Source: Lewinellaceae bacterium (lineage in GTDB: Bacteria; Bacteroidota; Bacteroidia; Chitinophagales; Saprospiraceae). From it: a stretch of 64,000 bases of DNA. The stretch spans positions 14,880-78,879 of the forward strand of contig CAWIMC010000021.1 in assembly GCA_963837005.1 (NCBI GenBank). The letters run 5' to 3'. Under the pieces are notes generated by a model. The model made no database searches, had not been told where the DNA came from, and saw nothing but the letters and a program-made list of their open reading frames with translations. Positions within the stretch are counted from its first letter, which is position 1. Every line of letters starts with the position of its first letter. Position numbers and translations under genes: made by a program. This document shows, in pieces, positions 1 to 64,000 of this stretch.

Positions 1-14
1 CCTTTCGGTAAAAC

Positions 15-761
15 CTACCGAAATAGTCCCACCACGTACTTTATCTCCAGGCGCAGCGAATTGCTCCCGAAGTGATCATCTAGTCTTAACTCTTTCGCAC
101 CGGTCTGCGTGCCGTAGGTGAAGGTCTTGTCGCCGAAGGCGCGCGCCACGTAGTTGAGGCCTACCTCGACGCGTTGCCCACCCGAGAAAGCCATCGCGTA
201 ACCGCCGGTGAGATTGAGCCCCCGCACGGTGCCCGTTGCCTCGGTGGCGTAGCTGTCGTAAGACCGACCCGAGCCCGAGAACAAGGCAACGATAAACCCG
301 ATCACCCCCTGGCCAGTGCTATAAGCTCCAGGCGCCTGCGGTCGGGCGAATTTTGAATTCACGTTGACTTTATAGCCCTGCTGTACAATGCCAATCCCGC
401 CGAATACACCGGTGTGCTCGCGGCCGCTGTAGAACTTGAGCCGCAACCCGTACATCGCGTTGCTCTGGAGCGTGCCCTCGGTAATGCCGCTCGGGAGGCG
501 CTGGCCGGCGGCGGCGTTGATGTCGCGTTTCCAGCTCCCGCCGCCGACCTCCGCCTCGAGGCTTACGTTCGGGTGTGGATTCTAGCGTACGCCCAGGTCT
601 CCGGAGAGGAAGTCGGAGCCGATACCCGCCGTAATCGTCGCCTCAACCGTTCGGCTAGGGCTCGGGGCCGGACCCTGGGCGTGGAGTGCGAGTTGCAGTA
701 GCGTGGCCGCAAAACCGACGGCGAAGCGGCGGAGGAAAGTAGAAGTCCGGAGGGTCATCAT
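15..761 (-). pseudogene. Outer-membrane beta-barrel (porin/OmpA-like) protein interrupted by an in-frame TAG at 582-584
   Basis: Track ORFs 582..896 and 15..455 are in the same frame. The signal peptide is MMTLRTSTFLRRFAVGFAATLLQLALHAQG. Alternating beta-strand-like sequence continues straight through the amber codon: ...GDLGVR*NPHPNVSLEAEVGGGSWKRDINAAAGQRLPSGITEGTLQSNAMYGLRLKF... The protein ends ...YVVGLFR. Confidence 0.5.
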
Positions 762-1176
762 GGTCGTCGTTCCTTTGGTGAAGCAAAGGTGACCGGGGGC
801 CGGGGCGGGGCCGTGGCGATGTCCGCAACTTCGGCGTGGGGGAGTTGCGGGGAGTGGGAATGGGTTACGCGCGGAAGGGACGGCTGAACCGGCCACGTGG
901 TGACGCCCGGGATGTACCTCGTGCGAGCGGAGTACGCCGACGGTTCGTTTGACGCCGAGCGTATCATCATCGAGTAGCGCTGGCGCTCAGACAGGAAGCC
1001 CGGCCCCGGATTGGTCCGGGTCGGGGCTTTTCAAGGAGGGGTGCTCCGTTCGTCTCCGCCGTTATACTCGCCGCGGCTTCAAAGGTTTTGGCGGAAGCCT
1101 CCACCGCCGTCTCGCCTACGCGAATCCCTTTTATTGCAGGTCGACCGTTTTGGCGGAAGCCCTCTCCTCGCATGTC

Positions 1177-1190
1177 GGCTTTCGCCAAAA
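1177..1190 (+). repeat. Dispersed 15-mer family GGCTTTCGCCAAAAC, exact core copy
   Basis: ggctttcgccaaaa in the intergenic region. It lies 15 bp downstream of an inverted near-copy at 1148-1161 (ttttggcggaagcc), giving potential hairpin geometry. A third near-copy is at 1086-1099. Confidence 0.8.
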
Positions 1191-1394
1191 CTTGGTCCGC
1201 GCGAATCCACGCGGCCTGTGGGAGTATGGGGGTGCTGGACGCTAGACCCGAGAACCGCTCTCGCCGGAGCCCGGAGCCAGCCTAGTCCCCCGTTCGCGGC
1301 ATGCGGCGAGCGCTCTCAAGGACACGACCTGCGCAGGCCGCGGCGCTACCGGGGCCACGGCCCGGAGCCCGGTGCTCGGTAATCTATCTCGACG

Positions 1395-2165
1395 CTATTG
1401 TCGCGTGATTGACCTCTCGCGTTGGATGTCGGCGCTTGGCATCCGCCGGGTTGCGTCCAGTACCGCCATCCAGTGCTGAACTTCCTGGGTCCTCGATCTA
1501 CTCACGGGGATGATCGCGTCGCGGAGATGGAGTCCGCGCACGCTGATCCGCGTGACCGCCCTCATATCAAAGACGTAGCTGCGGTGGGATTGGACGAAGT
1601 AGTCGGGGAGTTTGGCCTGGAGGACACCGAGGGACTCGCGGAGGTGCAGGACGCGTCCGCCGCGGAGGTGCACCTCGACGTAAACGTGGTCCGCCTTGAG
1701 GTAGGCGATGTCGTCGGCTTCGACCGCGGGATGCTCCGGACCCGCGGGCAGCCACGGCAGGGTGGCTGGCGCCCGGGTTCGACGGTGGTTGTGCAGAGCG
1801 ACCTCGATAGAGGACAGCAGGCTCTCGGTCTGGATTGGCTTGACGAGGTAGCCCAGCGGAGCGGTGGCCTTTGCGCGCGCGAGGTGGGCGGCGTCCGACT
1901 GGGACGTGAGGTAGATGAATGGGATGGGCTGCGGGAGTCCGTTTAGGTAGGCCCCGACGTCTATGCCGGACTCCGGGCTATTGATCCGGATGTCGAGCAA
2001 GGCCAGGTCGGGGTAGTGCTCGAGCGCGAGCGCGGTGGCCTCCCGGTACGAGATCGCCTGGCCGACGACGCGGTGGCCCGCCGCGAGAAGGCTACGCTCG
2101 ATCCCGTCGGCGATCAGGACTTCGTCCTCGACGATGAGAATGGTGCCCGGGGCCTGAGTGATCAA
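1395..2165 (-). CDS. LytTR-family two-component response regulator (receiver + LytTR DNA-binding domain)
   Basis: N-terminal receiver motifs (ILIVEDEVLIADGIERSL, LALLDIRINSPESGIDV). The C-terminal LytTR-like region is ...DIAYLKADHVYVEVHLRGGRVLHLRESLGVLQAKLPDYFVQSHRSYV. Overlaps the downstream kinase gene by 4 nt. Confidence 0.85.
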   Translation of the reverse strand: MITQAPGTILIVEDEVLIADGIERSLLAAGHRVVGQAISYREATALALEHYPDLALLDIRINSPESGIDVGAYLNGLPQPIPFIYLTSQSDAAHLARAKATAPLGYLVKPIQTESLLSSIEVALHNHRRTRAPATLPWLPAGPEHPAVEADDIAYLKADHVYVEVHLRGGRVLHLRESLGVLQAKLPDYFVQSHRSYVFDMRAVTRISVRGLHLRDAIIPVSRSRTQEVQHWMAVLDATRRMPSADIQRERSITRQ

Positions 2166-3967
2166 CTATAGTAGGTTTGCTCGAAGGTGATGTCGGCGTA
2201 GGCCCCGTCCGCGGAGCCGCTCGTAACACTGCCCTGCAACTGGCGTACCATGCTACGGACGAGGTAGTGCCCCAGACCCGTCTCGCGGCGGGTGAACTCG
2301 TTGGATGGGTATCCCGGCCCATTATCGCGATAATTCAACTGGAACCGATCGCCGACCGCCCTTACGGTCACCTCGGCGACCAACTGCTGGTGCGGGGTCC
2401 GCGCGTACTTCGAACTGTTGGTCAGTAGCTCCGTGACGATGATCCCGAGCGGGGTCGCGGTCGAGAGGTTGAGCGCGATTGCGTTGGCCCGCACCGAGTA
2501 GTGCAGTTCGCCGAGACCTTGGGTGAGGGTTTGGTGGTGGCCGCAGATGGCCTCGAGGTAGGCCTGCATATCGACGGCGTGCTTGTCGGTTTGTTGGTAG
2601 AGCACGTCGTGGATCGCGGCCATGCTGTAGATGCGATTGGCCATAGCCTGGAGTTTGTCGTGGACTCCGGCATCCGAGATCGTGTCTCGTTGGAGGGCGA
2701 TGAGCGAGATGACGACCTGGAGGTTGTTCTTGACACGGTGGTGAATCTCGCCCTGGAGGTCTTGCTCGCGCGCGAGGGTCGTCTGCAAGACGCGCGCCCG
2801 TTCCTCGGCGGCGAGCTTGAGGCCCCGGACGCTCCTCGTCGAGCGCCGCAGGAGTAGGTACGCCCGCAGCGTTAGGACGAGCAGTCCCGCAATTAGCGCG
2901 GCGAGTCCCCCGGCCAGCCGAAGGCGCCTGCGCGAGGCATCGAGGGCCTCCGCCTGCTCGGTGAGTTCTGCCTCACGGGCATCGGCCTCGTACCGAGCGT
3001 CAAGGGCCAGGACCTTTTCGTTGGATTCGTCCTGCAACACCTCGAGCTCGGCGGCGTGGGCGAGGACGAGGTAGTGCCATGCGGAGTCCAGCCCGCCGGT
3101 GGCGCGGTAGATCTCGGCGCGGGTTCGGTAGCTAAATGCAAACGGCCACCTCGTCTCGTGCCCGCCGGCGAACGACCTCGTTGCCGCGTAAATGGTGGAG
3201 TCGTTGTACTGCAGGGCCTGGTCGTAGCTCCCAAGTTCGACGTAGTACCCGACCGCTCCCGCGATCATAGCGCCGTAGCCGGTCCAGTCCCCGAGCCGCC
3301 GGAAAACCTTCGCTCCCGCGAGTGCGTGCTCGAGTCGGGCCGAATCGGTGCGGCCCTTGAGCAGCAAACCCATTAGCATATGTCCGACGGCCTCTTCTTC
3401 GTCCTGGCGGTAGAGCGGTGCCGTGCGCAGGACTTCATGCGTGTAGTAGATCGCGGAGTCGCGGTCGGCGAAGATGCGGTGGTAAGAGGCAATCCGGATG
3501 CACCACAGCGGATACAGCGTGTCGAGCGCCGGATACTTTGCCAGCAGCCCGCGAGTATAATCGAGGTTTCTCAGGCAGGGGGCGGGCCTGTCGATCTTCT
3601 CGTAGAGTAGTGCAAGTACAATGGCGGCGTTGGCGGCCACATCCCACACCTGCGTGGCCTCGCTCCGGCTACGGACCCGGAGCAGGGCCGCGAGGGCCGC
3701 ACTGTCGCGCTGGTCCTTCTCGAGGGCATCCGCGCGGCGGAACCGTACGCGGAGGCCGAACGGCGAGTCAAACAATGGCGTAGCCTCGAGTTCGCGCGAT
3801 AGGGCGTCGAGGACGAGGAAGGCGCTGTCGTTCTTGAAGGACACCAGTAGCCTCGCGCCCTGATGGTAGCGGGCTTCCTGGGCGGGCGTGGGACTGGACT
3901 GGGCGTAGGTACCTACGGTCGTCAACAGCACCACGGCTAAGAGACTGAGCGCCTTCGTCGGATACAC
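2162..3967 (-). CDS. Sensor histidine kinase (signal peptide, TPR-like periplasmic region, TM helix, HisKA_2-type H-box, HATPase)
   Basis: Signal peptide MYPTKALSLLAVVLLTTVGTYAQ. TM segment LAGGLAALIAGLLVLTLRAYLLL. H-box EIHHRVKNNLQVVISLIALQ followed by an ATPase domain. Forms an operon with the LytTR regulator. Confidence 0.8.
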   Translation of the reverse strand: MYPTKALSLLAVVLLTTVGTYAQSSPTPAQEARYHQGARLLVSFKNDSAFLVLDALSRELEATPLFDSPFGLRVRFRRADALEKDQRDSAALAALLRVRSRSEATQVWDVAANAAIVLALLYEKIDRPAPCLRNLDYTRGLLAKYPALDTLYPLWCIRIASYHRIFADRDSAIYYTHEVLRTAPLYRQDEEEAVGHMLMGLLLKGRTDSARLEHALAGAKVFRRLGDWTGYGAMIAGAVGYYVELGSYDQALQYNDSTIYAATRSFAGGHETRWPFAFSYRTRAEIYRATGGLDSAWHYLVLAHAAELEVLQDESNEKVLALDARYEADAREAELTEQAEALDASRRRLRLAGGLAALIAGLLVLTLRAYLLLRRSTRSVRGLKLAAEERARVLQTTLAREQDLQGEIHHRVKNNLQVVISLIALQRDTISDAGVHDKLQAMANRIYSMAAIHDVLYQQTDKHAVDMQAYLEAICGHHQTLTQGLGELHYSVRANAIALNLSTATPLGIIVTELLTNSSKYARTPHQQLVAEVTVRAVGDRFQLNYRDNGPGYPSNEFTRRETGLGHYLVRSMVRQLQGSVTSGSADGAYADITFEQTYYS

Positions 3968-4438
3968 AGGTTGTCGTCTAGGGATCGCTTGATGACGCGG
4001 GAAGGTAGGGCGGCTCGGTCGGGCGGGCCTCGCGCCGGTTGGTACTTAGGTGGCTGAGATCAGATCGACGAGCCGGACCGTCCAGGGCTACCCTAGGGAG
4101 CCGCAGTGGAGCGAATATTTAAGGCAATGTTCTGAACGGCAACGGAATTTGTCAACCTACTGATTATCAGTTTATTATCGACTCCGTTTAGAACAAACCT
4201 ATGCGTTTAACCGCCGGAAACTCGGCAGATTCAGGGTAGAAACGGTGTGGGAGGGACCTAACGAAGGCTCTGCAATTTGCTAATCGTAAAAAGCGTGCTA
4301 TGTTTGCTATACGATCTCCAGTCTGGCCTGCCTCGCATCGATCCGTCGGATGGCTTCGCCAGCGCCAGTTTCTTCTCTCCGATTGCCAGACCGTGAAAAA
4401 TAGAACTCGACTACGGCATTGTCTTTTGAAAACCTGAG

Positions 4439-6766
4439 ATGTTTACATTGCCTCTCTCAGTTAAACGACAAGTTTCAAACTACCTCATTAATTTTCTTCG
4501 CAGCATGACTACAGTAATACACCAACACCCGGCCTCTGCTAAAAGCACTATCGAATCTGCCTCGCGCAGCAAGGATGTTCGAAGCAGTCACTTGCATGGA
4601 GTCGTGGGCATCTTGCTCATCCTACTTGCTTTTGCTCCTCTCAATACCCAGGCGCAGGGCGGTCCTAATGACTATCGTGCGGTATTTGCCGTCCCAGCTA
4701 ACGGTAGGGTGATTTTTTCCGTTCAAGTCTCGGAAGAAGTTAGCTCGAAACCCTGTAGCTTTTGTGCATTTAGAGGCAATGTAGACTACGAATTTCAAGA
4801 GCGTCCGAACGGGGCAGTAACCCAAGGTTCGTTTACCAGCCTTGATCCGTTTAATTATAAAACTGTGCAAATCACTGGTTTAACGCCTGGCGGGACGGTC
4901 GCCATTGCGTTTGAAGCGGGAGATCTTGCCAGTATACAAAATGGAGGAACGAACGCATCTTCAATTATTGACGTTGAGCAGTGGGGGACAACGCGGTGGA
5001 AATCAATGTTCTACATGTTCTCGAATGCCACTTTGCTTACCGATTTCACAGCCGTTGATCTTCCGGACTTATCTTTTGGACCAAGTCTGTCCGGCATGTT
5101 TAGAAATGCTGATAACTTCAATGGTGAGATTGCCAATTGGGATGTATCTGCGGTGACGGATTTTAGTGGAACGTTTCAGGGAGCGTCTTCCTTTAATCAA
5201 CCTATAGATAGTTGGGACGTCTCTGCGGCTACTAATTTAGCCTTGATGTTCTTCGGCGCCTCCTCTTTTAACCAGCCTATAGGTAGCTGGAACGTGTCTA
5301 ACGTAACCAACATGAACTCCATGCTGCGAGCAGAAGCCTTCAATCAACCAATCGGTGATTGGGATGTATCGAGTGTGCAGGTTATGAGCGGAATGTTTGC
5401 CGGCGCCTTTGCTTTTAACCAGCCCATAGGCGCCTGGGATGTATCCTCAGTAACCACGATGCGTAATATGTTTGACGCTGCACTTACATTTGATCAGCCT
5501 ATTGGCTCTTGGAATGTTTCCGCCGTAACGAATATGGCCAATATGTTTTCAGTTACTGGTTCATTTAACCAGCCGATTGGAGCTTGGAATGTATCTTCTG
5601 TCACCAATATGGATGCAATTTTTGCTCAGACAGCCAGTTTTAACCAGCCTATTGGCGACTGGGATGTATCTTCCGTGACGAGCATGGTTTCCGCCTTCGC
5701 CTTTGCTCGAGCCTTTGATCAACCGCTCAATGATTGGAATGTGTCCTCCGTAACGGATATGAACTCGATGTTTACCTATGCGCCTGTTTTCAATCAACCC
5801 ATTAATGACTGGGATGTGTCTGCGGTGACAAACATGAACAACATGTTCCTGCTTGCCAATGCATTCAACCAGCCAGTTGGAGATTGGGACGTATCAGCTG
5901 TAACAGTTATGACCGGGATGTTTACAAGTCGGCAAGGTAGCTTCGGAAATTCCCCGCAAACCGCCTTTGATCAGGATCTCTCAGCGTGGGCACCGAGGCT
6001 CAACGCCCAGGTCTCTCTATTTGGTATGCTCGACCTCTCCGGGTTGTCTTGTGCGAACTATTCGTCGCTGCTCGTCGCATTAGCGTCCGCCGCACCAGAC
6101 GGCCGTAACTTAGGAAGAGTTGGAGGGTTAGAGTATGGGACCAATGCACAGGCGGCTCGAGACGTGCTAACAGGTACGAAAGGCTGGTCGCTCTCCGATG
6201 ACATTCCTTCAGGCACAAATTGCCAACCATCTCTACCTGCGGAATTAACTAATTTGTCCGTCTTTCGCAGTGATAGAGAGAATCATATCGCATGGGTCAC
6301 AGCTTCTGAATTGGGCACTGTGCACTTTGATGTGGAGCACAGCTCAGACGGGGTCATCTTCAAGTCTATTGGTCGGGTATTGACCATCGGCCTCGATGGT
6401 GGCGGAGCGACATACGGCTTCGACCACGCTACAGCTAGTTCTGGCACACATTATTATCGTCTACGTATCGTGGATGGGGACGGTTTTCAGGATTTGTCCG
6501 ACGTGGTTGCCGTCACTGTGAATAATGGGATCGAAGCTACTCTCGCCATATACCCCAATCCTACTGCCGCCGGTGATGTAGTACACATATTGGGTGCCAA
6601 CGTTGGGGTGCCCGTTGTTATCCTCGACGCGACAGGGCGTCTCGTGTGGCGCGGAATAACCGAGTCCAATGGCGAACTTAGTGGTCTCGAGACCCTTTCT
6701 CAGGGGTACTATCTGATGCGAGTTGAGATCGAGTCCCCAATCGTTTTGCCATTCGTTCAGAATTAG
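4439..6766 (+). CDS. BspA-family leucine-rich-repeat (DUF285-type) surface protein with T9SS C-terminal sorting domain
   Basis: About 11 tandem 25-aa repeats of consensus FNQPIGxW(D/N)VSxVTxMxxMF, the DUF285/BspA LRR type. The C-terminus ...YPNPTAAGDVVHILGANVGVPVVILDATGRLVWRG...GYYLMRVEIESPIV is a typical Por_Secre_tail. Local GC is clearly below the window average. The true start may be at 4505. Confidence 0.8.
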   Translation: MFTLPLSVKRQVSNYLINFLRSMTTVIHQHPASAKSTIESASRSKDVRSSHLHGVVGILLILLAFAPLNTQAQGGPNDYRAVFAVPANGRVIFSVQVSEEVSSKPCSFCAFRGNVDYEFQERPNGAVTQGSFTSLDPFNYKTVQITGLTPGGTVAIAFEAGDLASIQNGGTNASSIIDVEQWGTTRWKSMFYMFSNATLLTDFTAVDLPDLSFGPSLSGMFRNADNFNGEIANWDVSAVTDFSGTFQGASSFNQPIDSWDVSAATNLALMFFGASSFNQPIGSWNVSNVTNMNSMLRAEAFNQPIGDWDVSSVQVMSGMFAGAFAFNQPIGAWDVSSVTTMRNMFDAALTFDQPIGSWNVSAVTNMANMFSVTGSFNQPIGAWNVSSVTNMDAIFAQTASFNQPIGDWDVSSVTSMVSAFAFARAFDQPLNDWNVSSVTDMNSMFTYAPVFNQPINDWDVSAVTNMNNMFLLANAFNQPVGDWDVSAVTVMTGMFTSRQGSFGNSPQTAFDQDLSAWAPRLNAQVSLFGMLDLSGLSCANYSSLLVALASAAPDGRNLGRVGGLEYGTNAQAARDVLTGTKGWSLSDDIPSGTNCQPSLPAELTNLSVFRSDRENHIAWVTASELGTVHFDVEHSSDGVIFKSIGRVLTIGLDGGGATYGFDHATASSGTHYYRLRIVDGDGFQDLSDVVAVTVNNGIEATLAIYPNPTAAGDVVHILGANVGVPVVILDATGRLVWRGITESNGELSGLETLSQGYYLMRVEIESPIVLPFVQN
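5120..5940 (+). repeat. Intragenic tandem array, about 11 x 75 bp (25-aa LRR units)
   Basis: Units begin at about 5197, 5271, 5343, 5418, 5493, 5568, 5643 and 5718. Each begins TTTAACCAGCC(T/G)AT(A/T)GG... Confidence 0.8.
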
Positions 6767-6992
6767 CGCTCGGCGTGCACGAGGTTTAAGGGCCATTTTA
6801 AGTTCTTTGAGCCTCGCGACCTTCGGCCACAGGAAGTTTACTACACGACTCTCGGGTTTTCTTACAAAGTCCATCTACCCGGATGTTGCTTTTCATTCGT
6901 TACTTCTCAAAGTGTGTAGGCATCTGTTGTAACTGTTCAGTACTTCTGCGAGCTAATCTAGCCTAATGCAGTAGTGCATCCGCCCCACACCG

Positions 6993-7597
6993 CTATACAT
7001 TGAGTAAATAAATTGACCTAAATCCGGACATCACTCTTCGGATTATCGTGACCAGGTAGCGGGCGAAAGTGACGAGGTCCACGGTGAACTCCCTCATTCG
7101 GTCGGCGCCGTGCCGCAACGCGGAAGCAGCTTTGTAGACGCGTTTATCTGAACCGTGGGGCTTCATCGGTCTGGCCGTCGCGTGGGTGGCTGACCCTTCG
7201 ATCACCGACCAGATGTAGGCGAATACGACCACCGCGATCAGCAAGTGTCGGCGCTCGGGATCGCCGAGGTTGACGAATTTGAGCTCGAATCCGTTGAACT
7301 TGAGATGCTTGAAGTAGTGCTCGATCTTCCACCGCAGCAGGTACCGCTCGACGGTCGCGTAGGGGCTCTCGTCGAGGGTCGTGATCAGGAGCATCACGCG
7401 CGCCTTGGCCCTTGCCGTCGGGTGGGGGTTGCGCGCGATCACGTACCAGAGCAGCGGGCCGTCGGCGTCGAAGCGGAACGCGAAGCGCTTGGCGCGGTTG
7501 GGCTTGCCGCTCGATTCGACGCTCCGGATCGCCTCGCGCAAGCGGGGTTGACCCGGGCCGGAGGCGTCGACGAAGCTGAAGTGGGCATAGTCGCGAG
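6993..7597 (-). pseudogene. IS4-family (DDE_Tnp_1) transposase, C-terminal portion, split by the IS66 insertion
   Basis: Reads ...RDYAHFSFVDASGPGQPRL...YLLRWKIEHYFKHLKFNGFELKFVNL... The YxxRWxIExxFKxLK block is typical of IS4/IS5 DDE transposases. The reading frame continues across the 8-bp target duplication into 10050-10154. Confidence 0.75.
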
Positions 7598-7656
7598 GTA
7601 AGCGTCTAAGCAACCCCGTCTTGTGAGAGATCTTCGGTGCGCCAAGCTTCACCGGC

Positions 7657-7947
7657 ATGGCAAACCTATCCCACCTCCCCGATCTCTGGCGCCAAAGCGG
7701 CCTATCGCAGCGTGAGTTTTGCGAACGGCAAAACGTCAAACTCGCCACCTTCTCGTACTGGCGCAAGAAACAAATCGACGCCGGTGCCCCTGCGGCAACC
7801 CCAGCCGTGGCATCTCGGACAGCCGGCTTCGCCGAGCTGCACGTCGCCTCCCCCGCGCATGGTGCAACCCCGCCGTCGAACGCAGATCGCGCCATCGAGA
7901 TCACCTTCCCCGACGGCACCCGCGTGAGCATCCCGATGCCCGCCTAA
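7657..7947 (+). CDS. tnpA: IS66 accessory protein TnpA (orf1, HTH)
   Basis: 96 aa: MANLSHLPDLWRQSGLSQREFCERQNVKLATFSYWRKK... First ORF inside the IS66 inverted repeats. Confidence 0.7.
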   Translation: MANLSHLPDLWRQSGLSQREFCERQNVKLATFSYWRKKQIDAGAPAATPAVASRTAGFAELHVASPAHGATPPSNADRAIEITFPDGTRVSIPMPA

Positions 7948-8336
7948 TGCTCGCGCTCTCGCCCCACGTCAAGCTCTACCTCTACGGCGAGCCGTGCGAC
8001 ATGCGCAAGGGCTTCGATGGACTCAGTGGCGTGGTCCGCGCGGCCCTCGGCCGCGAGCCCGACGACGGCGCGGTGTACGTGTTCGTCAACCGTAGGCGCG
8101 ACTAGCTCCCAAGCGGGGCCCCATCCCCATTTGGTCGCAAGCTCCTGACCTGGGAGCCGGAGGGCTTCTCGATCTACTACAAGCGCCTCGAGCGCGGGAC
8201 CCTCGAGCTGCCGAGAACCTCGGTCGACCACGCACACTTAACCATCACCCCCGAGACGCTCGCGCTCATGATCGCGGGCATAAAACTGGAGCGCGTGGAG
8301 CGTCGAGAACGCTACCGGAATGTGCAAAGAACCTAG
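7947..8336 (+). pseudogene. tnpB: IS66 Orf2 / TnpB with an in-frame TAG at 8103-8105
   Basis: MLALSPHVKLYLYGEPCDMRKGFDGLSGVVRAALGREPDDGAVYVFVNRRRD*LPSGAPSPFGRKLLTWEPEGFSIYYKRLERGTLELP... matches the IS66 Orf2 consensus (DMRkgfdgL...FvFxNrRrD.lKiLyWd..Gf.l.yKRLE.G.F.wP). The two halves are in one frame, separated by an amber codon and about 11 extra residues. Confidence 0.7.
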
Positions 8337-8391
8337 CGTTTACTGATGTTTCGGCTAGGTTGAGAGGCATCGATTCCGTACCTTAGTCGCC

Positions 8392-10041
8392 ATGATCCCC
8401 GAAGCACAACACCTGGCCGTCGTCGCCGCGAAGGATGCCGAGATCGCGGCCCTCACCGAGCGCTTGGACGCCCTCGCCGAACAGCTCAGCAAACTCACGC
8501 GCGCCCTGTTCGGTCGCTCCACGGAGCAGCGCTCCGGCGCGGTTAATCTCGACGAGCAACAACTCGGCTTGTTCGGGACCATGCTCCCCGAATCGCCTGC
8601 GGACGTCGAGGACAAGGTCGTGCGGTCACCCAAATCGACCGCTCGCGCACCTCACCCAGGCCGGGCGGCCATCCCGGCACACCTTCCGCGCCGCGTGGAG
8701 GTCATCGACCCGGAGGGCGTCGAGCGCCAGATTACTGAGCAGGGTGGGATTACCTACCCGGGCCACGCGATCCTCGGTACCGAGGTCTCCAAGCGCATCG
8801 TGCTCCTCCCCCAGCAGCTCTACGTGCTGGAGACCCATCGCCCGAAACTGCTGCGCGACTGCACCGACGTGATCGCGGTGGCCGAGTTGCCGGATCGCGT
8901 GATGGCCAAGTCCGTGGCCGACGAGACCCTCGTGGCCGACCTGATCATCAAGAAGTTCGTCGAGCACCTCCCGCTCTACCGCCAGGCCGAGGCCTTCAGG
9001 CGCGACTACGCCTGGGAGGTGTCCCGCGCCACGCTCGGCAACTGGATCGAGCGCGCGGCCACCGCCCTGCGGCCCCTGCGCGACGAGCTGCGGCGCCAGG
9101 TGCTGGCCTCGGGATACATCCAGATGGACGAGTCTGGCATCCTCGTGCTGGCCGACCCAGAGGCGAATGCCGACGGCGGCAAGTCCACGCAGCCCAAACC
9201 CAAATCGCACAAATCGAAGAGCGGCGGTCCGCCCGGCAAAGACGCCCGCCGGCACCAGGGGTACATGTGGCTGGCGCGCGACCCGGTGAGTAAGATGGTC
9301 TCGTTCGAATACAGCAAGGGGCGCGGCCACAGTCTGCCGAAGGAACTGCTCGAAGATTATACTGGCTACCTGCAAGTAGACGGCTGGGGTGCCTACCGCA
9401 CGGCGCTGGCGAAGCTGCACCCGGTGGCCGAGGGCGTGGCTATCGGGCAGACCGAGGAGCAGCCGATCCAGCTGGTCGGCTGCGGGATCCACGTGCGGCG
9501 AAAGTTCTTCGACGCGCAGCTGTCGTTCGCCCGGGCGGCCCACGAGGCGCTCGAGATGTTTAGGCGCATGTACGTCGTGGAGGCGGCGTGCCGGCACATG
9601 ACGCCAGCGGCGCGACTGGCCTATCGCCTGGAGCACCTGGCGCCGGTGATGACCGAGTTCGGGGCGTGGATCGAGCAGTACCGCCACCGGGTGAAGCCGA
9701 AGACCGGGCTCGGCAAGGCGGTGACGTACGCGCTCAATCAGTGGCCGTTGATGCAGGCGGTGCTTAAGGACGGGCGGGTGGAGTTGGACAATAACGGCAT
9801 CGAGAACGAGGTGAGGCGCCTGGCGCTGGGGCGCAACAATTATATGTTCGCGGGGTCACACGGCGGGGCGCAGAATATTGCGGTGCTGTATAGCCTACTG
9901 GCTACGTGTAAGGCGTGCGGGGTCAACGAGCGGGACTGGCTGAACGATGTGCTCAAGCGACTCATGAGCCATCCGATTAAGCGGATCGCGGAGTTGCTGC
10001 CTAATCAGTGGAAGCCACTTGGGCAAAACGGGGTTGCTTAG
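8392..10041 (+). CDS. tnpC: IS66-family transposase TnpC (DDE)
   Basis: 549 aa with a leucine-zipper-like N-terminus, the LFGRSTEQ motif, ...HLPLYRQAE... and the C-terminal block DNNGIENEVRRLALGRNNYMFAGSHGGAQNIAVLYSLLATCKACGVNERDWLNDVL. Confidence 0.9.
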   Translation: MIPEAQHLAVVAAKDAEIAALTERLDALAEQLSKLTRALFGRSTEQRSGAVNLDEQQLGLFGTMLPESPADVEDKVVRSPKSTARAPHPGRAAIPAHLPRRVEVIDPEGVERQITEQGGITYPGHAILGTEVSKRIVLLPQQLYVLETHRPKLLRDCTDVIAVAELPDRVMAKSVADETLVADLIIKKFVEHLPLYRQAEAFRRDYAWEVSRATLGNWIERAATALRPLRDELRRQVLASGYIQMDESGILVLADPEANADGGKSTQPKPKSHKSKSGGPPGKDARRHQGYMWLARDPVSKMVSFEYSKGRGHSLPKELLEDYTGYLQVDGWGAYRTALAKLHPVAEGVAIGQTEEQPIQLVGCGIHVRRKFFDAQLSFARAAHEALEMFRRMYVVEAACRHMTPAARLAYRLEHLAPVMTEFGAWIEQYRHRVKPKTGLGKAVTYALNQWPLMQAVLKDGRVELDNNGIENEVRRLALGRNNYMFAGSHGGAQNIAVLYSLLATCKACGVNERDWLNDVLKRLMSHPIKRIAELLPNQWKPLGQNGVA

Positions 10042-10049
10042 ACGCTTAC

Positions 10050-10154
10050 GTCGCGAGACCGGATGACGAAGCCTAAACCCTTGAGCGACAGGTACTCTAG
10101 CCACTCCCGGCCGATGTACTCGCCGTCGAGCGATGCCGTGAGGCGATTGCGACC
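10050..10154 (-). pseudogene. IS4-family transposase fragment (first catalytic-D region), continuous with 6993-7597 once IS66 and one TSD copy are removed
   Basis: Encodes ...LTASLDGEYIGREWLEYLSLKGLGFVIRSRD, which fits the IS4 ADREfIG..W...L...GI.FVIR motif. Joining across the duplication gives ...FVIRSRDYAHFSFVD..., matching the start of the 6993-7597 fragment. The rest of track ORF 10038..10640 is antisense junk. Confidence 0.65.
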
Positions 10155-10937
10155 CCGCTCGGGGTCGAGCTCTCCGGCGGGACCGTCGACGCCGTCGAGG
10201 CCATCCGCGAGCACATTGCCGGGGCGGCGGTCGTCGGCGGGGACGAGACCACGGTCCGCATCGACGGCGCGAACGCCTACATCTGGGGGTTCCAGACCCC
10301 GCACGCGGCGCTGCTCCACGTCGGCCCCGGGCGCCACGGCTCGGTGGTCGAGGACTTGTTCGCCGGCGGGTTCCCGGACGCGACCTACGTCTCGGACCGG
10401 TACGCCGGCCAACTCCGGATCGCGAGCGCCCGCAAGCAGCTGTGCGCCCCGCACCTGATGCGCACGTCCAAGGGGCTCGCCGCCGCCGCAGGCGACGCGT
10501 TCTGGGCGCTGTCGCTGCTGGACGTGTTGTCGGACGTCTCGCGCCACGGAGCCCTCGGGCGCGTGGCCGCGCCGGCCGAGCGCCGCCGGATCAGACGCGA
10601 ACTGAAGTGGCTCGTCGAACCGAAGTGGTTCGACAGACACGGAGGATTAAGCGCCGAGGCTCAGGCGCTGCGCCGCAGTCTCGGCAAGCGCTACCGACAG
10701 TTGCTCACGTGCCTGCGGCGCGCCGATGTCCCGCCGGACAACAGTGCGAGCGAGCGGTTGCTGCGCATCGTAAAGGTCAAGTGCGAGGTCTCGGGCGGGT
10801 TCCGCAGCGAGGCCGGGGTCCGCGTGTACTGCAAGGTGCGCTCGGTGATCGAGACGGCGATCCGCCTCGGGGTCGATGTCCTCGAAGCCCTCAAGACCCC
10901 CGGTATCCTGATACCGCAGCTGGCGATAGCTGAATAG
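10140..10937 (+). pseudogene. Second, N-terminally truncated IS66-family transposase (TnpC) copy, divergent from the first
   Basis: The frame through 10344..10937 reads ...VDAVEAIREHIAGAAVVGGDETTVRIDGANAYIWGFQTPHAALLHVGPGRHG...PHLMRTSKGL...PPDNSASERLLRIVKVKCEVSGGFRSEAGVRVYCKVRSVIETAIRLGVDVLEALK. These are the IS66 transposase middle and C-terminal blocks. There is a stop at 10098-10100 and no N-terminal third. Confidence 0.6.
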
Positions 10938-11437
10938 TTTTATGGTCGCGTGTCTGCGGCGGAGCGGAAGCGGTTCGGTCGCTTAACTTAGTCCCTCGCT
11001 CACGAGCGGTCCTGTAGTGCTCGATATCGCGCTGCCTGACTACGGGGAGGTGCAAAGTAGCTTGCTCAACGTCCAGGGCCAACTATTATAAGCTGGCACC
11101 TGCTCGGTCACAAGCGCTACCACGAGATGATTACGTTGCCGGCGACCGGTCGGTACTTCGTGCACGTGCGGCATGCACTCGGCGACGAGGTGTTGCGGGC
11201 GGTGGTGGCGGAGTAAGGCGGGGTGGTGGTAAAGTGTGGTCCTCGGGTGAGTCGGCGTTGCGGGGACTCAAGGACGCGGGGCTGCTGAGCCCGCTGACCA
11301 CCAAAGCGCTGAGGGGCGCGAGAACAATAAGACGCAAGAGTAAACGAGACGTACGCGATGGTAGACTGTAGCTAAGTCCTTCGCGATCTGCGTTTCTCCC
11401 TCCGTGCGCCTCGTGCGCCTCGAGTCCCAGATGGCCG

Positions 11438-12655
11438 CTACCAAAGCCGCACAGCCGGCCGCACGATGGCGGTCACAAAATTCTGCGTTACCTCAAACTC
11501 GATGGGCGGATTCCCATTCGCGGCACAGAGGCTCCGCGCGTAGCTGATACCGGTACCGAAACGCTGCACGAGCTCGAGGACCTTCATGGCCTCGGCCAAA
11601 GTAGGATTGCGGTAGGCGGCCAGACCGGGTTGGCCGAAGTTGTCGACGTTGACCTCGCCGTAGGGTCCGCCGGGGCTCCTGATCTCGATCCGGTCGTCGT
11701 ACCAGTACACGTGTATGGGTGTGTTCGACGGTCCGTACCGTCGGTGCATGACGGCGTTGCGCAACAGTTCCTTCAGCGCGGCGAGCGGGTAAAGACTGAA
11801 CCTGCGCTCCAGCGGGGTTGTCCCGTAGTCGACTTCGGTCGTGCAGAAGCCTTGGAGTTTGCTATCGATCGACCGGATGGCCTCAGCGATGTCACCCTTG
11901 CCTTCAAGGGCGTCGATCTTGGGGTCGGACAGATCGATACCTTTTATCCGTAGCCACTGGATGTAGGCCCCTGGGATGTGCCAGGTGGCATCGTCTACGA
12001 GCGCCAGGCACCCGGCGACAGTCGCCTGCACGGGTGTCGTCGTCGTGATTAACCGCAAGGCGCTAAGCCGCTGCTCGTAGGTACGTTCGTTGGCGGCGAG
12101 GACATCCTCGGCGAAGGCCGCGGGTAGGTACACGTATTCGAAGCGGCGCTTGTTGATTGCGTCGACCCCCGCCGTCGGTACCGGATGTGCATCGTCCGGG
12201 AAATTACGGAACCGGAAGCGCTCGCTCAGGATACGCTCGTCTTGTGCGGTCGCGATGTCGCGGCGCGGACCCGTCCGGACGTGGATTCGCTTGTCGTAAC
12301 GCACCGGCGGGGAGTCCGACGGCTCTACCGCGACAAGGGCATACTGAAAACTGTCTAGTACGCGGCGCTCCACGTACATCGACGGCGGCGGAACGATGTT
12401 GCCGTCGGTGCGCATCTCGTTGAGCTGGAGAAGCAACAGATCATCGACCGAGATCCCCGACGGTGAGCCGTCGTCACGGGCACCGACGATCAGGACGCCC
12501 GCCCGACCGGTGCCCGTTAGGTCGTTCGCGAATGCACAGACCGTCTCCCGGGCCTTCGGGGCAACGGGTCGCGTCCAAGCCGCCTTGAATTCGACGCGAT
12601 CCGACTCGCCGCCTTCGAGCAAGTCCCGTAGTTCGCCATCGGTATAGCGCGTCAC
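11438..12655 (-). CDS. AlbA_2 (divergent AAA/Schlafen-like) + HATPase_c_4 domain ATP-binding protein (putative transcriptional regulator; RecG C-terminal-like)
   Basis: The real N-terminus is probably the GTG at 12653-12655, which overlaps the thrS stop as GTGA. It reads (M)[26 protein letters not shown]...[30 protein letters not shown]... The C-terminus is ...[33 protein letters not shown]... The first 160 or so residues of track ORF 11438..13141 are overprinted on thrS. A paralog lies at 43471..44703. Confidence 0.75.
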
Positions 12656-14652
12656 GTGTCCTCCGTTTTGGCGAAAGCCGCCGCCCCAAACGTTTTGGCG
12701 AAAGCCGCAATCTCCATCTTGCCCACGTCCCCTTCGCCCTTCTTGCGCACGCTCACCGTTTTGGCGGCAGCCTCCTCCTCGCCCACGATGAGCATGTAGG
12801 GCACCTTGCGCATCTCCGCATCGCGGATCTTGCGGCCGATCGTCTCCGAGCGCTCGTCGACCTCGCCAATGATATCGGCCTTCGCCAAAACCCGCTGCAC
12901 CTCCCGCGCATACTCGTTGAAGCGATCCGCCACCGGGATGACGGCAAACTGCTCCGGCGCGAGCCACAGCGGGAAGTTGCCGCCCGTGTGCTCGATGAGG
13001 ATCGACGTAAAGCGCTCCAGCGAGCCGAAGGGCGCGCGGTGGATCATCACGGGGCGGTGCGGCTGATTGTCGGCCCCGATGTACTCGAGTTCGAAGCGCT
13101 TCGGGAGGTTGTAGTCCACCTGCACGGTGCCGAGCTGCCACTGGCGCTTGAGGGCGTCGCGGACCATGAAGTCGAGCTTCGGCCCGTAGAAGGCCGCCTC
13201 CCCGTAGGCCGTCACCGTCGTGATGTCGATCGAGGCACAGGCGTCGATGATGGCCTTCTCGGCGCTCGCCCAGTCCTCGTCGGAACCGATGTATTTCTCG
13301 GGCTTGGCCGGGTCGCGCAAGGAGATCTGCGCGGTGACATCGTCAAAGCCGATCATGTGCAACACCTCCTGCGTGAGCGCCACGACTTCCAGGAACTCCT
13401 TCTGGACCTGCTCCGGCGTACAGAAGATGTGCGCGTCGTCCTGCGTGAAACCCCGCACGCGACTCAAACCGTGGAGCTCGCCCGACTGCTCGTAGCGGTA
13501 CACCGTCCCGAACTCCGCGAAGCGCACCGGCAGCTCCTTGTAGCTGCGGGGCCGGAACTTGTACATTTCGCAGTGGTGCGGGCAGTTCATCGGCTTGAGC
13601 AAAAACTCTTCGTCCTCGCGGGGGGTCTTGATGGGCTGGAAGGAGTCCTCGCCGTACTTGGCGTAGTGGCCGGACGTGACGTAGAGTTCCTTCTTGCCGA
13701 TGTGCGGCGTGGTCACCTGCTGGTAGCCCATGTCCGCCTGGCGCTCCTTGAGGTAGTTGATGAGGCGCTCGCGGAGTTGCGTGCCGCGCGGCAGCCACAT
13801 CGGCAAGCCGGCGCCGACCTTCTCGGAGAACATGAACAGTTCCAGCTCCTGGCCGAGTTTGCGGTGGTCGCGGAGCTTGGCTTGCTCGAGCAGTTCGAGG
13901 TGCTCTTTGAGCTCGGAGGCCTTCGGGAAGCTGACGCCATAGATGCGGGTGAGCTGGTCGCGCGACTCGTCGCCGCGCCAGTAGGCCCCGCCGGTCTTCA
14001 TGATCTTGACGGCCTTGATGGCGGCGGTATTGACGAGGTGCGGCCCGCGGCACAGGTCGGTGAAGTTGCCTTGCTTGTAGAAGGTGATCGAGCCGTCCTC
14101 CAGGTCGCGGATCAGTTCCAGTTTGTACTCGTCACCTTTCTCGGTGAAGTACGCCAGCGCGTCGGCCTTCGAGACATCGGTGCGGACGAAGTCCGACTTA
14201 GCGCGCGCCAGTTCGATCATCTTGTCCTCCACAGCCTTAAAGTCCTCGGTCGAGAAGCTGCGGTCGGGTCCGAGGTCCACGTCGTAGTAGAAGCCCCCGT
14301 CGACGGCCGGTCCGATGCCGAGTTTGACGCCGGGGTAAAGGGCCTCGAGGGCTTCCGCCAAAACGTGCGCCGAGGAGTGCCAGAAGGTCTGCTTCCCTTC
14401 GGGGTCGCGCCAGGTGAGGAGCTGGACGGTGGCGTCATCGCGGATGGGCCGGTTCGTCTCCACGACTTTGCCGTTGACCTTGGCCGACAGCACGTTGCGC
14501 GCCAGCCCGGCCGAGATGTCGGTGGCGACGTCGAGGGCGGTGGCCCCGGCGGGGTAGGGCTTCTGGGTCCCGTCGGGCAGGGTGATGGTGATCTGGCGGA
14601 CGTCGGCGGCTACGGAGGACATGAGGTGAGGGATTTGGGCGCCTTTCGGCAA
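12652..14652 (-). CDS. thrS: Threonine--tRNA ligase
   Basis: Full-length class II ThrS: TGS/second-additional domain ...[23 protein letters not shown]..., editing-domain [10 protein letters not shown], class II catalytic motifs and an anticodon-binding domain. The start is probably the M at 14622 ([10 protein letters not shown]...). The C-terminal tail ...[21 protein letters not shown] is encoded by two tandem copies of the dispersed 15-mer. Confidence 0.95.
12666..12679 (-). repeat. Dispersed 15-mer, exact copy (1 of a tandem pair, with 12693-12706)
   Basis: ttttggcgaaagcc on the + strand. It encodes AFAKT at the thrS C-terminus. Confidence 0.8.
12693..12706 (-). repeat. Dispersed 15-mer, exact copy (2 of the tandem pair)
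   Basis: ttttggcgaaagcc, 27 bp from the previous copy and in the same orientation. Confidence 0.8.
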
Positions 14653-14757
14653 AACTGGGGGCGAAGGTAGGGTGGGGGCGGGGGTGGCGAACCTAGGAGC
14701 TCTTAACCCGGATGCCTGGATTTTTTAACTCCTACAAACAGTTCTGTTGGGTATCTG

Positions 14758-15336
14758 TCAAGTCCAGCCGCCTTCGAGTTCAGCCGCGAACTGGGCGCAG
14801 CCGTTGAGCCGCAATCGATCTAGCAAGTGAGTTTTTGACCAAGGTGGACGCTGCTTCCTCGCTCTCAGGTAGTCCATTGCTGTATTACTAATGGTCGCGT
14901 TGGTGCGGTACATATCCGTCAAGACGGCATCTGGCGTGAGGGCTTCGATGCCCAGCTGAGCCAGTAGCTCAGACGGGAAGTCTCGCAAGTTATTGGTGAC
15001 AATGATGTCTGCCTGTCCTTGGTGTGCATCATCAAGCACCTGTATATCTTTTGGGTCCGGTAATACAATTCCTGTAGGGTTCGATTTCTCGCTGGAGATA
15101 GAACAACTATATCTAGGATACTGGCCAAGGGCGAAGGTTTTCATCGCTTCGAACCTCGAGCGTATCCCTGCCTCGAGATGATGATTTGCCTCTTTCGCCA
15201 GTAGCGACCGCTGTGCTTCCTCGACGACGTAGGTGGACCAACAGACCTGGATGAGTCCGAACTGGTGGCAAGTGAGAAAGGTGTCCGTCATCAAGACAGG
15301 GTAGAGGACATTTGCGTCCAAGAATACCTTCTTCAC
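14758..15336 (-). CDS. PIN-domain protein (VapC-like toxin of a type II TA pair)
   Basis: MKKVFLDANVLYPVLMTDTFL... with acidic residues spaced as in PIN nucleases (D7, E, D...D). Lower-GC islet. Immediately downstream of a small HTH gene. Confidence 0.65.
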   Translation of the reverse strand: MKKVFLDANVLYPVLMTDTFLTCHQFGLIQVCWSTYVVEEAQRSLLAKEANHHLEAGIRSRFEAMKTFALGQYPRYSCSISSEKSNPTGIVLPDPKDIQVLDDAHQGQADIIVTNNLRDFPSELLAQLGIEALTPDAVLTDMYRTNATISNTAMDYLRARKQRPPWSKTHLLDRLRLNGCAQFAAELEGGWT

Positions 15337-15347
15337 GCTACGACGAC

Positions 15348-15719
15348 TTAGAGGCCAGTGCCACCGTCGATGACGGCGTGAAGTGCGCGGAACTGGTGTT
15401 CGACTTTTGCGGCATCCGAGAGCGCAATTTCGTAGCCTGAAGACTTGAAGATTGCCGGGAGGCGGTCCACGCGGATCAAGTGAAGGACTGCATCAACGGG
15501 AAGTTTCAGTCTTTGAGCCAACTCTTCTGGTGACAAGAATCCGGGCTCTTCGACCACCCTAAAATCCCTGCCCGCCGCCACCATCCTGAGGATAGGTGCT
15601 AACACTTTGCGCAGGCTCTCGCTGAGCGGCCCCTTGTCCGTCGCAAGACGCTCCAGGTCCGCGCGGTCCTCGGGCGAGAGGTCGGACGCTTTGATGGTGT
15701 CGTGGGTGAGCGTTTTCAT
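15348..15719 (-). CDS. Helix-turn-helix (excisionase/MerR-like HTH_17) DNA-binding protein, putative antitoxin partner of the PIN protein
   Basis: ...LSPEELAQRLKLPVDAVLHLIRVDRLPAIFKSSGYEIALSDA... 12-bp gap to the PIN gene on the same strand. Confidence 0.55.
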   Translation of the reverse strand: MKTLTHDTIKASDLSPEDRADLERLATDKGPLSESLRKVLAPILRMVAAGRDFRVVEEPGFLSPEELAQRLKLPVDAVLHLIRVDRLPAIFKSSGYEIALSDAAKVEHQFRALHAVIDGGTGL

Positions 15720-16077
15720 GAGGGCGAGCTTGCGATTCTTAGGTGAAGGTAAGGCGTGGCGCGTGTTCGGGTGTGGCGTCTGGGTATCGCCTACGGATGT
15801 TTAGCAGTACCAAGCTCACTACTCGCTCCCCACAACAAGCTCGGTTTAAACACCGCGTCACCGTAGGGAGTCGTGCCTTCAGCGCTCAGCGATGGGAGCG
15901 GTGCTGGCTGCTAAGCCTATAAAGCCCGTTCTTGGACTTAGGCCAGCGTTTGCACGGACCGGTGACGACAGCAGTTCGCACCACCTTTCCGTCTTTCACG
16001 ATCACCTTGCCGGAGAACATAACATCCGCGACTGCGCGTAGCTGCCGTGCAAACCCGAAATTCGAGCGAACAATCCT

Positions 16078-16668
16078 ATGGACCTTACCGTGTACCTCTT
16101 AGTAGCCTTTGGGATAATGATAGTGGTTTGGAGGGTTTTAAAGACTGCTAAGCCTGAGGCGCCCTTGGCCGATGACCAGTGTCTGCCAACTGAACCCGTC
16201 GCCAACACCGACTGTGTGAGGATCATATCGTCTCAGATTGAACCCTTGCGAACCGTCTTGCAGGACTTTTGCAAGCTCTACAACGAGCGAGGACGCCAGG
16301 TAGACCTGCGATTCGAGTCGATCACGGACGATCAACACTTGGTCACCTTTCCCTACGGGATTCATTTCGACCACCTGTGCTTTCTCGGGAACTACTGCAA
16401 CTACCCGATGGACAATGGTTGGGCTGCTAAAGGCGTATGGCAAGATCCGGACGTGACAGCTTGGACGGTCATCACTGCAGCATCGGAAAAGGGTCCCTTT
16501 CCCCTTGGATGCCCAATCATGTTGTACGTAGACCACAGCGACCCGGAGGCAGACAACGTCTACGTAACGGCAGAGGGCTGGCCAACCTATCGTTGGTCGT
16601 TCGGTGGGTTTACGCCTTGGTCACTCGTGGAGGGCGAACGGCGGGCATTCGTACAAATGTCCCGTTGA
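16078..16668 (+). CDS. Hypothetical N-terminally membrane-anchored protein
   Basis: TM helix LTVYLLVAFGIMIVVWRVL followed by a Cys/Trp-rich soluble domain. The domain is not recognised. Local GC is below the window average. Confidence 0.45.
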   Translation: MDLTVYLLVAFGIMIVVWRVLKTAKPEAPLADDQCLPTEPVANTDCVRIISSQIEPLRTVLQDFCKLYNERGRQVDLRFESITDDQHLVTFPYGIHFDHLCFLGNYCNYPMDNGWAAKGVWQDPDVTAWTVITAASEKGPFPLGCPIMLYVDHSDPEADNVYVTAEGWPTYRWSFGGFTPWSLVEGERRAFVQMSR

Positions 16669-16826
16669 TGCTGGCCGGGTCGCGGCTGCCTTCCCCTTAC
16701 TTGGGAGGCTCGCGGAGGGCTTCGATGACCCGTGCGGAGTAGGGCAAGCGCCCCCTCAGCACCTTTGGCAAAAAAAAAGCCACGCGCCTTAATCTTGGCC
16801 GCCATACCTCAACTACCTGTGCCCAT

Positions 16827-17225
16827 ATGTCAATCATCATCGACCAGGAGCATGCGCGGGGCTCCAATCGCAAGACACTACTCGTGTCCCTCTCCGTTGC
16901 CCTCGTCAGCATAGCGAACGTCATCGTCTACCACCGTACCATGCCGGAGGTCGACGCGTCCAAGATCACGCAGCAGGCGGTGCGATTCGTGCTGACGGTC
17001 GTGCTCCTCGTGGCGGCTTATAAGGGGAAGGCATGGGCAAGTACAGCCATAGTCCTACTTTTTGCGATTGGCCTGCTAGCGGGGGTGGCGGCGTTGCTCG
17101 CGCTCAACGCCTCATTATTGGCCAGGATTCCGTTGCTCGTCATGGTCCTGGTTTTCGCGGTTGCCGTGCATCACTATGGTTGGTCGGACGACTACAAGCG
17201 CTTCGTCGAGGAGCGGTACGGCTAG
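16827..17225 (+). CDS. Hypothetical small integral membrane protein (3-4 TM)
   Basis: Hydrophobic segments LLVSLSVALVSIANVIVY, FVLTVVLLVAAY, AIVLLFAIGLLAGVAALLAL and IPLLVMVLVFAVAV. Confidence 0.45.
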   Translation: MSIIIDQEHARGSNRKTLLVSLSVALVSIANVIVYHRTMPEVDASKITQQAVRFVLTVVLLVAAYKGKAWASTAIVLLFAIGLLAGVAALLALNASLLARIPLLVMVLVFAVAVHHYGWSDDYKRFVEERYG

Positions 17226-17292
17226 GCGTTCGGGGTGGCGGCCGTGCTTTGTGCGGCCCGAGCCCCAAATTTTGTCGCACCTTACCCAAATG

Positions 17293-19404
17293 GTCCGTCA
17301 ATACTTAGTTGCAACCCTGCTGAGCGTTTTGGCGCAAGCCCTCCCCGCCCAAACCACCGTCACTTACAGCCCGTCCCCACTGGACTTCGCCAATCCCGAA
17401 CGGGGTTTCTACCGCTACTCCGAGACCCGCTCGAGCAACTATACGCCCTTGGTGCTCTCGGAACTACAGGCTTACCGACAGCTCAACACGCCACCTTCGG
17501 CGGGCTATCAGGTTTACTCCACGCTGGTGTATCGCTACTTTTTTCTCGAGAGCTTCAAGGCGAGTGACCTCTCGGCAGCCTACCTCGCGGCGGTCCAAAA
17601 CGACTTCAATGTAGCGCGGGAGGCCGGCGTAAAGCTGATCCCTAGGTTTGCCTACACCGACGAAATCACGACGGGTGCCTGCGGGAGCTTCATCTGCCCG
17701 CCGTATGGGGACGCGGCCAAGGTCTGGGTCTTGCGGCACATCCTACAGCTCACCCCCGTGCTCCAGGCGAATACCGACGTGACGGCCGCCGTACAGATGG
17801 GCTTTATCGGGACCTTCGGCGAGAACTACTACACTGACTTCTTTGGGGATGCGAGTCAGGGCCCGGACTTCAAGCTCACCGACGCCAATTGGCAGGACCG
17901 AAACGACGTGCTCGCGGCCTTGCTCGACGCAGTGCCGACCAGTCGGATGGTGCAGGTGCGCTACCCACAGCTCAAGCAGCGGCTCGTATACGGTATCCAG
18001 GCCCCCACGACCAGCGCTGCGCTCGCGGCCGCCGACGCCTACAATGGCACACGGATCGCGCGCGTCGGCTTTCACAACGACTGTTTGCTGGCGAGTCCAG
18101 ACGACTTCGGGACTTTTACTGATTACGGCAACAGCACCTCGCCATCACAGAGCGATACGACCAACCTGAAGCCTTACGCCGATGCCGAGGGAGAGTTCGT
18201 GGCTGTCGGCGGCGAGACGTGCACCGACGCTTACTCCCCGCAGAACGATTGCGCCGGCACCGATCCTATCGCCCGCGCCGACGCAGAACTCCGCCGCCTC
18301 GGCTACAGCTACCTCAACAGCCAGTTCAACAATGACGTCAACGACGACTGGGTGACGGGGGGCTGCATGGACGCCATCAAGCGCGAACTCGGCTACCGTT
18401 TTGAGTTGCAATCCGGGACCTACACGTCCACCGTCGCGCCAGGTCAGGTGCTGAACCTCGCGCTGTCGCTGCGCAACGTCGGCTACGCCACGCCTTTTAA
18501 TGCCCGAGCCGTGCAGTTGGTGCTCCGCAACAACGCCGACGGGCAGGTTTATCGCGTCCCCGTCGCGACCGACCCACGGCGCTGGACGGCGAATGGTGCG
18601 ACCACTAATCTCGCCGAATCGTTTTGTGTCCCGGCTTCGGTGCCCGTCGGCGATTATGCGCTGCTGCTCAACCTGCCCGATCCGATGGTGAGCATCGCCG
18701 CGCGACCGGAGTACGCGATTCGCGTGGCGAATCTTCTGCCCGGGGGCGGCGATGTTTGGCAGTCCGCGACCGGATTCAATGACCTGGGCCACGTGGTGTC
18801 GGTGGCGACCTCCGGTGCGCAGGCTGCGTGTGGTACGGAGGCGGCTTTCGCCAAAACAGGCGTCGCGCTCCCCGTGACGCTCGTGAATTTTGCCGCAAGG
18901 CCCGCCGTCCGCTATATCGACCTCGACTGGGTCACCGCTAGCGAACGCGACAATGCCGGCTTTTATGTGGAGCGCAGCCTCGACGGACTGAGCTACGAAA
19001 CCGTGCGATTCGTGAGTGCTCGGCACGGGGCGTCCGGTGGGGCGACGTACACCGTGCGCGATGCCGGCCTCCAGCCTGCGACCACCTATTACTATCGGCT
19101 CCTGCAGCGCGATGGGGACGGCACGGCCAGCTACAGTTCCGTCGTCGCCGCGAAAACGGGCGCAGCCGCAACCCCGATAAGTGTGCAGGTGTACCCCAAC
19201 CCCGTAGGTGACTACCTCCGGGTCGATTGTGCGCCGGGGGTTGCTGAGCTATCGGTATACACGCTACACGATGCGCTCGGCCAGCAGGTCGACGCTGGGC
19301 CGGTAGCAGACCGCATCGACGTCGCTAACTTGCCTGCTGGCGTGTACTTCCTCACCGTTGAGACTAGCGGCGAGCGTACCGTCCGACGGATCGTGAAGGG
19401 CTAG
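17293..19404 (+). CDS. Secreted DUF4874/DUF4832 (glycoside-hydrolase-like) protein with T9SS C-terminal sorting domain
   Basis: Signal peptide MVRQYLVATLLSVLAQALPAQT. Central region ...FAYTDEITTGACG...GFIGTFGENYYTDFFGD...FHNDCLLASPDDFGTF... The C-terminus is a fibronectin-like module plus Por_Secre_tail: VQVYPNPVGDYLRVDCAPGVAELSVYTLHDALGQQV...GVYFLTVETSGERTVRRIVKG. Confidence 0.7.
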   Translation, partial: VRQYLVATLLSVLAQALPAQTTVTYSPSPLDFANPERGFYRYSETRSSNYTPLVLSELQAYRQLNTPPSAGYQVYSTLVYRYFFLESFKASDLSAAYLAAVQNDFNVAREAGVKLIPRFAYTDEITTGACGSFICPPYGDAAKVWVLRHILQLTPVLQANTDVTAAVQMGFIGTFGENYYTDFFGDASQGPDFKLTDANWQDRNDVLAALLDAVPTSRMVQVRYPQLKQRLVYGIQAPTTSAALAAADAYNGTRIARVGFHNDCLLASPDDFGTFTDYGNSTSPSQSDTTNLKPYADAEGEFVAVGGETCTDAYSPQNDCAGTDPIARADAELRRLGYSYLNSQFNNDVNDDWVTGGCMDAIKRELGYRFELQSGTYTSTVAPGQVLNLALSLRNVGYATPFNARAVQLVLRNNADGQVYRVPVATDPRRWTANGATTNLAESFCVPASVPVGDYALLLNLPDPMVSIAARPEYAIRVANLLPGGGDVWQSATGFNDLGHVVSVATSGAQAACGTEAAFAKTGVALPVTLVNFAARPAVRYIDLDWVTASERDNAGFYVERSLDGLSYETVRFVSARHGASGGATYTVRDAGLQPATTYYYRLLQRDGDGTASYSSVVAAKTGAAATPISVQVYPNPVGDYLRVDCAPGVAELSVYTLHDALGQQVDAGPVADRIDVANLPAGVYFLTVETSGERTVRRIVKG
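18843..18856 (+). repeat. Dispersed 15-mer, exact copy
   Basis: ggctttcgccaaaa inside the gene above. It encodes AFAKT. Confidence 0.8.
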
Positions 19405-19454
19405 CGGACCTGGCATACGCTCGGGGACTCGTGGTGTTCGAGTAGCTTAGGCGG

Positions 19455-20963
19455 ATGATTCAGATTGATCGGTGTTGCCTCGCGTTAGTGATAGCCGTGG
19501 GGGGTTGGTTGGCACCGTGCGTCCAGGCCCAAACCCAGGCCCGCCCTACCGTCCTCCTCGTCACCGCCCACCCCGACGACTGGGAGGGCATCGCCGGGGG
19601 CACCGTGCTCATGCTCGCCCGCACGCACGACATCCACGCGGCCATTGCCTCGCGCGGCGAGCGCGGCATCAAGCAGTCGCCGGAGCAAAGTTGGGCCGAG
19701 GTAACGCCGAGCGCGGAGACGGCGCGGATCCGGACTGCCGAGGCGACGGCTTCCGCCAAAACGATAGACGCCCATCTTCATTTCCTCGGCAGCATCGACG
19801 GGGAGGTGTATCCGGACGAGGCCCGTATCGACAGCGTCGCCAACCTCATGCGACGGCTCCAACCCGAGATCATTATCACGATGTGGGGCGCGGACGTGCC
19901 CGACCACGCCGCGGCCGGCCACATGGCCCTGCGCGCTGCCTGGCAAACGGGGCTGATTCACACCGCCGATTTTTACTACGGAGAGGCGCAACACGGGGGA
20001 CAGTCGCAACAGTTCGAGGCCAACTTCTTCGTCGACATCGACAGTTTTGCGGAAGCGAAATCCGCCTTGCTCGCCCACCACGTGTCGCAGAACATCGACA
20101 ACGCACTCGTCGAGGAACTCGCCCAGGACTCCCGTTACTACGGCCAACTCGCCAAGGTCTCCGCCGCCGAGCCCTTTCGTACTTACTACCCAATCGTAGA
20201 TGAGCGCTTTGGGCGCAGCGGCATCCCCATACTCTTGCGGCTTCACGCCAAAACCGCCCCCCCCAACAACCAAATTGCCCAATCACCTAAACCCAGCCTT
20301 TTAGTCGTCGGCGCCCACCCCGGCGACTGGGAAGACGGCATCGGCGGCTTCGTCTGGCAACTGCGCAACACGCACGACATCACCATCGTCTGCGCCAGCC
20401 GCGGCGAGATGGGCGCCGGGGGCACCGAGCCCGGGCGCGTCGGCCCGGCCCGCGAAAAGGAAGCCATCGCCACGGCCGCCGAACTCGACGCCACGCTCTA
20501 CTTCCTCGGCGAACCCGATGCCGCCATCCAGGCCCGCCCCGCTACCGTCGATAGCCTCGCCGCCATTTTGCGCCACGCCGACCCCGACTTGGTGCTTACG
20601 ATGTGGGCGCTCGATGTCGCCGATCACGCCGCCACCTCCTCGATGACAGTGCAGGCGATGTCGCGCACCGGCCATCTGTACAGTGCCGACCTCTACTTCT
20701 ACGAGTCCGATGCCGGTAGCCAGACGGTCAACTTCGAACCGAAGCTCTACATCAACATCGACGCCGAGATCGAGGACAAGCGCCGCCTGCTACGCACACA
20801 CGCTACCGAGAATCCCGACGACATCCTCGACGTCAACATGATGGCCAAGGCGCGCTTCCGCGGGGCTAGCGCACGGTGTGAGTTCGCCGAAGGGCTTATC
20901 CCCTTCTTCCCACTCATCAACCGCCGGTGGGACAGGTCCTTTGGGGACAGCTTTGTCGAGTGA
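19455..20963 (+). CDS. Secreted protein with two tandem PIG-L/LmbE-family N-acetylglucosaminyl deacetylase domains
   Basis: Signal peptide. Two copies of the AHPDDE-type motif, LLVTAHPDDWEGIAGG and LLVVGAHPGDWEDGIGG, each followed by ...MWG/MWA...DHAA... blocks. Confidence 0.7.
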   Translation: MIQIDRCCLALVIAVGGWLAPCVQAQTQARPTVLLVTAHPDDWEGIAGGTVLMLARTHDIHAAIASRGERGIKQSPEQSWAEVTPSAETARIRTAEATASAKTIDAHLHFLGSIDGEVYPDEARIDSVANLMRRLQPEIIITMWGADVPDHAAAGHMALRAAWQTGLIHTADFYYGEAQHGGQSQQFEANFFVDIDSFAEAKSALLAHHVSQNIDNALVEELAQDSRYYGQLAKVSAAEPFRTYYPIVDERFGRSGIPILLRLHAKTAPPNNQIAQSPKPSLLVVGAHPGDWEDGIGGFVWQLRNTHDITIVCASRGEMGAGGTEPGRVGPAREKEAIATAAELDATLYFLGEPDAAIQARPATVDSLAAILRHADPDLVLTMWALDVADHAATSSMTVQAMSRTGHLYSADLYFYESDAGSQTVNFEPKLYINIDAEIEDKRRLLRTHATENPDDILDVNMMAKARFRGASARCEFAEGLIPFFPLINRRWDRSFGDSFVE

Positions 20964-21031
20964 GGAGGTACGTAAATCGTAAACCTGGTTTGGCAACACT
21001 TTTGGACGAGACTACCCACAAGCATGGTGTT

Positions 21032-23458
21032 ATGAAAAAGGGTATTTGGCTATTTTTCGGTCTCTTGTTCGGCGCGTACGTCTTCGTCGCCTTCCTCGGA
21101 CACGGTAGCGTCCGCCATGAGCACACTCCCGTACGCTTGACGAATGGTTGGCACTTTGTGCCCAACCAACTCATCGGCGCGGACCTTGCCACCCTCGCGG
21201 CCGTGTCTGTGACTGAGGGCCTCCACCCCGGAACGCCTTGGCGCCGTCACCCCGCTCTCGAGTCGGTCGATGGCGGCACCTTTCAATACACTTGGCAAGC
21301 GCCGGATACGGTCGAGACCTACGGCCTGCGCATCCCGGCGTTTTATGGTGCGTACCGCGTCTACTTCGACGGGCGGGCCGTGGGCGGCCGGGGGACGCCC
21401 ACGCTCGACTACCAGCAACACGCCGACTACGTGGCGGCCGACGTGCTTGCACTGCCGCGCAAGTCAAACGTCGTCATCACCTTCGAGGCGGCTACCCACG
21501 ACATCTTCCCGGGGGGCGCGGCCAGCGAATTTGTTGTCGATCGTTACGATCTTTTGCAGTCTACCGAAGACCGTGTCGTTGCCCTCACCCTATTCGTCAT
21601 TGGGCTGCTTACCGCGATCGGGTTCACGGTCGTGGCCGCAGCCTGGGATTCGCCGGTAGCCAAGCGGCAACGGGTGTTTGGGGGCTTGACGATCGCCGTT
21701 GCGGGGCTGGTAGCTTTTAACGATACCGGCCTGCTCGCCGCTCAGTGGTTGATCGTTCCGTACGCCGCCATCTACCGCATCGAGCTGCTGTTTCTGTACG
21801 GGACGCTGGCTTTGACGTGGATCTACGCCGCCGAGGCCGGTGGCCTGCGGGCCTTCCCAAAGGTGCGCCGTGGACTGGTGATCTCGATGGCGGTGGCCGC
21901 TGCGTTGGCGGTTGTCTTGCCGATGGCCTGGTCGTCGCGCGTGCTCCCGGTGGCGTACGTACCGATGATGTTGGGTTGTGGGCTGGTGCTCGGGCAGGCA
22001 CTCGTATCGCGGGGCTGGTCCAACCCGTTGGTTGCACTGGCGCGGGCGAGCCTGCTGGCGTTAGCGGTTGGGGTCGCGGTAGCTGCCGTGACCGAGATCG
22101 GCGTCGACCAACTCCGCGGGATGCTGACGCTGCTGTGCTTCTTGACCTTCGGGGTGCTGGGTGCCGCCCAGTTCATCCGACAGTTGGTCGCCGAGGAGGG
22201 CAAGCTCTACGCCGACGCGAGCGCGGGCGAGATGAAGACGCAGTTCATGGCCCGCGTGAGTCACGAATTGAGGACGCCTTTGCACGGCATCTCGGGCCTG
22301 AGCAAGATGATCAGGGCGGAGGGTCCGCTTTCGCAAAACCAGCTGAAGTACCTCGACGCGCTCGAGACCTCGACGACGGCTATGGACGTGACGGTGGCCG
22401 GGATCCTCGACTACGAAGACGTGCGCGCGGGCAAACTTCGCCTCAAGGAGCGCCAGGTGCAGCTATCGGAAGTTTTGGCGGAAGCCCTAGCCACTGGCTC
22501 CCTGCAGCTACCCGAGGGGATGCACATTGGCCTGCGCAACCACTCCAGCGTCGAGGCCTTCCTCGTCGACGGGCGCCGCCTCCGGGACGCGCTCGTGCAG
22601 TTGCTCGACAACGCCGTCAAGCACGGGGGCGGGTTCCATCCGATTGTCCACGTGACCCGCGCCGGGGACGACCTCGAGATCATGGTCCGCAGTGGGGGCC
22701 CGACCCTCACGCCGGATGCGGTGACGGTGGCCTTCTCGGCGTTCAGCCAGGAGGGCGACTACTGGAAACGCCAAACCGGTGGACTCGGTATTGGTCTCAG
22801 CATGGCCGCCGTTACCGTTGAACAGATGGGTGGCAGCATCCAGCACGTACCCCTCGAAGTCGGCAACGGCTTCGTGTTGAGGGTGCCCCTCCGGGATGTC
22901 GTCGACGAGCCTGCGCGCTCGGTCCACGGGTTCGAGGTCCTGCGCGAGACCCGCGCTCCGGAGCACTTCCCGCGCATTGATGCCACCGCCGAACTAGCCG
23001 CCGAGGCCCTACAGGTAGCGCCTACGCTTCAGGAGCAACTCAGTGCCGCCGTGGTGCCGAGTCGCGACCCCAACCGGACACACATCCTGATCGTGGAGGA
23101 CCATCCGATCAATCAGTTGCTGGCCCGCAAGATGGTGGAGTCGTGGGGCTTCACCGCCGAGGTTTGTGCCAACGGGCAGGAGGCGATCGAGGCTATCTCA
23201 CCGGGCAAATTCGATCTCGTCTTGATGGACCTTCAAATGCCGGTGCTCGACGGCATCAGCGCGACGCGTAAGCTTCGCGAACTGTACCCAGCCGAAGACC
23301 TACCGATCGTCGCGCTAACGGCCAACTCCTCGGCTGCCGACAGAGAAGCCTGTGCGCTGGTAGGTATGCAGGACTTCCTCAGCAAGCCCTTCAAGTCCGA
23401 TGAGCTAAAGGGTATCGTAGACGCGCTGCTGGGGGCGGGGCACTTCGTGGGGGTTTAG
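21032..23458 (+). CDS. Hybrid sensor histidine kinase/response regulator with 7TM-DISM-type N-terminal sensor
   Basis: Periplasmic domain, then 7 TM helices, HisKA (ARVSHELRTPLHGISGL), HATPase (...GGLGIGLSMAAVTVEQMGGSI...) and a C-terminal receiver (ILIVEDHPINQLLARKMVESWGF...DLVLMDLQMPVLDG...LSKPF). Confidence 0.85.
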   Translation: MKKGIWLFFGLLFGAYVFVAFLGHGSVRHEHTPVRLTNGWHFVPNQLIGADLATLAAVSVTEGLHPGTPWRRHPALESVDGGTFQYTWQAPDTVETYGLRIPAFYGAYRVYFDGRAVGGRGTPTLDYQQHADYVAADVLALPRKSNVVITFEAATHDIFPGGAASEFVVDRYDLLQSTEDRVVALTLFVIGLLTAIGFTVVAAAWDSPVAKRQRVFGGLTIAVAGLVAFNDTGLLAAQWLIVPYAAIYRIELLFLYGTLALTWIYAAEAGGLRAFPKVRRGLVISMAVAAALAVVLPMAWSSRVLPVAYVPMMLGCGLVLGQALVSRGWSNPLVALARASLLALAVGVAVAAVTEIGVDQLRGMLTLLCFLTFGVLGAAQFIRQLVAEEGKLYADASAGEMKTQFMARVSHELRTPLHGISGLSKMIRAEGPLSQNQLKYLDALETSTTAMDVTVAGILDYEDVRAGKLRLKERQVQLSEVLAEALATGSLQLPEGMHIGLRNHSSVEAFLVDGRRLRDALVQLLDNAVKHGGGFHPIVHVTRAGDDLEIMVRSGGPTLTPDAVTVAFSAFSQEGDYWKRQTGGLGIGLSMAAVTVEQMGGSIQHVPLEVGNGFVLRVPLRDVVDEPARSVHGFEVLRETRAPEHFPRIDATAELAAEALQVAPTLQEQLSAAVVPSRDPNRTHILIVEDHPINQLLARKMVESWGFTAEVCANGQEAIEAISPGKFDLVLMDLQMPVLDGISATRKLRELYPAEDLPIVALTANSSAADREACALVGMQDFLSKPFKSDELKGIVDALLGAGHFVGV

Positions 23459-23531
23459 TCGGCGCCCCCCATCGCAACGGTAGGTACACGCGCCATGACT
23501 GCACTGGCGATGTAAGCCCCGACCGTCTACT

Positions 23532-23978
23532 TTGGCTCTCATGAACGATGCACAAGATTGGGACAAGCTCAGCGACCGCGACCGGAGCCTACGCCTCCTG
23601 GGTATTCTCGCCGAGATGGCACGCTCCGACGATGATCTCGACCCGCAGGAGCGGCAGTTTCTGCATGAGTTTGCCCGTGACCGCGGCCTAGAACCGCACG
23701 AGGTAGACGTGGTGCTGTCCCGCGATCACGTGCCCGTGAAGGGGCGTCCCGCTATTGCGGAGTCCGACCGAGTGGCGGTACTCTACTGCCTCGTGTCCAT
23801 GATGCAGAGCGATCAGGTCATCGCGCATAAGGAGATCAATATCCTGCGGCGGCAGGGTCTACGGCTCGGAATACGCTCGGAGTTGGTGGACGACTTCATC
23901 GATCTGGCGTTGACGTACAAGCAATCGCAGATCCCAGCCGAGGAGCTAGTAGAGCGGCTGCGGGTGTATATGAACTAG
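23532..23978 (+). CDS. TerB-like (tellurite-resistance TerB / DjlA N-terminal-like) domain protein
   Basis: 148 aa helical protein: ...LRLLGILAEMARSDDDLDPQERQFLHEFARDRGL...VLYCLVSMMQSDQVIAHKEINILRR... Assigned by pattern only. Confidence 0.45.
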   Translation: MALMNDAQDWDKLSDRDRSLRLLGILAEMARSDDDLDPQERQFLHEFARDRGLEPHEVDVVLSRDHVPVKGRPAIAESDRVAVLYCLVSMMQSDQVIAHKEINILRRQGLRLGIRSELVDDFIDLALTYKQSQIPAEELVERLRVYMN

Positions 23979-24039
23979 TCGCCCCCGCGGGAGCAACTGA
24001 GAACTGAGAACTAAAAACTGAGAACTTAAAACTAAAAAA

Positions 24040-24080
24040 GAGCCGTCCCTCTCGGAACGGCCCTTTCTCGTTTTGACGAA
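24040..24080. terminator. Bidirectional intrinsic terminator between the TerB-like gene and katG
   Basis: aaaaagaGCCGTCCCtctcGGAACGGCcctttctcgtttt: a GC-rich stem-loop followed by a T-run. Just upstream are three TGAGAACT direct repeats. Confidence 0.5.
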
Positions 24081-24101
24081 AGTCTACTCAACGTACACGC
24101 C

Positions 24102-26408
<2,307 letters not shown>

Positions 26409-26941
26409 TTATTTGAGGCGAAAGTACGGGTGGCGGTGGGCTCTTGTGGTGCTCTGGCCCCCTTGCACGTCAAGGCTTCACCCGCTAAGCGTCATATCTC
26501 AGGACCTCGTCTACTGTTGATACGTAGTTGCTTGCTGGGACTGCCCGGCTGGGCAAAGCGGAGTTAGGCGAAAGGACGGTATAGCGAGTTGGTGAGTAGA
26601 CTCCAAATCCCAGTAGTCGAAGCCGCCGCGGTAGCTACACTTTGCTGGGTAATTTCAATCTACGAGGAGCTGTTAACCCATTCCAAGGACTAACTTCGCT
26701 GCCGTGATATAGCCCTGCGCTCAACAATTGCTTGGTTTCGTGACCTTAAGGTCCGTACGCGAAGTCGAACGGTGACGCGAGCGCATCGTGAAGATGGCAG
26801 CAGCTGCTCCGTACTTTCGCGCCGGTCGTAACGCACTAGAATCCGATTTGCGGCTAGGTCTTTGACTATATTGACCGACAGATGCTAGCCCCGAGTTTGG
26901 AGTACACCCCTCCGTCGCGGAGTCTGCGAGAGAACAGGTAA

Positions 26942-28174
26942 ATGAGCGATAAGAAGGTCTATTTCCCAAACCTCAATGGCTTGCGCTTTCTCGCGGCCGC
27001 ACTTGTGCTCGTCTACCACGTCGAGCAAATGAAGTGGATGTCAGGGCTCACCAACTACTGGGAGTCGGTACCGGCGATACCGCTGATCGGAAAACTGGGC
27101 GTTATTCTTTTCTTTGTCCTCAGCGGGTTTCTCATCACCTATCTCCTGCTCGTCGAAGAGAAGCGTTTCGGAAAGATCGGCATCAAGGATTTTTACATGC
27201 GGCGTGTCCTGCGCATATGGCCGCTGTATTTCCTCATCCTATTCGCCGGGCTTTTCGTCTTGCCCTACGTAGGGCTTTTGCCGTTTCCGAGCTTCGAGGG
27301 GGACGTAGTCTATGATCGGTTGCCGCTAATGGTGGTGCTGTACGTCTTTTTCCTCGGCAACCTCGTAATCCCCGTAATGGGTATCGTGCCCTACGTAGGG
27401 CACCTCTGGTCGATCGGCACCGAGGAGCAGTTTTACCTCATCTGGCCTGTGCTCGTAAGCCGCGTCAAGCACCACCGCATGCGGCTGATGGTTGCGGTCA
27501 TAGGGGTCTACTTCGCTGTCAAAGCTGTCTTGTACTCACCCCTCGGGGCTGTGCTCCCCAAAATTTCGACGCTCCAGGGCTTTTGGGAGGCCTTCCCGGT
27601 GAGTTGTATGGCGATCGGCGGCGTGTACGCCGTGCTCTTGTACCGAAAGTCTCCCCGGCTATCCTGGGTGATGCGGCGCGACCTGTTCTGGTTTTCGACG
27701 ATCCTCGTAACGTGTATGATCTGGTTAGGAATCGAGGTCCCCTTCGTCCACTACGAATTTTACGCCTTCTTCTTCGGCATCATTATCCTCAACCTGTCGA
27801 GTAATCCCGCGCTCGGAAGTCCGTTGGAAAACCCGTTAATGAACTACCTCGGGAAGATCTCCTACGGGTTATACATGTACCATCCTATCGCGATCATGGT
27901 CGTCATGACGGTCATGGACAGGGCCGGGATACAGTCGGACATCGTGCTGTACGCAGGGTCTCTGTTGTTCACGATCCTTATCGCGGGTGCGTCGTACAAG
28001 TACTTCGAGGCCTACTTCCTGCGCTTCAAAAACAAATTCTCGCACGTTTTCAGCGGCTCGCCCCGGACAGACGCTGATGGGCTGCCCTCGGTGGTGCCGG
28101 GTGCCGTCCCCGTGTCCGGGATGGCCAGTGCCAAAGTGCCTCTAGAGATCGAACGCGAGGCTGCCAGGAGGTGA
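26942..28174 (+). CDS. Acyltransferase family 3 (membrane O-acyltransferase)
   Basis: ...LNGLRFLAAALVLVYH... plus about 10 TM helices, as in PF01757. Confidence 0.8.
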   Translation: MSDKKVYFPNLNGLRFLAAALVLVYHVEQMKWMSGLTNYWESVPAIPLIGKLGVILFFVLSGFLITYLLLVEEKRFGKIGIKDFYMRRVLRIWPLYFLILFAGLFVLPYVGLLPFPSFEGDVVYDRLPLMVVLYVFFLGNLVIPVMGIVPYVGHLWSIGTEEQFYLIWPVLVSRVKHHRMRLMVAVIGVYFAVKAVLYSPLGAVLPKISTLQGFWEAFPVSCMAIGGVYAVLLYRKSPRLSWVMRRDLFWFSTILVTCMIWLGIEVPFVHYEFYAFFFGIIILNLSSNPALGSPLENPLMNYLGKISYGLYMYHPIAIMVVMTVMDRAGIQSDIVLYAGSLLFTILIAGASYKYFEAYFLRFKNKFSHVFSGSPRTDADGLPSVVPGAVPVSGMASAKVPLEIEREAARR

Positions 28175-28295
28175 GCTATACGCAAGGCGCACAATGCTTA
28201 CGGGCTCTACCACATAGGATACCGTATTCGATCTGGCTCCGCATTGCTATAGTGCGGCTTGCGCCAAAACTCTCGACGACCGCACCGCTATGGGT

Positions 28296-29351
28296 TTACC
28301 GTACCCAGGCCATGCTGCGGTGGAACTCCTTGTCTAAGACGAGTTCTAGGTTGACTGCCACCAGTTGCCCCATCCGCTCACAAGCACTAAACCGTCGGGT
28401 GCGGTGGTGGGCATTTAGTTCAGCGGCTAAGGCCCTAACTTTTTCGGGCGGGCTAATCACATCGGCCCGCATGCAGTCCATCAGCTCACCGAGGCGATCC
28501 CGGATCGTGCGGAGGCGTACGCCGATGAGGGTTCGCTCTTCGAGTTGGTACTGGACCACCGACTCTTGGCTCATATGCATGAGTCCGAGCTGAATGATCG
28601 GAAGATTGTCTTTGAAGTATTGCGGTAGGTAGAAGCTCTTGCGCGACTCATAGCTCTGCTGGTCGAAGTCGATGGCGCGCAGGCGATACTGGTTGCCCTC
28701 GATGTCGGGCGTGATATCGACCACGTAGTTGTAGGCTCGCATATCGCCCAGCAGACGCACGAAGCAACGCTCATTGAACTTGACAAACTCCTTGGCGATC
28801 CGGATCTGGTTGTTGACGGCGGTGTCGAGGTGCGCCGCCATAAAATCGTCTCCGGGGACACCGGCAATGTGCTCCTCGATGAGTGTCGGTCCGTCAACGA
28901 GATAGGTGATGCGGTTTGGGCTGAGGATGTGCTCGAGTTCGAGGCCGTAGATGCGGTTGGCGTCGGCGCGCTTGACGTAGTAGTGGTCGTAGTTGTCGTT
29001 GATACGGTTGCGGATTCGCACGCGGAAGGGCATCGTGTTGCCGAAGGTGCAGAAGTCGACCCGCGCCACCTCGAGGTGCTCCAGGACATCGTCGTCGCCG
29101 TCGGTCTTGAGGAGGGCGTAGATGTGGCGGAGGCCTAGATTTACCTCGCTGCGTTCGTGCTCGGCATAGTAAACCGTCTGCCAGAGGGTGTCCTCGCCCT
29201 CGGCGTCTAGCAACGGTACTGCGGCGGTGAAGTGGGCGAGGTCGTCGTAGCCGAGCGGCAGGCGTGTAGCCCGACCGTAGGCGCCGAGGTAGGCGGAGAA
29301 CGGTAAGCTAACGGGGCAGGCGGGTTTCTTGCGAGAGGGAACGCGGGGCAT
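28296..29351 (-). CDS. Hypothetical protein (possibly an atypical kinase-like fold)
   Basis: 351 aa with no confident domain. ...LLGDMRAYNYVVD...YRLRAIDFDQ... is weakly reminiscent of APH/CotH-like catalytic loops. Confidence 0.45.
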   Translation of the reverse strand: MPRVPSRKKPACPVSLPFSAYLGAYGRATRLPLGYDDLAHFTAAVPLLDAEGEDTLWQTVYYAEHERSEVNLGLRHIYALLKTDGDDDVLEHLEVARVDFCTFGNTMPFRVRIRNRINDNYDHYYVKRADANRIYGLELEHILSPNRITYLVDGPTLIEEHIAGVPGDDFMAAHLDTAVNNQIRIAKEFVKFNERCFVRLLGDMRAYNYVVDITPDIEGNQYRLRAIDFDQQSYESRKSFYLPQYFKDNLPIIQLGLMHMSQESVVQYQLEERTLIGVRLRTIRDRLGELMDCMRADVISPPEKVRALAAELNAHHRTRRFSACERMGQLVAVNLELVLDKEFHRSMAWVR

Positions 29352-29365
29352 GGGGGGAAGGTAGG

Positions 29366-29525
29366 ATGACGCGGCTGCGCGCTGGTTGTGACGCGGCTGC
29401 GCCGCTGGTTGTGACGCGCTTCGCGCTGGTTGTGACGCTGCCGCTTTACGACGCGCGCTTAATGGTGGCGGGGGTGATTGTGACGCTACCGCTTTACGAC
29501 GTGCGCTTGATGTGGGGCGGGGTTG
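29366..29525 (+). repeat. Intergenic tandem/complex repeat (GACGCGGCTGCGC(C)GCTGGTTGT x3, then GTGACGCTRCCGCTTTACGACGYGCGCTT x2); copy A of a two-copy family
   Basis: Seen directly in the sequence. An inverted partner lies at 35225..35312. Confidence 0.75.
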
Positions 29526-29625
29526 ATTGGGGAGTGCAATAGGTTACAATTAATAGCTGTAGGCTATGAATAGTATAGCGAAATGCGTGCTCGGGTTATG
29601 GAACGCGCGGGTATGTTCGCGGCCG

Positions 29626-29639
29626 TTTTGGCGAAAGCC
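29626..29639 (-). repeat. Dispersed 15-mer, exact copy
   Basis: ttttggcgaaagcc just upstream of, or at, the permease start. Confidence 0.8.
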
Positions 29640-29655
29640 GTGAAGGAGCAGCCGT

Positions 29656-30618
29656 ATGGATCTAGATGTACTCAATGCCAACCTTACCAACCCTACGCTG
29701 CTCTTTTTTGCGCTCGGTATCTTCGCGGCGCTGGTGAAGAGCGATCTGCAGATCCCGGAGTCGTCGAGCAAGTTCATTTCGCTGTACTTGCTATTCGCGA
29801 TCGGCTTTAAGGGCGGGCAGGAACTGGCGCACAGTGTCTTCGACGCGGAGATCCTGTACTCGATTCTCTTTGGACTTGCCTCGGCGGGGCTGATCCCGCT
29901 GTACACTTTCTTCGTGCTCAAGCGGCGATTGAGCGCAAGCGACGCCGGGGCCGTGGCGGCGACGTACGGCTCGGTGAGCGCGGTGACCTTCGTGGCGGCG
30001 GTGGCCTTCCTCGATGTGCAGGGGACGCCGGCCGGGGGGCACATGGTGGCGGTAATGGCGCTCATGGAGGCACCGGCGATCGTGGTGGGCGTGGTGCTAA
30101 TGCGACGCTACGATCCGGTGCAGACCGACGGGAGTTCGCTGGGGCAGGTGGTGCGACACTCGCTCACGAACGGCAGCGTGTTGTTGATTCTCGGGAGTCT
30201 CATTATTGGACTGCTGGCCGATAGTAAGCAGGCCGAGGGCATCAAGCCATTCACGACCGACATATTTAAGGGCTTCCTGGCGCTCTTCCTGCTCGACATG
30301 GGGATGGTGACGGCGAGGCGCTTCGGGGCCTTCCGGCAGTACGGCCTCTACCTGACGGCCTTCGCGATCGTCGTGCCGCTCGTCAACGGCATCGCGATGG
30401 CGCTGCTGAGTGGACTCTTCGTCGAGGAGGTGGCCAATCGTTGTCTGCTGGCGGTGCTGGCGGCGAGCGGATCGTACATCGCGGTGCCGGCGGCGATGCG
30501 TTTGGCGGCCCCGGAGGCCGATCCAGGGTTGTACATCCCGATGGCACTCGGGGTCACCTTTCCGCTAAATGTGACGGTGGGGATTCCGCTGTATTATGCG
30601 GTGGCGGGGTGGGGGTAA
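29656..30618 (+). CDS. DUF897/SbtA-family permease (putative Na+-dependent bicarbonate transporter-like membrane protein)
   Basis: 10-TM protein: ...LLFFALGIFAALVKSDL...FISLYLLFAIGFKGG... Two-lobed topology as in SbtA. No adjacent SbtB. Confidence 0.6.
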   Translation: MDLDVLNANLTNPTLLFFALGIFAALVKSDLQIPESSSKFISLYLLFAIGFKGGQELAHSVFDAEILYSILFGLASAGLIPLYTFFVLKRRLSASDAGAVAATYGSVSAVTFVAAVAFLDVQGTPAGGHMVAVMALMEAPAIVVGVVLMRRYDPVQTDGSSLGQVVRHSLTNGSVLLILGSLIIGLLADSKQAEGIKPFTTDIFKGFLALFLLDMGMVTARRFGAFRQYGLYLTAFAIVVPLVNGIAMALLSGLFVEEVANRCLLAVLAASGSYIAVPAAMRLAAPEADPGLYIPMALGVTFPLNVTVGIPLYYAVAGWG

Positions 30619-30674
30619 AGTTGGAAAGTGGCAGGGTGAAAAGTGGTAAGTGCTCAGCGAGCGTCGTGGGACGA

Positions 30675-31175
30675 CTACCGGCGTCTATGACTCCCGTCGT
30701 CAGCTTGGGCTTTCGCTAAAACCTTCGCGCGCCGGAGGGCACGGATCACGAGCCCTATTACAACGATGAGGTAGGACCACAGAGCAACTGCAAACACATC
30801 GCTCAGGTCTTGCCCGTAGAGTCCGGAGTAGATAACCTGTCCGAGGATGACGAGCATCAGCGCACCCGTGAGCAAATTGACAAGCGGCAAAAGCGTAGAG
30901 GTCTCCGCCCGGTAGACCTTCATCTCGGCCTCGCTCAGGCCGGGAGCGTAACTCGTGTTCCACTGCGGATTCCGCTCAATGAACGCGAACAAGGCCGCCG
31001 TCGCGAACCAGATGCCGTAGATCACGAATAGCGTGCTGCGAGAGGCATATCCATTAGGACTTCCGTCAAAACCAAAACGCACTGGTATCTCAGCGGGGAG
31101 GACGTTATAGTAGTAGATACAGAGTCCTAGCCCGAGCGTGAGCAGAAAGAGATGAAGAGAGTCGAGGATCTTCAT
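30675..31175 (-). CDS. DUF1648 (SdpI/YhfL-like) membrane protein
   Basis: ...YYYNVLPAEIPVRFGFDGSPNGYASR... then 3 more TM helices. Confidence 0.6.
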   Translation of the reverse strand: MKILDSLHLFLLTLGLGLCIYYYNVLPAEIPVRFGFDGSPNGYASRSTLFVIYGIWFATAALFAFIERNPQWNTSYAPGLSEAEMKVYRAETSTLLPLVNLLTGALMLVILGQVIYSGLYGQDLSDVFAVALWSYLIVVIGLVIRALRRAKVLAKAQADDGSHRRR

Positions 31176-31369
31176 TCGCCTGGGTTTGCGTTGGGCTCCT
31201 CCGACGTTGGCTTAACGTGTTTTGGCGAACGCCCCGCGTCCTTCAAGGCCCGCGACAGCAAGAACTCCAGCTGCCCGTTCACCGACCGGAACTCGTCCCC
31301 GGCCCAGCGCTCGAGCGCCTTCATGGTCTCCTCGTCGATGCGGAGGACGAAGCGTTTCTTGTCTGGCAC
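31172..31369 (-). CDS. Arc/MetJ-type ribbon-helix-helix DNA-binding protein
   Basis: ...KKRFVLRIDEETMKALERWAGDEFRSVNGQLEFLLSRALKDAG... The start is uncertain (GTG at 31369 or further upstream). The upstream part of track ORF 31172..31462 is the low-complexity inverted-repeat element. Confidence 0.55.
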   Translation of the reverse strand: MPDKKRFVLRIDEETMKALERWAGDEFRSVNGQLEFLLSRALKDAGRSPKHVKPTSEEPNANPGE

Positions 31370-31376
31370 GAAGACG

Positions 31377-31480
31377 GTTGTTTGGTGGTTTGGTTGGGAG
31401 GTTGTTTGGTGGCCCGTGATTGGGCGTACAACGGTAGCCAGGCCACCAAACAACCAAATCACCGAACAATCAAATCACCC
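31377..31480. repeat. Imperfect palindromic element with GGTTGTTTGGTGG / CCACCAAACAACC arms (copy 1 of 2)
   Basis: ggttgtttggtggcc at 31400-31414 pairs with ggccaccaaacaacc at 31441-31455 across a 26-nt loop. It is flanked by further CAAACAACC/GGTTTGG iterations. The same arms recur at 42016-42098. Confidence 0.7.
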
Positions 31481-32347
31481 TTACTGATACAAGGTCCCCG
31501 TATTCACCACCGGCGTGGTCTCCTTGTCGCTGCACAGTACCACCATCAGGTTCGACACCATGTGCGCGCGCTGCTCGCCGTCGAGCTCGACGACGCCGCG
31601 GGCCGAGAGACTCCGCAGCGCATCGTCGACCATCAGCACGGCGCCCTCGACGATCTTGTGGCGCGCCGCCACCACGGCCTCGGCCTGCTGGCGCTTCAGC
31701 ATCGCACTCGCGATCTCCTCGGCGTAGGCGAGGTAGCCGATGCGCGCCTCCATGACCTCGATGCCGGCGATGGCGAGGCGCTCCTGGACCTCGCGCTCGA
31801 GGTTGTGGTTGACGGTATTGACGTCGGAGCGCAGCGTGATCTCCGGTCCGTGGCCTTCGATGGGCTCGTCGAAGTTGTCGTAGGAGTAGCTCATCGCTAG
31901 CACGCGCACCGCGGCATCCGTCTGCACGCGCACGAAGTGCTCGTAGTCGTCTACCTCGAAGGCGGCCTTGTAGCTATCGGCCACGCGCCACACGAGGATC
32001 ACCGAAATCATCACGGGGTTACCGCGCAGGTCATTCACCTTCAGGCGCTCGGAGTCGAAGTTGCGCGCCCGCAAGGACACGGACTGCTTGGTGTAGAAGG
32101 GGTTGGTCCAGAAGAAGCCGTTCTCGCGCACGGTCCCGGAGTACTTCCCGAACAGCGTCATCACCTTCGAGCCGTTCGGCTGCACGATGAAGAAGCCGCT
32201 GAGGAAGAAGAAGGTCACCAGCCCGAGCAGTGCCCCGACGATCGGATTGACGGCGAAGAACACGAAGACCGTCGCCACGATCAGCGCGAGCAAGATGAGC
32301 AGACCGACGTAGCCGGAGAGGGGTGCGTAATTTTTGTCGTTGGCCAT
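31481..32347 (-). CDS. SPFH/Band-7 (stomatin/prohibitin-like) domain protein
   Basis: N-terminal TM helix, then an SPFH core (...NFDSERLKVNDLRGNPVMISVILVWRVADSYKAAFEV...) and a C-terminal coiled coil. Confidence 0.7.
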   Translation of the reverse strand: MANDKNYAPLSGYVGLLILLALIVATVFVFFAVNPIVGALLGLVTFFFLSGFFIVQPNGSKVMTLFGKYSGTVRENGFFWTNPFYTKQSVSLRARNFDSERLKVNDLRGNPVMISVILVWRVADSYKAAFEVDDYEHFVRVQTDAAVRVLAMSYSYDNFDEPIEGHGPEITLRSDVNTVNHNLEREVQERLAIAGIEVMEARIGYLAYAEEIASAMLKRQQAEAVVAARHKIVEGAVLMVDDALRSLSARGVVELDGEQRAHMVSNLMVVLCSDKETTPVVNTGTLYQ

Positions 32348-32496
32348 GACGATGTGATTTTGATGCCAAAGTAACATCATTTTATGATAGGTAGTTGGAT
32401 TTGTCGCGGTTTGCTGTTCGCGTTCCTGTGCGAGCTTTGCTAAGGTGTGCTCGAAAGCTGAACCATCAGCGTGTTTGGTGGCTTTCTCGATCTCGT

Positions 32497-33387
32497 ATGA
32501 ATCAATCTCCCCACGGGCCATTCAGTGGTGCCGTTACCTATGGTCAGGTCTCCGAGCGTGCGCAGACTATTGACCTCGGCGCTACGCCGGCTTCGATGCG
32601 GGAGGGCTTCACGCGATTGATGCTCGGTGATACCCCGGCGGTCGACACGCGGCCTGAGGTGACGCTCGGCGAGGTAGTGTGCAAGCTGTCGGGGGCGGAT
32701 GACCTCGACGACCAAGTGGGTCCGGTTTGGGTATGGTTCCACGGTGGGGGTTACGTATTTGGCTCGCCCGAAACGCATGTACGTTTGACGGGGGCTTTCG
32801 CCAAAACGAGTGGCGCGGCAGTCGTGAGTCCGCGGTATCGGCTGGCCCCGGAGCATCCGTGGCCCGCGCAACTCGAAGACGGTCTGGCAGTGGTTCAGGC
32901 TTTGCAAGCGAAGGGTTTTGACGTAAGTCTCGGCGGTGATTCGGCTGGTGGACATTTAGCGATTAACGTGGCGCTTGTTTTGGCGAAAGCTGGCAAACCA
33001 GCCATGCGACTCTGCCTCTTCAGCCCCAACACCGACCGTAGCGGCCTGAATGCGACCCGCGCCGTGCGTTCGGACATGGACCCCATCGTCGACGACACTT
33101 TCGACGCCAAGCTCGGTCGCATGACCTTCCCTGGCGTGCCAGACGACGACCCGCAGCAGAGCCCCGTGTTGGCCGACCTGAGCCTCTTGCCCCGCACCCA
33201 CATCGAGGTCGGCGAGCGCGAATTGCTCGGCGACGATGCTAAGGTGTTTTACGCTTTCGCAAAACGCGCCGGCGTTGACATCACCCTTCACGAGGAGCCG
33301 AACGCCTTTCACATGTGGCAGATCTGGACGCCGTGGCTCGAGGCGGGGACGGAGAGTATTGAGCGGGCGGTGGGTGTGCTCGGTTGA
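32497..33387 (+). CDS. Alpha/beta hydrolase (Abhydrolase_3 esterase/lipase type)
   Basis: Oxyanion motif WFHGGGYVFGS, nucleophile elbow GDSAGGHLA and a downstream His (...FHMW). Contains exact 15-mer copies at 32794 and 32978 plus a variant at 33252. Confidence 0.8.
   Translation: MNQSPHGPFSGAVTYGQVSERAQTIDLGATPASMREGFTRLMLGDTPAVDTRPEVTLGEVVCKLSGADDLDDQVGPVWVWFHGGGYVFGSPETHVRLTGAFAKTSGAAVVSPRYRLAPEHPWPAQLEDGLAVVQALQAKGFDVSLGGDSAGGHLAINVALVLAKAGKPAMRLCLFSPNTDRSGLNATRAVRSDMDPIVDDTFDAKLGRMTFPGVPDDDPQQSPVLADLSLLPRTHIEVGERELLGDDAKVFYAFAKRAGVDITLHEEPNAFHMWQIWTPWLEAGTESIERAVGVLG
32794..32807 (+). repeat. Dispersed 15-mer, exact copy
   Basis: ggctttcgccaaaa. Encodes AFAKT. Confidence 0.8.
32978..32990 (-). 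repeat. Dispersed 15-mer, exact core copy
   Basis: ttttggcgaaagc. Encodes VLAKA. Confidence 0.8.
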
Positions 33388-33716
33388 AGGTTATCAATCG
33401 GCTCCTGCTGCCACAGCAACTCCAATTTGAGGGCCGACATGCCGGCGTCGTAAAGCAGTTCGAGGGTCCCTCGGATGTTGGCGAGCAACTCGTCCAGGTC
33501 GGTCTCAGAGGTGAAGGTCGGTGACCCTTCCGCGTAGTTCGAGGTGCCGGTAACTGTGGGCTCGACGTGGAAACGGGGAGTCATAACGGTAAGCTTGACG
33601 GAGTCCTGCTTGATTGAGTATCCTAAGTTTTGGCCCGCTTCCCACTTTAGGGGACCTGTGTCGAGCAGAAATGAGCGTGGGAGGCTTTATCGGACGTAGA
33701 GTCCTACCTTGCCACC

Positions 33717-35060
33717 ATGTCTACGCGCCGCCGATTCCTCCAGTCCTCCGCCGCCCTCGCCGCCGGGACCACGCTCCTGCCCCACACCCTGTACGGTATT
33801 ACCCGGCCGCCGTCCGACAGGATACGCATTGGCGTGATCGGCGCGAAGGGGATGGGGTGGAGCAACACCAATGCTCAACTCACGTCGGATGCGAATACGG
33901 AACTAACATACCTGTGCGACATCGACGACGCCGTTTTTGCCGAAAGGCTGAAAGACTACAGCGGCCTGCGCCAGAACACTCCGAAGACCACCAAGGACTA
34001 CCGCGAGTTGCTCGCCTCAAAGGACGTCGACGTGGTCGTGGTCGGGACACCCGACCACTGGCACGCGCGCCAGTTCGTCGACGCCGTCGACGCCGGCAAG
34101 CACGTCTACGTCGAGAAGCCGATCGCCAATTCGATCGCCGAGTGCCGCGCCATGGTTGCGGCCCAAGAGCGGACCGGCAAGGTGGTGCAGGTAGGGCAGT
34201 GGCAGCGATCCGGTCTGCACTACGCCAAGGCCATGGATATCGTTAGGGGCGGCAGCCTCGGGCAAATTAGGCTCGTGAAGGTCTGGGCCTTCCAGGGCTG
34301 GATGAAGCCCGTTCCCGTGATGCCCGACGGACCTGCCCCCGCCGGGGTTGACTACGCGATGTGGCTCGGCCCCGCCGAGCAGCGCCCCTTCAACCCGAAC
34401 CGATTCCACTTCACTTTCCGGTGGTTCTGGGACTACGCCGGGGGCCTCATGACGGACTGGGGCGTCCACGAGATCGACATCGCGTTGCTCGCCATGGGCG
34501 CCTCCGCCCCAAAGAGCGTCTCCGCCGTCGGCGGGAAGTACGCCTACCCCAACGACGCCTCTGAGACGCCCGACACCCTCGTTACCACCTTCGAGTACGA
34601 GGACTTCACGATGCTCTGGGAGCACGCTACCGGCATCGACCTCGGCCCGTACGAAAGTCCGGAAGGGATTGCATTCATCGGTAACGATGCTACGCTGGTC
34701 CTCAACCGCGGCGGCTACCGCGTCATCCCGGAGCGCGACTTCGTGGGTTGGGGCAAGCAAGGTCCGCAGAAAGCCATGCCGCAGGAGGCTACCCGCCCCG
34801 ACGGGCTCGATTACGTCAAAGTGCACAACCAAAATTTCCTGGACTGCGTACGCGCCAACACACCCGACAAGTGCACCACCACCATCCAGAGCGGGGCCAT
34901 CGCGGCCGTGAATGCGCAGATGGGCAACATCGCCTACAAGACCGGCGAGAAAGTGTACTGGCAAGGCGACTGGCGGGACGGCAATTTTAAAAACAGCAAG
35001 GCCGCCAATGCTCTACTTACCCCCGGCTACCACAATGGCTGGAAAATGCCGGTAGGGTAG
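33717..35060 (+). CDS. Gfo/Idh/MocA-family NAD(P)-dependent oxidoreductase with Tat signal peptide
   Basis: MSTRRRFLQSSAALAAGTTLLP, then a Rossmann fold (IGVIGAKGMGWSN...VVVGTPDHWH) and the C-terminal GFO_IDH_MocA_C region. Confidence 0.85.
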   Translation: MSTRRRFLQSSAALAAGTTLLPHTLYGITRPPSDRIRIGVIGAKGMGWSNTNAQLTSDANTELTYLCDIDDAVFAERLKDYSGLRQNTPKTTKDYRELLASKDVDVVVVGTPDHWHARQFVDAVDAGKHVYVEKPIANSIAECRAMVAAQERTGKVVQVGQWQRSGLHYAKAMDIVRGGSLGQIRLVKVWAFQGWMKPVPVMPDGPAPAGVDYAMWLGPAEQRPFNPNRFHFTFRWFWDYAGGLMTDWGVHEIDIALLAMGASAPKSVSAVGGKYAYPNDASETPDTLVTTFEYEDFTMLWEHATGIDLGPYESPEGIAFIGNDATLVLNRGGYRVIPERDFVGWGKQGPQKAMPQEATRPDGLDYVKVHNQNFLDCVRANTPDKCTTTIQSGAIAAVNAQMGNIAYKTGEKVYWQGDWRDGNFKNSKAANALLTPGYHNGWKMPVG

Positions 35061-35224
35061 GAGCCCCCGCCGCAAAGCGCACCCCAGCCCAGGCGCAAGG
35101 GATGTCGTTGAACCGCCATACCCCGGAAGAGAAAACGTCAGGACACCACAAAATCCAAGTGCGGACACGGTTCAACGACATCCCGCCCCAAAGCCGAAAG
35201 CAAGGCCCAACCTCCCGGCTCCAG

Positions 35225-35312
35225 CTCGCGCCGTAAAGCGGTAGCGTCACCACAAGTCGCAGGCCGTCACAACGAGCGCGAAGCGCGTCACAACCAGCGG
35301 CGTAGCCGCGTC
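35225..35312 (-). repeat. Copy B of the GATGACGCGGCTRCGCCGCTGGTTGTGACGCG...GTGACGCTACCGCTTTACG repeat family, inverted relative to 29366..29525
   Basis: The reverse complement of 35225-35310 reads gatgacgcggctacgccgctggttgtgacgcgcttcgcgctcgttgtgacg...gtgacgctaccgctttacggcgcg. Confidence 0.75.
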
Positions 35313-37056
35313 ATCTCCCCACGTACACCTTTCTGCCCCCCACCCAAGTCTCCAACACCCGCGCCTCCGCAATTTCCTCTTCACCACACGTCATCAAGTC
35401 GCGATCGAGAACGATGAAGTCCGCCAACTTCCCGACACTCAAACTGCCTTTGATCCCCTCCTCAAAAGCCGCATACGCATTATTCAATGTGTAGGCCTGA
35501 ATCGCCTCGGCCCGCGTCAAGCTTTGCTCCGCGAAAAAGGCGCCCTCCCGCCCCGGCTGCTTCCGGGTAATCATGGCGTACAGACTCGCCAGTGCGCTGA
35601 CCTCCTCCACGGGCGCGTCCGTGCCATTCGTAACCACCGCGCCGCTATCCCACAGACTCCGCCACGGATAGGCGCCCGTCCGCGAGCGCTCGAGCCCAAG
35701 GCGAGCCTGCACGAACGGCGCATCGCTCGTCGCGTGCACGCCCTGCATACTGGCAATCGTACCAGTACTCGCGAATCTCGTGATGTCCGCCACGTCGATG
35801 TGCTGCGAGTGCTCATTGCGCCACCGCAACGCCGTATCCACTTGCTTCGAGTAGTCCGACACCACGTCGAGCGTGAGCCTATTGGCCCTGTCGCCGATGG
35901 CGTGGACGCAGAGCTGCATGTTTTGCCGGAAGGCCAACTCCGCGATGCACCGCACCTCCTCCTCCGAGGTCGTATTCTGTCCGCGGAAGCCTGGCTTGTC
36001 GCTGTAGTCGGCCAGCAGCCAGGCGCCGTAGCTGCCGAGGGCGCCGTCCAATTCCGTCTTGATGGCGCGTACCGTAAAGCCACTCTTGCCGATGCCAATC
36101 CAGGGCATGCCCGCGACGCTGCCGCCGCTCATCTCCTCGCAGCTTTCACGCAGCATCATCCACAGCCGTAGGTCGAGGGAGTCGGCTTCCGCCAAAACCT
36201 TTAGCGCCTCCAAATCTTCGCGCCGCGTGCCGGCGTCCTGAAAGCTCGTGATCCCTTCTCGCAGGCACGCCTGCTCTGCCAGGCGCCACGACTGCCGCTG
36301 CTCCGCCTTGCGCTGCTCCGGCGGCAGACTCGCGTAGTAGGCCTCGAGCGCGAGGTAGAGTTGCTTCGTGGCACGCTCCTCGAAGACGCCGATGGGCTCG
36401 CCGTGGGCGTTGCGGAGGATGCGACCGCCGGCGGGGTCTTCGGTCTCCGCGTTGATGCCGGCGGCTTTCATGGCGGCGGCGTTGGCCATCGCGCCGTGGC
36501 CGCTGGCGTGGGTGAGGACCACCGGATTGTTGGGGCTCACCATCGACAGCGCCTCCGTGAGCGGGTAGCCGTCGACGGTCTCAAAGGCATCGAGGTCCGT
36601 CCACTTTTCCTGGTGCCAGCCTCTGCCGTAAATCCAGTCACCCGGCTTGGCGCGACTGGCGCGCGCGGCCACGGAGTCGATAATCTCCTGCCAACTGGTC
36701 GTAGCGAGCAAGTTGAGATTGAGCAGTGAGTTACCCAAATTGCCAAAGTGCGCGTGACCTTCAATGAAGCCCGGCATCACGAAGCGGCCCTGGAGGTCGA
36801 CGGTTTCGGTGGCGGCTGTCGCCAAAACCTGCACCTCTTCATTCGTCCCGACGGCCAGGATACGATCGCCCTGTAGCGCCATCGCCTCCACCCAGGGCTG
36901 AAGCGTGTCGACGGTGTAGATACGGCCGTTGGTTAAGATCAGGGTGGCAGAACTGTCGTCGGCGTCGTTCACCGTTTTGCAGGCATGCGCCAAAACCAGC
37001 GTCACGAGCGCGAGGCAGTAGAGCAGGGGAGTAGCGAGTCTCTTCACGTGGGGCAA
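35311..37056 (-). CDS. Amidohydrolase-family metal-dependent hydrolase (Amidohydro_3 type), secreted
   Basis: Signal peptide MPHVKRLATPLLYCLALVTLVLAHA. Metal-binding FIEGHAHF, ...HAIGDRA... and C-terminal ...TNGTDAPVE... Confidence 0.8.
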   Translation of the reverse strand: MPHVKRLATPLLYCLALVTLVLAHACKTVNDADDSSATLILTNGRIYTVDTLQPWVEAMALQGDRILAVGTNEEVQVLATAATETVDLQGRFVMPGFIEGHAHFGNLGNSLLNLNLLATTSWQEIIDSVAARASRAKPGDWIYGRGWHQEKWTDLDAFETVDGYPLTEALSMVSPNNPVVLTHASGHGAMANAAAMKAAGINAETEDPAGGRILRNAHGEPIGVFEERATKQLYLALEAYYASLPPEQRKAEQRQSWRLAEQACLREGITSFQDAGTRREDLEALKVLAEADSLDLRLWMMLRESCEEMSGGSVAGMPWIGIGKSGFTVRAIKTELDGALGSYGAWLLADYSDKPGFRGQNTTSEEEVRCIAELAFRQNMQLCVHAIGDRANRLTLDVVSDYSKQVDTALRWRNEHSQHIDVADITRFASTGTIASMQGVHATSDAPFVQARLGLERSRTGAYPWRSLWDSGAVVTNGTDAPVEEVSALASLYAMITRKQPGREGAFFAEQSLTRAEAIQAYTLNNAYAAFEEGIKGSLSVGKLADFIVLDRDLMTCGEEEIAEARVLETWVGGRKVYVGR

Positions 37057-37184
37057 GCTAAGCGCGAGCCGCTGCCAAACGATAATGAGCTTGGATTTCG
37101 CTCGCGACAGCGCTTTCGTCTAAAATCTTCGTCCTGGGTGCAACCCGCGTCGCAACTTCGGGTCCTTCGACTAAAACCTACACC

Positions 37185-37877
37185 ATGCGCCTCACGCTCT
37201 TCGCCCTCCTCTCCTTCCTCTTCGCCGCCACCGCCCTCGCCCAAGACATCAGTCGTGACCTAGAGACCTTCACCGGGCTCAACGTCAACGCCGGCATCAA
37301 GACCACCGTCGTCCAAGGCAATCGCTACCACGTCGACGTGACCGGCGACGCCGAGGCCCTCAAGGAACTAAAGATCGAGGTCAAGGGCGGCACCCTCAGC
37401 CTCGGCTACGAGAGCAATGCCTGGAAGCGCACCAGCAGCCGCAAGATGAACACCGTCCGCGCCACCGTCTACGTCCCGATGCTCAAGAGCGTCATGGTCA
37501 ACGGCGGCGCCCAAATCGACAGCAAGGACACCTGGAAGGGAAGCGCAATGAAGGTCACCGGCAATGGTGGCGGCGGCGTCGACCTCAAGCTCGCCGTCGA
37601 CAAAGCCGAGATTACGGTTAACGGCGGCTCCCAACTCGAACTCAGTGGCACGGCGGGCGACGTAGAAGCGAGCGCGAATGGCGGCGGAAGGATAAGTGCC
37701 TCCAATCTCGTCGCCAAGACCGTTCGAGCCAGCGCCAATGGCGGCGGCGTCATCCGCGTCGAGGCCACAGACGCGATTACGGCCAATGCAAATGGCGGTG
37801 GACAGATCGTCTACACCGGCAGTGCGACGAAGGTCAACAAAAGCACCAACGGCGGCGGCCGCGTGAGTAAAGGCTAA
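37185..37877 (+). CDS. DUF2807 (putative autotransporter-adhesin head GIN domain) lipoprotein/secreted protein
   Basis: Signal peptide. Repeated (V/A)NGGG/NGGS beta-helix rungs (VNGGAQIDS, VNGGSQLEL, ANGGGRISA, ANGGGVIRV, ANGGGQIVY). Confidence 0.65.
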   Translation: MRLTLFALLSFLFAATALAQDISRDLETFTGLNVNAGIKTTVVQGNRYHVDVTGDAEALKELKIEVKGGTLSLGYESNAWKRTSSRKMNTVRATVYVPMLKSVMVNGGAQIDSKDTWKGSAMKVTGNGGGGVDLKLAVDKAEITVNGGSQLELSGTAGDVEASANGGGRISASNLVAKTVRASANGGGVIRVEATDAITANANGGGQIVYTGSATKVNKSTNGGGRVSKG

Positions 37878-37947
37878 GTTTTGACGCCTTTCGGCAAAAC
37901 CTTCGAGTAAAATTCTTTCTCTGCCTAAACCCTAGAGTCTCACCAAC

Positions 37948-38640
37948 ATGAAAGCCTTCCTAACCCTCGTTTTGGCGACAGCCGTCCTCGCCCTCTCCGC
38001 CCAAAATGACCTCAACCGCGAGCTAGTTGCCTTCACCTCGGTTGCTGTCAACTACGGACTCGACGTAACGGTCGTCAAAGCCGATCGCTACGCCCTCACA
38101 GTCACCGGCGACGCCGCGGCCCTCTCCGAGTTGAAAATCGAGAACAAGCCCGGCATCTTCGGTATCACCTTCGAGGACAACGCCAACCAACGGCTCTCGA
38201 GCAGCCAGCTGAAGAGCGTCAAGGTGACGGTCTACACCAAAACCCTCGAACACGTCGTCGCAAACGGCGGTGCAGAAGTCAGGAGCGCCGATACTTGGCA
38301 AGCCGATAAGTTCAAGGTTGTCATCAACGGCGGGGCCGAGCTCACCCTCGTGGTAGACACGGATAATCTCGACCTATTGGCCAACGGCGGCTCCGAAATC
38401 AACTGTAGCGGTAATGCCAAAGTCCTCAAGATCACTGCCAATGGCGGTGCCGAAGTCAACGCCGCCGACCTGCGCGCCGACGACGCTCAGGTAATGGCCA
38501 ACGGCGGCAGTGGTGTCCGCGTCCAGGCCGACCAAAGCCTCAAAGTCACCGCAAACGGCAACGCCGATATCACCTACGCTGGCAAGGCCACAAAGCTAGA
38601 CGTCCGCTCCAACGGCGGGAGCAGCATCACGCGACTATAA
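37948..38640 (+). CDS. DUF2807 paralog (tandem duplicate of 37185..37877)
   Basis: Same length (230 aa) and same rung pattern (ANGGAEVRS, INGGAELTL, ANGGSEINC, ANGGAEVNA, ANGGSGVRV). Confidence 0.65.
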   Translation: MKAFLTLVLATAVLALSAQNDLNRELVAFTSVAVNYGLDVTVVKADRYALTVTGDAAALSELKIENKPGIFGITFEDNANQRLSSSQLKSVKVTVYTKTLEHVVANGGAEVRSADTWQADKFKVVINGGAELTLVVDTDNLDLLANGGSEINCSGNAKVLKITANGGAEVNAADLRADDAQVMANGGSGVRVQADQSLKVTANGNADITYAGKATKLDVRSNGGSSITRL

Positions 38641-38721
38641 TCCCTACCCCAAAACCCTCAACCATCGACGGCTCGCGTCGGCCTCAAGGCTGACGCGAGC
38701 CGTCTTGTAGTACAGCCTCTA

Positions 38722-38808
38722 CGCTCTCCACAGTGCGTCCCCGAGAGTGTGCTCTCCACAGTGCATCCCCGAGAGTGTGCCCCCCACAGTGCGTCTCCAA
38801 CAGCAGCC
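38722..38808. repeat. Intergenic tandem repeat, about 2.5 x 32 bp (CTCCACAGTGCRTCCCCGAGAGTGTGCYC)
   Basis: Seen directly in the sequence. Confidence 0.7.
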
Positions 38809-38924
38809 CGGCGCCAGGGCGGTCGTTGGACAGGCGGGCTGCTAGCTATCTCAAGCAATTGCAACTAATCTAATTAGCCCGTCGGTTCAACGGCCCCCTG
38901 ACGCCGCTAAGGGCCCCCACAGCC

Positions 38925-38992
38925 CATCTAGGCAAAGCCGCCCACCTAGCACCGCGCCCATCTAGGCAAAGCCGCCCATCTAGCGCAGCGCC
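38925..38992. repeat. Intergenic tandem repeat, 2 x about 34 bp (CCCATCTAGGCAAAGCCGCCCAYCTAGC)
   Basis: Seen directly in the sequence. Confidence 0.7.
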
Positions 38993-39031
38993 CTTGCTTT
39001 ATATCTTGCCCCCCTCATCCATCCCCCCTGC

Positions 39032-42010
39032 ATGCGTCTCCTCTCCCGCTGCGCCCTCGCCGCCGCCGTCCTCCTGAGCGCCCTCGCCCAGGCCCAAGTC
39101 ACCGCCCCCGTCGCCGCCCCGTCCGACGAGCGCACCGGCCTCTACGCCGTCACCGCCAGTAAGGTCTACGTCACGCCCGATAAGGTCCTCGAGAACGCCA
39201 CCGTCCTCGTGCGCGACGGCCGCATCGAGAACGTCGGCGTCGGCATCCCCATCCCCGCCGGTACGGTGACCATGGACCTCGGCGGCAAGACCATCGTCCC
39301 CGCCTTTATCGATTTGATGACCACCTACGGCCAGCCCGAGGTCAAGCCCGCCGAGCGCAACTTCCGCCGCCCGCAGTACACCTCCAACACCGACGGACCC
39401 TACGCCTGGAACGAGGCCCTCAAGGCCGAGTACAACGCTGCGGCCAACTTCACCAACGACGCCAAGCGCGCCGCCGCCATGCGCAAGCTCGGCTACGGCG
39501 CCGTGATGGCCCACCGCGCCGACGGTATCTCCCGCGGTTCCGCCGCCTTCGTGGCTCTGTCGGATCAGCCAGAGCAGGAGAGTCTGCTGAAGACCAGCGC
39601 CGCCCACGTGATGAGTTTCGACAAGGGATCGAGCGCGCAGGCGTACCCGAGCTCGCTAATGGGTATGATCGCGCTGCTACGGCAGACCTACCTCGACGCG
39701 GACTGGTACGGCCGCACGGGCGTGAAGGAGGAGAAGAACCTGAGCCTCGACGCCTGGCGCGAGCTACAGTCCCTGCCGCAGTTCTTCGTGGTGGCCGATA
39801 AGCTCGACGCCATGCGCGCCCTCAAGGTCGGCCAGGAGTTCAAGACGCCCTACGTCATCATCGGCGGCGGGGACGAGTACCAGCGCCTCGACGCCTTCCC
39901 CGGCAAGCAGCGCTTCGTGATCCCGCTGAGCTTCCCGGACGCCTACGACGTGGCCGACCCGTACGACGCGCAGATGGTCGACTACACCGACATGCTCCAC
40001 TGGGAGCTGGCCGACGCCAACGCCGCCTACCTCAAGCAGGCCGGGCACGAGGTGGCCTTCACGATCAACGGCCTCGGCGAGGACGAGAAGACCTTCTTCG
40101 AGCGCCTCGACCGCGTACGGGCGACGGGCGTGTCGCCGGCCGACTTACTGCGTGCCCTCACCGTCACCCCGGCAACTTTCGTCGGGATGCAGTCCGAGAT
40201 CGGGACGCTCGAGAAAGGCCGCATCGCCAACTTCACGGTCATCGACGAGTGGCCGGTCAAGAAGGAGACCAAGGTCTACGACACCTGGGTCCAGGGCCAG
40301 CGCTTCGAGGTCAACCCGATGACTACGGAGGCGGGCACGGGCGACTACCGCGTGGTGGTCGGTCCGAAGGCCTACCTGCTGAGCGTCAAAAAAGGCAACA
40401 AGGCTACCGTTACGCCGGCCGGTGACACGCTCAAGATCGACGCCAAGCTCACGGCCGACGACCAGCGCGTGTCGCTCAACTTCCCCGTCGACACCGCCAA
40501 GAACGCCATGCGCGTGCGCCTGTCCGGTCGCGTCGACGGGCTCGGCAACTGGAGCGGCATGGGCTACGACGAGCGCGGCAACTGGATCGGGTGGACCGGC
40601 ACCGGCGAGATCACCGAGACACCACGCGCGAAGGATACCGTCGAGGTCCGCCCGACCGTCAAAACCCTTCCCGTACTTCCGAAACCCTTCACGGCCTTCG
40701 GCGAGCCGGTTTTGCCGAAAGGCGAATCCTTCGTCGTGCGGGGCGCCACCGTCTGGACCAACGAGGCCGAGGGCAAACTCGAGGACGCGGACGTGTACGT
40801 CGTCAACGGCAAGATATCAGCCGTCGGCAAGGGACTTAAGGTGCCGAACGGCGTCACGTCCGTCGACGGCAAGGGCAAGCACCTCACCACCGGCATCATC
40901 GACGAGCACTCCCACATCGCCATCAGCCGCGGCGTCAACGAGGGCTCGCAGGAGTCGACCGCCGAGGTGCGCATCGGGGACGTGGTCAACTCGGAGGATG
41001 TCAACCTGTACCGCCACCTCGCGGGCGGGGTCACGGCCGTGCAGCAGTTGCACGGTTCGGCCAATCCGATCGGCGGGCAGTCCGCGCTCATCAAGCTGCG
41101 CTGGGGGATGCTCCCGGACCAGATGAAGATCGACGGGGCGGATGGCTTCATCAAGTTTGCCCTCGGGGAGAACGTCAAGCAGAGCAACTGGGGCGCCGGT
41201 TTCACGACGCGCTACCCGCAGACCCGCATGGGCGTGGAGCAGGTGTTCGATGACTACTTCACTAGGGCGGCGGCTTACGCCAAAACACGCAAAGCCGATC
41301 CCAGTACCCGGCGTAACCTCGACCTGGAGACCCTCGCCGAGATCCTCAATAAGGAGCGCTTCATCACCTGCCACTCCTACAAGGCATCGGAAATTTTCAT
41401 GCTCATGGCCGTGGCCGAGCGGCACGACTTCCGCGTCAACACCTTCACGCACATCCTCGAGGGCTACAAGGTGGCCGACGAGATGCGCGAGCACGGCGTG
41501 GGTGCCTCGACTTTTAGCGACTGGTGGGCTTACAAATTCGAGGTCTGGGACGCCATCCCGCAGAATGGCCCAATCATGCACGACCAGGGCGTCGTGGTGG
41601 CCTTCAACTCGGACGACGCAGAACTCGGTCGTCGTCTAAATCAGGAAGCCGGCAAGGCTCTGCAGTTCAGTGACCTCTCCGAGACGGAGGCCTGGAAGTT
41701 CGTGACCCTCAACCCCGCCAAGCTCCTCCACCTCGACAAGCGCATGGGCTCCATCAAGCCCGGCAAGGACGCCGACCTCGTGCTCTGGAACGACTACCCG
41801 ATGAGTGTCTACGCCTCGGCCGACAAGACCTGGGTCGACGGGACGCTCTACTTCGACCGCGACAATATGCGGGAGCGGCAATCGGCCATCAACGTCGAGC
41901 GCAATCGCCTGGCCCAGGCTATGCTCGACGACAAGAACGCCGGTAAGCGCACGCGGCCCGTGGAGGCGCGCGGCGGACAACTGGATGGGTGCGATAGTGA
42001 GCACCAGTAG
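39032..42010 (+). CDS. Large secreted amidohydrolase-family protein (two amidohydrolase-like domains)
   Basis: Signal peptide MRLLSRCALAAAVLLSALAQAQ. ...GKTIVPAFIDLMT... and a second-domain metal site GIIDEHSHIAISRG. This is the common Bacteroidota paired-amidohydrolase arrangement with the next gene. Confidence 0.8.
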   Translation: MRLLSRCALAAAVLLSALAQAQVTAPVAAPSDERTGLYAVTASKVYVTPDKVLENATVLVRDGRIENVGVGIPIPAGTVTMDLGGKTIVPAFIDLMTTYGQPEVKPAERNFRRPQYTSNTDGPYAWNEALKAEYNAAANFTNDAKRAAAMRKLGYGAVMAHRADGISRGSAAFVALSDQPEQESLLKTSAAHVMSFDKGSSAQAYPSSLMGMIALLRQTYLDADWYGRTGVKEEKNLSLDAWRELQSLPQFFVVADKLDAMRALKVGQEFKTPYVIIGGGDEYQRLDAFPGKQRFVIPLSFPDAYDVADPYDAQMVDYTDMLHWELADANAAYLKQAGHEVAFTINGLGEDEKTFFERLDRVRATGVSPADLLRALTVTPATFVGMQSEIGTLEKGRIANFTVIDEWPVKKETKVYDTWVQGQRFEVNPMTTEAGTGDYRVVVGPKAYLLSVKKGNKATVTPAGDTLKIDAKLTADDQRVSLNFPVDTAKNAMRVRLSGRVDGLGNWSGMGYDERGNWIGWTGTGEITETPRAKDTVEVRPTVKTLPVLPKPFTAFGEPVLPKGESFVVRGATVWTNEAEGKLEDADVYVVNGKISAVGKGLKVPNGVTSVDGKGKHLTTGIIDEHSHIAISRGVNEGSQESTAEVRIGDVVNSEDVNLYRHLAGGVTAVQQLHGSANPIGGQSALIKLRWGMLPDQMKIDGADGFIKFALGENVKQSNWGAGFTTRYPQTRMGVEQVFDDYFTRAAAYAKTRKADPSTRRNLDLETLAEILNKERFITCHSYKASEIFMLMAVAERHDFRVNTFTHILEGYKVADEMREHGVGASTFSDWWAYKFEVWDAIPQNGPIMHDQGVVVAFNSDDAELGRRLNQEAGKALQFSDLSETEAWKFVTLNPAKLLHLDKRMGSIKPGKDADLVLWNDYPMSVYASADKTWVDGTLYFDRDNMRERQSAINVERNRLAQAMLDDKNAGKRTRPVEARGGQLDGCDSEHQ

Positions 42011-42012
42011 AA

Positions 42013-42100
42013 GAGGTTGTTTGGTTGGTGGTTAATTGGTGGTTAGGTGCGGACGCACGGCAACCAAATAATCACATCCAACCAACCAACCAAACAACCA
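42013..42100. repeat. Imperfect palindromic element with GGTTGTTTGGTTGGTGG / CCAACCAACCAAACAACC arms (copy 2 of 2)
   Basis: 42016-42032 pairs with 42080-42098. Lies in the 100-bp gap between the two amidohydrolase genes. Confidence 0.7.
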
Positions 42101-42110
42101 AAAACGAATT

Positions 42111-43414
42111 ATGAAAAGTCTTCTAGTCCTTACCCTCTTCGGCCTTTCGCAGGCGACTGCTCGCCCAGATCATCCCCGCGCCCCCGCAGGCCACTCCCGT
42201 CACCATCGTCGGCGCCACCGTTCACGTCGGTGACGGAACGCACGGTCATCGAGAATGGCGCGGTGAGTTTTGCCGGAGGGCTCATCACCTACGTCGGACC
42301 GCGCACGGGCGCCCCGACGGTCGCGGGCCAGACCACCATCGACGCCACTGGCAAGCACGTCTACCCGGGCTTCATCGCCATGGACACGCGTCTCGGCTTG
42401 CTCGAGATCGATGCAGTGCGCTCAACCGATGATGTCTCGGAGGTAGGCTACTTCAACCCGAACGCCCGCGCGCTGGTAGCTTTCAACAGCGACTCGGAGA
42501 TCCTACCGACGGTTCGCAACCTCGGCGTCCTCATCGCCCAGGTCACGCCGGACGGCAGTGGCCTCGCCGGACAATCGAGCGCGATGTACATGGACGGCTG
42601 GAACTACGAAGGCTCCGTGGTCGGGGCCGACGAAGGGATGCACCTGCACTGGCCGAACGCCTACACGCAATCCGGCTGGTGGGCCGAGCCCGGCGGGATC
42701 AAGAAGAATAAGGATTACAACAGCGACGTCGAGAAGCTCGACAGCTACTTCGCACAGGCCAAGGCCTACCAGGCTTCCGCCAAAACGAAGGACAACGTCG
42801 ACAACCCACGGTTTCGTAGCATGGAGCGGGTCTTCACGAAGGCCCAGACGCTCTACATCCACGCCACCTACCCCCGCGAGATCGAGGACGCGATTGCCTT
42901 CGGGGAGCGCCACGGCGCGAGGGTGGTCCTGGTGGACGCGCGCGATGCCTACCTCGTGAAGGACCTGTTGCGCCAGAAGCAGACCCCGGTGGTCTGCGGC
43001 CCGGTCCACGCCCTGCCCGAGCGCGGGGACGACCTCGTGAGCCAGCCTTTCGAGACCCCCGCCGAGCTACAGAAAGCCGGTATCCCGATTGCCTTCAGTC
43101 TATCGGGCGCCTGGGAGCAGCGCCGCGTGCCCTACCACGCTGGAATGGCCGTGGGTTTTGGGCTCCCGTACGAGCAGGCCGTGAAAGGTCTCACGCTAGC
43201 GCCGGCAACGATGATGGGGATTGCCGACAAGGTCGGCTCGCTCGCCGTCGGCAAGCACGCCACGCTCTTCGTGAGCGAAGGTGACGCGCTGGACATGCAG
43301 TCGGCTGTTTTGGCGAAAGCCTACATCCAGGGCCGCGACATCGACCTGAGCAGCAAGCAGACCAAGTTGGCTGATAAGTACAGGGAGAAGTACTCGCGGG
43401 AGAAGGGGCGGTAG
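42111..43414 (+). CDS. Amidohydrolase-family protein (partner of 39032..42010); N-terminal region shows two frame changes
   Basis: The signal peptide MKSLLVLTLFGLSQATA is in frame A (from the ATG at 42111). QIIPAPPQATPVTIVGATVHVGDGT is in frame A+1. The remainder (ERTVIENGAVSFAGGLITYVGP...GFIAMDTRLGLLEID...) is in frame A+2, which is track ORF 42047..43414. Removing one nucleotide near 42245 would restore GDGT(Q/H)VIENG. Confidence 0.7.
43308..43321 (-). repeat. Dispersed 15-mer, exact copy
   Basis: ttttggcgaaagcc. Encodes VLAKA. Confidence 0.8.
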
Positions 43415-43470
43415 GGGTGCCTAAGGCCTGTCGTACGACTACGCCACGAACGCGGACGTACCTTCGGGCT

Positions 43471-44703
43471 ATGTGGACGCTAAGCGACGAGGAGCTCGAA
43501 GTTTTACTGCGTGAACCTGAGTCGACGCGCGTCGAGCGCAAGTCGGTCTGGTCGAAAGAAGTAGGCACGAGGGCACGGGAAGCCGTGTGTGCATTCGCCA
43601 ACGACCTCGGCAACACGGAGCAGGCGGGGGTACTCTTCATCGGCGCCAACGACGATGGGACGCCGAGTGGGCTCGTGATCGATGACCGGCTGCTGCTGTC
43701 GCTCACCGGTATAAGAAGCGACGGGAACATTTTGCCACTGCCCACGATCCAGGTGGAGAAGCGCCGCCTGGCCGGAGGCGAGATGGCCGTCGTCTTCGTG
43801 GCTCCGAGCGACGCGCCTCCCGTGCGCTACCAGGGGCGGATCTGGGTTCGGTCTGGGCCGAGCCGCATGCTCGCCTCCGCGCAGGAAGAAAGGATCCTCA
43901 ATGAGCGCCGACGCTGGCGGGACCTACCGTGGGATTTGCATCCCTACGCGAGTGCGAGCCTCTCCGACCTCAGCATGGCGCGGTTCCAGGAAGAGTACCT
44001 GCCCCGGGCCTTCGCCCCGGAGGTGCTGGCTGCCAATGAGCGCAGCCCGGAGGAGCGGCTCGCGGCGACCAAGATGATCCACTCCGTGCTGGACCCATCG
44101 CCGACGGCACTTGGCTTGCTTACGCTGTGCCCCCGTCCGGATCAATTTATTTCTGGTCACTACGTGCAGGTCCTCAGGTTTCAGGGGACGGAGCGCGTCG
44201 ACGCGATCGATTTCGAGGAGGCCGTCTACGGCCCTCTCGGTCTGCTCGTCGCGACCATGCAACGCGTCTTCGCGGCGCTCAACCAAAAGGCGATCGACGT
44301 GGCGGGCGCCCCGGTGGAAAGGGTTCAGTACGAGTACCCGCCGGCTGCCTTCGACCAGCTCTTCGTTAACGCCGTGATGCACCGCAACTACGAGAGCAAC
44401 GCGCCGATCCGCGTGGAGCGCTTCACGGATCGCATGACGATCCAGAGCAACGGCGGTCTCTTCGGCGACATGACCCTCGCCAAGCTGCGCCAGGGCCAGG
44501 GCTCGGACTACCGCAATCCGAATGTCGCCAGCGTCATGAAGGACCTCGGACTCGTGCAGCGCTTCGGCGTCGGGATCCACCTCGCTATCGCCGCGATGGC
44601 GGCCGGTGGTAATCCCCCGCTCGAGTTCGAGGCAGACGAGTCGAGCGTGCGCGTGACGATGCGACCGAATGAGCGCTTTCGAGACTTCCCAAAGGTGCGG
44701 TAG
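43471..44703 (+). CDS. AlbA_2 + HATPase_c_4 ATP-binding protein (paralog of 11438..12655)
   Basis: MWTLSDEELEVLLREPESTRVERKSVW...[30 protein letters not shown]... and C-terminal ...FVNAVMHRNYESNAPIRVERFTDRMTIQSNGG... Confidence 0.75.
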   Translation: MWTLSDEELEVLLREPESTRVERKSVWSKEVGTRAREAVCAFANDLGNTEQAGVLFIGANDDGTPSGLVIDDRLLLSLTGIRSDGNILPLPTIQVEKRRLAGGEMAVVFVAPSDAPPVRYQGRIWVRSGPSRMLASAQEERILNERRRWRDLPWDLHPYASASLSDLSMARFQEEYLPRAFAPEVLAANERSPEERLAATKMIHSVLDPSPTALGLLTLCPRPDQFISGHYVQVLRFQGTERVDAIDFEEAVYGPLGLLVATMQRVFAALNQKAIDVAGAPVERVQYEYPPAAFDQLFVNAVMHRNYESNAPIRVERFTDRMTIQSNGGLFGDMTLAKLRQGQGSDYRNPNVASVMKDLGLVQRFGVGIHLAIAAMAAGGNPPLEFEADESSVRVTMRPNERFRDFPKVR

Positions 44704-44805
44704 CGGCAGAGCGGATGCTTCGTAACTCGGGTTCAGCTTTGCCTACGCGAATCTTCGATTTTGCCAAAATCTTTACCGCAGACACCACACGTGATCAGTG
44801 GAGCG

Positions 44806-44986
44806 ATCCATCATCCATTAGCGGAGCGGTCCATCGTCCATCAGCGCAGCGGTCCGCCGTCCATCAGCACAGCGGTCCATCATCCATCAGCGCAGCGGTC
44901 CATCGTCCATCAGCGCAGCGGTCCATCATCCATCAGCGCAGCGGTCCATCGTCCATCAACGCAGCGGTCCATCATCCCAACTTCTC
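44806..44986. repeat. Tandem 24-bp minisatellite, about 7 units (CAGCGGTCCATCRTCCATCAGCG)
   Basis: Seen directly in the sequence. Lies in the convergent intergenic region and overlaps the last codons of the aldo/keto reductase gene. Confidence 0.8.
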
Positions 44987-45817
44987 CATATCCCCCTCAC
45001 TCAAGGCTATCGCCCCCGCCGCTACGTTCTCCTCCAGGTGCTTGACGCTGCTCGTACCCGGGATCGGCAGCAGGTTCGGCTTGTGGTGAAGCAGCCACGC
45101 GATGGCGATTTGGTAGGGCGACTTACCGTGCGTTTTGGCGACAGCCTTCAGACCCTCGTGCTCTAAGCTGCCGGCACTGAGGGGATACCACGGGATAAAT
45201 CCGATTTTCTGCTCGGCGCACCAGTCCAACTCCTCCTCCCACTGCCGCTCCTGGAGGTTGTACTTGTTCTGGATGCTCACCACCGTGAAGTACTTCTGCG
45301 CCTCCTTGATCTGGTCCATCGTCACCTCCGAGAGCCCGAGGTGCCGCACGAGGCCTTGCTGCTGTAGCTCGGCGAGCGTACCGAGGAAGTCCTCGGAGGC
45401 CACCTTGTCGTCGAAGCGGTGGAGTTGGAAAAGGTCGATGCGCTCTAAGTTGAGGCGCTTGAGGCTCGACTTACAGCGTTCGATGAGGTGCTCCGGCCTG
45501 CCGTTGGGCGTCCACTTGTTCGGGCCGCCGCGCTCCAGACCGGCCTTGGTGGCGATGAGGACGCCGTCGTGGTAGGGGTGTAGCGCCTCGGCGATCAGCT
45601 CCTCGCTCACGAATGGTCCGTAGGAGTCGGCCGTGTCGATGAAGTTGACGCCGAGTTCGACGGCGCGCTGGAGGACGCGGATGGCCTCCTTCTTGTCCTT
45701 CGGCGGACCCCAGACGCCATCGCCGGTGATGCGCATGGCGCCGTAGCCGAGGCGGTTGATGTCGAAGTCGCCGATAGCGTAGGTAGGGTCGTAGGTGTTG
45801 GCCGTGGTCATGCCCAT
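44972..45817 (-). CDS. Aldo/keto reductase
   Basis: ...LGYGAMRITGDG...IDTADSYGPF... and ...IPGTSSVKHLEEN... blocks. Confidence 0.85.
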   Translation of the reverse strand: MGMTTANTYDPTYAIGDFDINRLGYGAMRITGDGVWGPPKDKKEAIRVLQRAVELGVNFIDTADSYGPFVSEELIAEALHPYHDGVLIATKAGLERGGPNKWTPNGRPEHLIERCKSSLKRLNLERIDLFQLHRFDDKVASEDFLGTLAELQQQGLVRHLGLSEVTMDQIKEAQKYFTVVSIQNKYNLQERQWEEELDWCAEQKIGFIPWYPLSAGSLEHEGLKAVAKTHGKSPYQIAIAWLLHHKPNLLPIPGTSSVKHLEENVAAGAIALSEGDMEKLG

Positions 45818-45844
45818 CCAACCGCCCCGCTGCGCGTCGAGTTC

Positions 45845-46741
45845 TCAGAGCTTGTAGATCAGCGTCCCGGAGAGCCGCCAGAACTCACTGGTGTTCTTGC
45901 CGCCCAGCACCGACGCCCCGCTCGCCGCGAAGCCCCAGTGCGTCGACTCTGAGTAGTACAGGGTGCCGCCGATCTGTTGGTAGTCGACATCGTAGGCCTG
46001 CGCTAGCTCCTCGACATCCGCCGTGAAGTTGCCGCCCCCGAGCGTGCGCTGGAACTCTACCCAGGCGTCGATGTAAAAGCGTTGGCCGGGATAGCCCGCT
46101 CGGAGCAACACATTGATGTTGTCGTATGGCTGCTCCGGGCGGTAGCCGGGCCGGGTGCGCTGGATGCGCGCGAGTTCGGCTTCGTCGAGCCCGTCGAAGC
46201 GGTAATTGTAGCCCGCTAGTGCGCTCACGAAGTAGCCCGTGCCGTTCCACTGCGCGAGCAGGCGCGGCTGTACGATTTGGGCGCGCTGTCCGATGGCCCC
46301 GTTGGCGACGACTTCGTAGTCGCTCAGCGGCAGTTGAATGCCGAGGGCGCCGATGAGGTCGAGAGTCCCGAGGCGCTTGGTGTCTGGGCCGAAGGGCTTT
46401 CGCCAAAACAACCCCTTCGCGAACAGCGCCCCGTCTTGCAGACCGGAGGTGGCATCCGTGACGACGTACGGGACACTCACCACGACATCCAGCCGGTCGG
46501 TGATTCCGTACGCCCCGAAGAGCCCCAAAAGTTGAGCGCGGAAGCCCTGATCTATCGTCTCCCCTTCGCCACCGATGAAGGTGCTGGCCCCTGTGGCCGA
46601 GAGCCCAACCGCGAGGTCGAGCTTGCCACGGTCCTTCATGTACCCATCGATCGGACCTTGGGCCCGCGCAGTAGTTCCGACGCCGAACGCAAGGCCGACG
46701 ACGGCCCCGAGAACACAAAGCAAGCGGCAAAATCGAATCAT
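45845..46741 (-). CDS. Putative outer-membrane beta-barrel protein
   Basis: Signal peptide MIRFCRLLCVLGAVVGLAFGVGTTARAQ, alternating-hydrophobic strands, C-terminal ...LSGTLIYKL. Confidence 0.55.
   Translation of the reverse strand: MIRFCRLLCVLGAVVGLAFGVGTTARAQGPIDGYMKDRGKLDLAVGLSATGASTFIGGEGETIDQGFRAQLLGLFGAYGITDRLDVVVSVPYVVTDATSGLQDGALFAKGLFWRKPFGPDTKRLGTLDLIGALGIQLPLSDYEVVANGAIGQRAQIVQPRLLAQWNGTGYFVSALAGYNYRFDGLDEAELARIQRTRPGYRPEQPYDNINVLLRAGYPGQRFYIDAWVEFQRTLGGGNFTADVEELAQAYDVDYQQIGGTLYYSESTHWGFAASGASVLGGKNTSEFWRLSGTLIYKL
46394..46407 (+). repeat. Dispersed 15-mer, exact copy
   Basis: ggctttcgccaaaa. On the coding (minus) strand it encodes FWRKP. Confidence 0.8.
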
Positions 46742-46834
46742 GTCTAGCGTGTACGTTGAATTTGTCGCGGGGGGTTGTCTCTTTGCACCCCGCGATCGTC
46801 GTGTCGTTTTTCAACGCACAAAGCAACCCCACCT

Positions 46835-47473
46835 ATGCCCCTGCACTGTCTTACCTTCAATCCCTTCCAGGAAAACACCTACGTCTTAGCGGATTCCGCG
46901 GGCCAGGCGGTCGTCGTCGATCCCGGTATGAGCGACGCCACTGAGCGGGCCACGTTCGACGAGTTTTTGCGAAAGCACGACCTCACCCTTGTCGGGTGCT
47001 GGCTCACCCATGCCCACATCGACCACGTCCTCGGCCTCGGTCATGTGTACGACACCTACGGTTTGCGGCCTCGTCTCCACCCCGGCGAAAGGCCCGTCTA
47101 CGACAGCAATCCGCAGGTGGCGAGCATGTACGGCGTCTCCCTTGCGCCTCTCCCCGAGGCCGTCTACGACATCACCGAAGGCGTGGCGATGCAGCTCGGA
47201 CACCTATCGCTGCAACCCATTCTCGCCCCGGGGCACTCGCCAGCCAGTGTTTGCTTCTACCTCGAGACCGAGGCGCTGCTGATCGGTGGCGACGTGCTGT
47301 TTCGCGACTCCATTGGCCGCACCGACCTTCCCGGCGGCGATCATGACACGCTGCTGAAGAGCATTCGTGAGCAAGTCTACCCTCTTCCCAAGGAGACCAT
47401 CGTTTGGCCCGGCCACGGCCCCAAAACCACCGTCGCTTACGAGCGCGTCAACAACCCCTTCGTCCGCGCGTAA
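46835..47473 (+). CDS. MBL-fold metallo-hydrolase (glyoxalase II-like)
   Basis: ...LTHAHIDHVLG... and ...PGHSPASVCFY... motifs. Confidence 0.8.
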   Translation: MPLHCLTFNPFQENTYVLADSAGQAVVVDPGMSDATERATFDEFLRKHDLTLVGCWLTHAHIDHVLGLGHVYDTYGLRPRLHPGERPVYDSNPQVASMYGVSLAPLPEAVYDITEGVAMQLGHLSLQPILAPGHSPASVCFYLETEALLIGGDVLFRDSIGRTDLPGGDHDTLLKSIREQVYPLPKETIVWPGHGPKTTVAYERVNNPFVRA

Positions 47474-47546
47474 ATTCTAACATCAACTATCGGGTCTCTC
47501 CGCCAGTCCGAGAGGACGCGCCCAAACAGCCGAAGCCGCCCCCCCT

Positions 47547-48455
47547 ATGTCCAATCCCCACTTTCTCGACGAGGCCCCGCCGCTCAACATGCTCGATGAG
47601 GGCGGCGACCCAAAGCTCCTGCGTCTCGGTCGGGTTATCAATACGCTAGGGCGGATTTCGCCAAAACTCGCCGGCTGGATCGCGCTGCAGCTGTTCATGC
47701 GCCCGCGGCGCTCGAAGTACAGCCCAGCCGCCGAGGTCTTTATGTCGAAGGCAGCGGAACTACAAGCGGCCTCGCGCGGGCGGCTGCACGGCTACCAGTG
47801 GGGGGCCAAAACGCTGCGCCCGCGCGTTTTGCTGGTGCACGGCTGGGAGTCTCACGCCGGCCGATGGATTCCGATGGCGGAGGCGCTCCTCCGAAGCGGA
47901 GCACAGGTGACGGCTTTCGACGGGCCGGCGCAAGGACGCAGCAGCGGTCGCCGCACCCCCTTCAACGAGTACGTCACCGCAGCCCTGGATTTCGAAGCTG
48001 CGCATGGCCCTTTTGACGCGTACGTCGGACACAGTCTCGGCGGTGGGGTAGTGATCCAACTCGCCGCCCGCGTGCCAGTAGCACGCCAACCCAAGGCCGT
48101 TGTCTGCATGGCGGGTTTCGATGAGTCCGAGCACGTCTTCGAGCGTTACCACCGCATGCTCGGCTACCAGTCCCACGTACAGGCCAGCTATGATCGTCAC
48201 GTCCTCAAGTTGCTCGGCCCGAGCGCCGCCGTGCGCGACTACTCCAATACCGCTGCTGTAGCGCAACTCGGCGACATCAAGGGCCTCGTCGTCCATAGCG
48301 ATGATGACGAGGTGATGCCAATTGCGGAAGGGCTCATTCTGCACGGTGCCTGGCCGAATGCGGAGTTGCATCAATATCCGGATGGACAGCACCGGCTCAC
48401 GGCAGAGCATATTGTAGAGCGAATAGTGGAGTGGGTGGTGGAAAATGGGAAATAG
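47547..48455 (+). CDS. Alpha/beta hydrolase
   Basis: ...LLVHGWESHAGRW..., ...GHSLGGGV... Confidence 0.75.
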   Translation: MSNPHFLDEAPPLNMLDEGGDPKLLRLGRVINTLGRISPKLAGWIALQLFMRPRRSKYSPAAEVFMSKAAELQAASRGRLHGYQWGAKTLRPRVLLVHGWESHAGRWIPMAEALLRSGAQVTAFDGPAQGRSSGRRTPFNEYVTAALDFEAAHGPFDAYVGHSLGGGVVIQLAARVPVARQPKAVVCMAGFDESEHVFERYHRMLGYQSHVQASYDRHVLKLLGPSAAVRDYSNTAAVAQLGDIKGLVVHSDDDEVMPIAEGLILHGAWPNAELHQYPDGQHRLTAEHIVERIVEWVVENGK

Positions 48456-48660
48456 GCGCACCTGCGGTGCTCTGAAATTATAACGCAAAGACGCAAACTG
48501 AAGGCACGCGAAGGCGCAAAGGTCTTCAGGTCGCCCCCGTCATCGTGCGCGCGGGTGCGGTCGCCTTTTGCGCGCTTTGCGTTTTCATTTGCGCCTTTGC
48601 GTTGAAAAAGACAATGCGCATAAATCTGAACCTCCGAAGCGTCCCAGTTGCTAACCTAGC

Positions 48661-49563
48661 ATGTCTTTCACCAACGCCAAGCTCGGCCGTAACCCCCGCC
48701 GCATCGCCCTCCTCCGTGCCGAGGGCAAGTCCATCAACGACATCGCCGAAGTCTCGCCGGAGGTCGCCATGAAGCTGCTCATGCGCAGTTTCATCTACCC
48801 GCAGCGCAACGAGGCGGATGCCCGCGCCAACGTGGTGCTCGACGAGGCCGAAGCCCTCGATCTTCCCTTCGGGAAGGTGCCGCTCCAGGCGTATCGCTGG
48901 CTTGGCGACGGCTCAGGTCCGACGGTGGCGATGTTTCACGACTGGGAGCGTGAGGCGGGCTACTTCAAGGACTACATCCGGCCTCTCGTCGATAAGGGCT
49001 GCACGATTGTCGCGCTGGATGCGCCCGCTAGTGGTCGCTCGCCGGGGCATCGGCTTAGTCTACGGGACTACATCAACGCGATCCACGGTTTGCAGGAGAT
49101 GACCGGCCCTTGGCACGCCTGTGTGGGGCACGGGCTAGGGGCGGCGGCAGTGTTACAGGCCTGCGCACAGATGCCAGCAGACCAGCGGCCGATTCGTGTC
49201 GTCACCCTCGGTGCCAACGCCGACTCGATGGAGATCTTCCAGCGCAGGCTTGCTTCCCTGGGCATCGACGAGGCGGTGCGCCTCAAGTTTTGGCGAAAGC
49301 TCGAGGCCGTCGCCGACATTCCGCTCGACAGCTTCGACAACACGCAGGCCGCCGCACGTCTCGAGGGCGTCGAAGGAATGATCGTCCACGACCTCACCGA
49401 TGCTCGCTATCCCTTCGCGGATGCAGAACGCATTCAGGCGGCGTGGCCGGGTTCGGAGATCCTTGAGCTCGAAGGGTTCGGACACGAGTTGGACGGACTC
49501 GCTGTGCAGACGCGGCTCCTGCCCTTTATCGGGGCCTACAAATTATTAAAAATGGCGGCCTAA
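48661..49563 (+). CDS. Alpha/beta hydrolase (tandem paralog of 47547..48455)
   Basis: ...AMFHDWEREAGYF..., ...GHGLGAAAV... Same architecture and length. Confidence 0.75.
   Translation: MSFTNAKLGRNPRRIALLRAEGKSINDIAEVSPEVAMKLLMRSFIYPQRNEADARANVVLDEAEALDLPFGKVPLQAYRWLGDGSGPTVAMFHDWEREAGYFKDYIRPLVDKGCTIVALDAPASGRSPGHRLSLRDYINAIHGLQEMTGPWHACVGHGLGAAAVLQACAQMPADQRPIRVVTLGANADSMEIFQRRLASLGIDEAVRLKFWRKLEAVADIPLDSFDNTQAAARLEGVEGMIVHDLTDARYPFADAERIQAAWPGSEILELEGFGHELDGLAVQTRLLPFIGAYKLLKMAA
49288..49300 (-). repeat. Dispersed 15-mer, exact core copy
   Basis: ttttggcgaaagc. Encodes FWRKL. Confidence 0.8.
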
Positions 49564-49715
49564 GCTGGGAACCTTATCGCACAAATTACAGTTATACAGC
49601 CAGCAGCTCGAGCCCGCCCCTCAGCTGTTAGGTCGCTTCATAGAAGCGAGACCGTGGCGCAAGCCCAGGTTCTGCCTGGGCTTCGGCATTTCTGGACCTT
49701 TCTTTCCGGTCCATA

Positions 49716-50657
49716 TCAATACCCTTTTTCTCGATTTACGCCCGCTGGCTTCTCGCCGGTGGCACGCCAGTGCTTTACGTTCTGCGCCACGATGACGGCG
49801 GCGGAGTCGGGCTCGGTGACGGCGCTGATGTGCGGCAGGATGGTGATGCCGGGGTGAGACCACAGTGGTGAATCCTCGGGCAGCGGCTCCGTGTCGAACA
49901 CATCCAGCACGGCGTGTCGTAAGCGTCCGGTGTCGAGGGCGGCCATCAGGGCATCGTCGTCGATGATAGGTCCGCGAGCGAAGTTGACCAGGGCGGCACC
50001 CTCTTTACATTTGTCGAAGGCCGTGGTGCCCAACAGACCACGCGTGTCATCGGTGAGCGGCAGCAGACAGATGAAAATGTCGGCTTTCGCCAAAACTTGC
50101 TCGAAGCCTGGCCTCCCGGTATAGCTCCTGACGTTCGGGATGTGCTTCGGCGAGTGACTCCAGCCGATAACCTGGAAGCCATTCGCCACCAAACGTTTTG
50201 CCGCATCCGAGCCTAGCTCCCCGAGACCGAGGATGCCGACCACCGTGTCTTCGGCCGGTACGTAAGGAATCTGGAACCACCTGTGCACAGCTTGCTGCGC
50301 CGCGTACTCCGGCATCCGTCGTTGTAGATAGTATGTCCACGCCATCACCGCCTCGGTCATTCTCGCGGTGAGCATAGGGTCTACGAGTTTGGTGACGTGT
50401 ACGCCTTGCGGCAAAACCTTTACCACTGCTTCCACGCCCGCCCAAGTGCTTTGGACCCATTCTAGTCCCGTGAAGCCGACCAGGTGTTTGGCCTCCGGTC
50501 CGGCGACAATAGCAAACTTTGCGGCAGCCTTTTCTCCGTCGCTCAGCTGTGAAGCAGGCACGATGTTCTCGTTCGGCAAAACCTTCAAAAGGCGCGTAAT
50601 CCAAGGTTTGGTTTCGGCCTCCGAGTAGCGGCTGATGAAGGGAACGATGTCAGGCAT
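49716..50657 (-). CDS. D-isomer-specific 2-hydroxyacid dehydrogenase (glyoxylate/hydroxypyruvate reductase-like)
   Basis: NAD-binding ...VGILGLGELGSDAAKRL..., catalytic ...NFARGPIIDDDAL... Confidence 0.8.
   Translation of the reverse strand: MPDIVPFISRYSEAETKPWITRLLKVLPNENIVPASQLSDGEKAAAKFAIVAGPEAKHLVGFTGLEWVQSTWAGVEAVVKVLPQGVHVTKLVDPMLTARMTEAVMAWTYYLQRRMPEYAAQQAVHRWFQIPYVPAEDTVVGILGLGELGSDAAKRLVANGFQVIGWSHSPKHIPNVRSYTGRPGFEQVLAKADIFICLLPLTDDTRGLLGTTAFDKCKEGAALVNFARGPIIDDDALMAALDTGRLRHAVLDVFDTEPLPEDSPLWSHPGITILPHISAVTEPDSAAVIVAQNVKHWRATGEKPAGVNREKGY
50086..50099 (+). repeat. Dispersed 15-mer, exact copy
   Basis: ggctttcgccaaaa. On the coding (minus) strand it encodes VLAKA. Confidence 0.8.
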
Positions 50658-50666
50658 AGCGGCAAA

Positions 50667-51086
50667 CTACGTCGCGTACACCTGCGAGAAGTCCCGAAAG
50701 CCCTTGATCTCGATAGGGTTGCCGAAGGGGTCGCGCACGAAGAGCGTCCACTGCTCACCCGGCTCCCCTTCGTACCGGAGCATCGGGCGAAAGACGTAAT
50801 CAGTTTTGGCGTAAGCCGCCAGACCGTCGCGGACCTGCTCCCACTCGGTCATCGGCAGGAGGATACCGAGGTGGGGCATTGGCACGGCCAGGCCTGCTAC
50901 GAATCCCGTGTCCGAAGTCGCGAAAGGCTCACCCAAATGCAACGATATCTGGTGCCCAAAGAAGTCGAAGTCCACCCAGGTGTCTGTGCTGCGACCCTCC
51001 GTACAGCCGAGTACGCCGCTGTAGAAAGCCCGGGCCTCGTCGAGGTCGCGCACGTGAAAAGCGAGGTGAAATATGGACTGCTGCAT
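50667..51086 (-). CDS. VOC-family (glyoxalase/bleomycin-resistance/dioxygenase) protein
   Basis: MQQSIFHLAFHVRDLDEARAFYSGVLGCTEG... Confidence 0.75.
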   Translation of the reverse strand: MQQSIFHLAFHVRDLDEARAFYSGVLGCTEGRSTDTWVDFDFFGHQISLHLGEPFATSDTGFVAGLAVPMPHLGILLPMTEWEQVRDGLAAYAKTDYVFRPMLRYEGEPGEQWTLFVRDPFGNPIEIKGFRDFSQVYAT

Positions 51087-51146
51087 GGCGGCAAAGTAGC
51101 AATCAACAGACTTCGGCCCTTACGCACGAAGCCTACCTTCCCGCCG

Positions 51147-51740
51147 ATGTTGAACACGCATAACCTGCAGCGCAAGGCAGAGGAGTACCGCCGCGTCCTC
51201 GAGAATACCGTCGCCTATCGCCAGGTCTGGCAGGAGTCACTCGCCGAGCAGATCGTCGCCGCGCTGAAGAGCACGGCCGAGAGCATTGGGCTCTCCGCCA
51301 CCATCGAGCGCCGTGGGCAAATTGACCACCTCGAGGCCATCACGCTCTCGCTCGGCAACGTCGGTTCGGGCATGATCAAGGAGGTCGTCAATGGCGTGCG
51401 GCGCAACCTCATCAAACACAACGGCTCACTCGTCTACCAGCAGCTCTTCAACGGGAAGGTGATCGTCATCGTGCAGTACCCCTTCATAGAGGACTACGGG
51501 GAACGGCAGGCCCCGAAGACGATTGCCATCTACCGACCGGAGGAGCTCCGCGAACCCTACTTCCAGCGCCACATCGAGGAGCTGCTTACAGAGGCCACCA
51601 AGTGGGAGGACTACGACGACGATGAGCCGCACCAGAAGATCGGCTTCAAGCTCAACTTCGAGAAGCCGGATCTTGTCACGGAGCCACCGGCAGCCGTGCC
51701 GAAGCCAGGTAACGTAGGAGAGTCTGTTCAAAAGAAATAG
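51147..51740 (+). CDS. Hypothetical protein
   Basis: 197 aa from the ATG at 51147 (MLNTHNLQRKAEEYRRVLENT...) with an acidic C-terminus. The upstream part of track ORF 50871..51740 overlaps the VOC gene antisense. Confidence 0.5.
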   Translation: MLNTHNLQRKAEEYRRVLENTVAYRQVWQESLAEQIVAALKSTAESIGLSATIERRGQIDHLEAITLSLGNVGSGMIKEVVNGVRRNLIKHNGSLVYQQLFNGKVIVIVQYPFIEDYGERQAPKTIAIYRPEELREPYFQRHIEELLTEATKWEDYDDDEPHQKIGFKLNFEKPDLVTEPPAAVPKPGNVGESVQKK

Positions 51741-51743
51741 CTG

Positions 51744-52268
51744 GTGGGATTATTTAGAAAGCCTGGTGAAAGCTGGCGCTCGCGGCGCCTCCGCCTCGGC
51801 ATGAACGCCTACCCGATGTACTGGGGCACAGGCGGCCGCATACAGTATATAGCGGGGGACTTTCGCGAGGTGCGGCTCTCGCTCGGGCTCAATCCCTTTA
51901 CCTACAATTACGTCGGGACCATCTTCGGGGGTTCGATGTTCTCGGCGTCGGATCCGTTCTTGATGCTGATGTTCTTCCACATCCTCGGCAAGGAGAATTT
52001 CGTAGTCTGGGACAAGGCCGCGCGCATCCGCTTCAAGCGTCCTGGTAAGAGCAAGCTCACGATGCGGATTGTGATCGACGATGAGTTGTTGGCGCGTGTC
52101 CGCAAAACCGTTGGTGAGGAGCGCGTCTGGACGGAGTGGTTGCCTATCGAGTGGCTCGACGCCGAGGGCAGGGTAGTGGCCGCGCAGGAGCGCGAGGTGT
52201 ACGTGGCCGACAAGGCATACTACCGCGAGCGGCAGGCTCGGCGGGAAGTGTCGAAGGGGGGGGCGTGA
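51744..52268 (+). CDS. Hotdog-fold thioesterase-like protein (DUF4442/YiiD C-terminal-like)
   Basis: ...PFTYNYVGTIFGGSMFSASDPFLMLMF... Confidence 0.5.
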   Translation: MGLFRKPGESWRSRRLRLGMNAYPMYWGTGGRIQYIAGDFREVRLSLGLNPFTYNYVGTIFGGSMFSASDPFLMLMFFHILGKENFVVWDKAARIRFKRPGKSKLTMRIVIDDELLARVRKTVGEERVWTEWLPIEWLDAEGRVVAAQEREVYVADKAYYRERQARREVSKGGA

Positions 52269-52269
52269 G

Positions 52270-52638
52270 GTGTCGAGGGAGCTGCCGCCGCGTTTTGGGG
52301 CCTCGGGACATCCTCTAGACGGAAAGCGGTATCCCACAATTCAGCTACGGCTTCGCTACTTTGCTCCCGTGAGATTTGCCCCCCGAGAGGCGCGCCCGAA
52401 ACGCAAGAGCACCTGGCCCTGGTGGATCGGCGCGGCTTCGCTCTATCTAGCTTTAGCACCCATCGGGAGTGAGCCTCACCTGGCGGGCAAGCTGCGGTGG
52501 GTTGCCGGCGGCGGGGATGGAATGGGTACGTTGGACTGGGTAGACCTCGTGCTACACGGCCTGCCGATATTAGGGTTTAGCATCTGGCTATGGCTCAGCT
52601 ACCTGCGGCGGCGGCGCAATGCCCGCGGCGCCGCATAG
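52270..52638 (+). CDS. Hypothetical small membrane protein
   Basis: Two hydrophobic segments (WWIGAASLYLALAPIG, LVLHGLPILGFSIWLWLSYL). Confidence 0.3.
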   Translation: MSRELPPRFGASGHPLDGKRYPTIQLRLRYFAPVRFAPREARPKRKSTWPWWIGAASLYLALAPIGSEPHLAGKLRWVAGGGDGMGTLDWVDLVLHGLPILGFSIWLWLSYLRRRRNARGAA

Positions 52639-52662
52639 TGCCCCATGTCTTGGCACGCTTTC

Positions 52663-53652
52663 CTATTTGTCTTCGGTGACGGTCTCGAAGAGCTCCATGA
52701 AGCTGGCCTCGTCGATGAGTTGGATGCCGGTGCCCTGGTCGCGGAGCTCGAAGGCCTTTTGGGTCTTGGAGGTCTGCTTCTTCCAGCTCGGTGTGCCTTG
52801 CACGAGGTAGTCGGTGACTTTTGAAACTGTGCCCGTGCACTTTCCGCCCGCCTCCAGTACCAATCGCATGGCATCCTCGCGCGTGCAGTCGGTAAGCTCT
52901 CCGGTGAAGACGAAGCGTTTACCGTAGGCCGGGTGGCGCGCGTCGGATTTGGAGGTGTCGAAGGCGATGTCCTTGATGCGGGGGTGGCTTGGCCAGTTTT
53001 GCACGAAAGTGCGCTCGCGGGCGGGCCGGGGTTCAGCTTGCTGTGGCTGCTTGCGGGGTTCCCAGCGCTTGGCGCCCTTCTTGGTCGAGCTGCCGTACTG
53101 CTCGATGGTGCGTGTCTTCATGCCCACTTCGCCGAGGAGGTCATCCACACTTTCGGACTCGAACATGCGCCCGGCCTGAATCATGATTTGCGCGCAGGCA
53201 TTCGCGTCGGAGAGGGCCTGATGGTGCTGCAATTCAATACCGAGGTAGCTGCTGATGATGCCGAGTCCGTAGCGCGGGGCATCGGGCCAACACTTGCGGG
53301 CGAGCTGGACGGTGCAGGAGTAGGTGAGCGAGGGCTCGGGCAGGGAGTAGAGCCGCGCCGAGGCCCGTAGCACGCCAATGTCGAAGCTGGCGTTGTGCGC
53401 CACGATGTGCTTGTCGGCGAGGTAGGGGAGGAGGTCGTCATAGAGTTCGGCGAAGGTTGGCTCCCGCATCACCATCTGCGGGGTGATCTTGTGGATGCGG
53501 ATGTTGCCGGAGTCGAACTGATTGGGGGTAGGTCGGATGAGGCGGCGGTAGGTGTCCACGACGCGGCCGTCTTCTACCACGACGAGTCCAATTTCACAGG
53601 CGCTGCTCCAGAAGCGGTTGGCCGTTTCGAAGTCGAGGGCGACGAAGTCCAT
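52663..53652 (-). CDS. DnaQ-like 3'-5' exonuclease (DEDDh) fused to a C-terminal BRCT domain
   Basis: Exo I ...DFETAN..., Exo II ...HNASFDIGVL..., Exo III ...HQALSDANA... The C-terminal BRCT-like region is ...FVFTGELTDCTREDAMRLVLEAGGKCTGTVSKVTDYLVQG... Confidence 0.8.
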   Translation of the reverse strand: MDFVALDFETANRFWSSACEIGLVVVEDGRVVDTYRRLIRPTPNQFDSGNIRIHKITPQMVMREPTFAELYDDLLPYLADKHIVAHNASFDIGVLRASARLYSLPEPSLTYSCTVQLARKCWPDAPRYGLGIISSYLGIELQHHQALSDANACAQIMIQAGRMFESESVDDLLGEVGMKTRTIEQYGSSTKKGAKRWEPRKQPQQAEPRPARERTFVQNWPSHPRIKDIAFDTSKSDARHPAYGKRFVFTGELTDCTREDAMRLVLEAGGKCTGTVSKVTDYLVQGTPSWKKQTSKTQKAFELRDQGTGIQLIDEASFMELFETVTEDK

Positions 53653-53719
53653 ATGGGTGTGAAGGTAGGGCTCGAGACAATTTGTGTCGTGTCAGGAAAA
53701 GGAGACCTAGCTTAGGCGC

Positions 53720-54496
53720 ATGGGACAGCATGACCAACAGGACGGCACTAGGGTGTCGCGACTCTTTATGCAAGACGAGTGGGTACCCGGCTTGCACTAT
53801 CACCTGATTGGGAAGTCCGTGCCGGGGGAGTTGCTCTTCCGAGACGAGAAAGACTACCGACGCTTCCTGCGCTTGAGCCTCCGCGACGGCCTCCAGCATG
53901 TCTTCGAATTTCATGTCTACTGTCTGATTCCGAATCACTGGCACTCGGGCATTCGCACGCGGCGCTGCGAGGAGATAGTAGAGCGGCTCGCCAGGAAGAA
54001 AAAACTCCTGGCCGGGGACAAGGCGTATATCGACGGCAGTATGTCGTATGCGGAGTACGTGTCCTACTGCTTCCGCAACGCCTTCATGCGCTACGCGAAA
54101 TGGTACAACTCAAAGTATGGACGGACGGGCCAGCTCTTCATCAAGCCCACGCTCCACGGCCTTACCGACAAGGGTGATCCCGGTAAAGAATTCTCCAGGA
54201 CGATGGTGGCCTACATCGGGCTCAACTACGCCAAGCACCATCTCGCTAAGCATACGGATTTCTACCACTGGAGTTCCTTCCGCTGCAACATCTACCAGAT
54301 CATCGAGCTCGACATTGAGCGCTATTACGGCTCCGTCGAGAAATACAAGGCCTTCCACGTCTGGTATATGAAGAAGTACGGCGAGCGCTTCTTCGCGTAT
54401 GACGAGGCGGAATTCTGGCAAGCTCTTCAGCCGCGCAAGTTCATCAAGGATATAAAGGAGTGGCAGCTCGGGGAGTGGCGTAAAGGAAAGCATTGA
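53720..54496 (+). CDS. RayT-like HuH tyrosine transposase (COG1943/IS200-like Y1 family) with C-terminal extension
   Basis: ...LHYHLIGKSVPGELLFRDEKDYRRFLRLSLRDGLQHVFEFHVYCLIPNHWH... aligns with the RAYT pattern YHVxxRGNxRQxIFxDDxDRxxFLxLL...AYVLMPNHVHLL (HuH motif plus NH.H). GC is visibly below the window average. The true start is probably the M at 53771. Confidence 0.6.
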   Translation: MGQHDQQDGTRVSRLFMQDEWVPGLHYHLIGKSVPGELLFRDEKDYRRFLRLSLRDGLQHVFEFHVYCLIPNHWHSGIRTRRCEEIVERLARKKKLLAGDKAYIDGSMSYAEYVSYCFRNAFMRYAKWYNSKYGRTGQLFIKPTLHGLTDKGDPGKEFSRTMVAYIGLNYAKHHLAKHTDFYHWSSFRCNIYQIIELDIERYYGSVEKYKAFHVWYMKKYGERFFAYDEAEFWQALQPRKFIKDIKEWQLGEWRKGKH

Positions 54497-54613
54497 GCTT
54501 GCGGAAGGCTTCTGGCCCCGGGGACGGGTTCCTGCCGGCCGCTAGGCGCCGGCGGAACCCGTCCCCGGGGCCAGAAGCCGTGCTTAAGTCTTACCGAAGG
54601 CCTACGCCAACCT

Positions 54614-56384
54614 TTAGCCTTCAGACCTCCCCACCAGTCCAAGCCCCAACTCCGCCAGCTGCGCTTCACTCACACTATCTGGCGCATCAATCATCGTATC
54701 CCGCCCCTGGTTATTCTTCGGGAAGGCGATATAGTCCCTGATACTCGTCTTGCCCTGCATCACGGCACATAGCCTGTCAAAGCCAAAGGCAATGCCCCCG
54801 TGTGGCGGAGCCCCGTACTCGAAGGCACCCATCAGAAAGCCAAATTGCGCCTCGGCCTCCTCCTTGGTGAAGCCGAGCAAATCAAAGTTGCGCGCCTGTA
54901 GCTCCCGGTCGTGGATACGGATAGACCCACCACCTATCTCCGCGCCGTTGATGACCAAATCATACGCATCTGCCCGCAGGCCCTTTAATTCATTCCTATC
55001 TGTACTGCTCATAAGCTTTCGCTCTTCGGGCTTCGGGCTGGTGAAGGGGTGGTGCATGGCGTGGAAACGATTGCCGTCTTCGTCCCACTCGAGCAGCGGG
55101 AAGTCGACTACCCAGAGTGGCTTGAAGTCGCCGGGGGTGACGAGGTCCAGTTGACGACTCATCTCCAGGCGGAGCTCACCGAGTTGCTTGCGGACGCTGC
55201 TCCTCCTCGCCGGAGAGGATGAGCAGCAGGTCGCCGGGCTCGGCGTGTGCTGTTTTGGCGAAAGCCTCCAAGGCCGGAGTATCGTAAAATTTGTCGACAC
55301 TACTTTTTAAGCTCCCGTCAGCATTGACCTTCACATACACCAGGCCTTTAGCCCCTATCTGAGGCCGCTTCACCCACTCCGTGAGGCCGTCAAGTTGCTT
55401 TCGCGAAAACTCAGCCTGCCCCTTCACACAAATTCCCGCGACCAACTCGGCCTCGTCGAAGATTTTGAAGTCGTGCCCCTTAGCCTCGACATTGAAGTCT
55501 ACCAACTCCATCCCAAAGCGCAGGTCCGGCTTGTCCGATCCAAAGCGCCGCATGGCCTCGGCGTACTCCATGCGCGGGAAGTCCCCGAGATCGACGTCGA
55601 GTACCTGCTGAAAAAGGTGACGTGTCAGGCCCTCGAAAGTATTCAAGATGTCCTCCTGCTCCACGAAGGCCATCTCGCAGTCGATCTGCGTGAACTCCGG
55701 CTGCCTATCTGCCCGCAGGTCCTCGTCCCGAAAGCACTTCACGATCTGAAAATACTTGTCGAAGCCACTCACCATCAGCAGTTGCTTAAAGGTTTGCGGC
55801 GACTGCGGCAGCGCGTAAAATTCGCCCCGGTTCATGCGGCTCGGCACCACGAAGTCGCGCGCGCCCTCGGGGGTCGACTTAATAAGCACCGGCGTCTCCA
55901 CCTCGATAAAGCCTACGCCACTCAGATAAGCCCGCACAGCCTGCGCCAGCTTGCTCCGGAAGAGGATGGCCTCCTGCAAGGGCGAGCGTCGCAGGTCTAG
56001 GTAGCGGTACCGCATCCGAATGTCCTCCCCGCCGTCGGTCTCGGCCTCGATGGTGAAGGGCGGCGTCTTGGCGGCGTTAAGGACGTTGAGTGCTTTCGCA
56101 AAAACCTCCACGTCCCCGGTGGCCCGCTGCGTATTCTTCGCTTCGCGCTCGCGGACGTGGCCCTCGACCTGTACGACGAACTCGCGCCCGAGCGACTCAG
56201 CGGCTTCCTGGAGGCCTTCCCCAGAATCAGCGTCCACCACCACTTGCGTGATGCCATACCGGTCGCGCACGTCTAGGAAGACGAGACTTCCAAACTGGCG
56301 CTTACTCTGGACCCAGCCAGCGAGCGTGACGGGGGTCCCTACGTCGGTGATGCGGAGCTGGCCACAGGTATGGGTACGGTACAT
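54614..56384 (-). CDS. aspS: Aspartate--tRNA ligase with an apparent 1-nt frameshift near 55205-55215
   Basis: N-terminal part (track 55176..56498; [11 protein letters not shown]..., OB fold, motif 1/2 ...[18 protein letters not shown]...). C-terminal part (track 54614..55300; ...LGELRLEMS...FHAMHHPFT...GGGSIRIHD...AFGFDRL...). The two are in frames differing by +1. The junction reads ...GEEEQ(R)/[11 protein letters not shown]. The start is the ATG at 56384. Confidence 0.85.
55252..55265 (-). repeat. Dispersed 15-mer, exact copy
   Basis: ttttggcgaaagcc. In aspS it encodes AFAKT. Confidence 0.8.
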
Positions 56385-56564
56385 GGTAAGAGTGTTAGGA
56401 GACAAGCGGGACGCTGAAAGGACTTCCCGAGGACTTGCAAAAATGGCGGCGAAGGTAGTACCGGAGGTTTTGCGTCTCGCCCAGGTAATACCCTGCACTC
56501 CCAGGCCCTAGGAGAGGGGGTGTGACTGCTCACTGACAGTGCTAGGTCCCCCTGGCTGCTATGT

Positions 56565-57809
56565 TTGCGGCCTATTTCTAGGATGCTCTCCAACTACCGT
56601 CTCTTCACGCTCACTTTTCGACAAGCGCGGCTCGACCAGCTCGAACCGTACGCTATTCAGGCAGATGAGGTCGCAAGCACCCTCGATAGCTTGAGGGCCA
56701 ATTTGCACTGGGAGGAGGTCTTTTACCTCAACACCTGCAATCGTATCCTCTTTTTCTTCTACCAAGAAAGTCGCGACCCGACCACGATTTCGGAGTTCAG
56801 AGCTGCCCTCGGCCTCAGTGACCACGACGCGGCCATCGACCCCGTATACATGGCGGGTGGTGAAGCAATCATGCACCTCTACGATGTAGCCTGCTCAGTC
56901 GACAGTATGGTGGTCGGCGAGCGGGAGATACTCCGGCAACTCCGGCTAAGCTATGTCGCCTGCCACGAGGCCGGTCACTGCGGGGACCATCTCCGCATCC
57001 TCATGCAGAGCGCGGTCGCCGTCGCCAAGCAAGTGTACCACGAGACCAAGATCGGCCAGAAGCCAGTGTCGGTCGTGAGTCTCGCCGCCCAGCGAATCCG
57101 TCAACAGCGCCTCGACGCTGCGACTAGCCGCGTACTATTAGTCGGTGCCGGACAGACCAACTGGCTCGTCTCTAAGTTTTTGCGCAAGCAGGGCTTTCAA
57201 CACGTAACGGTCTTTAACCGGACCCTCGAGCGCGGACAGCGTCTCGCCAACACGTACCCGTCTGGACGGGCGCTTCCGCTCACCGCCCTTAAGGACTACC
57301 GTGACGGTTTCGACCTCCTCGTCGTGGCCACCGGAGCCACCGAAGCGCTCATCGATGAGCCGCTGATGGCCTCCCTGCTCAACGGGGAGTCGGGTGAGGA
57401 AAAGGTAGTCGTCGATCTCTCGATCCCGCACGCCCTTGAGCAGTCCCTGATCGAGGCGGGAGCGTTGACCTACATTCAGATCGACGACCTCCGCAAACTC
57501 GCCGAGGAGAACCTCGCCTTCCGCGGTGGCGAGGTCCGATCAGCACGCAAGCTCATCGGTATGCAGTTGGGCCGCTTTCGCGAAAACGTACAACAGCGCC
57601 GCGTTGAACTCGCCTTTAGTGAGTTGCCGAGCGAGATTCGGGCTGTCAAGGACAAGGCTATCAAGGAGGTTTTCAACCGCGAAATAGAAACGCTCGACCA
57701 GCCCACGAAAGAGCTGATCGAGCGTATGATGCACTACATGGAGCGCAAGTGTATCGGCATTCCGATGCGGGCCGCACGGAGGGCGGTCCTAGAGGAGAGC
57801 GCACTTTAA
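56565..57809 (+). CDS. hemA: Glutamyl-tRNA reductase
   Basis: ...NTCNRILFFFYQESRD... (the active-site Cys motif), NADPH-binding LLVGAGQTNWLVSKFL and a C-terminal dimerisation helix. The start may be the M at 56583. Confidence 0.85.
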   Translation: MRPISRMLSNYRLFTLTFRQARLDQLEPYAIQADEVASTLDSLRANLHWEEVFYLNTCNRILFFFYQESRDPTTISEFRAALGLSDHDAAIDPVYMAGGEAIMHLYDVACSVDSMVVGEREILRQLRLSYVACHEAGHCGDHLRILMQSAVAVAKQVYHETKIGQKPVSVVSLAAQRIRQQRLDAATSRVLLVGAGQTNWLVSKFLRKQGFQHVTVFNRTLERGQRLANTYPSGRALPLTALKDYRDGFDLLVVATGATEALIDEPLMASLLNGESGEEKVVVDLSIPHALEQSLIEAGALTYIQIDDLRKLAEENLAFRGGEVRSARKLIGMQLGRFRENVQQRRVELAFSELPSEIRAVKDKAIKEVFNREIETLDQPTKELIERMMHYMERKCIGIPMRAARRAVLEESAL

Positions 57810-57852
57810 GGTTCGGAGGCTCCTCCCGGGGACTACTCCGGCGGTCACGGGT

Positions 57853-58254
57853 CTAGCCAATGAAATTAGGTAAACCAGAGGTGATGCCGACGATGATGGC
57901 GACGATGACGGCCCACCACCAAGCGTCTAGTCGCACGGAGTCCATCATGGCGTCTCCGCCCATCAGCGCGAGTGTAGTAACGATCACTCCGCCGATCCAC
58001 CCGAAACCTGGGAGCACCAGGCCGATAAGCCCAACGATAGCGCCGACGATGACGCCGAGCAGCAGGGCACTACCGAATCCTTGGATATGCACGCCAGGGA
58101 GGACGAAAGAGCAGAGGATGAGGACAACTGCGGCGATGAGCGCCGACCAAAGGTAGCTGAGGACGCCGGCTTGGAGGACGACGACAGCGTCGAGCAGCAG
58201 CGGCTGTGAGAAGAATTGATCCATAATTAGGGTTGGGTTTGGTGATTCGTTCAA
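57853..58254 (-). CDS. Phage_holin_4_2 / DUF360-family small membrane protein
   Basis: 4 TM helices rich in G/I/V (…AVVVLQAGVLSYLWSALIAAVVLILCSFVLPGVHIQGFGSALLLGVIVGAIVGLIGLVLPG...). The probable start is MDQFF at 58224. Confidence 0.6.
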   Translation of the reverse strand: MNESPNPTLIMDQFFSQPLLLDAVVVLQAGVLSYLWSALIAAVVLILCSFVLPGVHIQGFGSALLLGVIVGAIVGLIGLVLPGFGWIGGVIVTTLALMGGDAMMDSVRLDAWWWAVIVAIIVGITSGLPNFIG

Positions 58255-58363
58255 GACCTAGGAGCAACAAACCCCGGCGACATGTTCACTGAAGCCTCCC
58301 GAGGCTCGCTCGCCACCGAGTGCAGTTCTCCGCCGCGAGTTCGGGTTCTACCTTCGCCACTAC

Positions 58364-59617
58364 ATGACGGACGTACTGATTTACGATTGCTTGCGCACCC
58401 CCCGTGGTCGGGCTAGAGTGGACGGGGCCTTGCGGGAGATGCGCCCTTATCGCCTCCTGTCGAATCTGCTCGCGGCCCTCGCCGAGCGCAACCCAAGCCT
58501 CGACCTCGGCCAAGTCGCCGACGTGCTCATCGGTTGCGTGAGCGCCGTCGGGGACCAGGGCTACAACATCGCCCAGGCCGCCGTGCAGGATGCCGGCTGG
58601 CCGCAGACGGTAGCCGCCGCGACGGTAAATCGCTTTTGCGCCAGCGGCCTCGAAACCGTCCACCAAGCCACCGCCCGCATCGCCGCCGGATTTGATGAGG
58701 CGATTGTCGCGGGGGGCATCGAGGTGATGAGCCGTGTACCGCTCGGGGCCGGGGGCGGAGCCCTCCTCGAAGACCCAGAGCTGATCCTCGGGCACGGCGT
58801 GATCCCACAGGGTGTAGCAGCCGATCTACTGGCCACCCTTCACGGCTTCGACCGCGAGGCGCTCGACGCCATCGGGCTTCGCTCGCAGCAGCGTGCGGTG
58901 AGCGCCCGCAACGGTGCCAATCTAGAGGCTTCGATGATCCCGATTACAGACGCCAACGGGATCATGCTGCTCGATAGCAACGAGCACATTCGACCCGATA
59001 CTTCTGCGGAGGGTCTTGCCGCGTTGCGCCCCGCCTTTGCCTCGGAGACGCTAGCTCGGGGGGGACGCATGGCGACGGCGGGGTTTGATGCGCTGGCCCT
59101 ATCGCGGTACCCTGAGCTTTCGGAAATACAGCATTTGCATACGGCAGGCACTAGTTCGGGACTGAGCGATGGCGCGGGGCTCGTACTGCTCGGGTCGGCG
59201 GCCTTCGGCGAGGCGCAAAGACTTAGGGCCCGTGCCCGTGTGGTGGCGGTAGCCGTCGCGAGCTCAGAGCCGACCATTATGCTCACGGGCATGATCCCCG
59301 CTACGCAGCGCGTACTCGAGCGAGCGCACCTGGAGGTAGGCGATATTGACCTGTTCGAGGTCAACGAAGCTTTTGCCGTGGTGCCGCTGCTTTTCATGAA
59401 GCACTTTGGCCTCGATGCGGACCGCGTAAATGTCTTCGGAGGGGCCATAGCCCTCGGACACCCGGTCGGCGCAACCGGAGCGATGCTGCTCGGCCACCTG
59501 GTTGACGCGCTCCACATCCGCGAAGTACGCTACGGCCTGGTCACCCTGTGTGCCGCCGGCGGTCAGGGCATCGCCTGTGTCGTAGAGCGTATCCCTGGGC
59601 AAGTAAGAAGGGGGTAG
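58364..59617 (+). CDS. Acetyl-CoA C-acyltransferase (thiolase)
   Basis: ...NRFCASGLETVHQA... (active-site Cys) and a C-terminal ...GGAIALGHPVGATGA...CAAGGQG... region. Confidence 0.85.
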   Translation: MTDVLIYDCLRTPRGRARVDGALREMRPYRLLSNLLAALAERNPSLDLGQVADVLIGCVSAVGDQGYNIAQAAVQDAGWPQTVAAATVNRFCASGLETVHQATARIAAGFDEAIVAGGIEVMSRVPLGAGGGALLEDPELILGHGVIPQGVAADLLATLHGFDREALDAIGLRSQQRAVSARNGANLEASMIPITDANGIMLLDSNEHIRPDTSAEGLAALRPAFASETLARGGRMATAGFDALALSRYPELSEIQHLHTAGTSSGLSDGAGLVLLGSAAFGEAQRLRARARVVAVAVASSEPTIMLTGMIPATQRVLERAHLEVGDIDLFEVNEAFAVVPLLFMKHFGLDADRVNVFGGAIALGHPVGATGAMLLGHLVDALHIREVRYGLVTLCAAGGQGIACVVERIPGQVRRG

Positions 59618-59734
59618 TGGCTTTCTGCGCGTCCTCGCCCGAAAAGGCGGCGCAAGATTTGTTCGTGCATATTTGCAAACTGCGGATGGCTCAAAATATT
59701 CATCCGCGCCTTTCAGATCACCACACCCAGGTTT

Positions 59735-61444
59735 ATGAGCTTCAGCACCCCTTACAAACTTCCCTACACGCCCGGCGAGGGCTACGAGCATTCTACGGCC
59801 TACTTCTGTATGGAGTTCGGCATCGATCAGGCCCTCAAAATCTACTCGGGTGGTCTCGGCTTCCTCGCCGGCAGCCACATGCGCTCGGCCTACAACCTCA
59901 AGCAGAACCTCGTCGGCATCGGCGTCAAGTGGAGCTGGGGCTATTACGACCAGACGCGCAACCAAGACCGTACGATGCGCTCGGAATTCCTCGAGAAGTA
60001 CTACTCCTTCCTGGAAGAGACCGATATGCTCTTCGAGATCGAGGTCAACCAGCACCCCGTGCACGTACGAGTGTACTACCTCGCTCCGGAGGTCTTCGGC
60101 ACGGCACCTATGTTCTTCCTGTCGACCGACATCCCGGAGAACGATTACCTCGCCCGTCAAATCTCGAAACGCCTCTATGACTCCAACGTCGAGGCCAAGA
60201 TCGCGCAGTACATCCTTCTTGGTAAAGGAGGCGCTGTCTTGCTTGATAAGCTCGGCCTCTCTCCCGACACGTATCACTTTAACGAAGCACACGCCTTGCC
60301 GGCGGCATTCCACCTCTACGAGCAGTATGGTGACCTCGAGAAGGTGAAGGCGAAATGCGTGGTAACCACGCACACGCCCGTGGCCGCCGGTAACGAGATT
60401 CACTCCTTCCGGATGCTCAACAAGCTGACTTTCTTCGGGAAGCTGAGCAGCGACAAGGTCCGCGAACTCGTCGGCGTCGAAGGAGACTCCTTCAGCCAGA
60501 CCTTAGCCACGCTGCGTATGAGCCGACTCGCCAACGGTGTGTCCAAGATCCACGGCGACGTTGCTCGCGACATGTGGGGCGGCTACGACGGTATCCCTCC
60601 CATTACGCACATCACTAACGCTCAGGAGGCCAAGTACTGGCAACTTCGCGACATCCGCGACGCACACGCCGCCGGCGATATGGATGCCGTGATGGCAGCG
60701 AAGGCCAAGCACAAGCGTCGCCTCTTCCGCATCGTCGCCGACCAGACCGGTAAGCTCTTCGACCCGAAGGTGCTCACGATCGTCTGGGCACGCCGCTTCG
60801 CTGCCTACAAACGCGCCGACCTTATTACCCGCGACCTCGATCGCCTCGATAAGATTCTCAACAATGCGAAGTACCCCGTCCAACTCCTCTTCGCCGGCAA
60901 GCCCTACCCAACCGACTACGACTCCGTAAGCGTCTGGGATCGCCTCGTGCACCTGAGCCGCGACCGCGACAACATGGCTGTCCTCCACGGCTACGAACTT
61001 CATCTCAGCGCGATGATGAAGCGCGGATCGGACGTCTGGCTCAACAACCCGCGCATCCCGCGCGAAGCCTCCGGTACGAGCGGCATGACGGCGGCCATGA
61101 ACGCCTCGGTCAACTTCTCTACGCACGACGGGTGGATCCCCGAGTTCGCGGAGCACGGCGTCAACAGCTACGTCATCCCCCCGGTGCACTCGCAGGGCGA
61201 GGAGGACGAGTACACCGTCGACCAACACGACCTCGGTGCCCTGTACGAAATCCTCGAGAACGAGATAGTCCCGGCCTACTACAGCCAAGGGCAGAAGGCC
61301 TGGAAGGATGTCGTCGAGCAGAGCATGAACGATGTGCTGCCGCAGTTTGGCTCCGACCGTATGGCGGACGACTACTACAAGGTCATGTACACGTCGACAC
61401 CATCCGACGTAGAGGCCGAGCTGCTACAGGCCGCTGAGGCGTAG
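59735..61444 (+). CDS. glgP: Alpha-glucan phosphorylase (GT35, maltodextrin/glycogen phosphorylase short type)
   Basis: ...AYFCMEFGID...GGLGFLAGSHMRSA...; ...NGVSKIHGD...; ...WARRFAAYKRADL... Confidence 0.85.
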   Translation: MSFSTPYKLPYTPGEGYEHSTAYFCMEFGIDQALKIYSGGLGFLAGSHMRSAYNLKQNLVGIGVKWSWGYYDQTRNQDRTMRSEFLEKYYSFLEETDMLFEIEVNQHPVHVRVYYLAPEVFGTAPMFFLSTDIPENDYLARQISKRLYDSNVEAKIAQYILLGKGGAVLLDKLGLSPDTYHFNEAHALPAAFHLYEQYGDLEKVKAKCVVTTHTPVAAGNEIHSFRMLNKLTFFGKLSSDKVRELVGVEGDSFSQTLATLRMSRLANGVSKIHGDVARDMWGGYDGIPPITHITNAQEAKYWQLRDIRDAHAAGDMDAVMAAKAKHKRRLFRIVADQTGKLFDPKVLTIVWARRFAAYKRADLITRDLDRLDKILNNAKYPVQLLFAGKPYPTDYDSVSVWDRLVHLSRDRDNMAVLHGYELHLSAMMKRGSDVWLNNPRIPREASGTSGMTAAMNASVNFSTHDGWIPEFAEHGVNSYVIPPVHSQGEEDEYTVDQHDLGALYEILENEIVPAYYSQGQKAWKDVVEQSMNDVLPQFGSDRMADDYYKVMYTSTPSDVEAELLQAAEA

Positions 61445-61456
61445 TAGTTTGCGGGC

Positions 61457-62179
61457 GTGATCACCTCGCTCGTACGCAAGCAAGTCAACGTCGTGGGCCG
61501 TGGCCTACAGGAGTTGATGTACCCACGGATCTGCAGTCATTGCGACGGGCGGATCGAGTCTAGCGTTCGCTTCGTATGCCTCGCCTGCCGCGGGGCCATC
61601 TCGACGCTCGACCTTCATACGCTCATCGAGAACGAGATGACGGATCGCTTCTGGGGGAGGCTGCCACTCACGCGGGCAGCCTCCCTCTTGCCATACGGGC
61701 AGGGCCTCCCGGCACAGCGGCTGATGTGGTCGATGAAGTATGACAATCGACCAGAGATCGGCAATAGTCTCGGGGGGTGGCTCGGGTCACTCGTTACGGA
61801 GAGCGAGGTCTTCGGAACCTTTGATGCCATTGTCCCGGTGCCACTGCACCCCTTGCGGCTCAAGTCGCGCGGCTATAACCAGGCGGCGCGGATTGCCGAG
61901 GGTATCGGCGAGGCGACCGGCGTGGAGGTTTTGGCGCAAGCCGTACTGCGTGTCAAACACACGAGTACACAGACGGCAAAGTCGAGCTTCGCAAGGGTGG
62001 AGAACATGATGGAGGTTTTTCAGCTTTCGCCAAAACACGACCTACGCGGCAAAATCATCCTGCTCGTCGACGACGTAATGACGACCGGGGCCACCCTCGA
62101 GGCTGTGGGGCGGGAAATCCTAAAAGGCGACGTCGCGGAACTGAAAGTCGCCACCTTGGCCCTAGCGAGGAAGTTTTAG
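61457..62179 (+). CDS. comF: ComF-family protein (double zinc-ribbon + phosphoribosyltransferase domain)
   Basis: GTG start. CxxC...CxxC (ICSHCDGRI...CLACRG), then PRTase ...ILLVDDVMTTGATLEA... Contains 15-mer variants at 61926 and 62023. Confidence 0.7.
   Translation: MITSLVRKQVNVVGRGLQELMYPRICSHCDGRIESSVRFVCLACRGAISTLDLHTLIENEMTDRFWGRLPLTRAASLLPYGQGLPAQRLMWSMKYDNRPEIGNSLGGWLGSLVTESEVFGTFDAIVPVPLHPLRLKSRGYNQAARIAEGIGEATGVEVLAQAVLRVKHTSTQTAKSSFARVENMMEVFQLSPKHDLRGKIILLVDDVMTTGATLEAVGREILKGDVAELKVATLALARKF
62023..62035 (+). repeat. Dispersed 15-mer, exact core copy
   Basis: gctttcgccaaaa. Encodes LSPK in comF. Confidence 0.8.
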
Positions 62180-62181
62180 GA

Positions 62182-62268
62182 GCATGGAGCATGGAGCATG
62201 GAGCATGGATTCCCCGGCTGTCGTAGCTCGAGCATCTATGCTCCATGCTCCATGCTCTATAATCCTTC
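62182..62268. terminator. Long perfect palindrome (GAGCATG)4...(CATGCTC)3 between convergent genes; bidirectional terminator candidate
   Basis: ggagcatggagcatggagcatggagcatgga...tctatgctccatgctccatgctctat. Confidence 0.5.
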
Positions 62269-62269
62269 C

Positions 62270-64000
62270 TAATGCTGTACGATGACTGCGCTCGACTCCT
62301 CGCGATCTCCTTCGCGGAGGCGTAGCACGTAGTTGCCGTTCGGGAGGTCACCGAGGTCGAGGCTGTGCTCACCGTCGGTGGTGAGGGGCCAGAGCTTGAG
62401 GGTACGACCGGTCTGGTCGACGATGGTCGCGTACACGGTGCGGGCACCTTCGCGCGGCAGCAGCGTGAGGTCGCACCTCCCCGCGGTTGGGTTCGGATAG
62501 ACGTTGCCGGAAAGGCGGTTAGGCTCGGCAGCCGACGCCCTCGAGCGTGACGGCGACTACGTCGGAGTAGGTAGGTCGTGCCGTCGAAGTCCTCGCTACG
62601 GAGTTGGTAGTAGTAGGTCTGGCCCGGCAATACGGCGCGGTCGGTGTAGGCGTAGTCGCCTGAAGCCCATGGCAGGCGTCGAGGAGATCTCTCCGTAAAA
62701 ACCTCGCCGTCGGTCGAGCGCAGGACGCTGTAGCCGGAGAGGTCGATCTCGGAGGCCGTAACCCAGTCGAGTTGGATGCTAGACGACAGGGAGCTTGCCG
62801 TGAAGGCGATCAGTTCGACAGGTAATGGAGCACTGTTAAATTCGATGGCACCTAGGTCGACGACCATATTTTAACGCGGACATTACGTTTGAAGTCACCA
62901 CCGGCAATAACAGCGTCTGCATTGTTACCCGCATCGTTGACCACTGGACTGTTGGCACTAAGCGTAGGAACTGAATCATTGTTAGCAGTTAAACATTGGA
63001 TCGGTATCGTACAGCACCCCCATGCCTTCGTTTGCCATCGATGCCCTCTGACCGTTGTCGTCGTAGGAATTTAGCAAAGCCTGGTAGCTGAACGCAGCTG
63101 TCGAAGTGTAGCTGATGTTTAATACGCCGTTCGCCAACTTAAAATCTTGGAACCCTATTGGTGGAGTGCTACCTTGGACCGAAGTGTTGTTTGGTGTCGC
63201 ATTGCCGAAGAATATGCAGTTTTTGACCGTCGACTCTCCACCGTTGGTGTACAAGCCGCCACCCGTACCCCCAGAAGCAAGAGCCAAATTGTCGGACACG
63301 GTCACGTTCGTAAGGAATAGGCGACCCCCGTTGTTGTAAATGCCACCACCAGCAAAACCCGTGTTCTTCGATATGATCGGTTTTGCAGCGTGACCAAGAA
63401 GGTGGAACTCACTGGGTCGTTCGCATTATTTCTTCCGGCCTTCATAAAAATGGCACCGCCGTAGGCGTTCCCATTCGAGCGACTTCCCGGTACCCCAGGG
63501 GCGTCCGGATCGTTGAAGTTTTCACTCAGCAGGCATCGGTCGAAGACGATATTTAACCGTCGGCGCCCGCTGCGATCAGTCGAAAGCCCACCACCGGGTG
63601 ATGCACCATTCGTACCCCTTGCTACGGTCCCGTTCTTGACAAATTTAGTGTCCTCAAACCTGGCATTCGAGATGCCATCTAAACACATTGATGAAGATAC
63701 CGCCCCCTCCGAAGGTCGACGTATTGTTTCTAAAATTGCAGAAGCTGAAGACTGGGGACGCTTCAGCGCCAAAGCCTCCATACATGTAAATCGCACCTCC
63801 CCTACCGATTGCATCATTATTGATAAACGTGCAGGAAGTGAAGGTCGGGGAGGAGACGGAGGCACTTTGATTGGCGATGTATCACGCCGGCCCTCCAGAT
63901 CCAAACCTGTCATCCGTGCCCGTGCCAGCTAGATCGGCAAATCCATCCGTGATCGTCAAGTTACGCATACCCGCTTGCGTACCTACCTGGTCAGCGAACA
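62270..64000 (-). pseudogene. T9SS substrate: right-handed beta-helix (pectate-lyase-like/choice-of-anchor) protein with fibronectin-like domain and Por_Secre_tail, broken by several frameshifts; runs off the window edge
   Basis: An intact C-terminal tail at 62270-62510 reads LSGNVYPNPTAGRCDLTLLPREGARTVYATIVDQTGRTLKLWPLTTDGEHSLDLGDLPNGNYVLRLREGDREESSAVIVQH*. The Fn-like domain at 62560-62867 is in another frame. Beta-helix rungs (NTGFAGGGIYNNGGRLFLTNVTVSDN, GGGLYTNGGESTVKNCIFFGN, GGAIFMKAGRNNANDP) are spread over at least three frames (track ORFs 62982..63305, 63302..63913). Confidence 0.65.

What the first reader, a model, noticed from the sequence alone, without database searches (positions are those of the whole stretch)
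1..64000. Hyper-abundant strand-symmetric 15-mer GGCTTYCGCCAAAAC / GTTTTGGCGRAAGCC embedded in genes and intergenic DNA (uptake-signal-like word)
By eye I find 13 exact copies of the 13-14-nt core. On the + strand reading GGCTTTCGCCAAAA they are at 1177, 18843, 32794, 46394, 50086 and 62023. Reading TTTTGGCGAAAGC(C) they are at 12666, 12693, 29626, 32978, 43308, 49288 and 55252. There are about 30 further one- or two-mismatch copies. Examples: 1 (window edge), 1086, 1148, 12766, 12884, 14346, 14643, 19748, 20046, 22326, 22470, 28267, 30709, 31224, 33252, 33952, 36192, 36818, 36977, 37887, 37973, 40709, 41278, 42778, 45133, 47657, 50413, 50578, 50803, 55395, 56093, 57578, 61926. That is about one copy per 1.4 kb. 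In roughly 65% GC DNA an exact 14-mer containing six A/T is expected far less than once in 128 kb of double-stranded sequence. Copies occur in both orientations with no obvious strand skew. Inside CDSs they fall in every reading frame: AFAKT/ASAKT, (G)FRQN, LSPK on one strand and VLAKA, FWRKP, FGES on the other. They occur in unrelated proteins (thrS, aspS, hemA, comF, hydrolases, transposon-free housekeeping genes, signal peptides) and in intergenic DNA. Selection is therefore on the DNA word, not on a peptide. This density, length and intragenic tolerance are what is seen for the Neisseria DUS and the Pasteurellaceae USS. No such signal is established for high-GC Bacteroidota/Rhodothermota as far as I know. 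Alternatives are a Chi/KOPS-like architectural word, a methylation or restriction-avoidance signature, the footprint of a tiny in-frame inserting element, or an engineered/assembly artefact.
Basis: partly seen in the sequence, partly recalled or inferred. Interest (0 to 1): 0.9.

Follow-up and report, generated by a model that had tools for sequence, protein, structure and literature searches.

The report
Genome-wide DNA mini-hairpin signal in Saprospiraceae
A clade of Saprospiraceae bacteria carries, about once per 1-2 kb in genes and between them, a conserved 15-base signal that is a tiny hairpin (GTTTT + 3-bp stem + GNAA loop) rather than a fixed word, which points to a so far undescribed signal read on single-stranded DNA, possibly marking the cell's own DNA during uptake or recombination.

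Summary
GGCTTYCGCCAAAAC occurs 44 times with up to 2 mismatches, against 0.33 expected. The unit is a hairpin, not a fixed word: GTTTT, a 3-bp stem, a G-N-A-A loop closed by C-G. Five stem sequences keep complementarity (34 of 41 loop+tail matches fully paired). 47 of 125 AAAAC pentamers follow such a hairpin; control pentamers give 0-4. The core GGCGAAAGCC equals the very stable DNA 'mini-hairpin' of the phage G4 origin.

Copies arise by point substitution, not insertion. They lie in both orientations relative to transcription and chromosome position. They are absent from an 11.5-kb stretch with IS66 and a low-GC gene. Against the closest relative, third codon positions are 89% identical inside copies and 65% outside. 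Changes there fall in the loop or are compensatory (GAC/GTC versus GGC/GCC).

The motif is present in every relative with ThrRS at least 83% identical (GC 45-66%). It has zero copies per 22 kb at 77% identity or below, and no extra copy in 1.8 Mb of unrelated DNA.

Artefact, mobile element, REP, Chi/KOPS and RNA readings are rejected. The best reading is a selected single-stranded-DNA signal, functionally nearest to DUS/USS, HIP1 or NTS/Ssn. Its function is inferred, not shown.

The parts
1..14 (+). copy cut by the window edge, (A)CC-TTTC-GGT-AAAAC
   Evidence: The same ACC/GGT stem is seen in L001. In all parts, 'strand' is the strand that reads stem-TTNC-stem-AAAAC; the proposed folding strand GTTTT-stem-GNAA-stem is the opposite one.
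1085..1099 (-). GGC-TTCC-GCC-AAAAC, intergenic
1147..1161 (-). GGC-TTCC-GCC-AAAAC, intergenic; inverted pair with 1177
1177..1191 (+). GGC-TTTC-GCC-AAAAC, intergenic
1192..12664 (.). motif-free stretch: LytTR regulator and kinase genes, low-GC DUF285 gene, IS66 transposase and an IS66 fragment
   Evidence: P of a gap this long = 0.003
12665..12679 (-). GGC-TTTC-GCC-AAAAC, thrS C-terminal extension (AFAKT)
12692..12706 (-). GGC-TTTC-GCC-AAAAC, thrS (AFAKT); 15/15 identical in L001 and L003
12758..12772 (-). GGC-TGCC-GCC-AAAAC, thrS (AAAKT); 15/15 identical in L001
12877..12891 (+). GGC-CTTC-GCC-AAAAC, thrS (VLAKA); L001 has TTTC at this site
14350..14364 (+). GGC-TTCC-GCC-AAAAC, thrS
14641..14655 (+). 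GCC-TTTC-GGC-AAAAC, upstream of the thrS start; L001 keeps it with loop TTGC
17326..17340 (-). GGC-TTGC-GCC-AAAAC
18843..18857 (+). GGC-TTTC-GCC-AAAAC
19748..19762 (+). GGC-TTCC-GCC-AAAAC, PIG-L gene; 15/15 identical in L001
20044..20056 (-). 2-bp-stem variant GC-TTCC-GC-AAAAC (GTTTT-GCGGAAGC)
22327..22339 (+). 2-bp-stem variant GC-TTTC-GC-AAAAC
22472..22486 (-). GGC-TTCC-GCC-AAAAC, kinase gene; 15/15 identical in L001
24070..24084 (-). GAC-TTTC-GTC-AAAAC, intergenic; the orthologous L001 site is GGC...GCC (compensatory change)
25823..25837 (+). GCC-CTCC-GGC-AAAAC, atypical loop, doubtful copy
28256..28270 (+). GGC-TTGC-GCC-AAAAC, intergenic
29625..29639 (-). GGC-TTTC-GCC-AAAAC, intergenic
30708..30722 (+). 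GGC-TTTC-GCT-AAAAC (G.T at the outer pair)
31058..31072 (+). GAC-TTCC-GTC-AAAAC
31219..31233 (-). GGC-GTTC-GCC-AAAAC
32793..32807 (+). GGC-TTTC-GCC-AAAAC, in a gap that is probably non-coding
32915..32929 (-). GAC-TTAC-GTC-AAAAC
32977..32991 (-). AGC-TTTC-GCC-AAAAC (G.T wobble on the GTTTT strand)
33253..33265 (+). 2-bp-stem variant GC-TTTC-GC-AAAAC
35920..35934 (-). GCC-TTCC-GGC-AAAAC
36184..36198 (+). GGC-TTCC-GCC-AAAAC
36814..36828 (+). GGC-TGTC-GCC-AAAAC
36982..36996 (+). GGC-ATGC-GCC-AAAAC, atypical loop
37886..37900 (+). GCC-TTTC-GGC-AAAAC, intergenic
37969..37983 (-). GGC-TGTC-GCC-AAAAC, in a signal-peptide region
40709..40723 (-). GCC-TTTC-GGC-AAAAC
41272..41286 (+). GGC-TTAC-GCC-AAAAC
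42267..42281 (-). GCC-CTCC-GGC-AAAAC, atypical loop, doubtful copy
42772..42786 (+). GGC-TTCC-GCC-AAAAC
43307..43321 (-). GGC-TTTC-GCC-AAAAC
45132..45146 (-). GGC-TGTC-GCC-AAAAC
46395..46409 (+). GGC-TTTC-GCC-AAAAC
46963..46977 (-). TGC-TTTC-GCA-AAAAC
47653..47667 (+). GGA-TTTC-GCC-AAAAC, degenerate copy (closing pair broken)
49287..49301 (-). AGC-TTTC-GCC-AAAAC (G.T wobble on the GTTTT strand)
50082..50096 (+). GGC-TTTC-GCC-AAAAC
50403..50417 (+). GCC-TTGC-GGC-AAAAC
50803..50817 (-). GGC-TTAC-GCC-AAAAC, intergenic
55252..55266 (-). GGC-TTTC-GCC-AAAAC, aspS (AFAKT)
55396..55410 (+). TGC-TTTC-GCG-AAAAC (T.G at the outer pair)
56091..56105 (+). TGC-TTTC-GCA-AAAAC, aspS
57176..57190 (-). TGC-TTGC-GCA-AAAAC, hemA
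57573..57587 (+). CGC-TTTC-GCG-AAAAC, hemA
61928..61942 (-). GGC-TTGC-GCC-AAAAC, ComF-like gene
62022..62036 (+). AGC-TTTC-GCC-AAAAC, ComF-like gene

Best explanation
Shown. The repeated unit is a 15-nt structure-defined DNA signal, 5'-GTTTT-[n n C-G N A A-G n' n']-3'. It consists of a sequence-specific 5-nt tail and a 3-bp stem capped by a c(GNAA)g tetraloop, the class of unusually stable DNA 'mini-hairpins' d(GCGNNAGC). It is specific to one clade of Saprospiraceae. It is built into native genes and spacers by point substitutions. It is kept by selection on the DNA itself, and it is missing from recently acquired DNA.

Inferred. The stem covaries, G.T wobbles are tolerated mainly on the GTTTT strand, and the tail seems to be kept unpaired. 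I therefore infer that the signal is read as a folded single strand by a protein that recognises both the tail sequence and the hairpin. Copies are kept in both orientations relative to transcription and to chromosome position. The process should therefore be one that exposes either strand. The most likely one is handling of incoming or recombining DNA of the same species. In that role the signal would act as a 'self' tag or recombination and uptake signal, as DUS/USS, HIP1 or NTS/Ssn do. A hairpin that repels SSB and resists exonucleases would mark or protect fragments. Alleles carrying it would spread by biased uptake or recombination, with selection also acting.

My estimates. A real, selected, structure-defined DNA-level signal: about 0.9. 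Read on single-stranded DNA: about 0.65. A role in uptake or recombination of the species' own DNA: about 0.35.
For: Over-representation. There are 44 copies against 0.33 expected. 47 of 125 AAAAC pentamers follow a 3-bp/4-nt hairpin, against 0-4 for ten control pentamers and 2.6 under a 5th-order Markov model. No copy beyond the seeded one is found in 0.65 Mb of non-Saprospiraceae genome loci or in 1.12 Mb of viral loci.

Hairpin. 34 of 41 NNN-TTNC-NNN-AAAAC sites are fully complementary, with five different stems. Across six genomes the middle pair is Watson-Crick at every site that matches the loop and tail. At one orthologous site the stem is GAC/GTC in the window and GGC/GCC in L001.

Folding strand. 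Single-sided changes at the outer pair are G.T-compatible on the GTTTT strand 22 times and on the other strand 5 times. On that strand the loop always starts with G and is closed by C-G. GC..GC and CC..GG stems and GBAA loops are exactly the variants reported to keep mini-hairpin stability. GGCGAAAGCC lies within the G4 origin hairpin CGGCGAAAGCCG, which binds SSB poorly and resists exonuclease (PMC13037366). 2-bp variants GTTTT-GCGNAAGC also occur, 3 against 0.02 expected.

Tail. 22 of 23 GGCTTNCGCC are followed by AAAAC. T is depleted just before the stem, 6 of 117 sites, so the tail cannot pair with it.

Origin by substitution. ThrRS aligns without gaps at VLAKA, AAAKT and AFAKT.

Selection. 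Identity to L001 is 95% inside copies and 79% outside. At third codon positions it is 89% versus 65%, P=0.0014. 8 of 9 alignable copies are retained in L001.

Orientation neutrality. The window has 21 copies on + and 22 on -. Relative to transcription, the GTTTT form is sense 23 times and antisense 12-13 times in the window. Pooled with L001 the ratio is 28:20-21, which is not significant. Orientations are mixed at all 8 sampled chromosome positions of OZ244050.1.

Island. An 11.5-kb gap without copies holds IS66 and a low-GC gene, P=0.003.

Clade specificity. The motif is present in all relatives with ThrRS at least 83% identical, at GC 45-66%. It has zero copies at 77% identity or below.

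Precedents. NTS hairpins are read on ssDNA by SsnA and modulate transformation (PMC11893778). HIP1 is conserved in the same way and is now linked to transformation (PMC5861425; bioRxiv 10.64898/2026.06.24.733823).
Against: There is no experimental evidence of competence, uptake bias or any reader protein in this lineage, and no paper links Saprospiraceae to competence.

The window holds only a generic ComF-type phosphoribosyltransferase. It has no pilin, ComEA, ComEC, GIY-YIG or HUH gene.

DUS and USS are read as double-stranded DNA, so the analogy is functional only.

Nearest-neighbour energies for a 3-bp stem are small: -2.3 kcal/mol as DNA. The claim of stability rests on published mini-hairpin measurements, not on a test made here.

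Copies are clustered rather than evenly spaced, with 12 gaps under 200 bp against 6.5 expected. That is not what is reported for USS.

Only about 250 kb of the clade's DNA was examined, and part of it was chosen because it contains the motif.
Confidence: 0.4

Rival explanations
1. Chromosome replication or repair signal on single-stranded DNA. The mini-hairpin keeps SSB off and serves as a landmark for primase, replication restart or RecA loading in the cell's own replication or gap repair. It would work like the phage G4 origin and ssi signals, and would have nothing to do with DNA uptake.
For: The core equals the G4 origin mini-hairpin. Such hairpins bind SSB poorly and sit at priming sites (PMC13037366). 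The spacing of about 1-2 kb matches the length of bacterial Okazaki fragments (own knowledge). A GTTTT template next to the hairpin would give a primer starting with A.
Against: Lagging-strand priming predicts one orientation per replichore. Both orientations are equally frequent in the window and are mixed at 8 chromosome positions of a relative. Copies of both orientations are conserved between genomes. A housekeeping need does not explain the sharp clade restriction or the absence from acquired DNA.
Confidence: 0.15
2. HIP1-like duplex signal or by-product. The word is recognised as double-stranded DNA by a methyltransferase, a repair system or a nucleoid protein. Its abundance comes from biased repair or from a role in chromosome structure.
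For: The hyper-abundance, conservation at orthologous sites and presence inside genes all match what is reported for HIP1 (PMC5861425; PMC4390886).
Against: Duplex recognition does not predict compensatory stem changes or strand-asymmetric G.T tolerance. The motif is not a full palindrome, because it has an asymmetric tail. No methyltransferase is encoded in the window. Biased repair without selection is hard to reconcile with loop-N freedom together with strict conservation elsewhere.
Confidence: 0.12
3. Neutral mutational product. Local template switching or another mutational bias creates and perfects small hairpins, and the motif has no function.
For: Quasi-palindrome correction can produce apparent compensatory changes (own knowledge). 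Copies arise by substitution.
Against: This would not fix a specific 5-nt tail (22 of 23), a specific loop class and a specific closing pair. Third-position conservation of 89% versus 65% indicates constraint. A 3-bp stem is too short for known template-switch events (own knowledge).
Confidence: 0.07
4. RNA element. A GNRA-tetraloop hairpin acts in transcripts, for example in stability, processing or protein binding.
For: c(GNRA)g is a classic stable RNA tetraloop. G.U tolerance lies on the GUUUU strand. In the window the GTTTT form is the sense strand 23 times and the antisense strand 12-13 times.
Against: The ratio is not significant and falls to 28:20-21 when pooled with L001. Antisense copies are conserved as well as sense copies. 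There is no Rfam match. Intergenic copies sit between convergent as well as tandem genes.
Confidence: 0.05
5. Miniature mobile or REP-like element that inserts 15 nt (5 codons) in frame, or an assembly or adapter artefact.
For: 15 nt equals 5 codons. The thrS tail has two copies 27 nt apart within a lineage-specific extension.
Against: Internal ThrRS copies align without gaps to relatives that lack the motif. There are no conserved flanks or target duplications. A genuine REP/RAYT cluster in relative L243 looks entirely different. The motif is found at orthologous sites in genomes from different projects and assemblers.
Confidence: 0.02

Closest known systems
DNA uptake sequences (Neisseriaceae DUS, Pasteurellaceae USS)
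   Same: Lineage-specific. About one copy per 1-2 kb. Both orientations. Tolerated in coding DNA in preferred frames and in weakly constrained protein segments. Generated by substitution. Lacking in recently acquired DNA. Related lineages have 'dialects': here GGC..GCC in high-GC members and GGC..GCT in low-GC members.
   Different: DUS and USS are fixed words read on duplex DNA by a pilus-associated receptor. This motif is defined by pairing, with five or more stem sequences and a free loop N. It shows strand-asymmetric wobble. It occurs in a phylum with no known uptake sequence. No competence data exist. Copies are clustered, not evenly spaced.
HIP1 (GCGATCGC) of cyanobacteria
   Same: Hyper-abundant inside genes. 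Conserved at orthologous positions beyond the background level. Function long unknown and now tied to transformation.
   Different: HIP1 is a perfect 8-bp palindrome with cognate methyltransferases. This motif has an asymmetric 5-nt tail and a covarying stem, and no methyltransferase link was found.
NTS/SRM hairpin repeats read by Ssn GIY-YIG single-strand nucleases (PMC11893778)
   Same: An abundant hairpin-forming genomic repeat. Recognised by both sequence and structure on single-stranded DNA. Acts on incoming transforming DNA. The NTS tip GCG-MAV-GC is itself mini-hairpin-like.
   Different: NTS is about 28 nt with a 6-bp or longer stem. It is intergenic, has hundreds of copies, and flanks the ssnA gene. 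The published SRM pattern has 0 hits here. No GIY-YIG gene is in the window. The present motif is half that length and mostly inside genes.
DNA mini-hairpins d(GCGNNAGC) at single-strand origins (phage G4, St-1, alpha3; ssiA; N4 promoters)
   Same: Identical core, GGCGAAAGCC. The same rules for which stems and loops are allowed. Function on single-stranded DNA with exclusion of SSB.
   Different: Those are single sites on phage or plasmid single strands that direct priming or transcription. This motif is dispersed chromosome-wide at roughly 1 per 1.3-1.9 kb without strand bias.
REP elements with RAYT (Y1) transposases
   Same: A conserved short 5' sequence followed by a covarying hairpin that is read on single-stranded DNA.
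   Different: REPs are 20-40 nt, strictly extragenic, clustered, carry GTAG and lie near a RAYT gene. The real example in L243 shows all of these features. The present motif is 15 nt, 73% of copies are inside genes, and copies are dispersed.
Chi, KOPS and other strand-skewed architectural words
   Same: Over-represented short chromosomal signals tolerated in genes.
   Different: Those are 5-8 nt words, unstructured, and strongly skewed with replication direction. No skew is seen here.

Membership tests
DUS/USS uptake sequences | Lineage-specific word, hundreds- to thousands-fold over-represented, about one per 1-2 kb, both orientations | tested here: met
DUS/USS uptake sequences | Embedded in coding DNA by substitution, biased reading frames, depleted in recently acquired DNA | tested here: met
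   (one island only)
DUS/USS uptake sequences | A fixed sequence read on duplex DNA, so no compensatory covariation | tested here: not met
   Stem covariation and strand-asymmetric wobble
DUS/USS uptake sequences | Sequence-biased DNA uptake by a competent cell through a dedicated receptor | not testable with these tools
   Needs uptake or transformation assays. No isolate or competence report was found.
DUS/USS uptake sequences | Competence machinery (type IV pilus, ComEA, ComEC, DprA) encoded in the genome | not tested
   Only a ComF-type phosphoribosyltransferase in the 64 kb. The whole genome was not available.
HIP1-type iterated palindromes | Perfect palindrome with cognate orphan methyltransferases | tested here: not met
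   The motif has an asymmetric tail and variable stems. No methyltransferase domain in the window.
HIP1-type iterated palindromes | Copies conserved between genomes beyond the background level, including synonymous sites | tested here: met
HIP1-type iterated palindromes | 10-90 kb periodicity along the chromosome | not testable with these tools
   The window is too short
NTS/SRM-Ssn system | Match to the SRM degenerate pattern (about 28-nt hairpin with GTC...) | tested here: not met
   0 hits
NTS/SRM-Ssn system | Ssn (GIY-YIG) gene in the genome, usually flanked by the repeats | tested here: inconclusive
   None in the window ORFs. The rest of the genome was not examined.
REP/RAYT | Extragenic, clustered, 20-40 nt palindromes with a 5' GTAG, and a RAYT gene nearby | tested here: not met
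   35 of 48 copies lie in genes. The unit is 15 nt with no GTAG. The contrast is the real REP cluster in L243.
DNA mini-hairpin d(GCGNNAGC)/d(cGNNAg) | Sequence rules: C-G closing pair, loop G...A, GC..GC or CC..GG inner stem | tested here: met
   against PMC13037366. The GAC/GTC stems were not among the published variants I read.
DNA mini-hairpin d(GCGNNAGC)/d(cGNNAg) | Actually folds in vivo or in vitro with unusual stability | not testable with these tools
   The nearest-neighbour model gives only -2.3 kcal/mol and has no mini-hairpin term
Chi/KOPS/architectural skewed words | Orientation skewed with the direction of replication | tested here: not met
Intrinsic terminators | GC-rich hairpin followed by a T run on the transcribed strand, at gene ends | tested here: not met
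   The T run precedes the hairpin. Most copies are intragenic.
Known RNA families (Rfam) | Match to a curated covariance model | tested here: not met
   0 matches

The most novel reading that the evidence does not exclude
This is the first uptake or recombination 'self' signal in Bacteroidota, and the first of the DUS/USS/HIP1 class whose specificity lies in a folded single strand: a cGNAAg mini-hairpin plus a GTTTT tail. It would be read by a still unknown protein specific for single-stranded-DNA hairpins, during import or recombination of DNA from the same species.
Probability: 0.3. Interest if true: 0.9.

Novelty: new variant of a known kind. Interest (0 to 1): 0.8.

Why it matters
Hyper-abundant genomic words (DUS, USS, HIP1, Chi) are among the few cases where a whole genome is shaped by one DNA-handling machine. 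All known examples are fixed sequences.

This one is defined by base pairing. It sits mostly inside protein-coding genes and is maintained by selection across genomes that range from 45 to 66% GC. That means a single-stranded-DNA structure is being read genome-wide, and that thousands of codons are constrained by it.

The finding gives a concrete, testable handle on DNA exchange or single-strand DNA metabolism in Saprospiraceae. This group is abundant in activated sludge and aquatic systems, has few cultured members, and has no known uptake signal. The test would use oligonucleotides carrying intact, broken and compensatory stems.

The finding also supplies a natural, large-scale case for the biology of DNA mini-hairpins, which so far are known only from a few phage and plasmid origins. 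In practice, the motif is a sharp marker for native versus acquired DNA and for binning in this clade.

Tried and rejected
Searches that found nothing. Rfam and tRNA/tmRNA gave no matches. A full-text search for the word in either orientation found no paper. No paper links Saprospiraceae and competence.

Look-ups that failed. The window's own proteins are not on record in the assembly index, so the source contig itself was not retrieved.

That neither supports nor refutes a phage link.

Uninformative computation. Nearest-neighbour folding energies are small and the same for both strands. They cannot address mini-hairpin stability.

Hypotheses tested and rejected:
- Even, USS-like spacing: copies are clustered.
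- In-frame 15-nt insertion.
- Replication-strand skew.
- Transcription-strand bias: not significant.
- SRM/Ssn membership.
- REP/RAYT.
- A link between the aspS frameshift and the motif: the shift is 35-45 nt away.

Considered from memory and dropped:
- APOBEC-type deamination hotspots. Loops ending in TC fit only the TTTC variant, and conservation argues against it.
- Bacteroidota promoter elements (TTTG). This explains neither the covariation nor the intragenic copies.
- Recognition by a dimeric protein. This does not predict covariation.

Full report

Yes. The exact 14-mer GGCTTTCGCCAAAA occurs 10 times, against 0.00 expected from dinucleotide shuffles. GGCTTYCGCCAAAAC with up to 2 mismatches occurs 44 times, against 0.33 expected and a maximum of 2 in shuffles.

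Most listed coordinates are right or off by a few bases. Position 1 is a copy cut by the window edge. Positions 20046, 22326 and 33252 are a shorter variant. Position 50578 is not convincing. GC content is 61%. Flanks carry no information, so the unit really is about 15 nt.

2. WHAT IS IT? A HAIRPIN, NOT A WORD

The 2-mismatch variants are almost all compensatory. Of 41 matches to NNN-TTNC-NNN-AAAAC, 34 have three Watson-Crick pairs. The stems are GGC/GCC (22), GCC/GGC (5), GAC/GTC (3), TGC/GCA (3) and CGC/GCG (1).

Read on the other strand, the motif is GTTTT-nnC-GNAA-Gnn. The loops are GAAA (17), GGAA (9), GCAA (5) and GTAA (3).

The tail is as tightly fixed as the hairpin. 22 of 23 GGCTTNCGCC are followed by AAAAC. 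47 of the 125 AAAAC pentamers in the window (both strands) are preceded by a 3-bp/4-nt hairpin. Ten control pentamers give 0-4, and a 5th-order Markov model gives 2.6.

Pooling 117 strict copies from six related genomes gives three further results:
- The middle pair is Watson-Crick at every site that matches the loop and tail.
- Single-sided changes at the outer pair are G.T-compatible on the GTTTT strand 22 times, on the other strand 5 times, and mismatched 7 times.
- The base that could extend the stem by pairing with the tail is depleted (T at 6 of 117 sites).

The GTTTT...GNAA strand therefore looks like the one that folds, with the tail left single-stranded.

Three copies have only a 2-bp stem, GTTTT-GCGNAAGC, against 0.02 expected.

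This anatomy matches the DNA 'mini-hairpin' d(GCGNNAGC) (PMC13037366):
- GCGAAAGC melts at 76.5 C.
- GBAA loops melt at 71-72 C.
- CC..GG stems are accepted; CG..CG and GG..CC stems are not.
- The structure resists exonucleases.
- A fragment carrying CGGCGAAAGCCG, the phage G4 origin hairpin that contains our 10-nt core, binds SSB poorly.

The standard nearest-neighbour model gives only -2.3 kcal/mol and cannot capture this.

3. HOW DO COPIES ARISE, AND ARE THEY MAINTAINED?

The organism is a Saprospiraceae member of the Bacteroidota.

In ThrRS, the internal copies encode VLAKA, AAAKT and AFAKT. They align without gaps to ELAKH, AEAKT and EFAxx in relatives that lack the motif. Copies are therefore made by substitution, not by a 5-codon insertion. 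Only the last copy lies in a lineage-specific C-terminal extension.

The closest relative (L001, which is OZ244050.1) has 74-82% DNA identity. Against it, 8 of 9 alignable window copies are still motifs:
- Five are 15/15 identical.
- Two differ only in the loop: one at the free N position (TTTC versus TTGC) and one at another loop position (CTTC versus TTTC).
- One is GAC/GTC in the window and GGC/GCC in L001, a compensatory double change at the same site.

Identity inside copies is 95%, against 79% outside (P=6e-6). At third codon positions it is 89% against 65% (P=0.0014). The constraint is therefore on the DNA.

4. DISTRIBUTION

Orientation.
- The window has 21 copies on + and 22 on -.
- Relative to transcription, the GTTTT form is the sense strand in 23 genic copies. 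It is the antisense strand in 12-13, depending on the gene calls.
- From the L001 gene table and motif positions I count 5 and 8. The pooled ratio is 28:20-21, which is not significant.
- Orientations are mixed at all eight sampled positions of the 5.25-Mb chromosome OZ244050.1.

Position relative to genes.
- Frames are biased. VLAKA accounts for 15 of 23 copies and xAFAKT for 9 of 13.
- 13 of 48 copies are intergenic. At most this is a mild enrichment. Positions within genes are roughly uniform.

Spacing.
- Copies are clustered, with 12 gaps under 200 bp against 6.5 expected.
- There is one 11.5-kb gap (P=0.003). It holds an IS66 transposase, an IS66 fragment and a low-GC DUF285 gene.

Phylogeny.
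- The motif is present in every relative with ThrRS at least 83% identical, whatever the GC content (0.45-0.66), at one copy per 1.3-3.1 kb.
- It has zero copies in 22 kb at 77% identity or below, including Neolewinella xylanilytica.
- Low-GC members mostly use GTTTT-GGC-GNAA-GCT.

Background.
- In the species-representative genome scan, every locus with more than one copy is a Saprospiraceae MAG.
- In 0.65 Mb of other genomes and 1.12 Mb of viral contigs, there is no copy beyond the seeded one.
- The carrier genomes come from different projects and assemblers, so this is not an artefact.

5. MECHANISM

Shown: this is a clade-specific, selected, structure-defined DNA signal that is generated by substitution and independent of orientation.

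Inferred: it is read on single-stranded DNA by a protein that recognises the GTTTT tail and the hairpin. The process exposes either strand. The most plausible candidate is the handling of incoming or recombining DNA of the same species.

Two precedents make this reasonable:
- In Neisseria, NTS hairpin repeats are cut on ssDNA by the GIY-YIG nuclease SsnA, and this modulates transformation (PMC11893778).
- HIP1 is conserved in the same way (PMC5861425) and is now linked to transformation.

I put about 0.9 on 'real selected structural signal', about 0.65 on 'single-stranded DNA', and about 0.35 on 'uptake or recombination self-tag'.

The main rival is a replication or repair landmark like the G4 origin. 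It fits the chemistry but not the lack of strand bias.

Other readings fit worse:
- Duplex or methylation models do not explain the covariation.
- RNA models do not explain the orientation neutrality.
- Mobile-element models fail on the absence of indels and flanks. A genuine REP/RAYT cluster in relative L243 looks quite different.
- The published SRM pattern has no hit.
- No GIY-YIG, Y1 or methyltransferase domain is encoded in the window.

6. NOVELTY AND VERDICT

No paper contains the word, and I found no report of competence or uptake signals in Saprospiraceae.

The phenomenon belongs to the general kind 'hyper-abundant genomic signal words'. It differs from every described member in three ways. 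It is defined by pairing. It carries an asymmetric single-stranded tail. It coincides with the DNA mini-hairpin class. I rate it a new variant of a known kind.

The function is unproven. The evidence covers about 250 kb of the clade's DNA, part of it selected for containing the motif.

Noticed in passing
window 54614-56498 (minus strand): aspS is split into two overlapping ORFs (55176-56498 and 54614-55300). The frame change lies about 35-45 nt downstream of motif copy 55252-55266, within GGCGAGGAGGAGCAGCG. It is either an assembly error or a pseudogene.
   Followed up: partly
window 4439-10937: A low-GC (about 0.53) DUF285 repeat-protein gene (4439-6766), an intact IS66-family transposase (8392-10041) and an IS66 fragment (10344-10937). 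Together they look like recently acquired DNA and carry no motif copies.
   Followed up: partly
window 12652-12710: The thrS C-terminus reads [18 protein letters not shown]. It has two motif copies 27 nt apart. The second lies in a tail that relatives lack or have in a different form, so protein tails seem to be extended or remodelled around copies.
   Followed up: partly
window 1085-1191: Three intergenic copies lie within 107 nt. The pair 1147(-)/1177(+) forms a 15-nt-arm inverted repeat with a 15-nt spacer, reminiscent of paired DUS at gene ends. Whether it terminates transcription was not tested.
   Followed up: no
window 32521-33717: A gap of about 1.2 kb with weak coding signal holds four copies (32793, 32915, 32977, and the 2-bp variant at 33253).
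   Followed up: no
window 11438-12640 and 43417-44703: Two paralogous SLFN_AlbA_2 + HATPase_c_4 genes. One sits directly downstream of thrS, an arrangement conserved in L001 and L239.
   Followed up: no
L243 16700-18360: A classical REP-like cluster of 13 or more copies of ...AGCCGCGTTAGCGCGCGTCGCCCCCGGTAGGCCAG... surrounds a Y1 transposase (RAYT-like) gene at 16929-17393. The repeat contains GCGTTAGC, another published mini-hairpin word.
   Followed up: partly
L002 12500-12830 and 16250-16590: Duplicated intergenic repeat blocks include AGCGAAGCT, AGCGAAGCCAAAAC and GGCGAAGCC, which are GCGAAGC triloop mini-hairpins, one of them followed by AAAAC. They may be a related signal with a 3-nt loop.
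   Followed up: no
L002, L239, L042/L105: Low-GC members of the clade (GC 0.45-0.53) mostly carry the form AGC-TTNC-GCC-AAAAC, which is GTTTT-GGC-GNAA-GCT on the other strand. This is a 'dialect' with a G.T wobble at the stem base.
   Followed up: partly
window 52663-53652: A gene combining a DnaQ-like 3'-5' exonuclease domain (RNase_T) with a BRCT domain. It is a DNA-end-processing protein of unknown role and has no evident link to the motif.
   Followed up: no

Follow-up and report, generated by a model that had tools for sequence, protein, structure and literature searches.

The threonine--tRNA ligase (ThrS) of a Lewinellaceae bacterium ends in two copies of the tetrapeptide FAKT, shortly before a four-nucleotide overlap with the next gene. 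The locus raises the question of whether this repeated tail is a feature of the protein, a device of the operon junction, or the by-product of a signal carried by the DNA. It was analysed within a 64-kb stretch of one contig (referred to here as the window), together with about 170 kb of sequence from relatives. The favoured answer, to which a probability of about 0.7 is assigned, is that both FAKT 15-mers are unexceptional copies of a DNA word found throughout the genomes of one clade. This word accumulates by point substitution, rather than by insertion, where the protein tolerates change; it would be read as a hairpin in single-stranded DNA; and its genome-wide excess would be kept by a process that favours word-bearing DNA.

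The double FAKT tail and the abundance of the word

The thrS reading frame stays open as far as a TTG at 14652, but a database protein (P0001) that is 100% identical to the window ThrS over 656 aa places the start at the ATG given in Table 1. The protein contains TGS, tRNA_SAD, tRNA-synt_2b, and HGTP_anticodon domains, and its AF2 model has a mean pLDDT of 80.5. On the minus strand, the gene ends aag atg gag att gcg gct ttc gcc aaa acg ttt ggg gcg gcg gct ttc gcc aaa acg gag gac acG TGA cgc gct. The first-pass annotation had described both FAKT peptides as encoded by exact DNA copies 27 nt apart, and the sequence and coordinates were verified: GTTTTGGCGAAAGCC occurs twice, with TTTTGGCGAAAGCC matching the plus strand exactly at 12666-12679 and 12693-12706, and the identity between the copies stretches to 18 nt (CGTTTTGGCGAAAGCCGC, at 12664-12681 and 12691-12708). 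Copy 1 falls within the helix that ends the anticodon-binding domain (helix 638-649 in the AF2 model; pLDDT ~84 for residues 641-650), where ortholog comparison showed F641 to be invariant and F645 nearly so. Copy 2 sits in the variable C-terminal tail and ends 10 nt before the stop/start overlap; residues 651-656 were modelled with a pLDDT of 42.

Table 1. Positions of thrS, its word copies, and neighbouring features in the window
Feature	Position	Strand	Remarks
thrS (threonine--tRNA ligase)	12652..14622	-	656 aa from ATG at 14622
Word copy 1, GTTTTGGCGAAAGCC	12692..12706	+	antisense to thrS; encodes A640-F641-A642-K643-T644
Word copy 2, GTTTTGGCGAAAGCC	12665..12679	+	antisense to thrS; encodes A649-F650-A651-K652-T653
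Hypervariable ThrS tail after conserved F645 (11 residues + stop)	12652..12690	-	
Word copy, GGCA loop, GTTTTGGCGGCAGCC	12758..12772	+	antisense; encodes E-AAAKT in thrS
Word copy, one mismatch, GTTTTGGCGAAGGCC	12877..12891	-	sense; encodes VLAKA in thrS
Word copy, GTTTTGGCGGAAGCC	14350..14364	-	sense; encodes VLAEA in conserved SAH-LMAEALE motif of thrS
Word variant, compensated stem, GTTTTGCCGAAAGGC	14641..14655	-	18 nt upstream of thrS ATG
Downstream gene, SLFN_AlbA_2 + HATPase_c_4	11438..12655	-	405 aa; zero word copies
GTGA overlap	12652..12655	-	thrS stop TGA 12654-12652; downstream start GTG 12655-12653
Word-free zone, 11.5 kb, adjoining thrS	1192..12664	.	largest gap, 11,488 nt vs mean 1,451

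The word is far more frequent than chance would allow. The window contains 32 matches with at most one mismatch, compared with 0.03 expected, and 43-49 word copies in all, interspersed on the two strands (+ 24 / - 25). Counted on both strands, the density is ~0.7 per kb across the window and about ten related Saprospiraceae genomes, ranging from 0.34 to 0.87 per kb in the window, L001-L004, and L081-L084, with 0.17 per kb in L085; a single match was found in 76 other Bacteroidota loci totalling 1.38 Mb. The word persists in genomes of 47-70% GC and has dialects, with GCT replacing GCC in L002 and L003, and NTTTT in L035.

Approximately 70% of the copies are genic (32 sense, 28 antisense, and 25 intergenic). 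Two reading frames hold 37 of the 60 genic copies (sense frame 0, n = 18; antisense frame 2, n = 19), and these favoured frames encode VLAxA in the sense and AxAKT in the antisense orientation. In the window genes, all eight AxAKT peptides and 12 of 13 VLAxA peptides are spelled by the word, through codons that are rare here (GTT, 8% of Val; TTG, 12% of Leu; AAA, 25% of Lys; GCT, 10% of Ala). Copies are also concentrated towards gene 3′ ends, with 22 of the 60 in the last fifth (P = 0.002).

Spacing between words is over-dispersed (mean 1451 nt for 43 words, CV 1.36). The largest gap adjoins thrS and contains the AlbA_2 gene, an IS66 transposase and IS66 fragment, and a histidine kinase/LytTR pair (Pfam assignments); in the small sample available, one transposase gene carries a word, in L082. 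From the 43 words and their spacing, our own arithmetic predicts that a window should hold ~0.8 neighbouring pairs no more than 27 nt apart, so that, given this density, a pair as close as the one in thrS is not surprising. Pairs closer than 100 nt are mildly enriched across the clade (17 vs 8.4 expected, P = 0.004), although four of the 17 represent the same orthologous thrS pair.

Descent of the thrS sites and of the operon junction

A codon alignment of 13 thrS genes was used to trace the copies. Copy 1 is present as the exact word, at the same codons, in L001, L081, L083, and L004, and in one-mismatch versions in L082 and L084; being common to at least five relatives, it is not specific to the window genome. 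Outgroup proteins have EFVxFF where the window has AFAKTF, and copy 1 thus changed three residues of the last ThrS helix while both packing phenylalanines were kept. AFAKT is conserved at this site in seven close orthologs, and L085 retains the peptide with different codons, which indicates that selection on the protein now also acts at copy 1. Conservation of synonymous sites there is only modestly unusual, with four identical codons in a run where 41% of codon columns are identical. Copy 2 is exact in the window only. At the same codons, L084 reads gag gct tcc gcc aaa tcg, which differs from the GGAA-loop form by a single mismatch, and the other relatives have unrelated sequence. The residues that follow the conserved AFAKT(F) number 2 to 20 among relatives, without conserved sequence, and 4 (KEQL-type) in word-free outgroups. 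Copy 1 is therefore an old site common to relatives, and copy 2 lies in a fast-evolving tail that spans the distance from the end of the ThrS fold to the stop/start overlap. The earlier suggestion that the motifs had replaced the native tail, rather than been inserted, holds for copy 1, which substituted terminal-helix residues, but not for copy 2, which belongs to a clade-specific extension of variable length.

The first-pass annotation had also proposed that a DNA-level word, not a conserved peptide, dictates the tail, and had asked for an ortholog alignment. The alignment bears this out: the tail is clade-specific, FAKT is absent from all of the more than 100 ThrS orthologs from word-free genomes, which end ...EEFVAFFKEQL, and no motif-free genome was found with the same peptide. 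By itself, the double FAKT tail is a harmless by-product of the genome-wide word.

Further copies, which the first-pass annotation omitted, lie in and near thrS (12758-12772, 12877-12891, and 14350-14364, plus 14641-14655 upstream). The first has orthologous copies in L001, L081, L082, L084, L085, and L003, and outgroups have EAESGQ or EVENGQ there. At the second, an ancestral Q/E-L-A-K-H became V-L-A-K-A in a word-bearing subclade. At the third, the outgroups and half of the clade have HLMAEAL (ctc atg gcc gag gcc), and the window, L001, and L082 have HVLAEAL (gtt ttg gcg gaa gcc). The upstream variant is found at the same place in L001, L081, and L082. No indels were found at the four internal thrS word sites in the codon alignment and, together with the changes LM to VL, QLAKH to VLAKA, and EFVxFF to AFAKTF, this indicates that the words originated by substitution. 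The claim that the word is tolerated even within an essential gene agrees with several copies having rewritten thrS residues, including the conserved HLMAEAL to HVLAEAL. The gene offers a clean local demonstration that a DNA-level word can dictate what residues an essential housekeeping enzyme carries, with two of the changes falling in a conserved motif.

The GTG start of the downstream gene had been called plausible and is real: it yields 405 aa, as in two orthologs, and places the beginning of the AlbA_2 domain at residue 17 (match over residues 17-132, starting at profile position 1, E 3.7e-14; HATPase_c_4, E 4.8e-18). Four orthologs of 405-406 aa, 55-73% identical, were examined and carry no words. 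The reported 4-nt overlap can be read directly in the window and is conserved in three further genomes, as GTGA in L083 and as ATGA in L001 and L081; in L084, ..CCGTGA.. persists in frame, 15 nt beyond a TAG stop of more recent origin. Judged from this distribution, the stop/start overlap is ancestral and older than copy 2. The conserved overlap would give co-transcription and coupling by termination-reinitiation. However, the word pair cannot be tied to this junction, as had been supposed: L001, L081, and L083 keep the overlap without copy 2, which shows that the word is not needed for coupling. The junction resembles other ATGA/GTGA coupled operon pairs in its conserved 4-nt overlap (four genomes) and differs in joining a housekeeping synthetase to a fast-evolving AlbA_2/HATPase_c_4 gene; otherwise it is ordinary.

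It is accordingly quite improbable that the pair was placed at the junction to aid downstream expression, through the A-rich CAAAAC and the GGAGG just ahead of the GTG, or through mRNA structure. The GTG does stand 10 nt from the end of copy 2 and is preceded, at 4 nt, by GGAGG, but the three relatives that share the overlap have unrelated upstream sequence and lack GGAGG, folding of the junction mRNA is no stronger than in shuffled sequences (z = -1.1), and Shine-Dalgarno pairing is little used in Bacteroidota. Less probable still is a FAKT repeat that serves ThrS, for instance as a tail motif contacting tRNA or a partner, with the DNA word incidental. The persistence of AFAKT at copy 1 in close orthologs, and its other spelling in L085, would fit such a role; against it stand the absence of FAKT from every word-free-genome ortholog, the presence of the same peptide, always word-spelled, in unrelated window proteins, the use of rare codons, and the position of copy 2, which is missing in the closest relatives and sits in the low-confidence tail. 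A recent local tandem duplication, by replication slippage of a 27-nt unit or gene conversion from copy 1, has a better but still low chance of having produced copy 2, and would not conflict with the main explanation. The 18-nt perfect identity takes in three flanking bases, close direct word pairs are enriched, and the metagenome contigs L302 and L308 have 22-26-nt tandem arrays with a unit containing the word, which indicates that local amplification occurs. The other 9 nt of the 27-nt units, however, are unrelated (tttggggcg vs gaggacacg, 3/9 identical), and the shared flanks (C before, GC after) are the bases that most often border the word and suit the Ala codons in this frame. The diverged word-like copy of L084, with the same codons and 27-nt spacing, indicates that copy 2 either is older than the species or arose twice at a predisposed EAAS-AK sequence.

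Hairpin structure of the word

The word can be written 5'-GTTTT-NNC-GNNA-GNN-3', with GTTTTGGCGAAAGCC as the commonest form: a T-tract, then a stem of 3 bp whose C-G pair closes a four-base GNNA loop. It had been regarded as a plain string, a view that does not hold, since the stem positions covary as in a hairpin. Among 140 unselected instances of GTTTT-N3-GNAA-N3, the middle stem pair was Watson-Crick in 137 (G-C 100, C-G 29, A-T 8), whereas shuffles averaged 78.8 and never exceeded 95. The outer pair was Watson-Crick in 98 (shuffled mean 74, max 87) and G-T in a further 21, the closing C-G was present in 130, and nearly all loops were GNNA. The wobbles are strand-asymmetric: 19 are G-T on the GTTTT strand, and only three would be wobbles on the opposite strand. 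An intrinsic terminator was considered and rejected, given that the T-run precedes the hairpin, the stem has 3 bp, and most copies lie inside ORFs.

Nearest-neighbour DNA parameters gave the hairpin only -2.6 kcal/mol. The loops observed (GAAA, GGAA, GCAA, GTAA, GACA, and GGCA) are stable loop variants of d(GCGNNAGC), with Tm values of 71-76 C (PMC13037366). With its stability taken from these published related oligonucleotides, the word matches the exceptionally stable type of single-stranded DNA mini-hairpin represented by d(GCGAAAGC)/d(GCGNNAGC) of Hirao and co-workers. It shares with them the C-GNNA-G core and two G-C (or C-C/G-G) pairs, and its loop preference, GAAA > GGAA > GCAA > GTAA, GACA, agrees with the published stable variants. 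It differs in the obligatory 5' GTTTT and in distribution, in that the natural mini-hairpins known so far occur singly, at origins and promoters of phages or plasmids, whereas the word is genome-wide, with thousands of copies expected, and mostly genic.

Maintenance of the word and comparison with known systems

The process that maintains the word is tentatively taken to be a recognition of self DNA like that served by the uptake sequences of Pasteurellaceae and Neisseriaceae, a preference argued by analogy. Nearly as likely, though also doubtful, is a cis-acting single-stranded signal for the cell's own replication or repair (primase or primosome entry, an SSB-excluding hairpin, or a Chi-like nuclease stop), selected copy by copy and not by transmission bias. 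Such a signal would be consistent with the covarying hairpin, the strand-asymmetric wobbles, a density near one per 1-2 kb, and the fact that the identical CGGCGAAAGCCG has been studied at the phage G4 primase site and binds SSB poorly (PMC13037366). The lack of strand polarity and the over-dispersed, irregular spacing in the window argue against it, and avoidance of the IS66/AlbA_2 zone is not obviously expected of it; a strand skew of the Chi/KOPS type is not seen locally, + and - copies being interspersed throughout the 64 kb. An action in RNA, as a GNRA tetraloop hairpin after a U-rich sequence, for example a processing or binding site, is very improbable. As RNA, too, C(GNRA)G makes a stable tetraloop, and the GTTTT strand tolerates G-U wobbles, but gene orientation is unbiased, and GACA and GGCA loops occur, which are stable in DNA mini-hairpins and are not GNRA. 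It is equally hard to credit a mobile origin, in which a RAYT/IS200-type transposase spread the word as a miniature or REP-like element and inserted it into thrS. A hairpin with a conserved 5' flank does recall REP elements with their GTAG flank, and relative L082 has a Y1_Tnp gene; the internal thrS sites, however, arose without indels, some 70% of copies are genic, the stem has only 3 bp, the repeat beside the Y1_Tnp gene of L082 is a different and longer one, and a Y1 homolog is absent from the window. REP/RAYT systems share with the word a hairpin, a short conserved 5' flank, and many copies, but REPs are extragenic, longer (20-40 nt), and linked to Y1 transposases, whereas the word is mainly genic, 15 nt long, and substitution-born.

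A broader proposal has somewhat less than even odds: that a Saprospiraceae clade carries a previously undescribed kind of genome-wide signal, in which a T-tract precedes a 3-bp GNNA mini-hairpin that is read in single-stranded DNA and permits only compensating stem changes. The pressure behind it, be it a bias in uptake or recombination or a function in replication or repair, would be strong enough to overwrite conserved residues of essential enzymes and to produce peptide repeats like the double FAKT tail. A literature search found no uptake sequence described in Bacteroidota, and no competence genes were seen in the 64-kb window, which at such length says little. If confirmed genome-wide, the word would provide a tractable new system for the origin of genome-wide words and their readers, and the availability of sequenced word-bearing and word-free sister genera makes a comparative genomics search for the reader protein possible.

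Among known repeated words, HIP1 (the highly iterated palindrome GCGATCGC of cyanobacteria) is very abundant, mostly genic, and shapes codon and peptide usage, with a debated function. The present word is likewise abundant, short, mostly inside genes, and affects codon and peptide usage, but HIP1 is a true palindrome of fixed sequence, whereas the word is asymmetric (T-tract plus loop), with a stem that varies with compensation. Known uptake sequences are recognised as double-stranded DNA, and we know of none with internal covariation; the stem positions of the word do covary, implying a hairpin. In ThrS, moreover, the word replaced residues of a highly conserved motif. In other respects it behaves like the USS of Pasteurellaceae and the DUS of Neisseriaceae, being short, at approximately one per 1-2 kb on both strands, clade-restricted with dialects, substitution-born, frame-biased so that certain peptides are inflated, most frequent at poorly conserved positions and gene termini, and, in the small sample covered, scarce in an IS-rich region (PMC2817400, PMC2346458, PMC3630211). 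Uptake sequences themselves show reading-frame bias, and doubled tripeptide frequencies, tend to lie where conservation is low and at the ends of genes, and are absent from genes that lack homologs in relatives (PMC2817400; PMC2346458). The analogy extends to population-genetic behaviour and not to a demonstrated mechanism: in evolution the word acts as uptake sequences do in Haemophilus and Neisseria, in another phylum and with base-pair covariation that points to a hairpin in single-stranded DNA as the form recognised.

Word copies in thrS and at its junction with the AlbA_2 gene

The minus strand across the junction reads ...aag atg gag att gcg gct ttc gcc aaa acg ttt ggg gcg gcg gct ttc gcc aaa acg gag gac acGTGAcgc gct ata ccg..., where the end of thrS (domains TGS, tRNA_SAD, class II core and anticodon-binding; ATG start at 14622, as in a 100% identical 656-aa database protein) carries two exact copies of TTTTGGCGAAAGCC, and the thrS stop TGA overlaps the GTG of the downstream SLFN_AlbA_2 gene. 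The first-pass annotation had described two FAKT-coding copies and this GTGA overlap, and every descriptive statement in it was found to be correct when the sequence, ORF and word matches were rechecked. Each copy belongs to a 15-mer word, d(GTTTTGGCGAAAGCC) in oligonucleotide form.

A codon alignment of 13 thrS genes, from clade members and outgroups, revealed five coding word sites and one upstream, scattered unevenly through the clade and missing in the outgroups. No indels accompany the four internal sites. At the conserved SAH motif, outgroup SAH-LMAEALE (ctc atg gcc gag gcc) is replaced by gtt ttg gcg gaa gcc in the window and in two word-bearing relatives (loci L001 and L082). Elsewhere, outgroup Q/E-L-A-K-H becomes V-L-A-K-A in a word-bearing subclade, E-A-E-S-G-Q becomes E-A-A-A-K-T in several clade members, and, in the terminal helix, E-E-F-V-x-F-F becomes x-A-F-A-K-T-F in most of them. 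This last site, copy 1, matches the word perfectly in the window, L001, L081, L083, and L004, and with a single mismatch in L082 and L084. The 12-kb locus of L085 is poor in words, with two copies (0.17 per kb), and there copy 1 has degenerated through synonymous changes alone (gcg ttt gcg aaa act) and retains the peptide. An AlphaFold2 model of ThrS, built with 61 homologs, placed copy 1 in the final helix (residues 638-649, pLDDT ~84), where F641 is invariant and F645 nearly so; the word spares exactly these two phenylalanines. Word-free orthologs have four residues after F645 (KEQL-type); in clade members, 2 to 20 residues of unrelated sequence follow the conserved AFAKT(F).

Copy 2 encodes tail residues 649-653, with pLDDT falling to 42 at 651-656, and is exact in the window alone. 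At the same codons L084 reads gag gct tcc gcc aaa tcg, which is one mismatch away from the GGAA-loop form and runs on into a similar gag-ac..; copy 2 therefore either predates this species and was lost in L001, L081, and L082, or arose twice from EAAS-AK-like sequence. It may instead stem from a 27-nt slippage duplication: word-containing units GTTTTGGCGTAAGCC and GTTTTGGCGCAAGCC do form three-unit tandem arrays (period 26 and 22 nt) in two JGI metagenome contigs of 58-63% GC, but the similarity between copies 1 and 2 is limited to 18 identical nucleotides, CGTTTTGGCGAAAGCCGC, that is, the word and its preferred flanks. The double-copy tail gave 0 matches in JGI metagenomes, where direct word pairs 5-35 nt apart were found in 7 contigs, comprising 5 unrelated 21-nt protein repeats (organisms of 40-43% GC) and the 2 short word-unit arrays. 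The double FAKT records two word events, or one event and a local duplication, at the point where thrS is most tolerant. A stem-compensated variant, GTTTTGCCGAAAGGC, lies 17-18 nt upstream of the thrS start in four genomes (loop GTAA in L082) and is a conserved non-coding copy.

The ORF opened by the GTG is 405 aa long, with SLFN_AlbA_2 from residue 17 (profile position 1) and HATPase_c_4. The 4-nt overlap recurs at the orthologous junctions of L081 (ATGA), L083 (GTGA), and L001 (ATGA), whose AlbA_2 proteins are 405-406 aa, and L084 keeps an in-frame CCGTGA 15 nt beyond a newer TAG stop. Because the overlap is shared and the AlbA_2 N-termini align (MTQLTDQDLREIL...), the overlap is ancestral and the GTG start well supported; translational coupling of the two genes would be a reasonable inference from it. 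The four genomes have unrelated sequence immediately 5′ of the AlbA_2 start, the GGAGG of the window is unconserved, and the junction mRNA of the window folds no better than shuffles. AlbA_2 genes evolve faster than thrS (55-73% vs 80-92% identity) and hold zero words in any genome compared. Of the earlier interpretation, the GTG start and a peptide dictated by a DNA-level word were upheld, whereas the link of the word pair to an operon junction is coincidental, the pair being no part of the coupling. A second paralog with both domains offers no parallel junction, as it starts ~55 nt past the stop of its amidohydrolase neighbour, with no overlap; downstream of it lie 5-6 tandem units of 23 nt (CAGCGGTCCATCAGCGCAGC...).

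A predicted, covarying mini-hairpin at the DNA level

In the window, the 14-mer with at most one mismatch has 32 matches in 64 kb, against 0.03 expected, and the core GTTTTGGCG occurs 34 times, 17 per strand, nearly always followed by NAAGCC. All GTTTT-N3-GNAA-N3 sequences in clade loci (n=140, triplets unconstrained) were collected for covariation analysis. Complementarity of the triplet pairs was far above chance (GGC/GCC 56, GCC/GGC 18, GGC/GCT 16, GAC/GTC 5, CGC/GCG 5, TGC/GCA 3, plus others). Three types of Watson-Crick pair occupied the middle position in 137 of the 140 (shuffles: mean 79, maximum 95), the outer pair was Watson-Crick or G-T in 119, and the closing pair was C-G in 130. 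There were 19 G-T wobbles as read on the GTTTT strand; read on the opposite strand, 3 instances would be wobbles. With the loop left free, GAAA (61), GGAA (27), GCAA (15), GTAA (9), GGCA (4), and GACA (4) were found, and with the hairpin fixed, the 5′ flank was GTTTT in 90 of 105. Since the copies lie at unrelated loci and originate by point substitution, the covariation was not inherited from a common ancestral copy. These comparisons demonstrate that the word forms, or is selected for its ability to form, a predicted hairpin on the GTTTT strand. The sequence type C-GNNA-G with two G-C-type pairs is the "extraordinarily stable mini-hairpin" of single-stranded DNA (PMC13037366). The loop and stem spectrum of the word coincides with that of the variants published as stable, which have GAAA, GBAA, or GABA loops, GC/GC or CC/GG stems, and Tm 65-76 C; one such sequence, CGGCGAAAGCCG, binds SSB poorly and is located at the phage G4 primase site (PMC13037366). 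Standard nearest-neighbour parameters, which miss mini-hairpin stability, gave an uninformative -2.6 kcal/mol for the word.

Across the window (GC3-based gene calls) and five related loci (supplied calls), the copies divide into 32 sense, 28 antisense, and 25 intergenic ones, a spread that makes an RNA-level role unlikely; some "intergenic" copies sit in uncalled genes, such as that at 32977, which falls within an esterase (segment GDSAGG...VLAKA). Sense frame 0 (V-L-A-x-A) and antisense frame 2 (A-x-A-K-T) prevail, with 18 and 19 copies. The word spells 12 of 13 VLAxA and 8 of 8 AxAKT peptides in window genes, the lone exception lying in the word-free zone, and uses codons that are rare there (GTT 8% of Val, TTG 12% of Leu, AAA 25% of Lys, GCT 10% of Ala); the peptides therefore owe their existence to the word and not vice versa. 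Of 60 genic copies, 22 lie in the final fifth of their gene, an enrichment (P = 0.002). The word is a DNA-level feature under directional pressure, which enters tolerant positions by substitution and alters protein sequence.

Distribution and genomic surroundings

ThrS homologs place the host among uncultured Saprospiraceae, near yet outside Neolewinella/Lewinella. The ten nearest genomes, whose ThrS proteins share 79-92% identity and whose GC content spans 47-70%, have 0.17-0.87 words per kb at their thrS loci, and 76 loci (1.38 Mb) of Neolewinella, Lewinella, Pedobacter, and others gave a single match. L002 and L003 prefer a dialect in ...GCT. Saprospiraceae MAG-53 (46% GC, ThrS 69% identical) has 9 copies in 22 kb of the dialect NTTTTGGCGNAAGCC, in which the first base varies (NTTTT replaces GTTTT), whereas the Neolewinella loci, closer by ThrS (~75% identical), lack it, which gives a patchy distribution. 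IMG/VR scans with the three commonest variants returned 72, 84, and 60 single matches, which is chance level and no evidence of word-rich phages. Only one of the 216 viral contigs fetched (IMGVR_UViG_3300009415_000016, 7.5 kb) holds three copies; it may derive from a phage or prophage whose host bears the word.

The AlbA_2 gene of the window opens an 11.5-kb stretch that has no word copy, against a mean spacing of 1.45 kb elsewhere, carries IS66 copies, and may be acquired DNA. Directly upstream of thrS, a PIN_3 toxin-like gene and a small ORF look like a toxin-antitoxin pair. A cassette of an AAA_15/AAA_21 ATPase and DUF4276 lies downstream of thrS in L082 and upstream in L081. The thrS 3′ flank is a variable region, and the neighbourhood a hotspot of variable genes, possibly defence-related. 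The aspS gene is split in two frames ~40 nt downstream of a word copy (EAFAKT), which could be an assembly indel or a genuine frameshift.

Coordinates of features in the window and in related loci or contigs
Feature	Locus	Position	Strand
Word-free zone	window	1192-12664	
Histidine kinase/LytTR regulator pair (in word-free zone)	window	1395-4045	
IS66 transposase, intact (in word-free zone)	window	8392-10041	
IS66 fragment (in word-free zone)	window	10101-10937	
AlbA_2 gene	window	11438-12655	-
thrS ORF	window	12652-14652	-
thrS stop TGA	window	12654-12652	-
AlbA_2 start GTG	window	12655-12653	-
Exact motif, copy 2	window	12666-12679	
Exact motif, copy 1	window	12693-12706	
Upstream word variant	window	14641-14655	-
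Upstream word variant	L001	9969	
Upstream word variant	L081	9967	
Upstream word variant	L082	9969	
PIN_3 gene	window	14758-15336	-
Small ORF (no Pfam hit)	window	15348-15719	-
Second AlbA_2 paralog	window	43471-44703	+
23-nt tandem repeat	window	44837-44975	
aspS	window	54614-56507	-
aspS C-terminal part	window	54614-55306	
aspS N-terminal part	window	55176-56507	
aspS frame change (near)	window	55195-55235	
Word copy in aspS	window	55252-55266	
thrS/AlbA_2 overlap (gene calls)	L081	11959/11962	
thrS/AlbA_2 overlap (gene calls)	L083	10523/10526	
ATPase/DUF4276 cassette	L081	8141-9936	
ATPase/DUF4276 cassette	L082	11985-13759	
Y1_Tnp gene and flanks	L082	16700-17700	
REP-like similarity	L002	~11935-12080	
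Word copies	L131 (viral contig)	881, 3903, 4452	
Word-unit array (JGI)	L302	8-48	
Word-unit array (JGI)	L308	187-223	

Maintenance of the word and comparison with known systems

The directional pressure would come, on the reading we place first, from a self-DNA recognition signal with transmission bias, to which we give by analogy a probability of roughly 0.35. The covariation is foreign to known uptake sequences and points to recognition of single-stranded DNA, so that a cis-acting replication or repair signal is nearly as likely; against such a signal, the word has no polarity, its + and - copies being interspersed in the window, and its spacing there is irregular (CV 1.36). GC skew in the window tracks gene orientation and gave no replication direction.

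Readings of the word as a REP/RAYT element, a terminator, an RNA-level signal, or a Chi/KOPS-type signal each break down on a feature that defines the class. For REP/RAYT, a tblastn search of the window and close loci with the Y1_Tnp protein of L082 recovered nothing but the query. The RAYT-like gene encoding it is flanked by a separate REP-like family (..gcgttagcgcgcgtcgcccccggtaggcc..), distinct from the 15-mer word, and L002 has a similar sequence immediately downstream of thrS.

The literature search returned no description of the exact word, nothing on uptake-type words in Bacteroidota, and nothing on a genome-wide word defined by a covarying mini-hairpin. Already known are coding-region uptake sequences that shape proteomes, stable GNNA mini-hairpins as isolated sites, and 4-nt overlaps, which are commonplace. 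The ThrS tail that two word copies produced is a modest case, for the most part accounted for; interest rests mainly on the nature of the word and on the evidence that it overwrote conserved positions of an essential enzyme. Uptake sequences in coding regions occur on both strands, with frame bias, inflated peptides, and a preference for tolerant or terminal positions (PMC2817400; PMC2346458). The word shares these traits with the uptake sequences of Haemophilus and Neisseria, as well as dialects and, possibly, scarcity in a mobile-element-rich stretch, but differs from them in its covariation; the phenomenon behind the tail is a variation on known kinds of genome word, and may be more.
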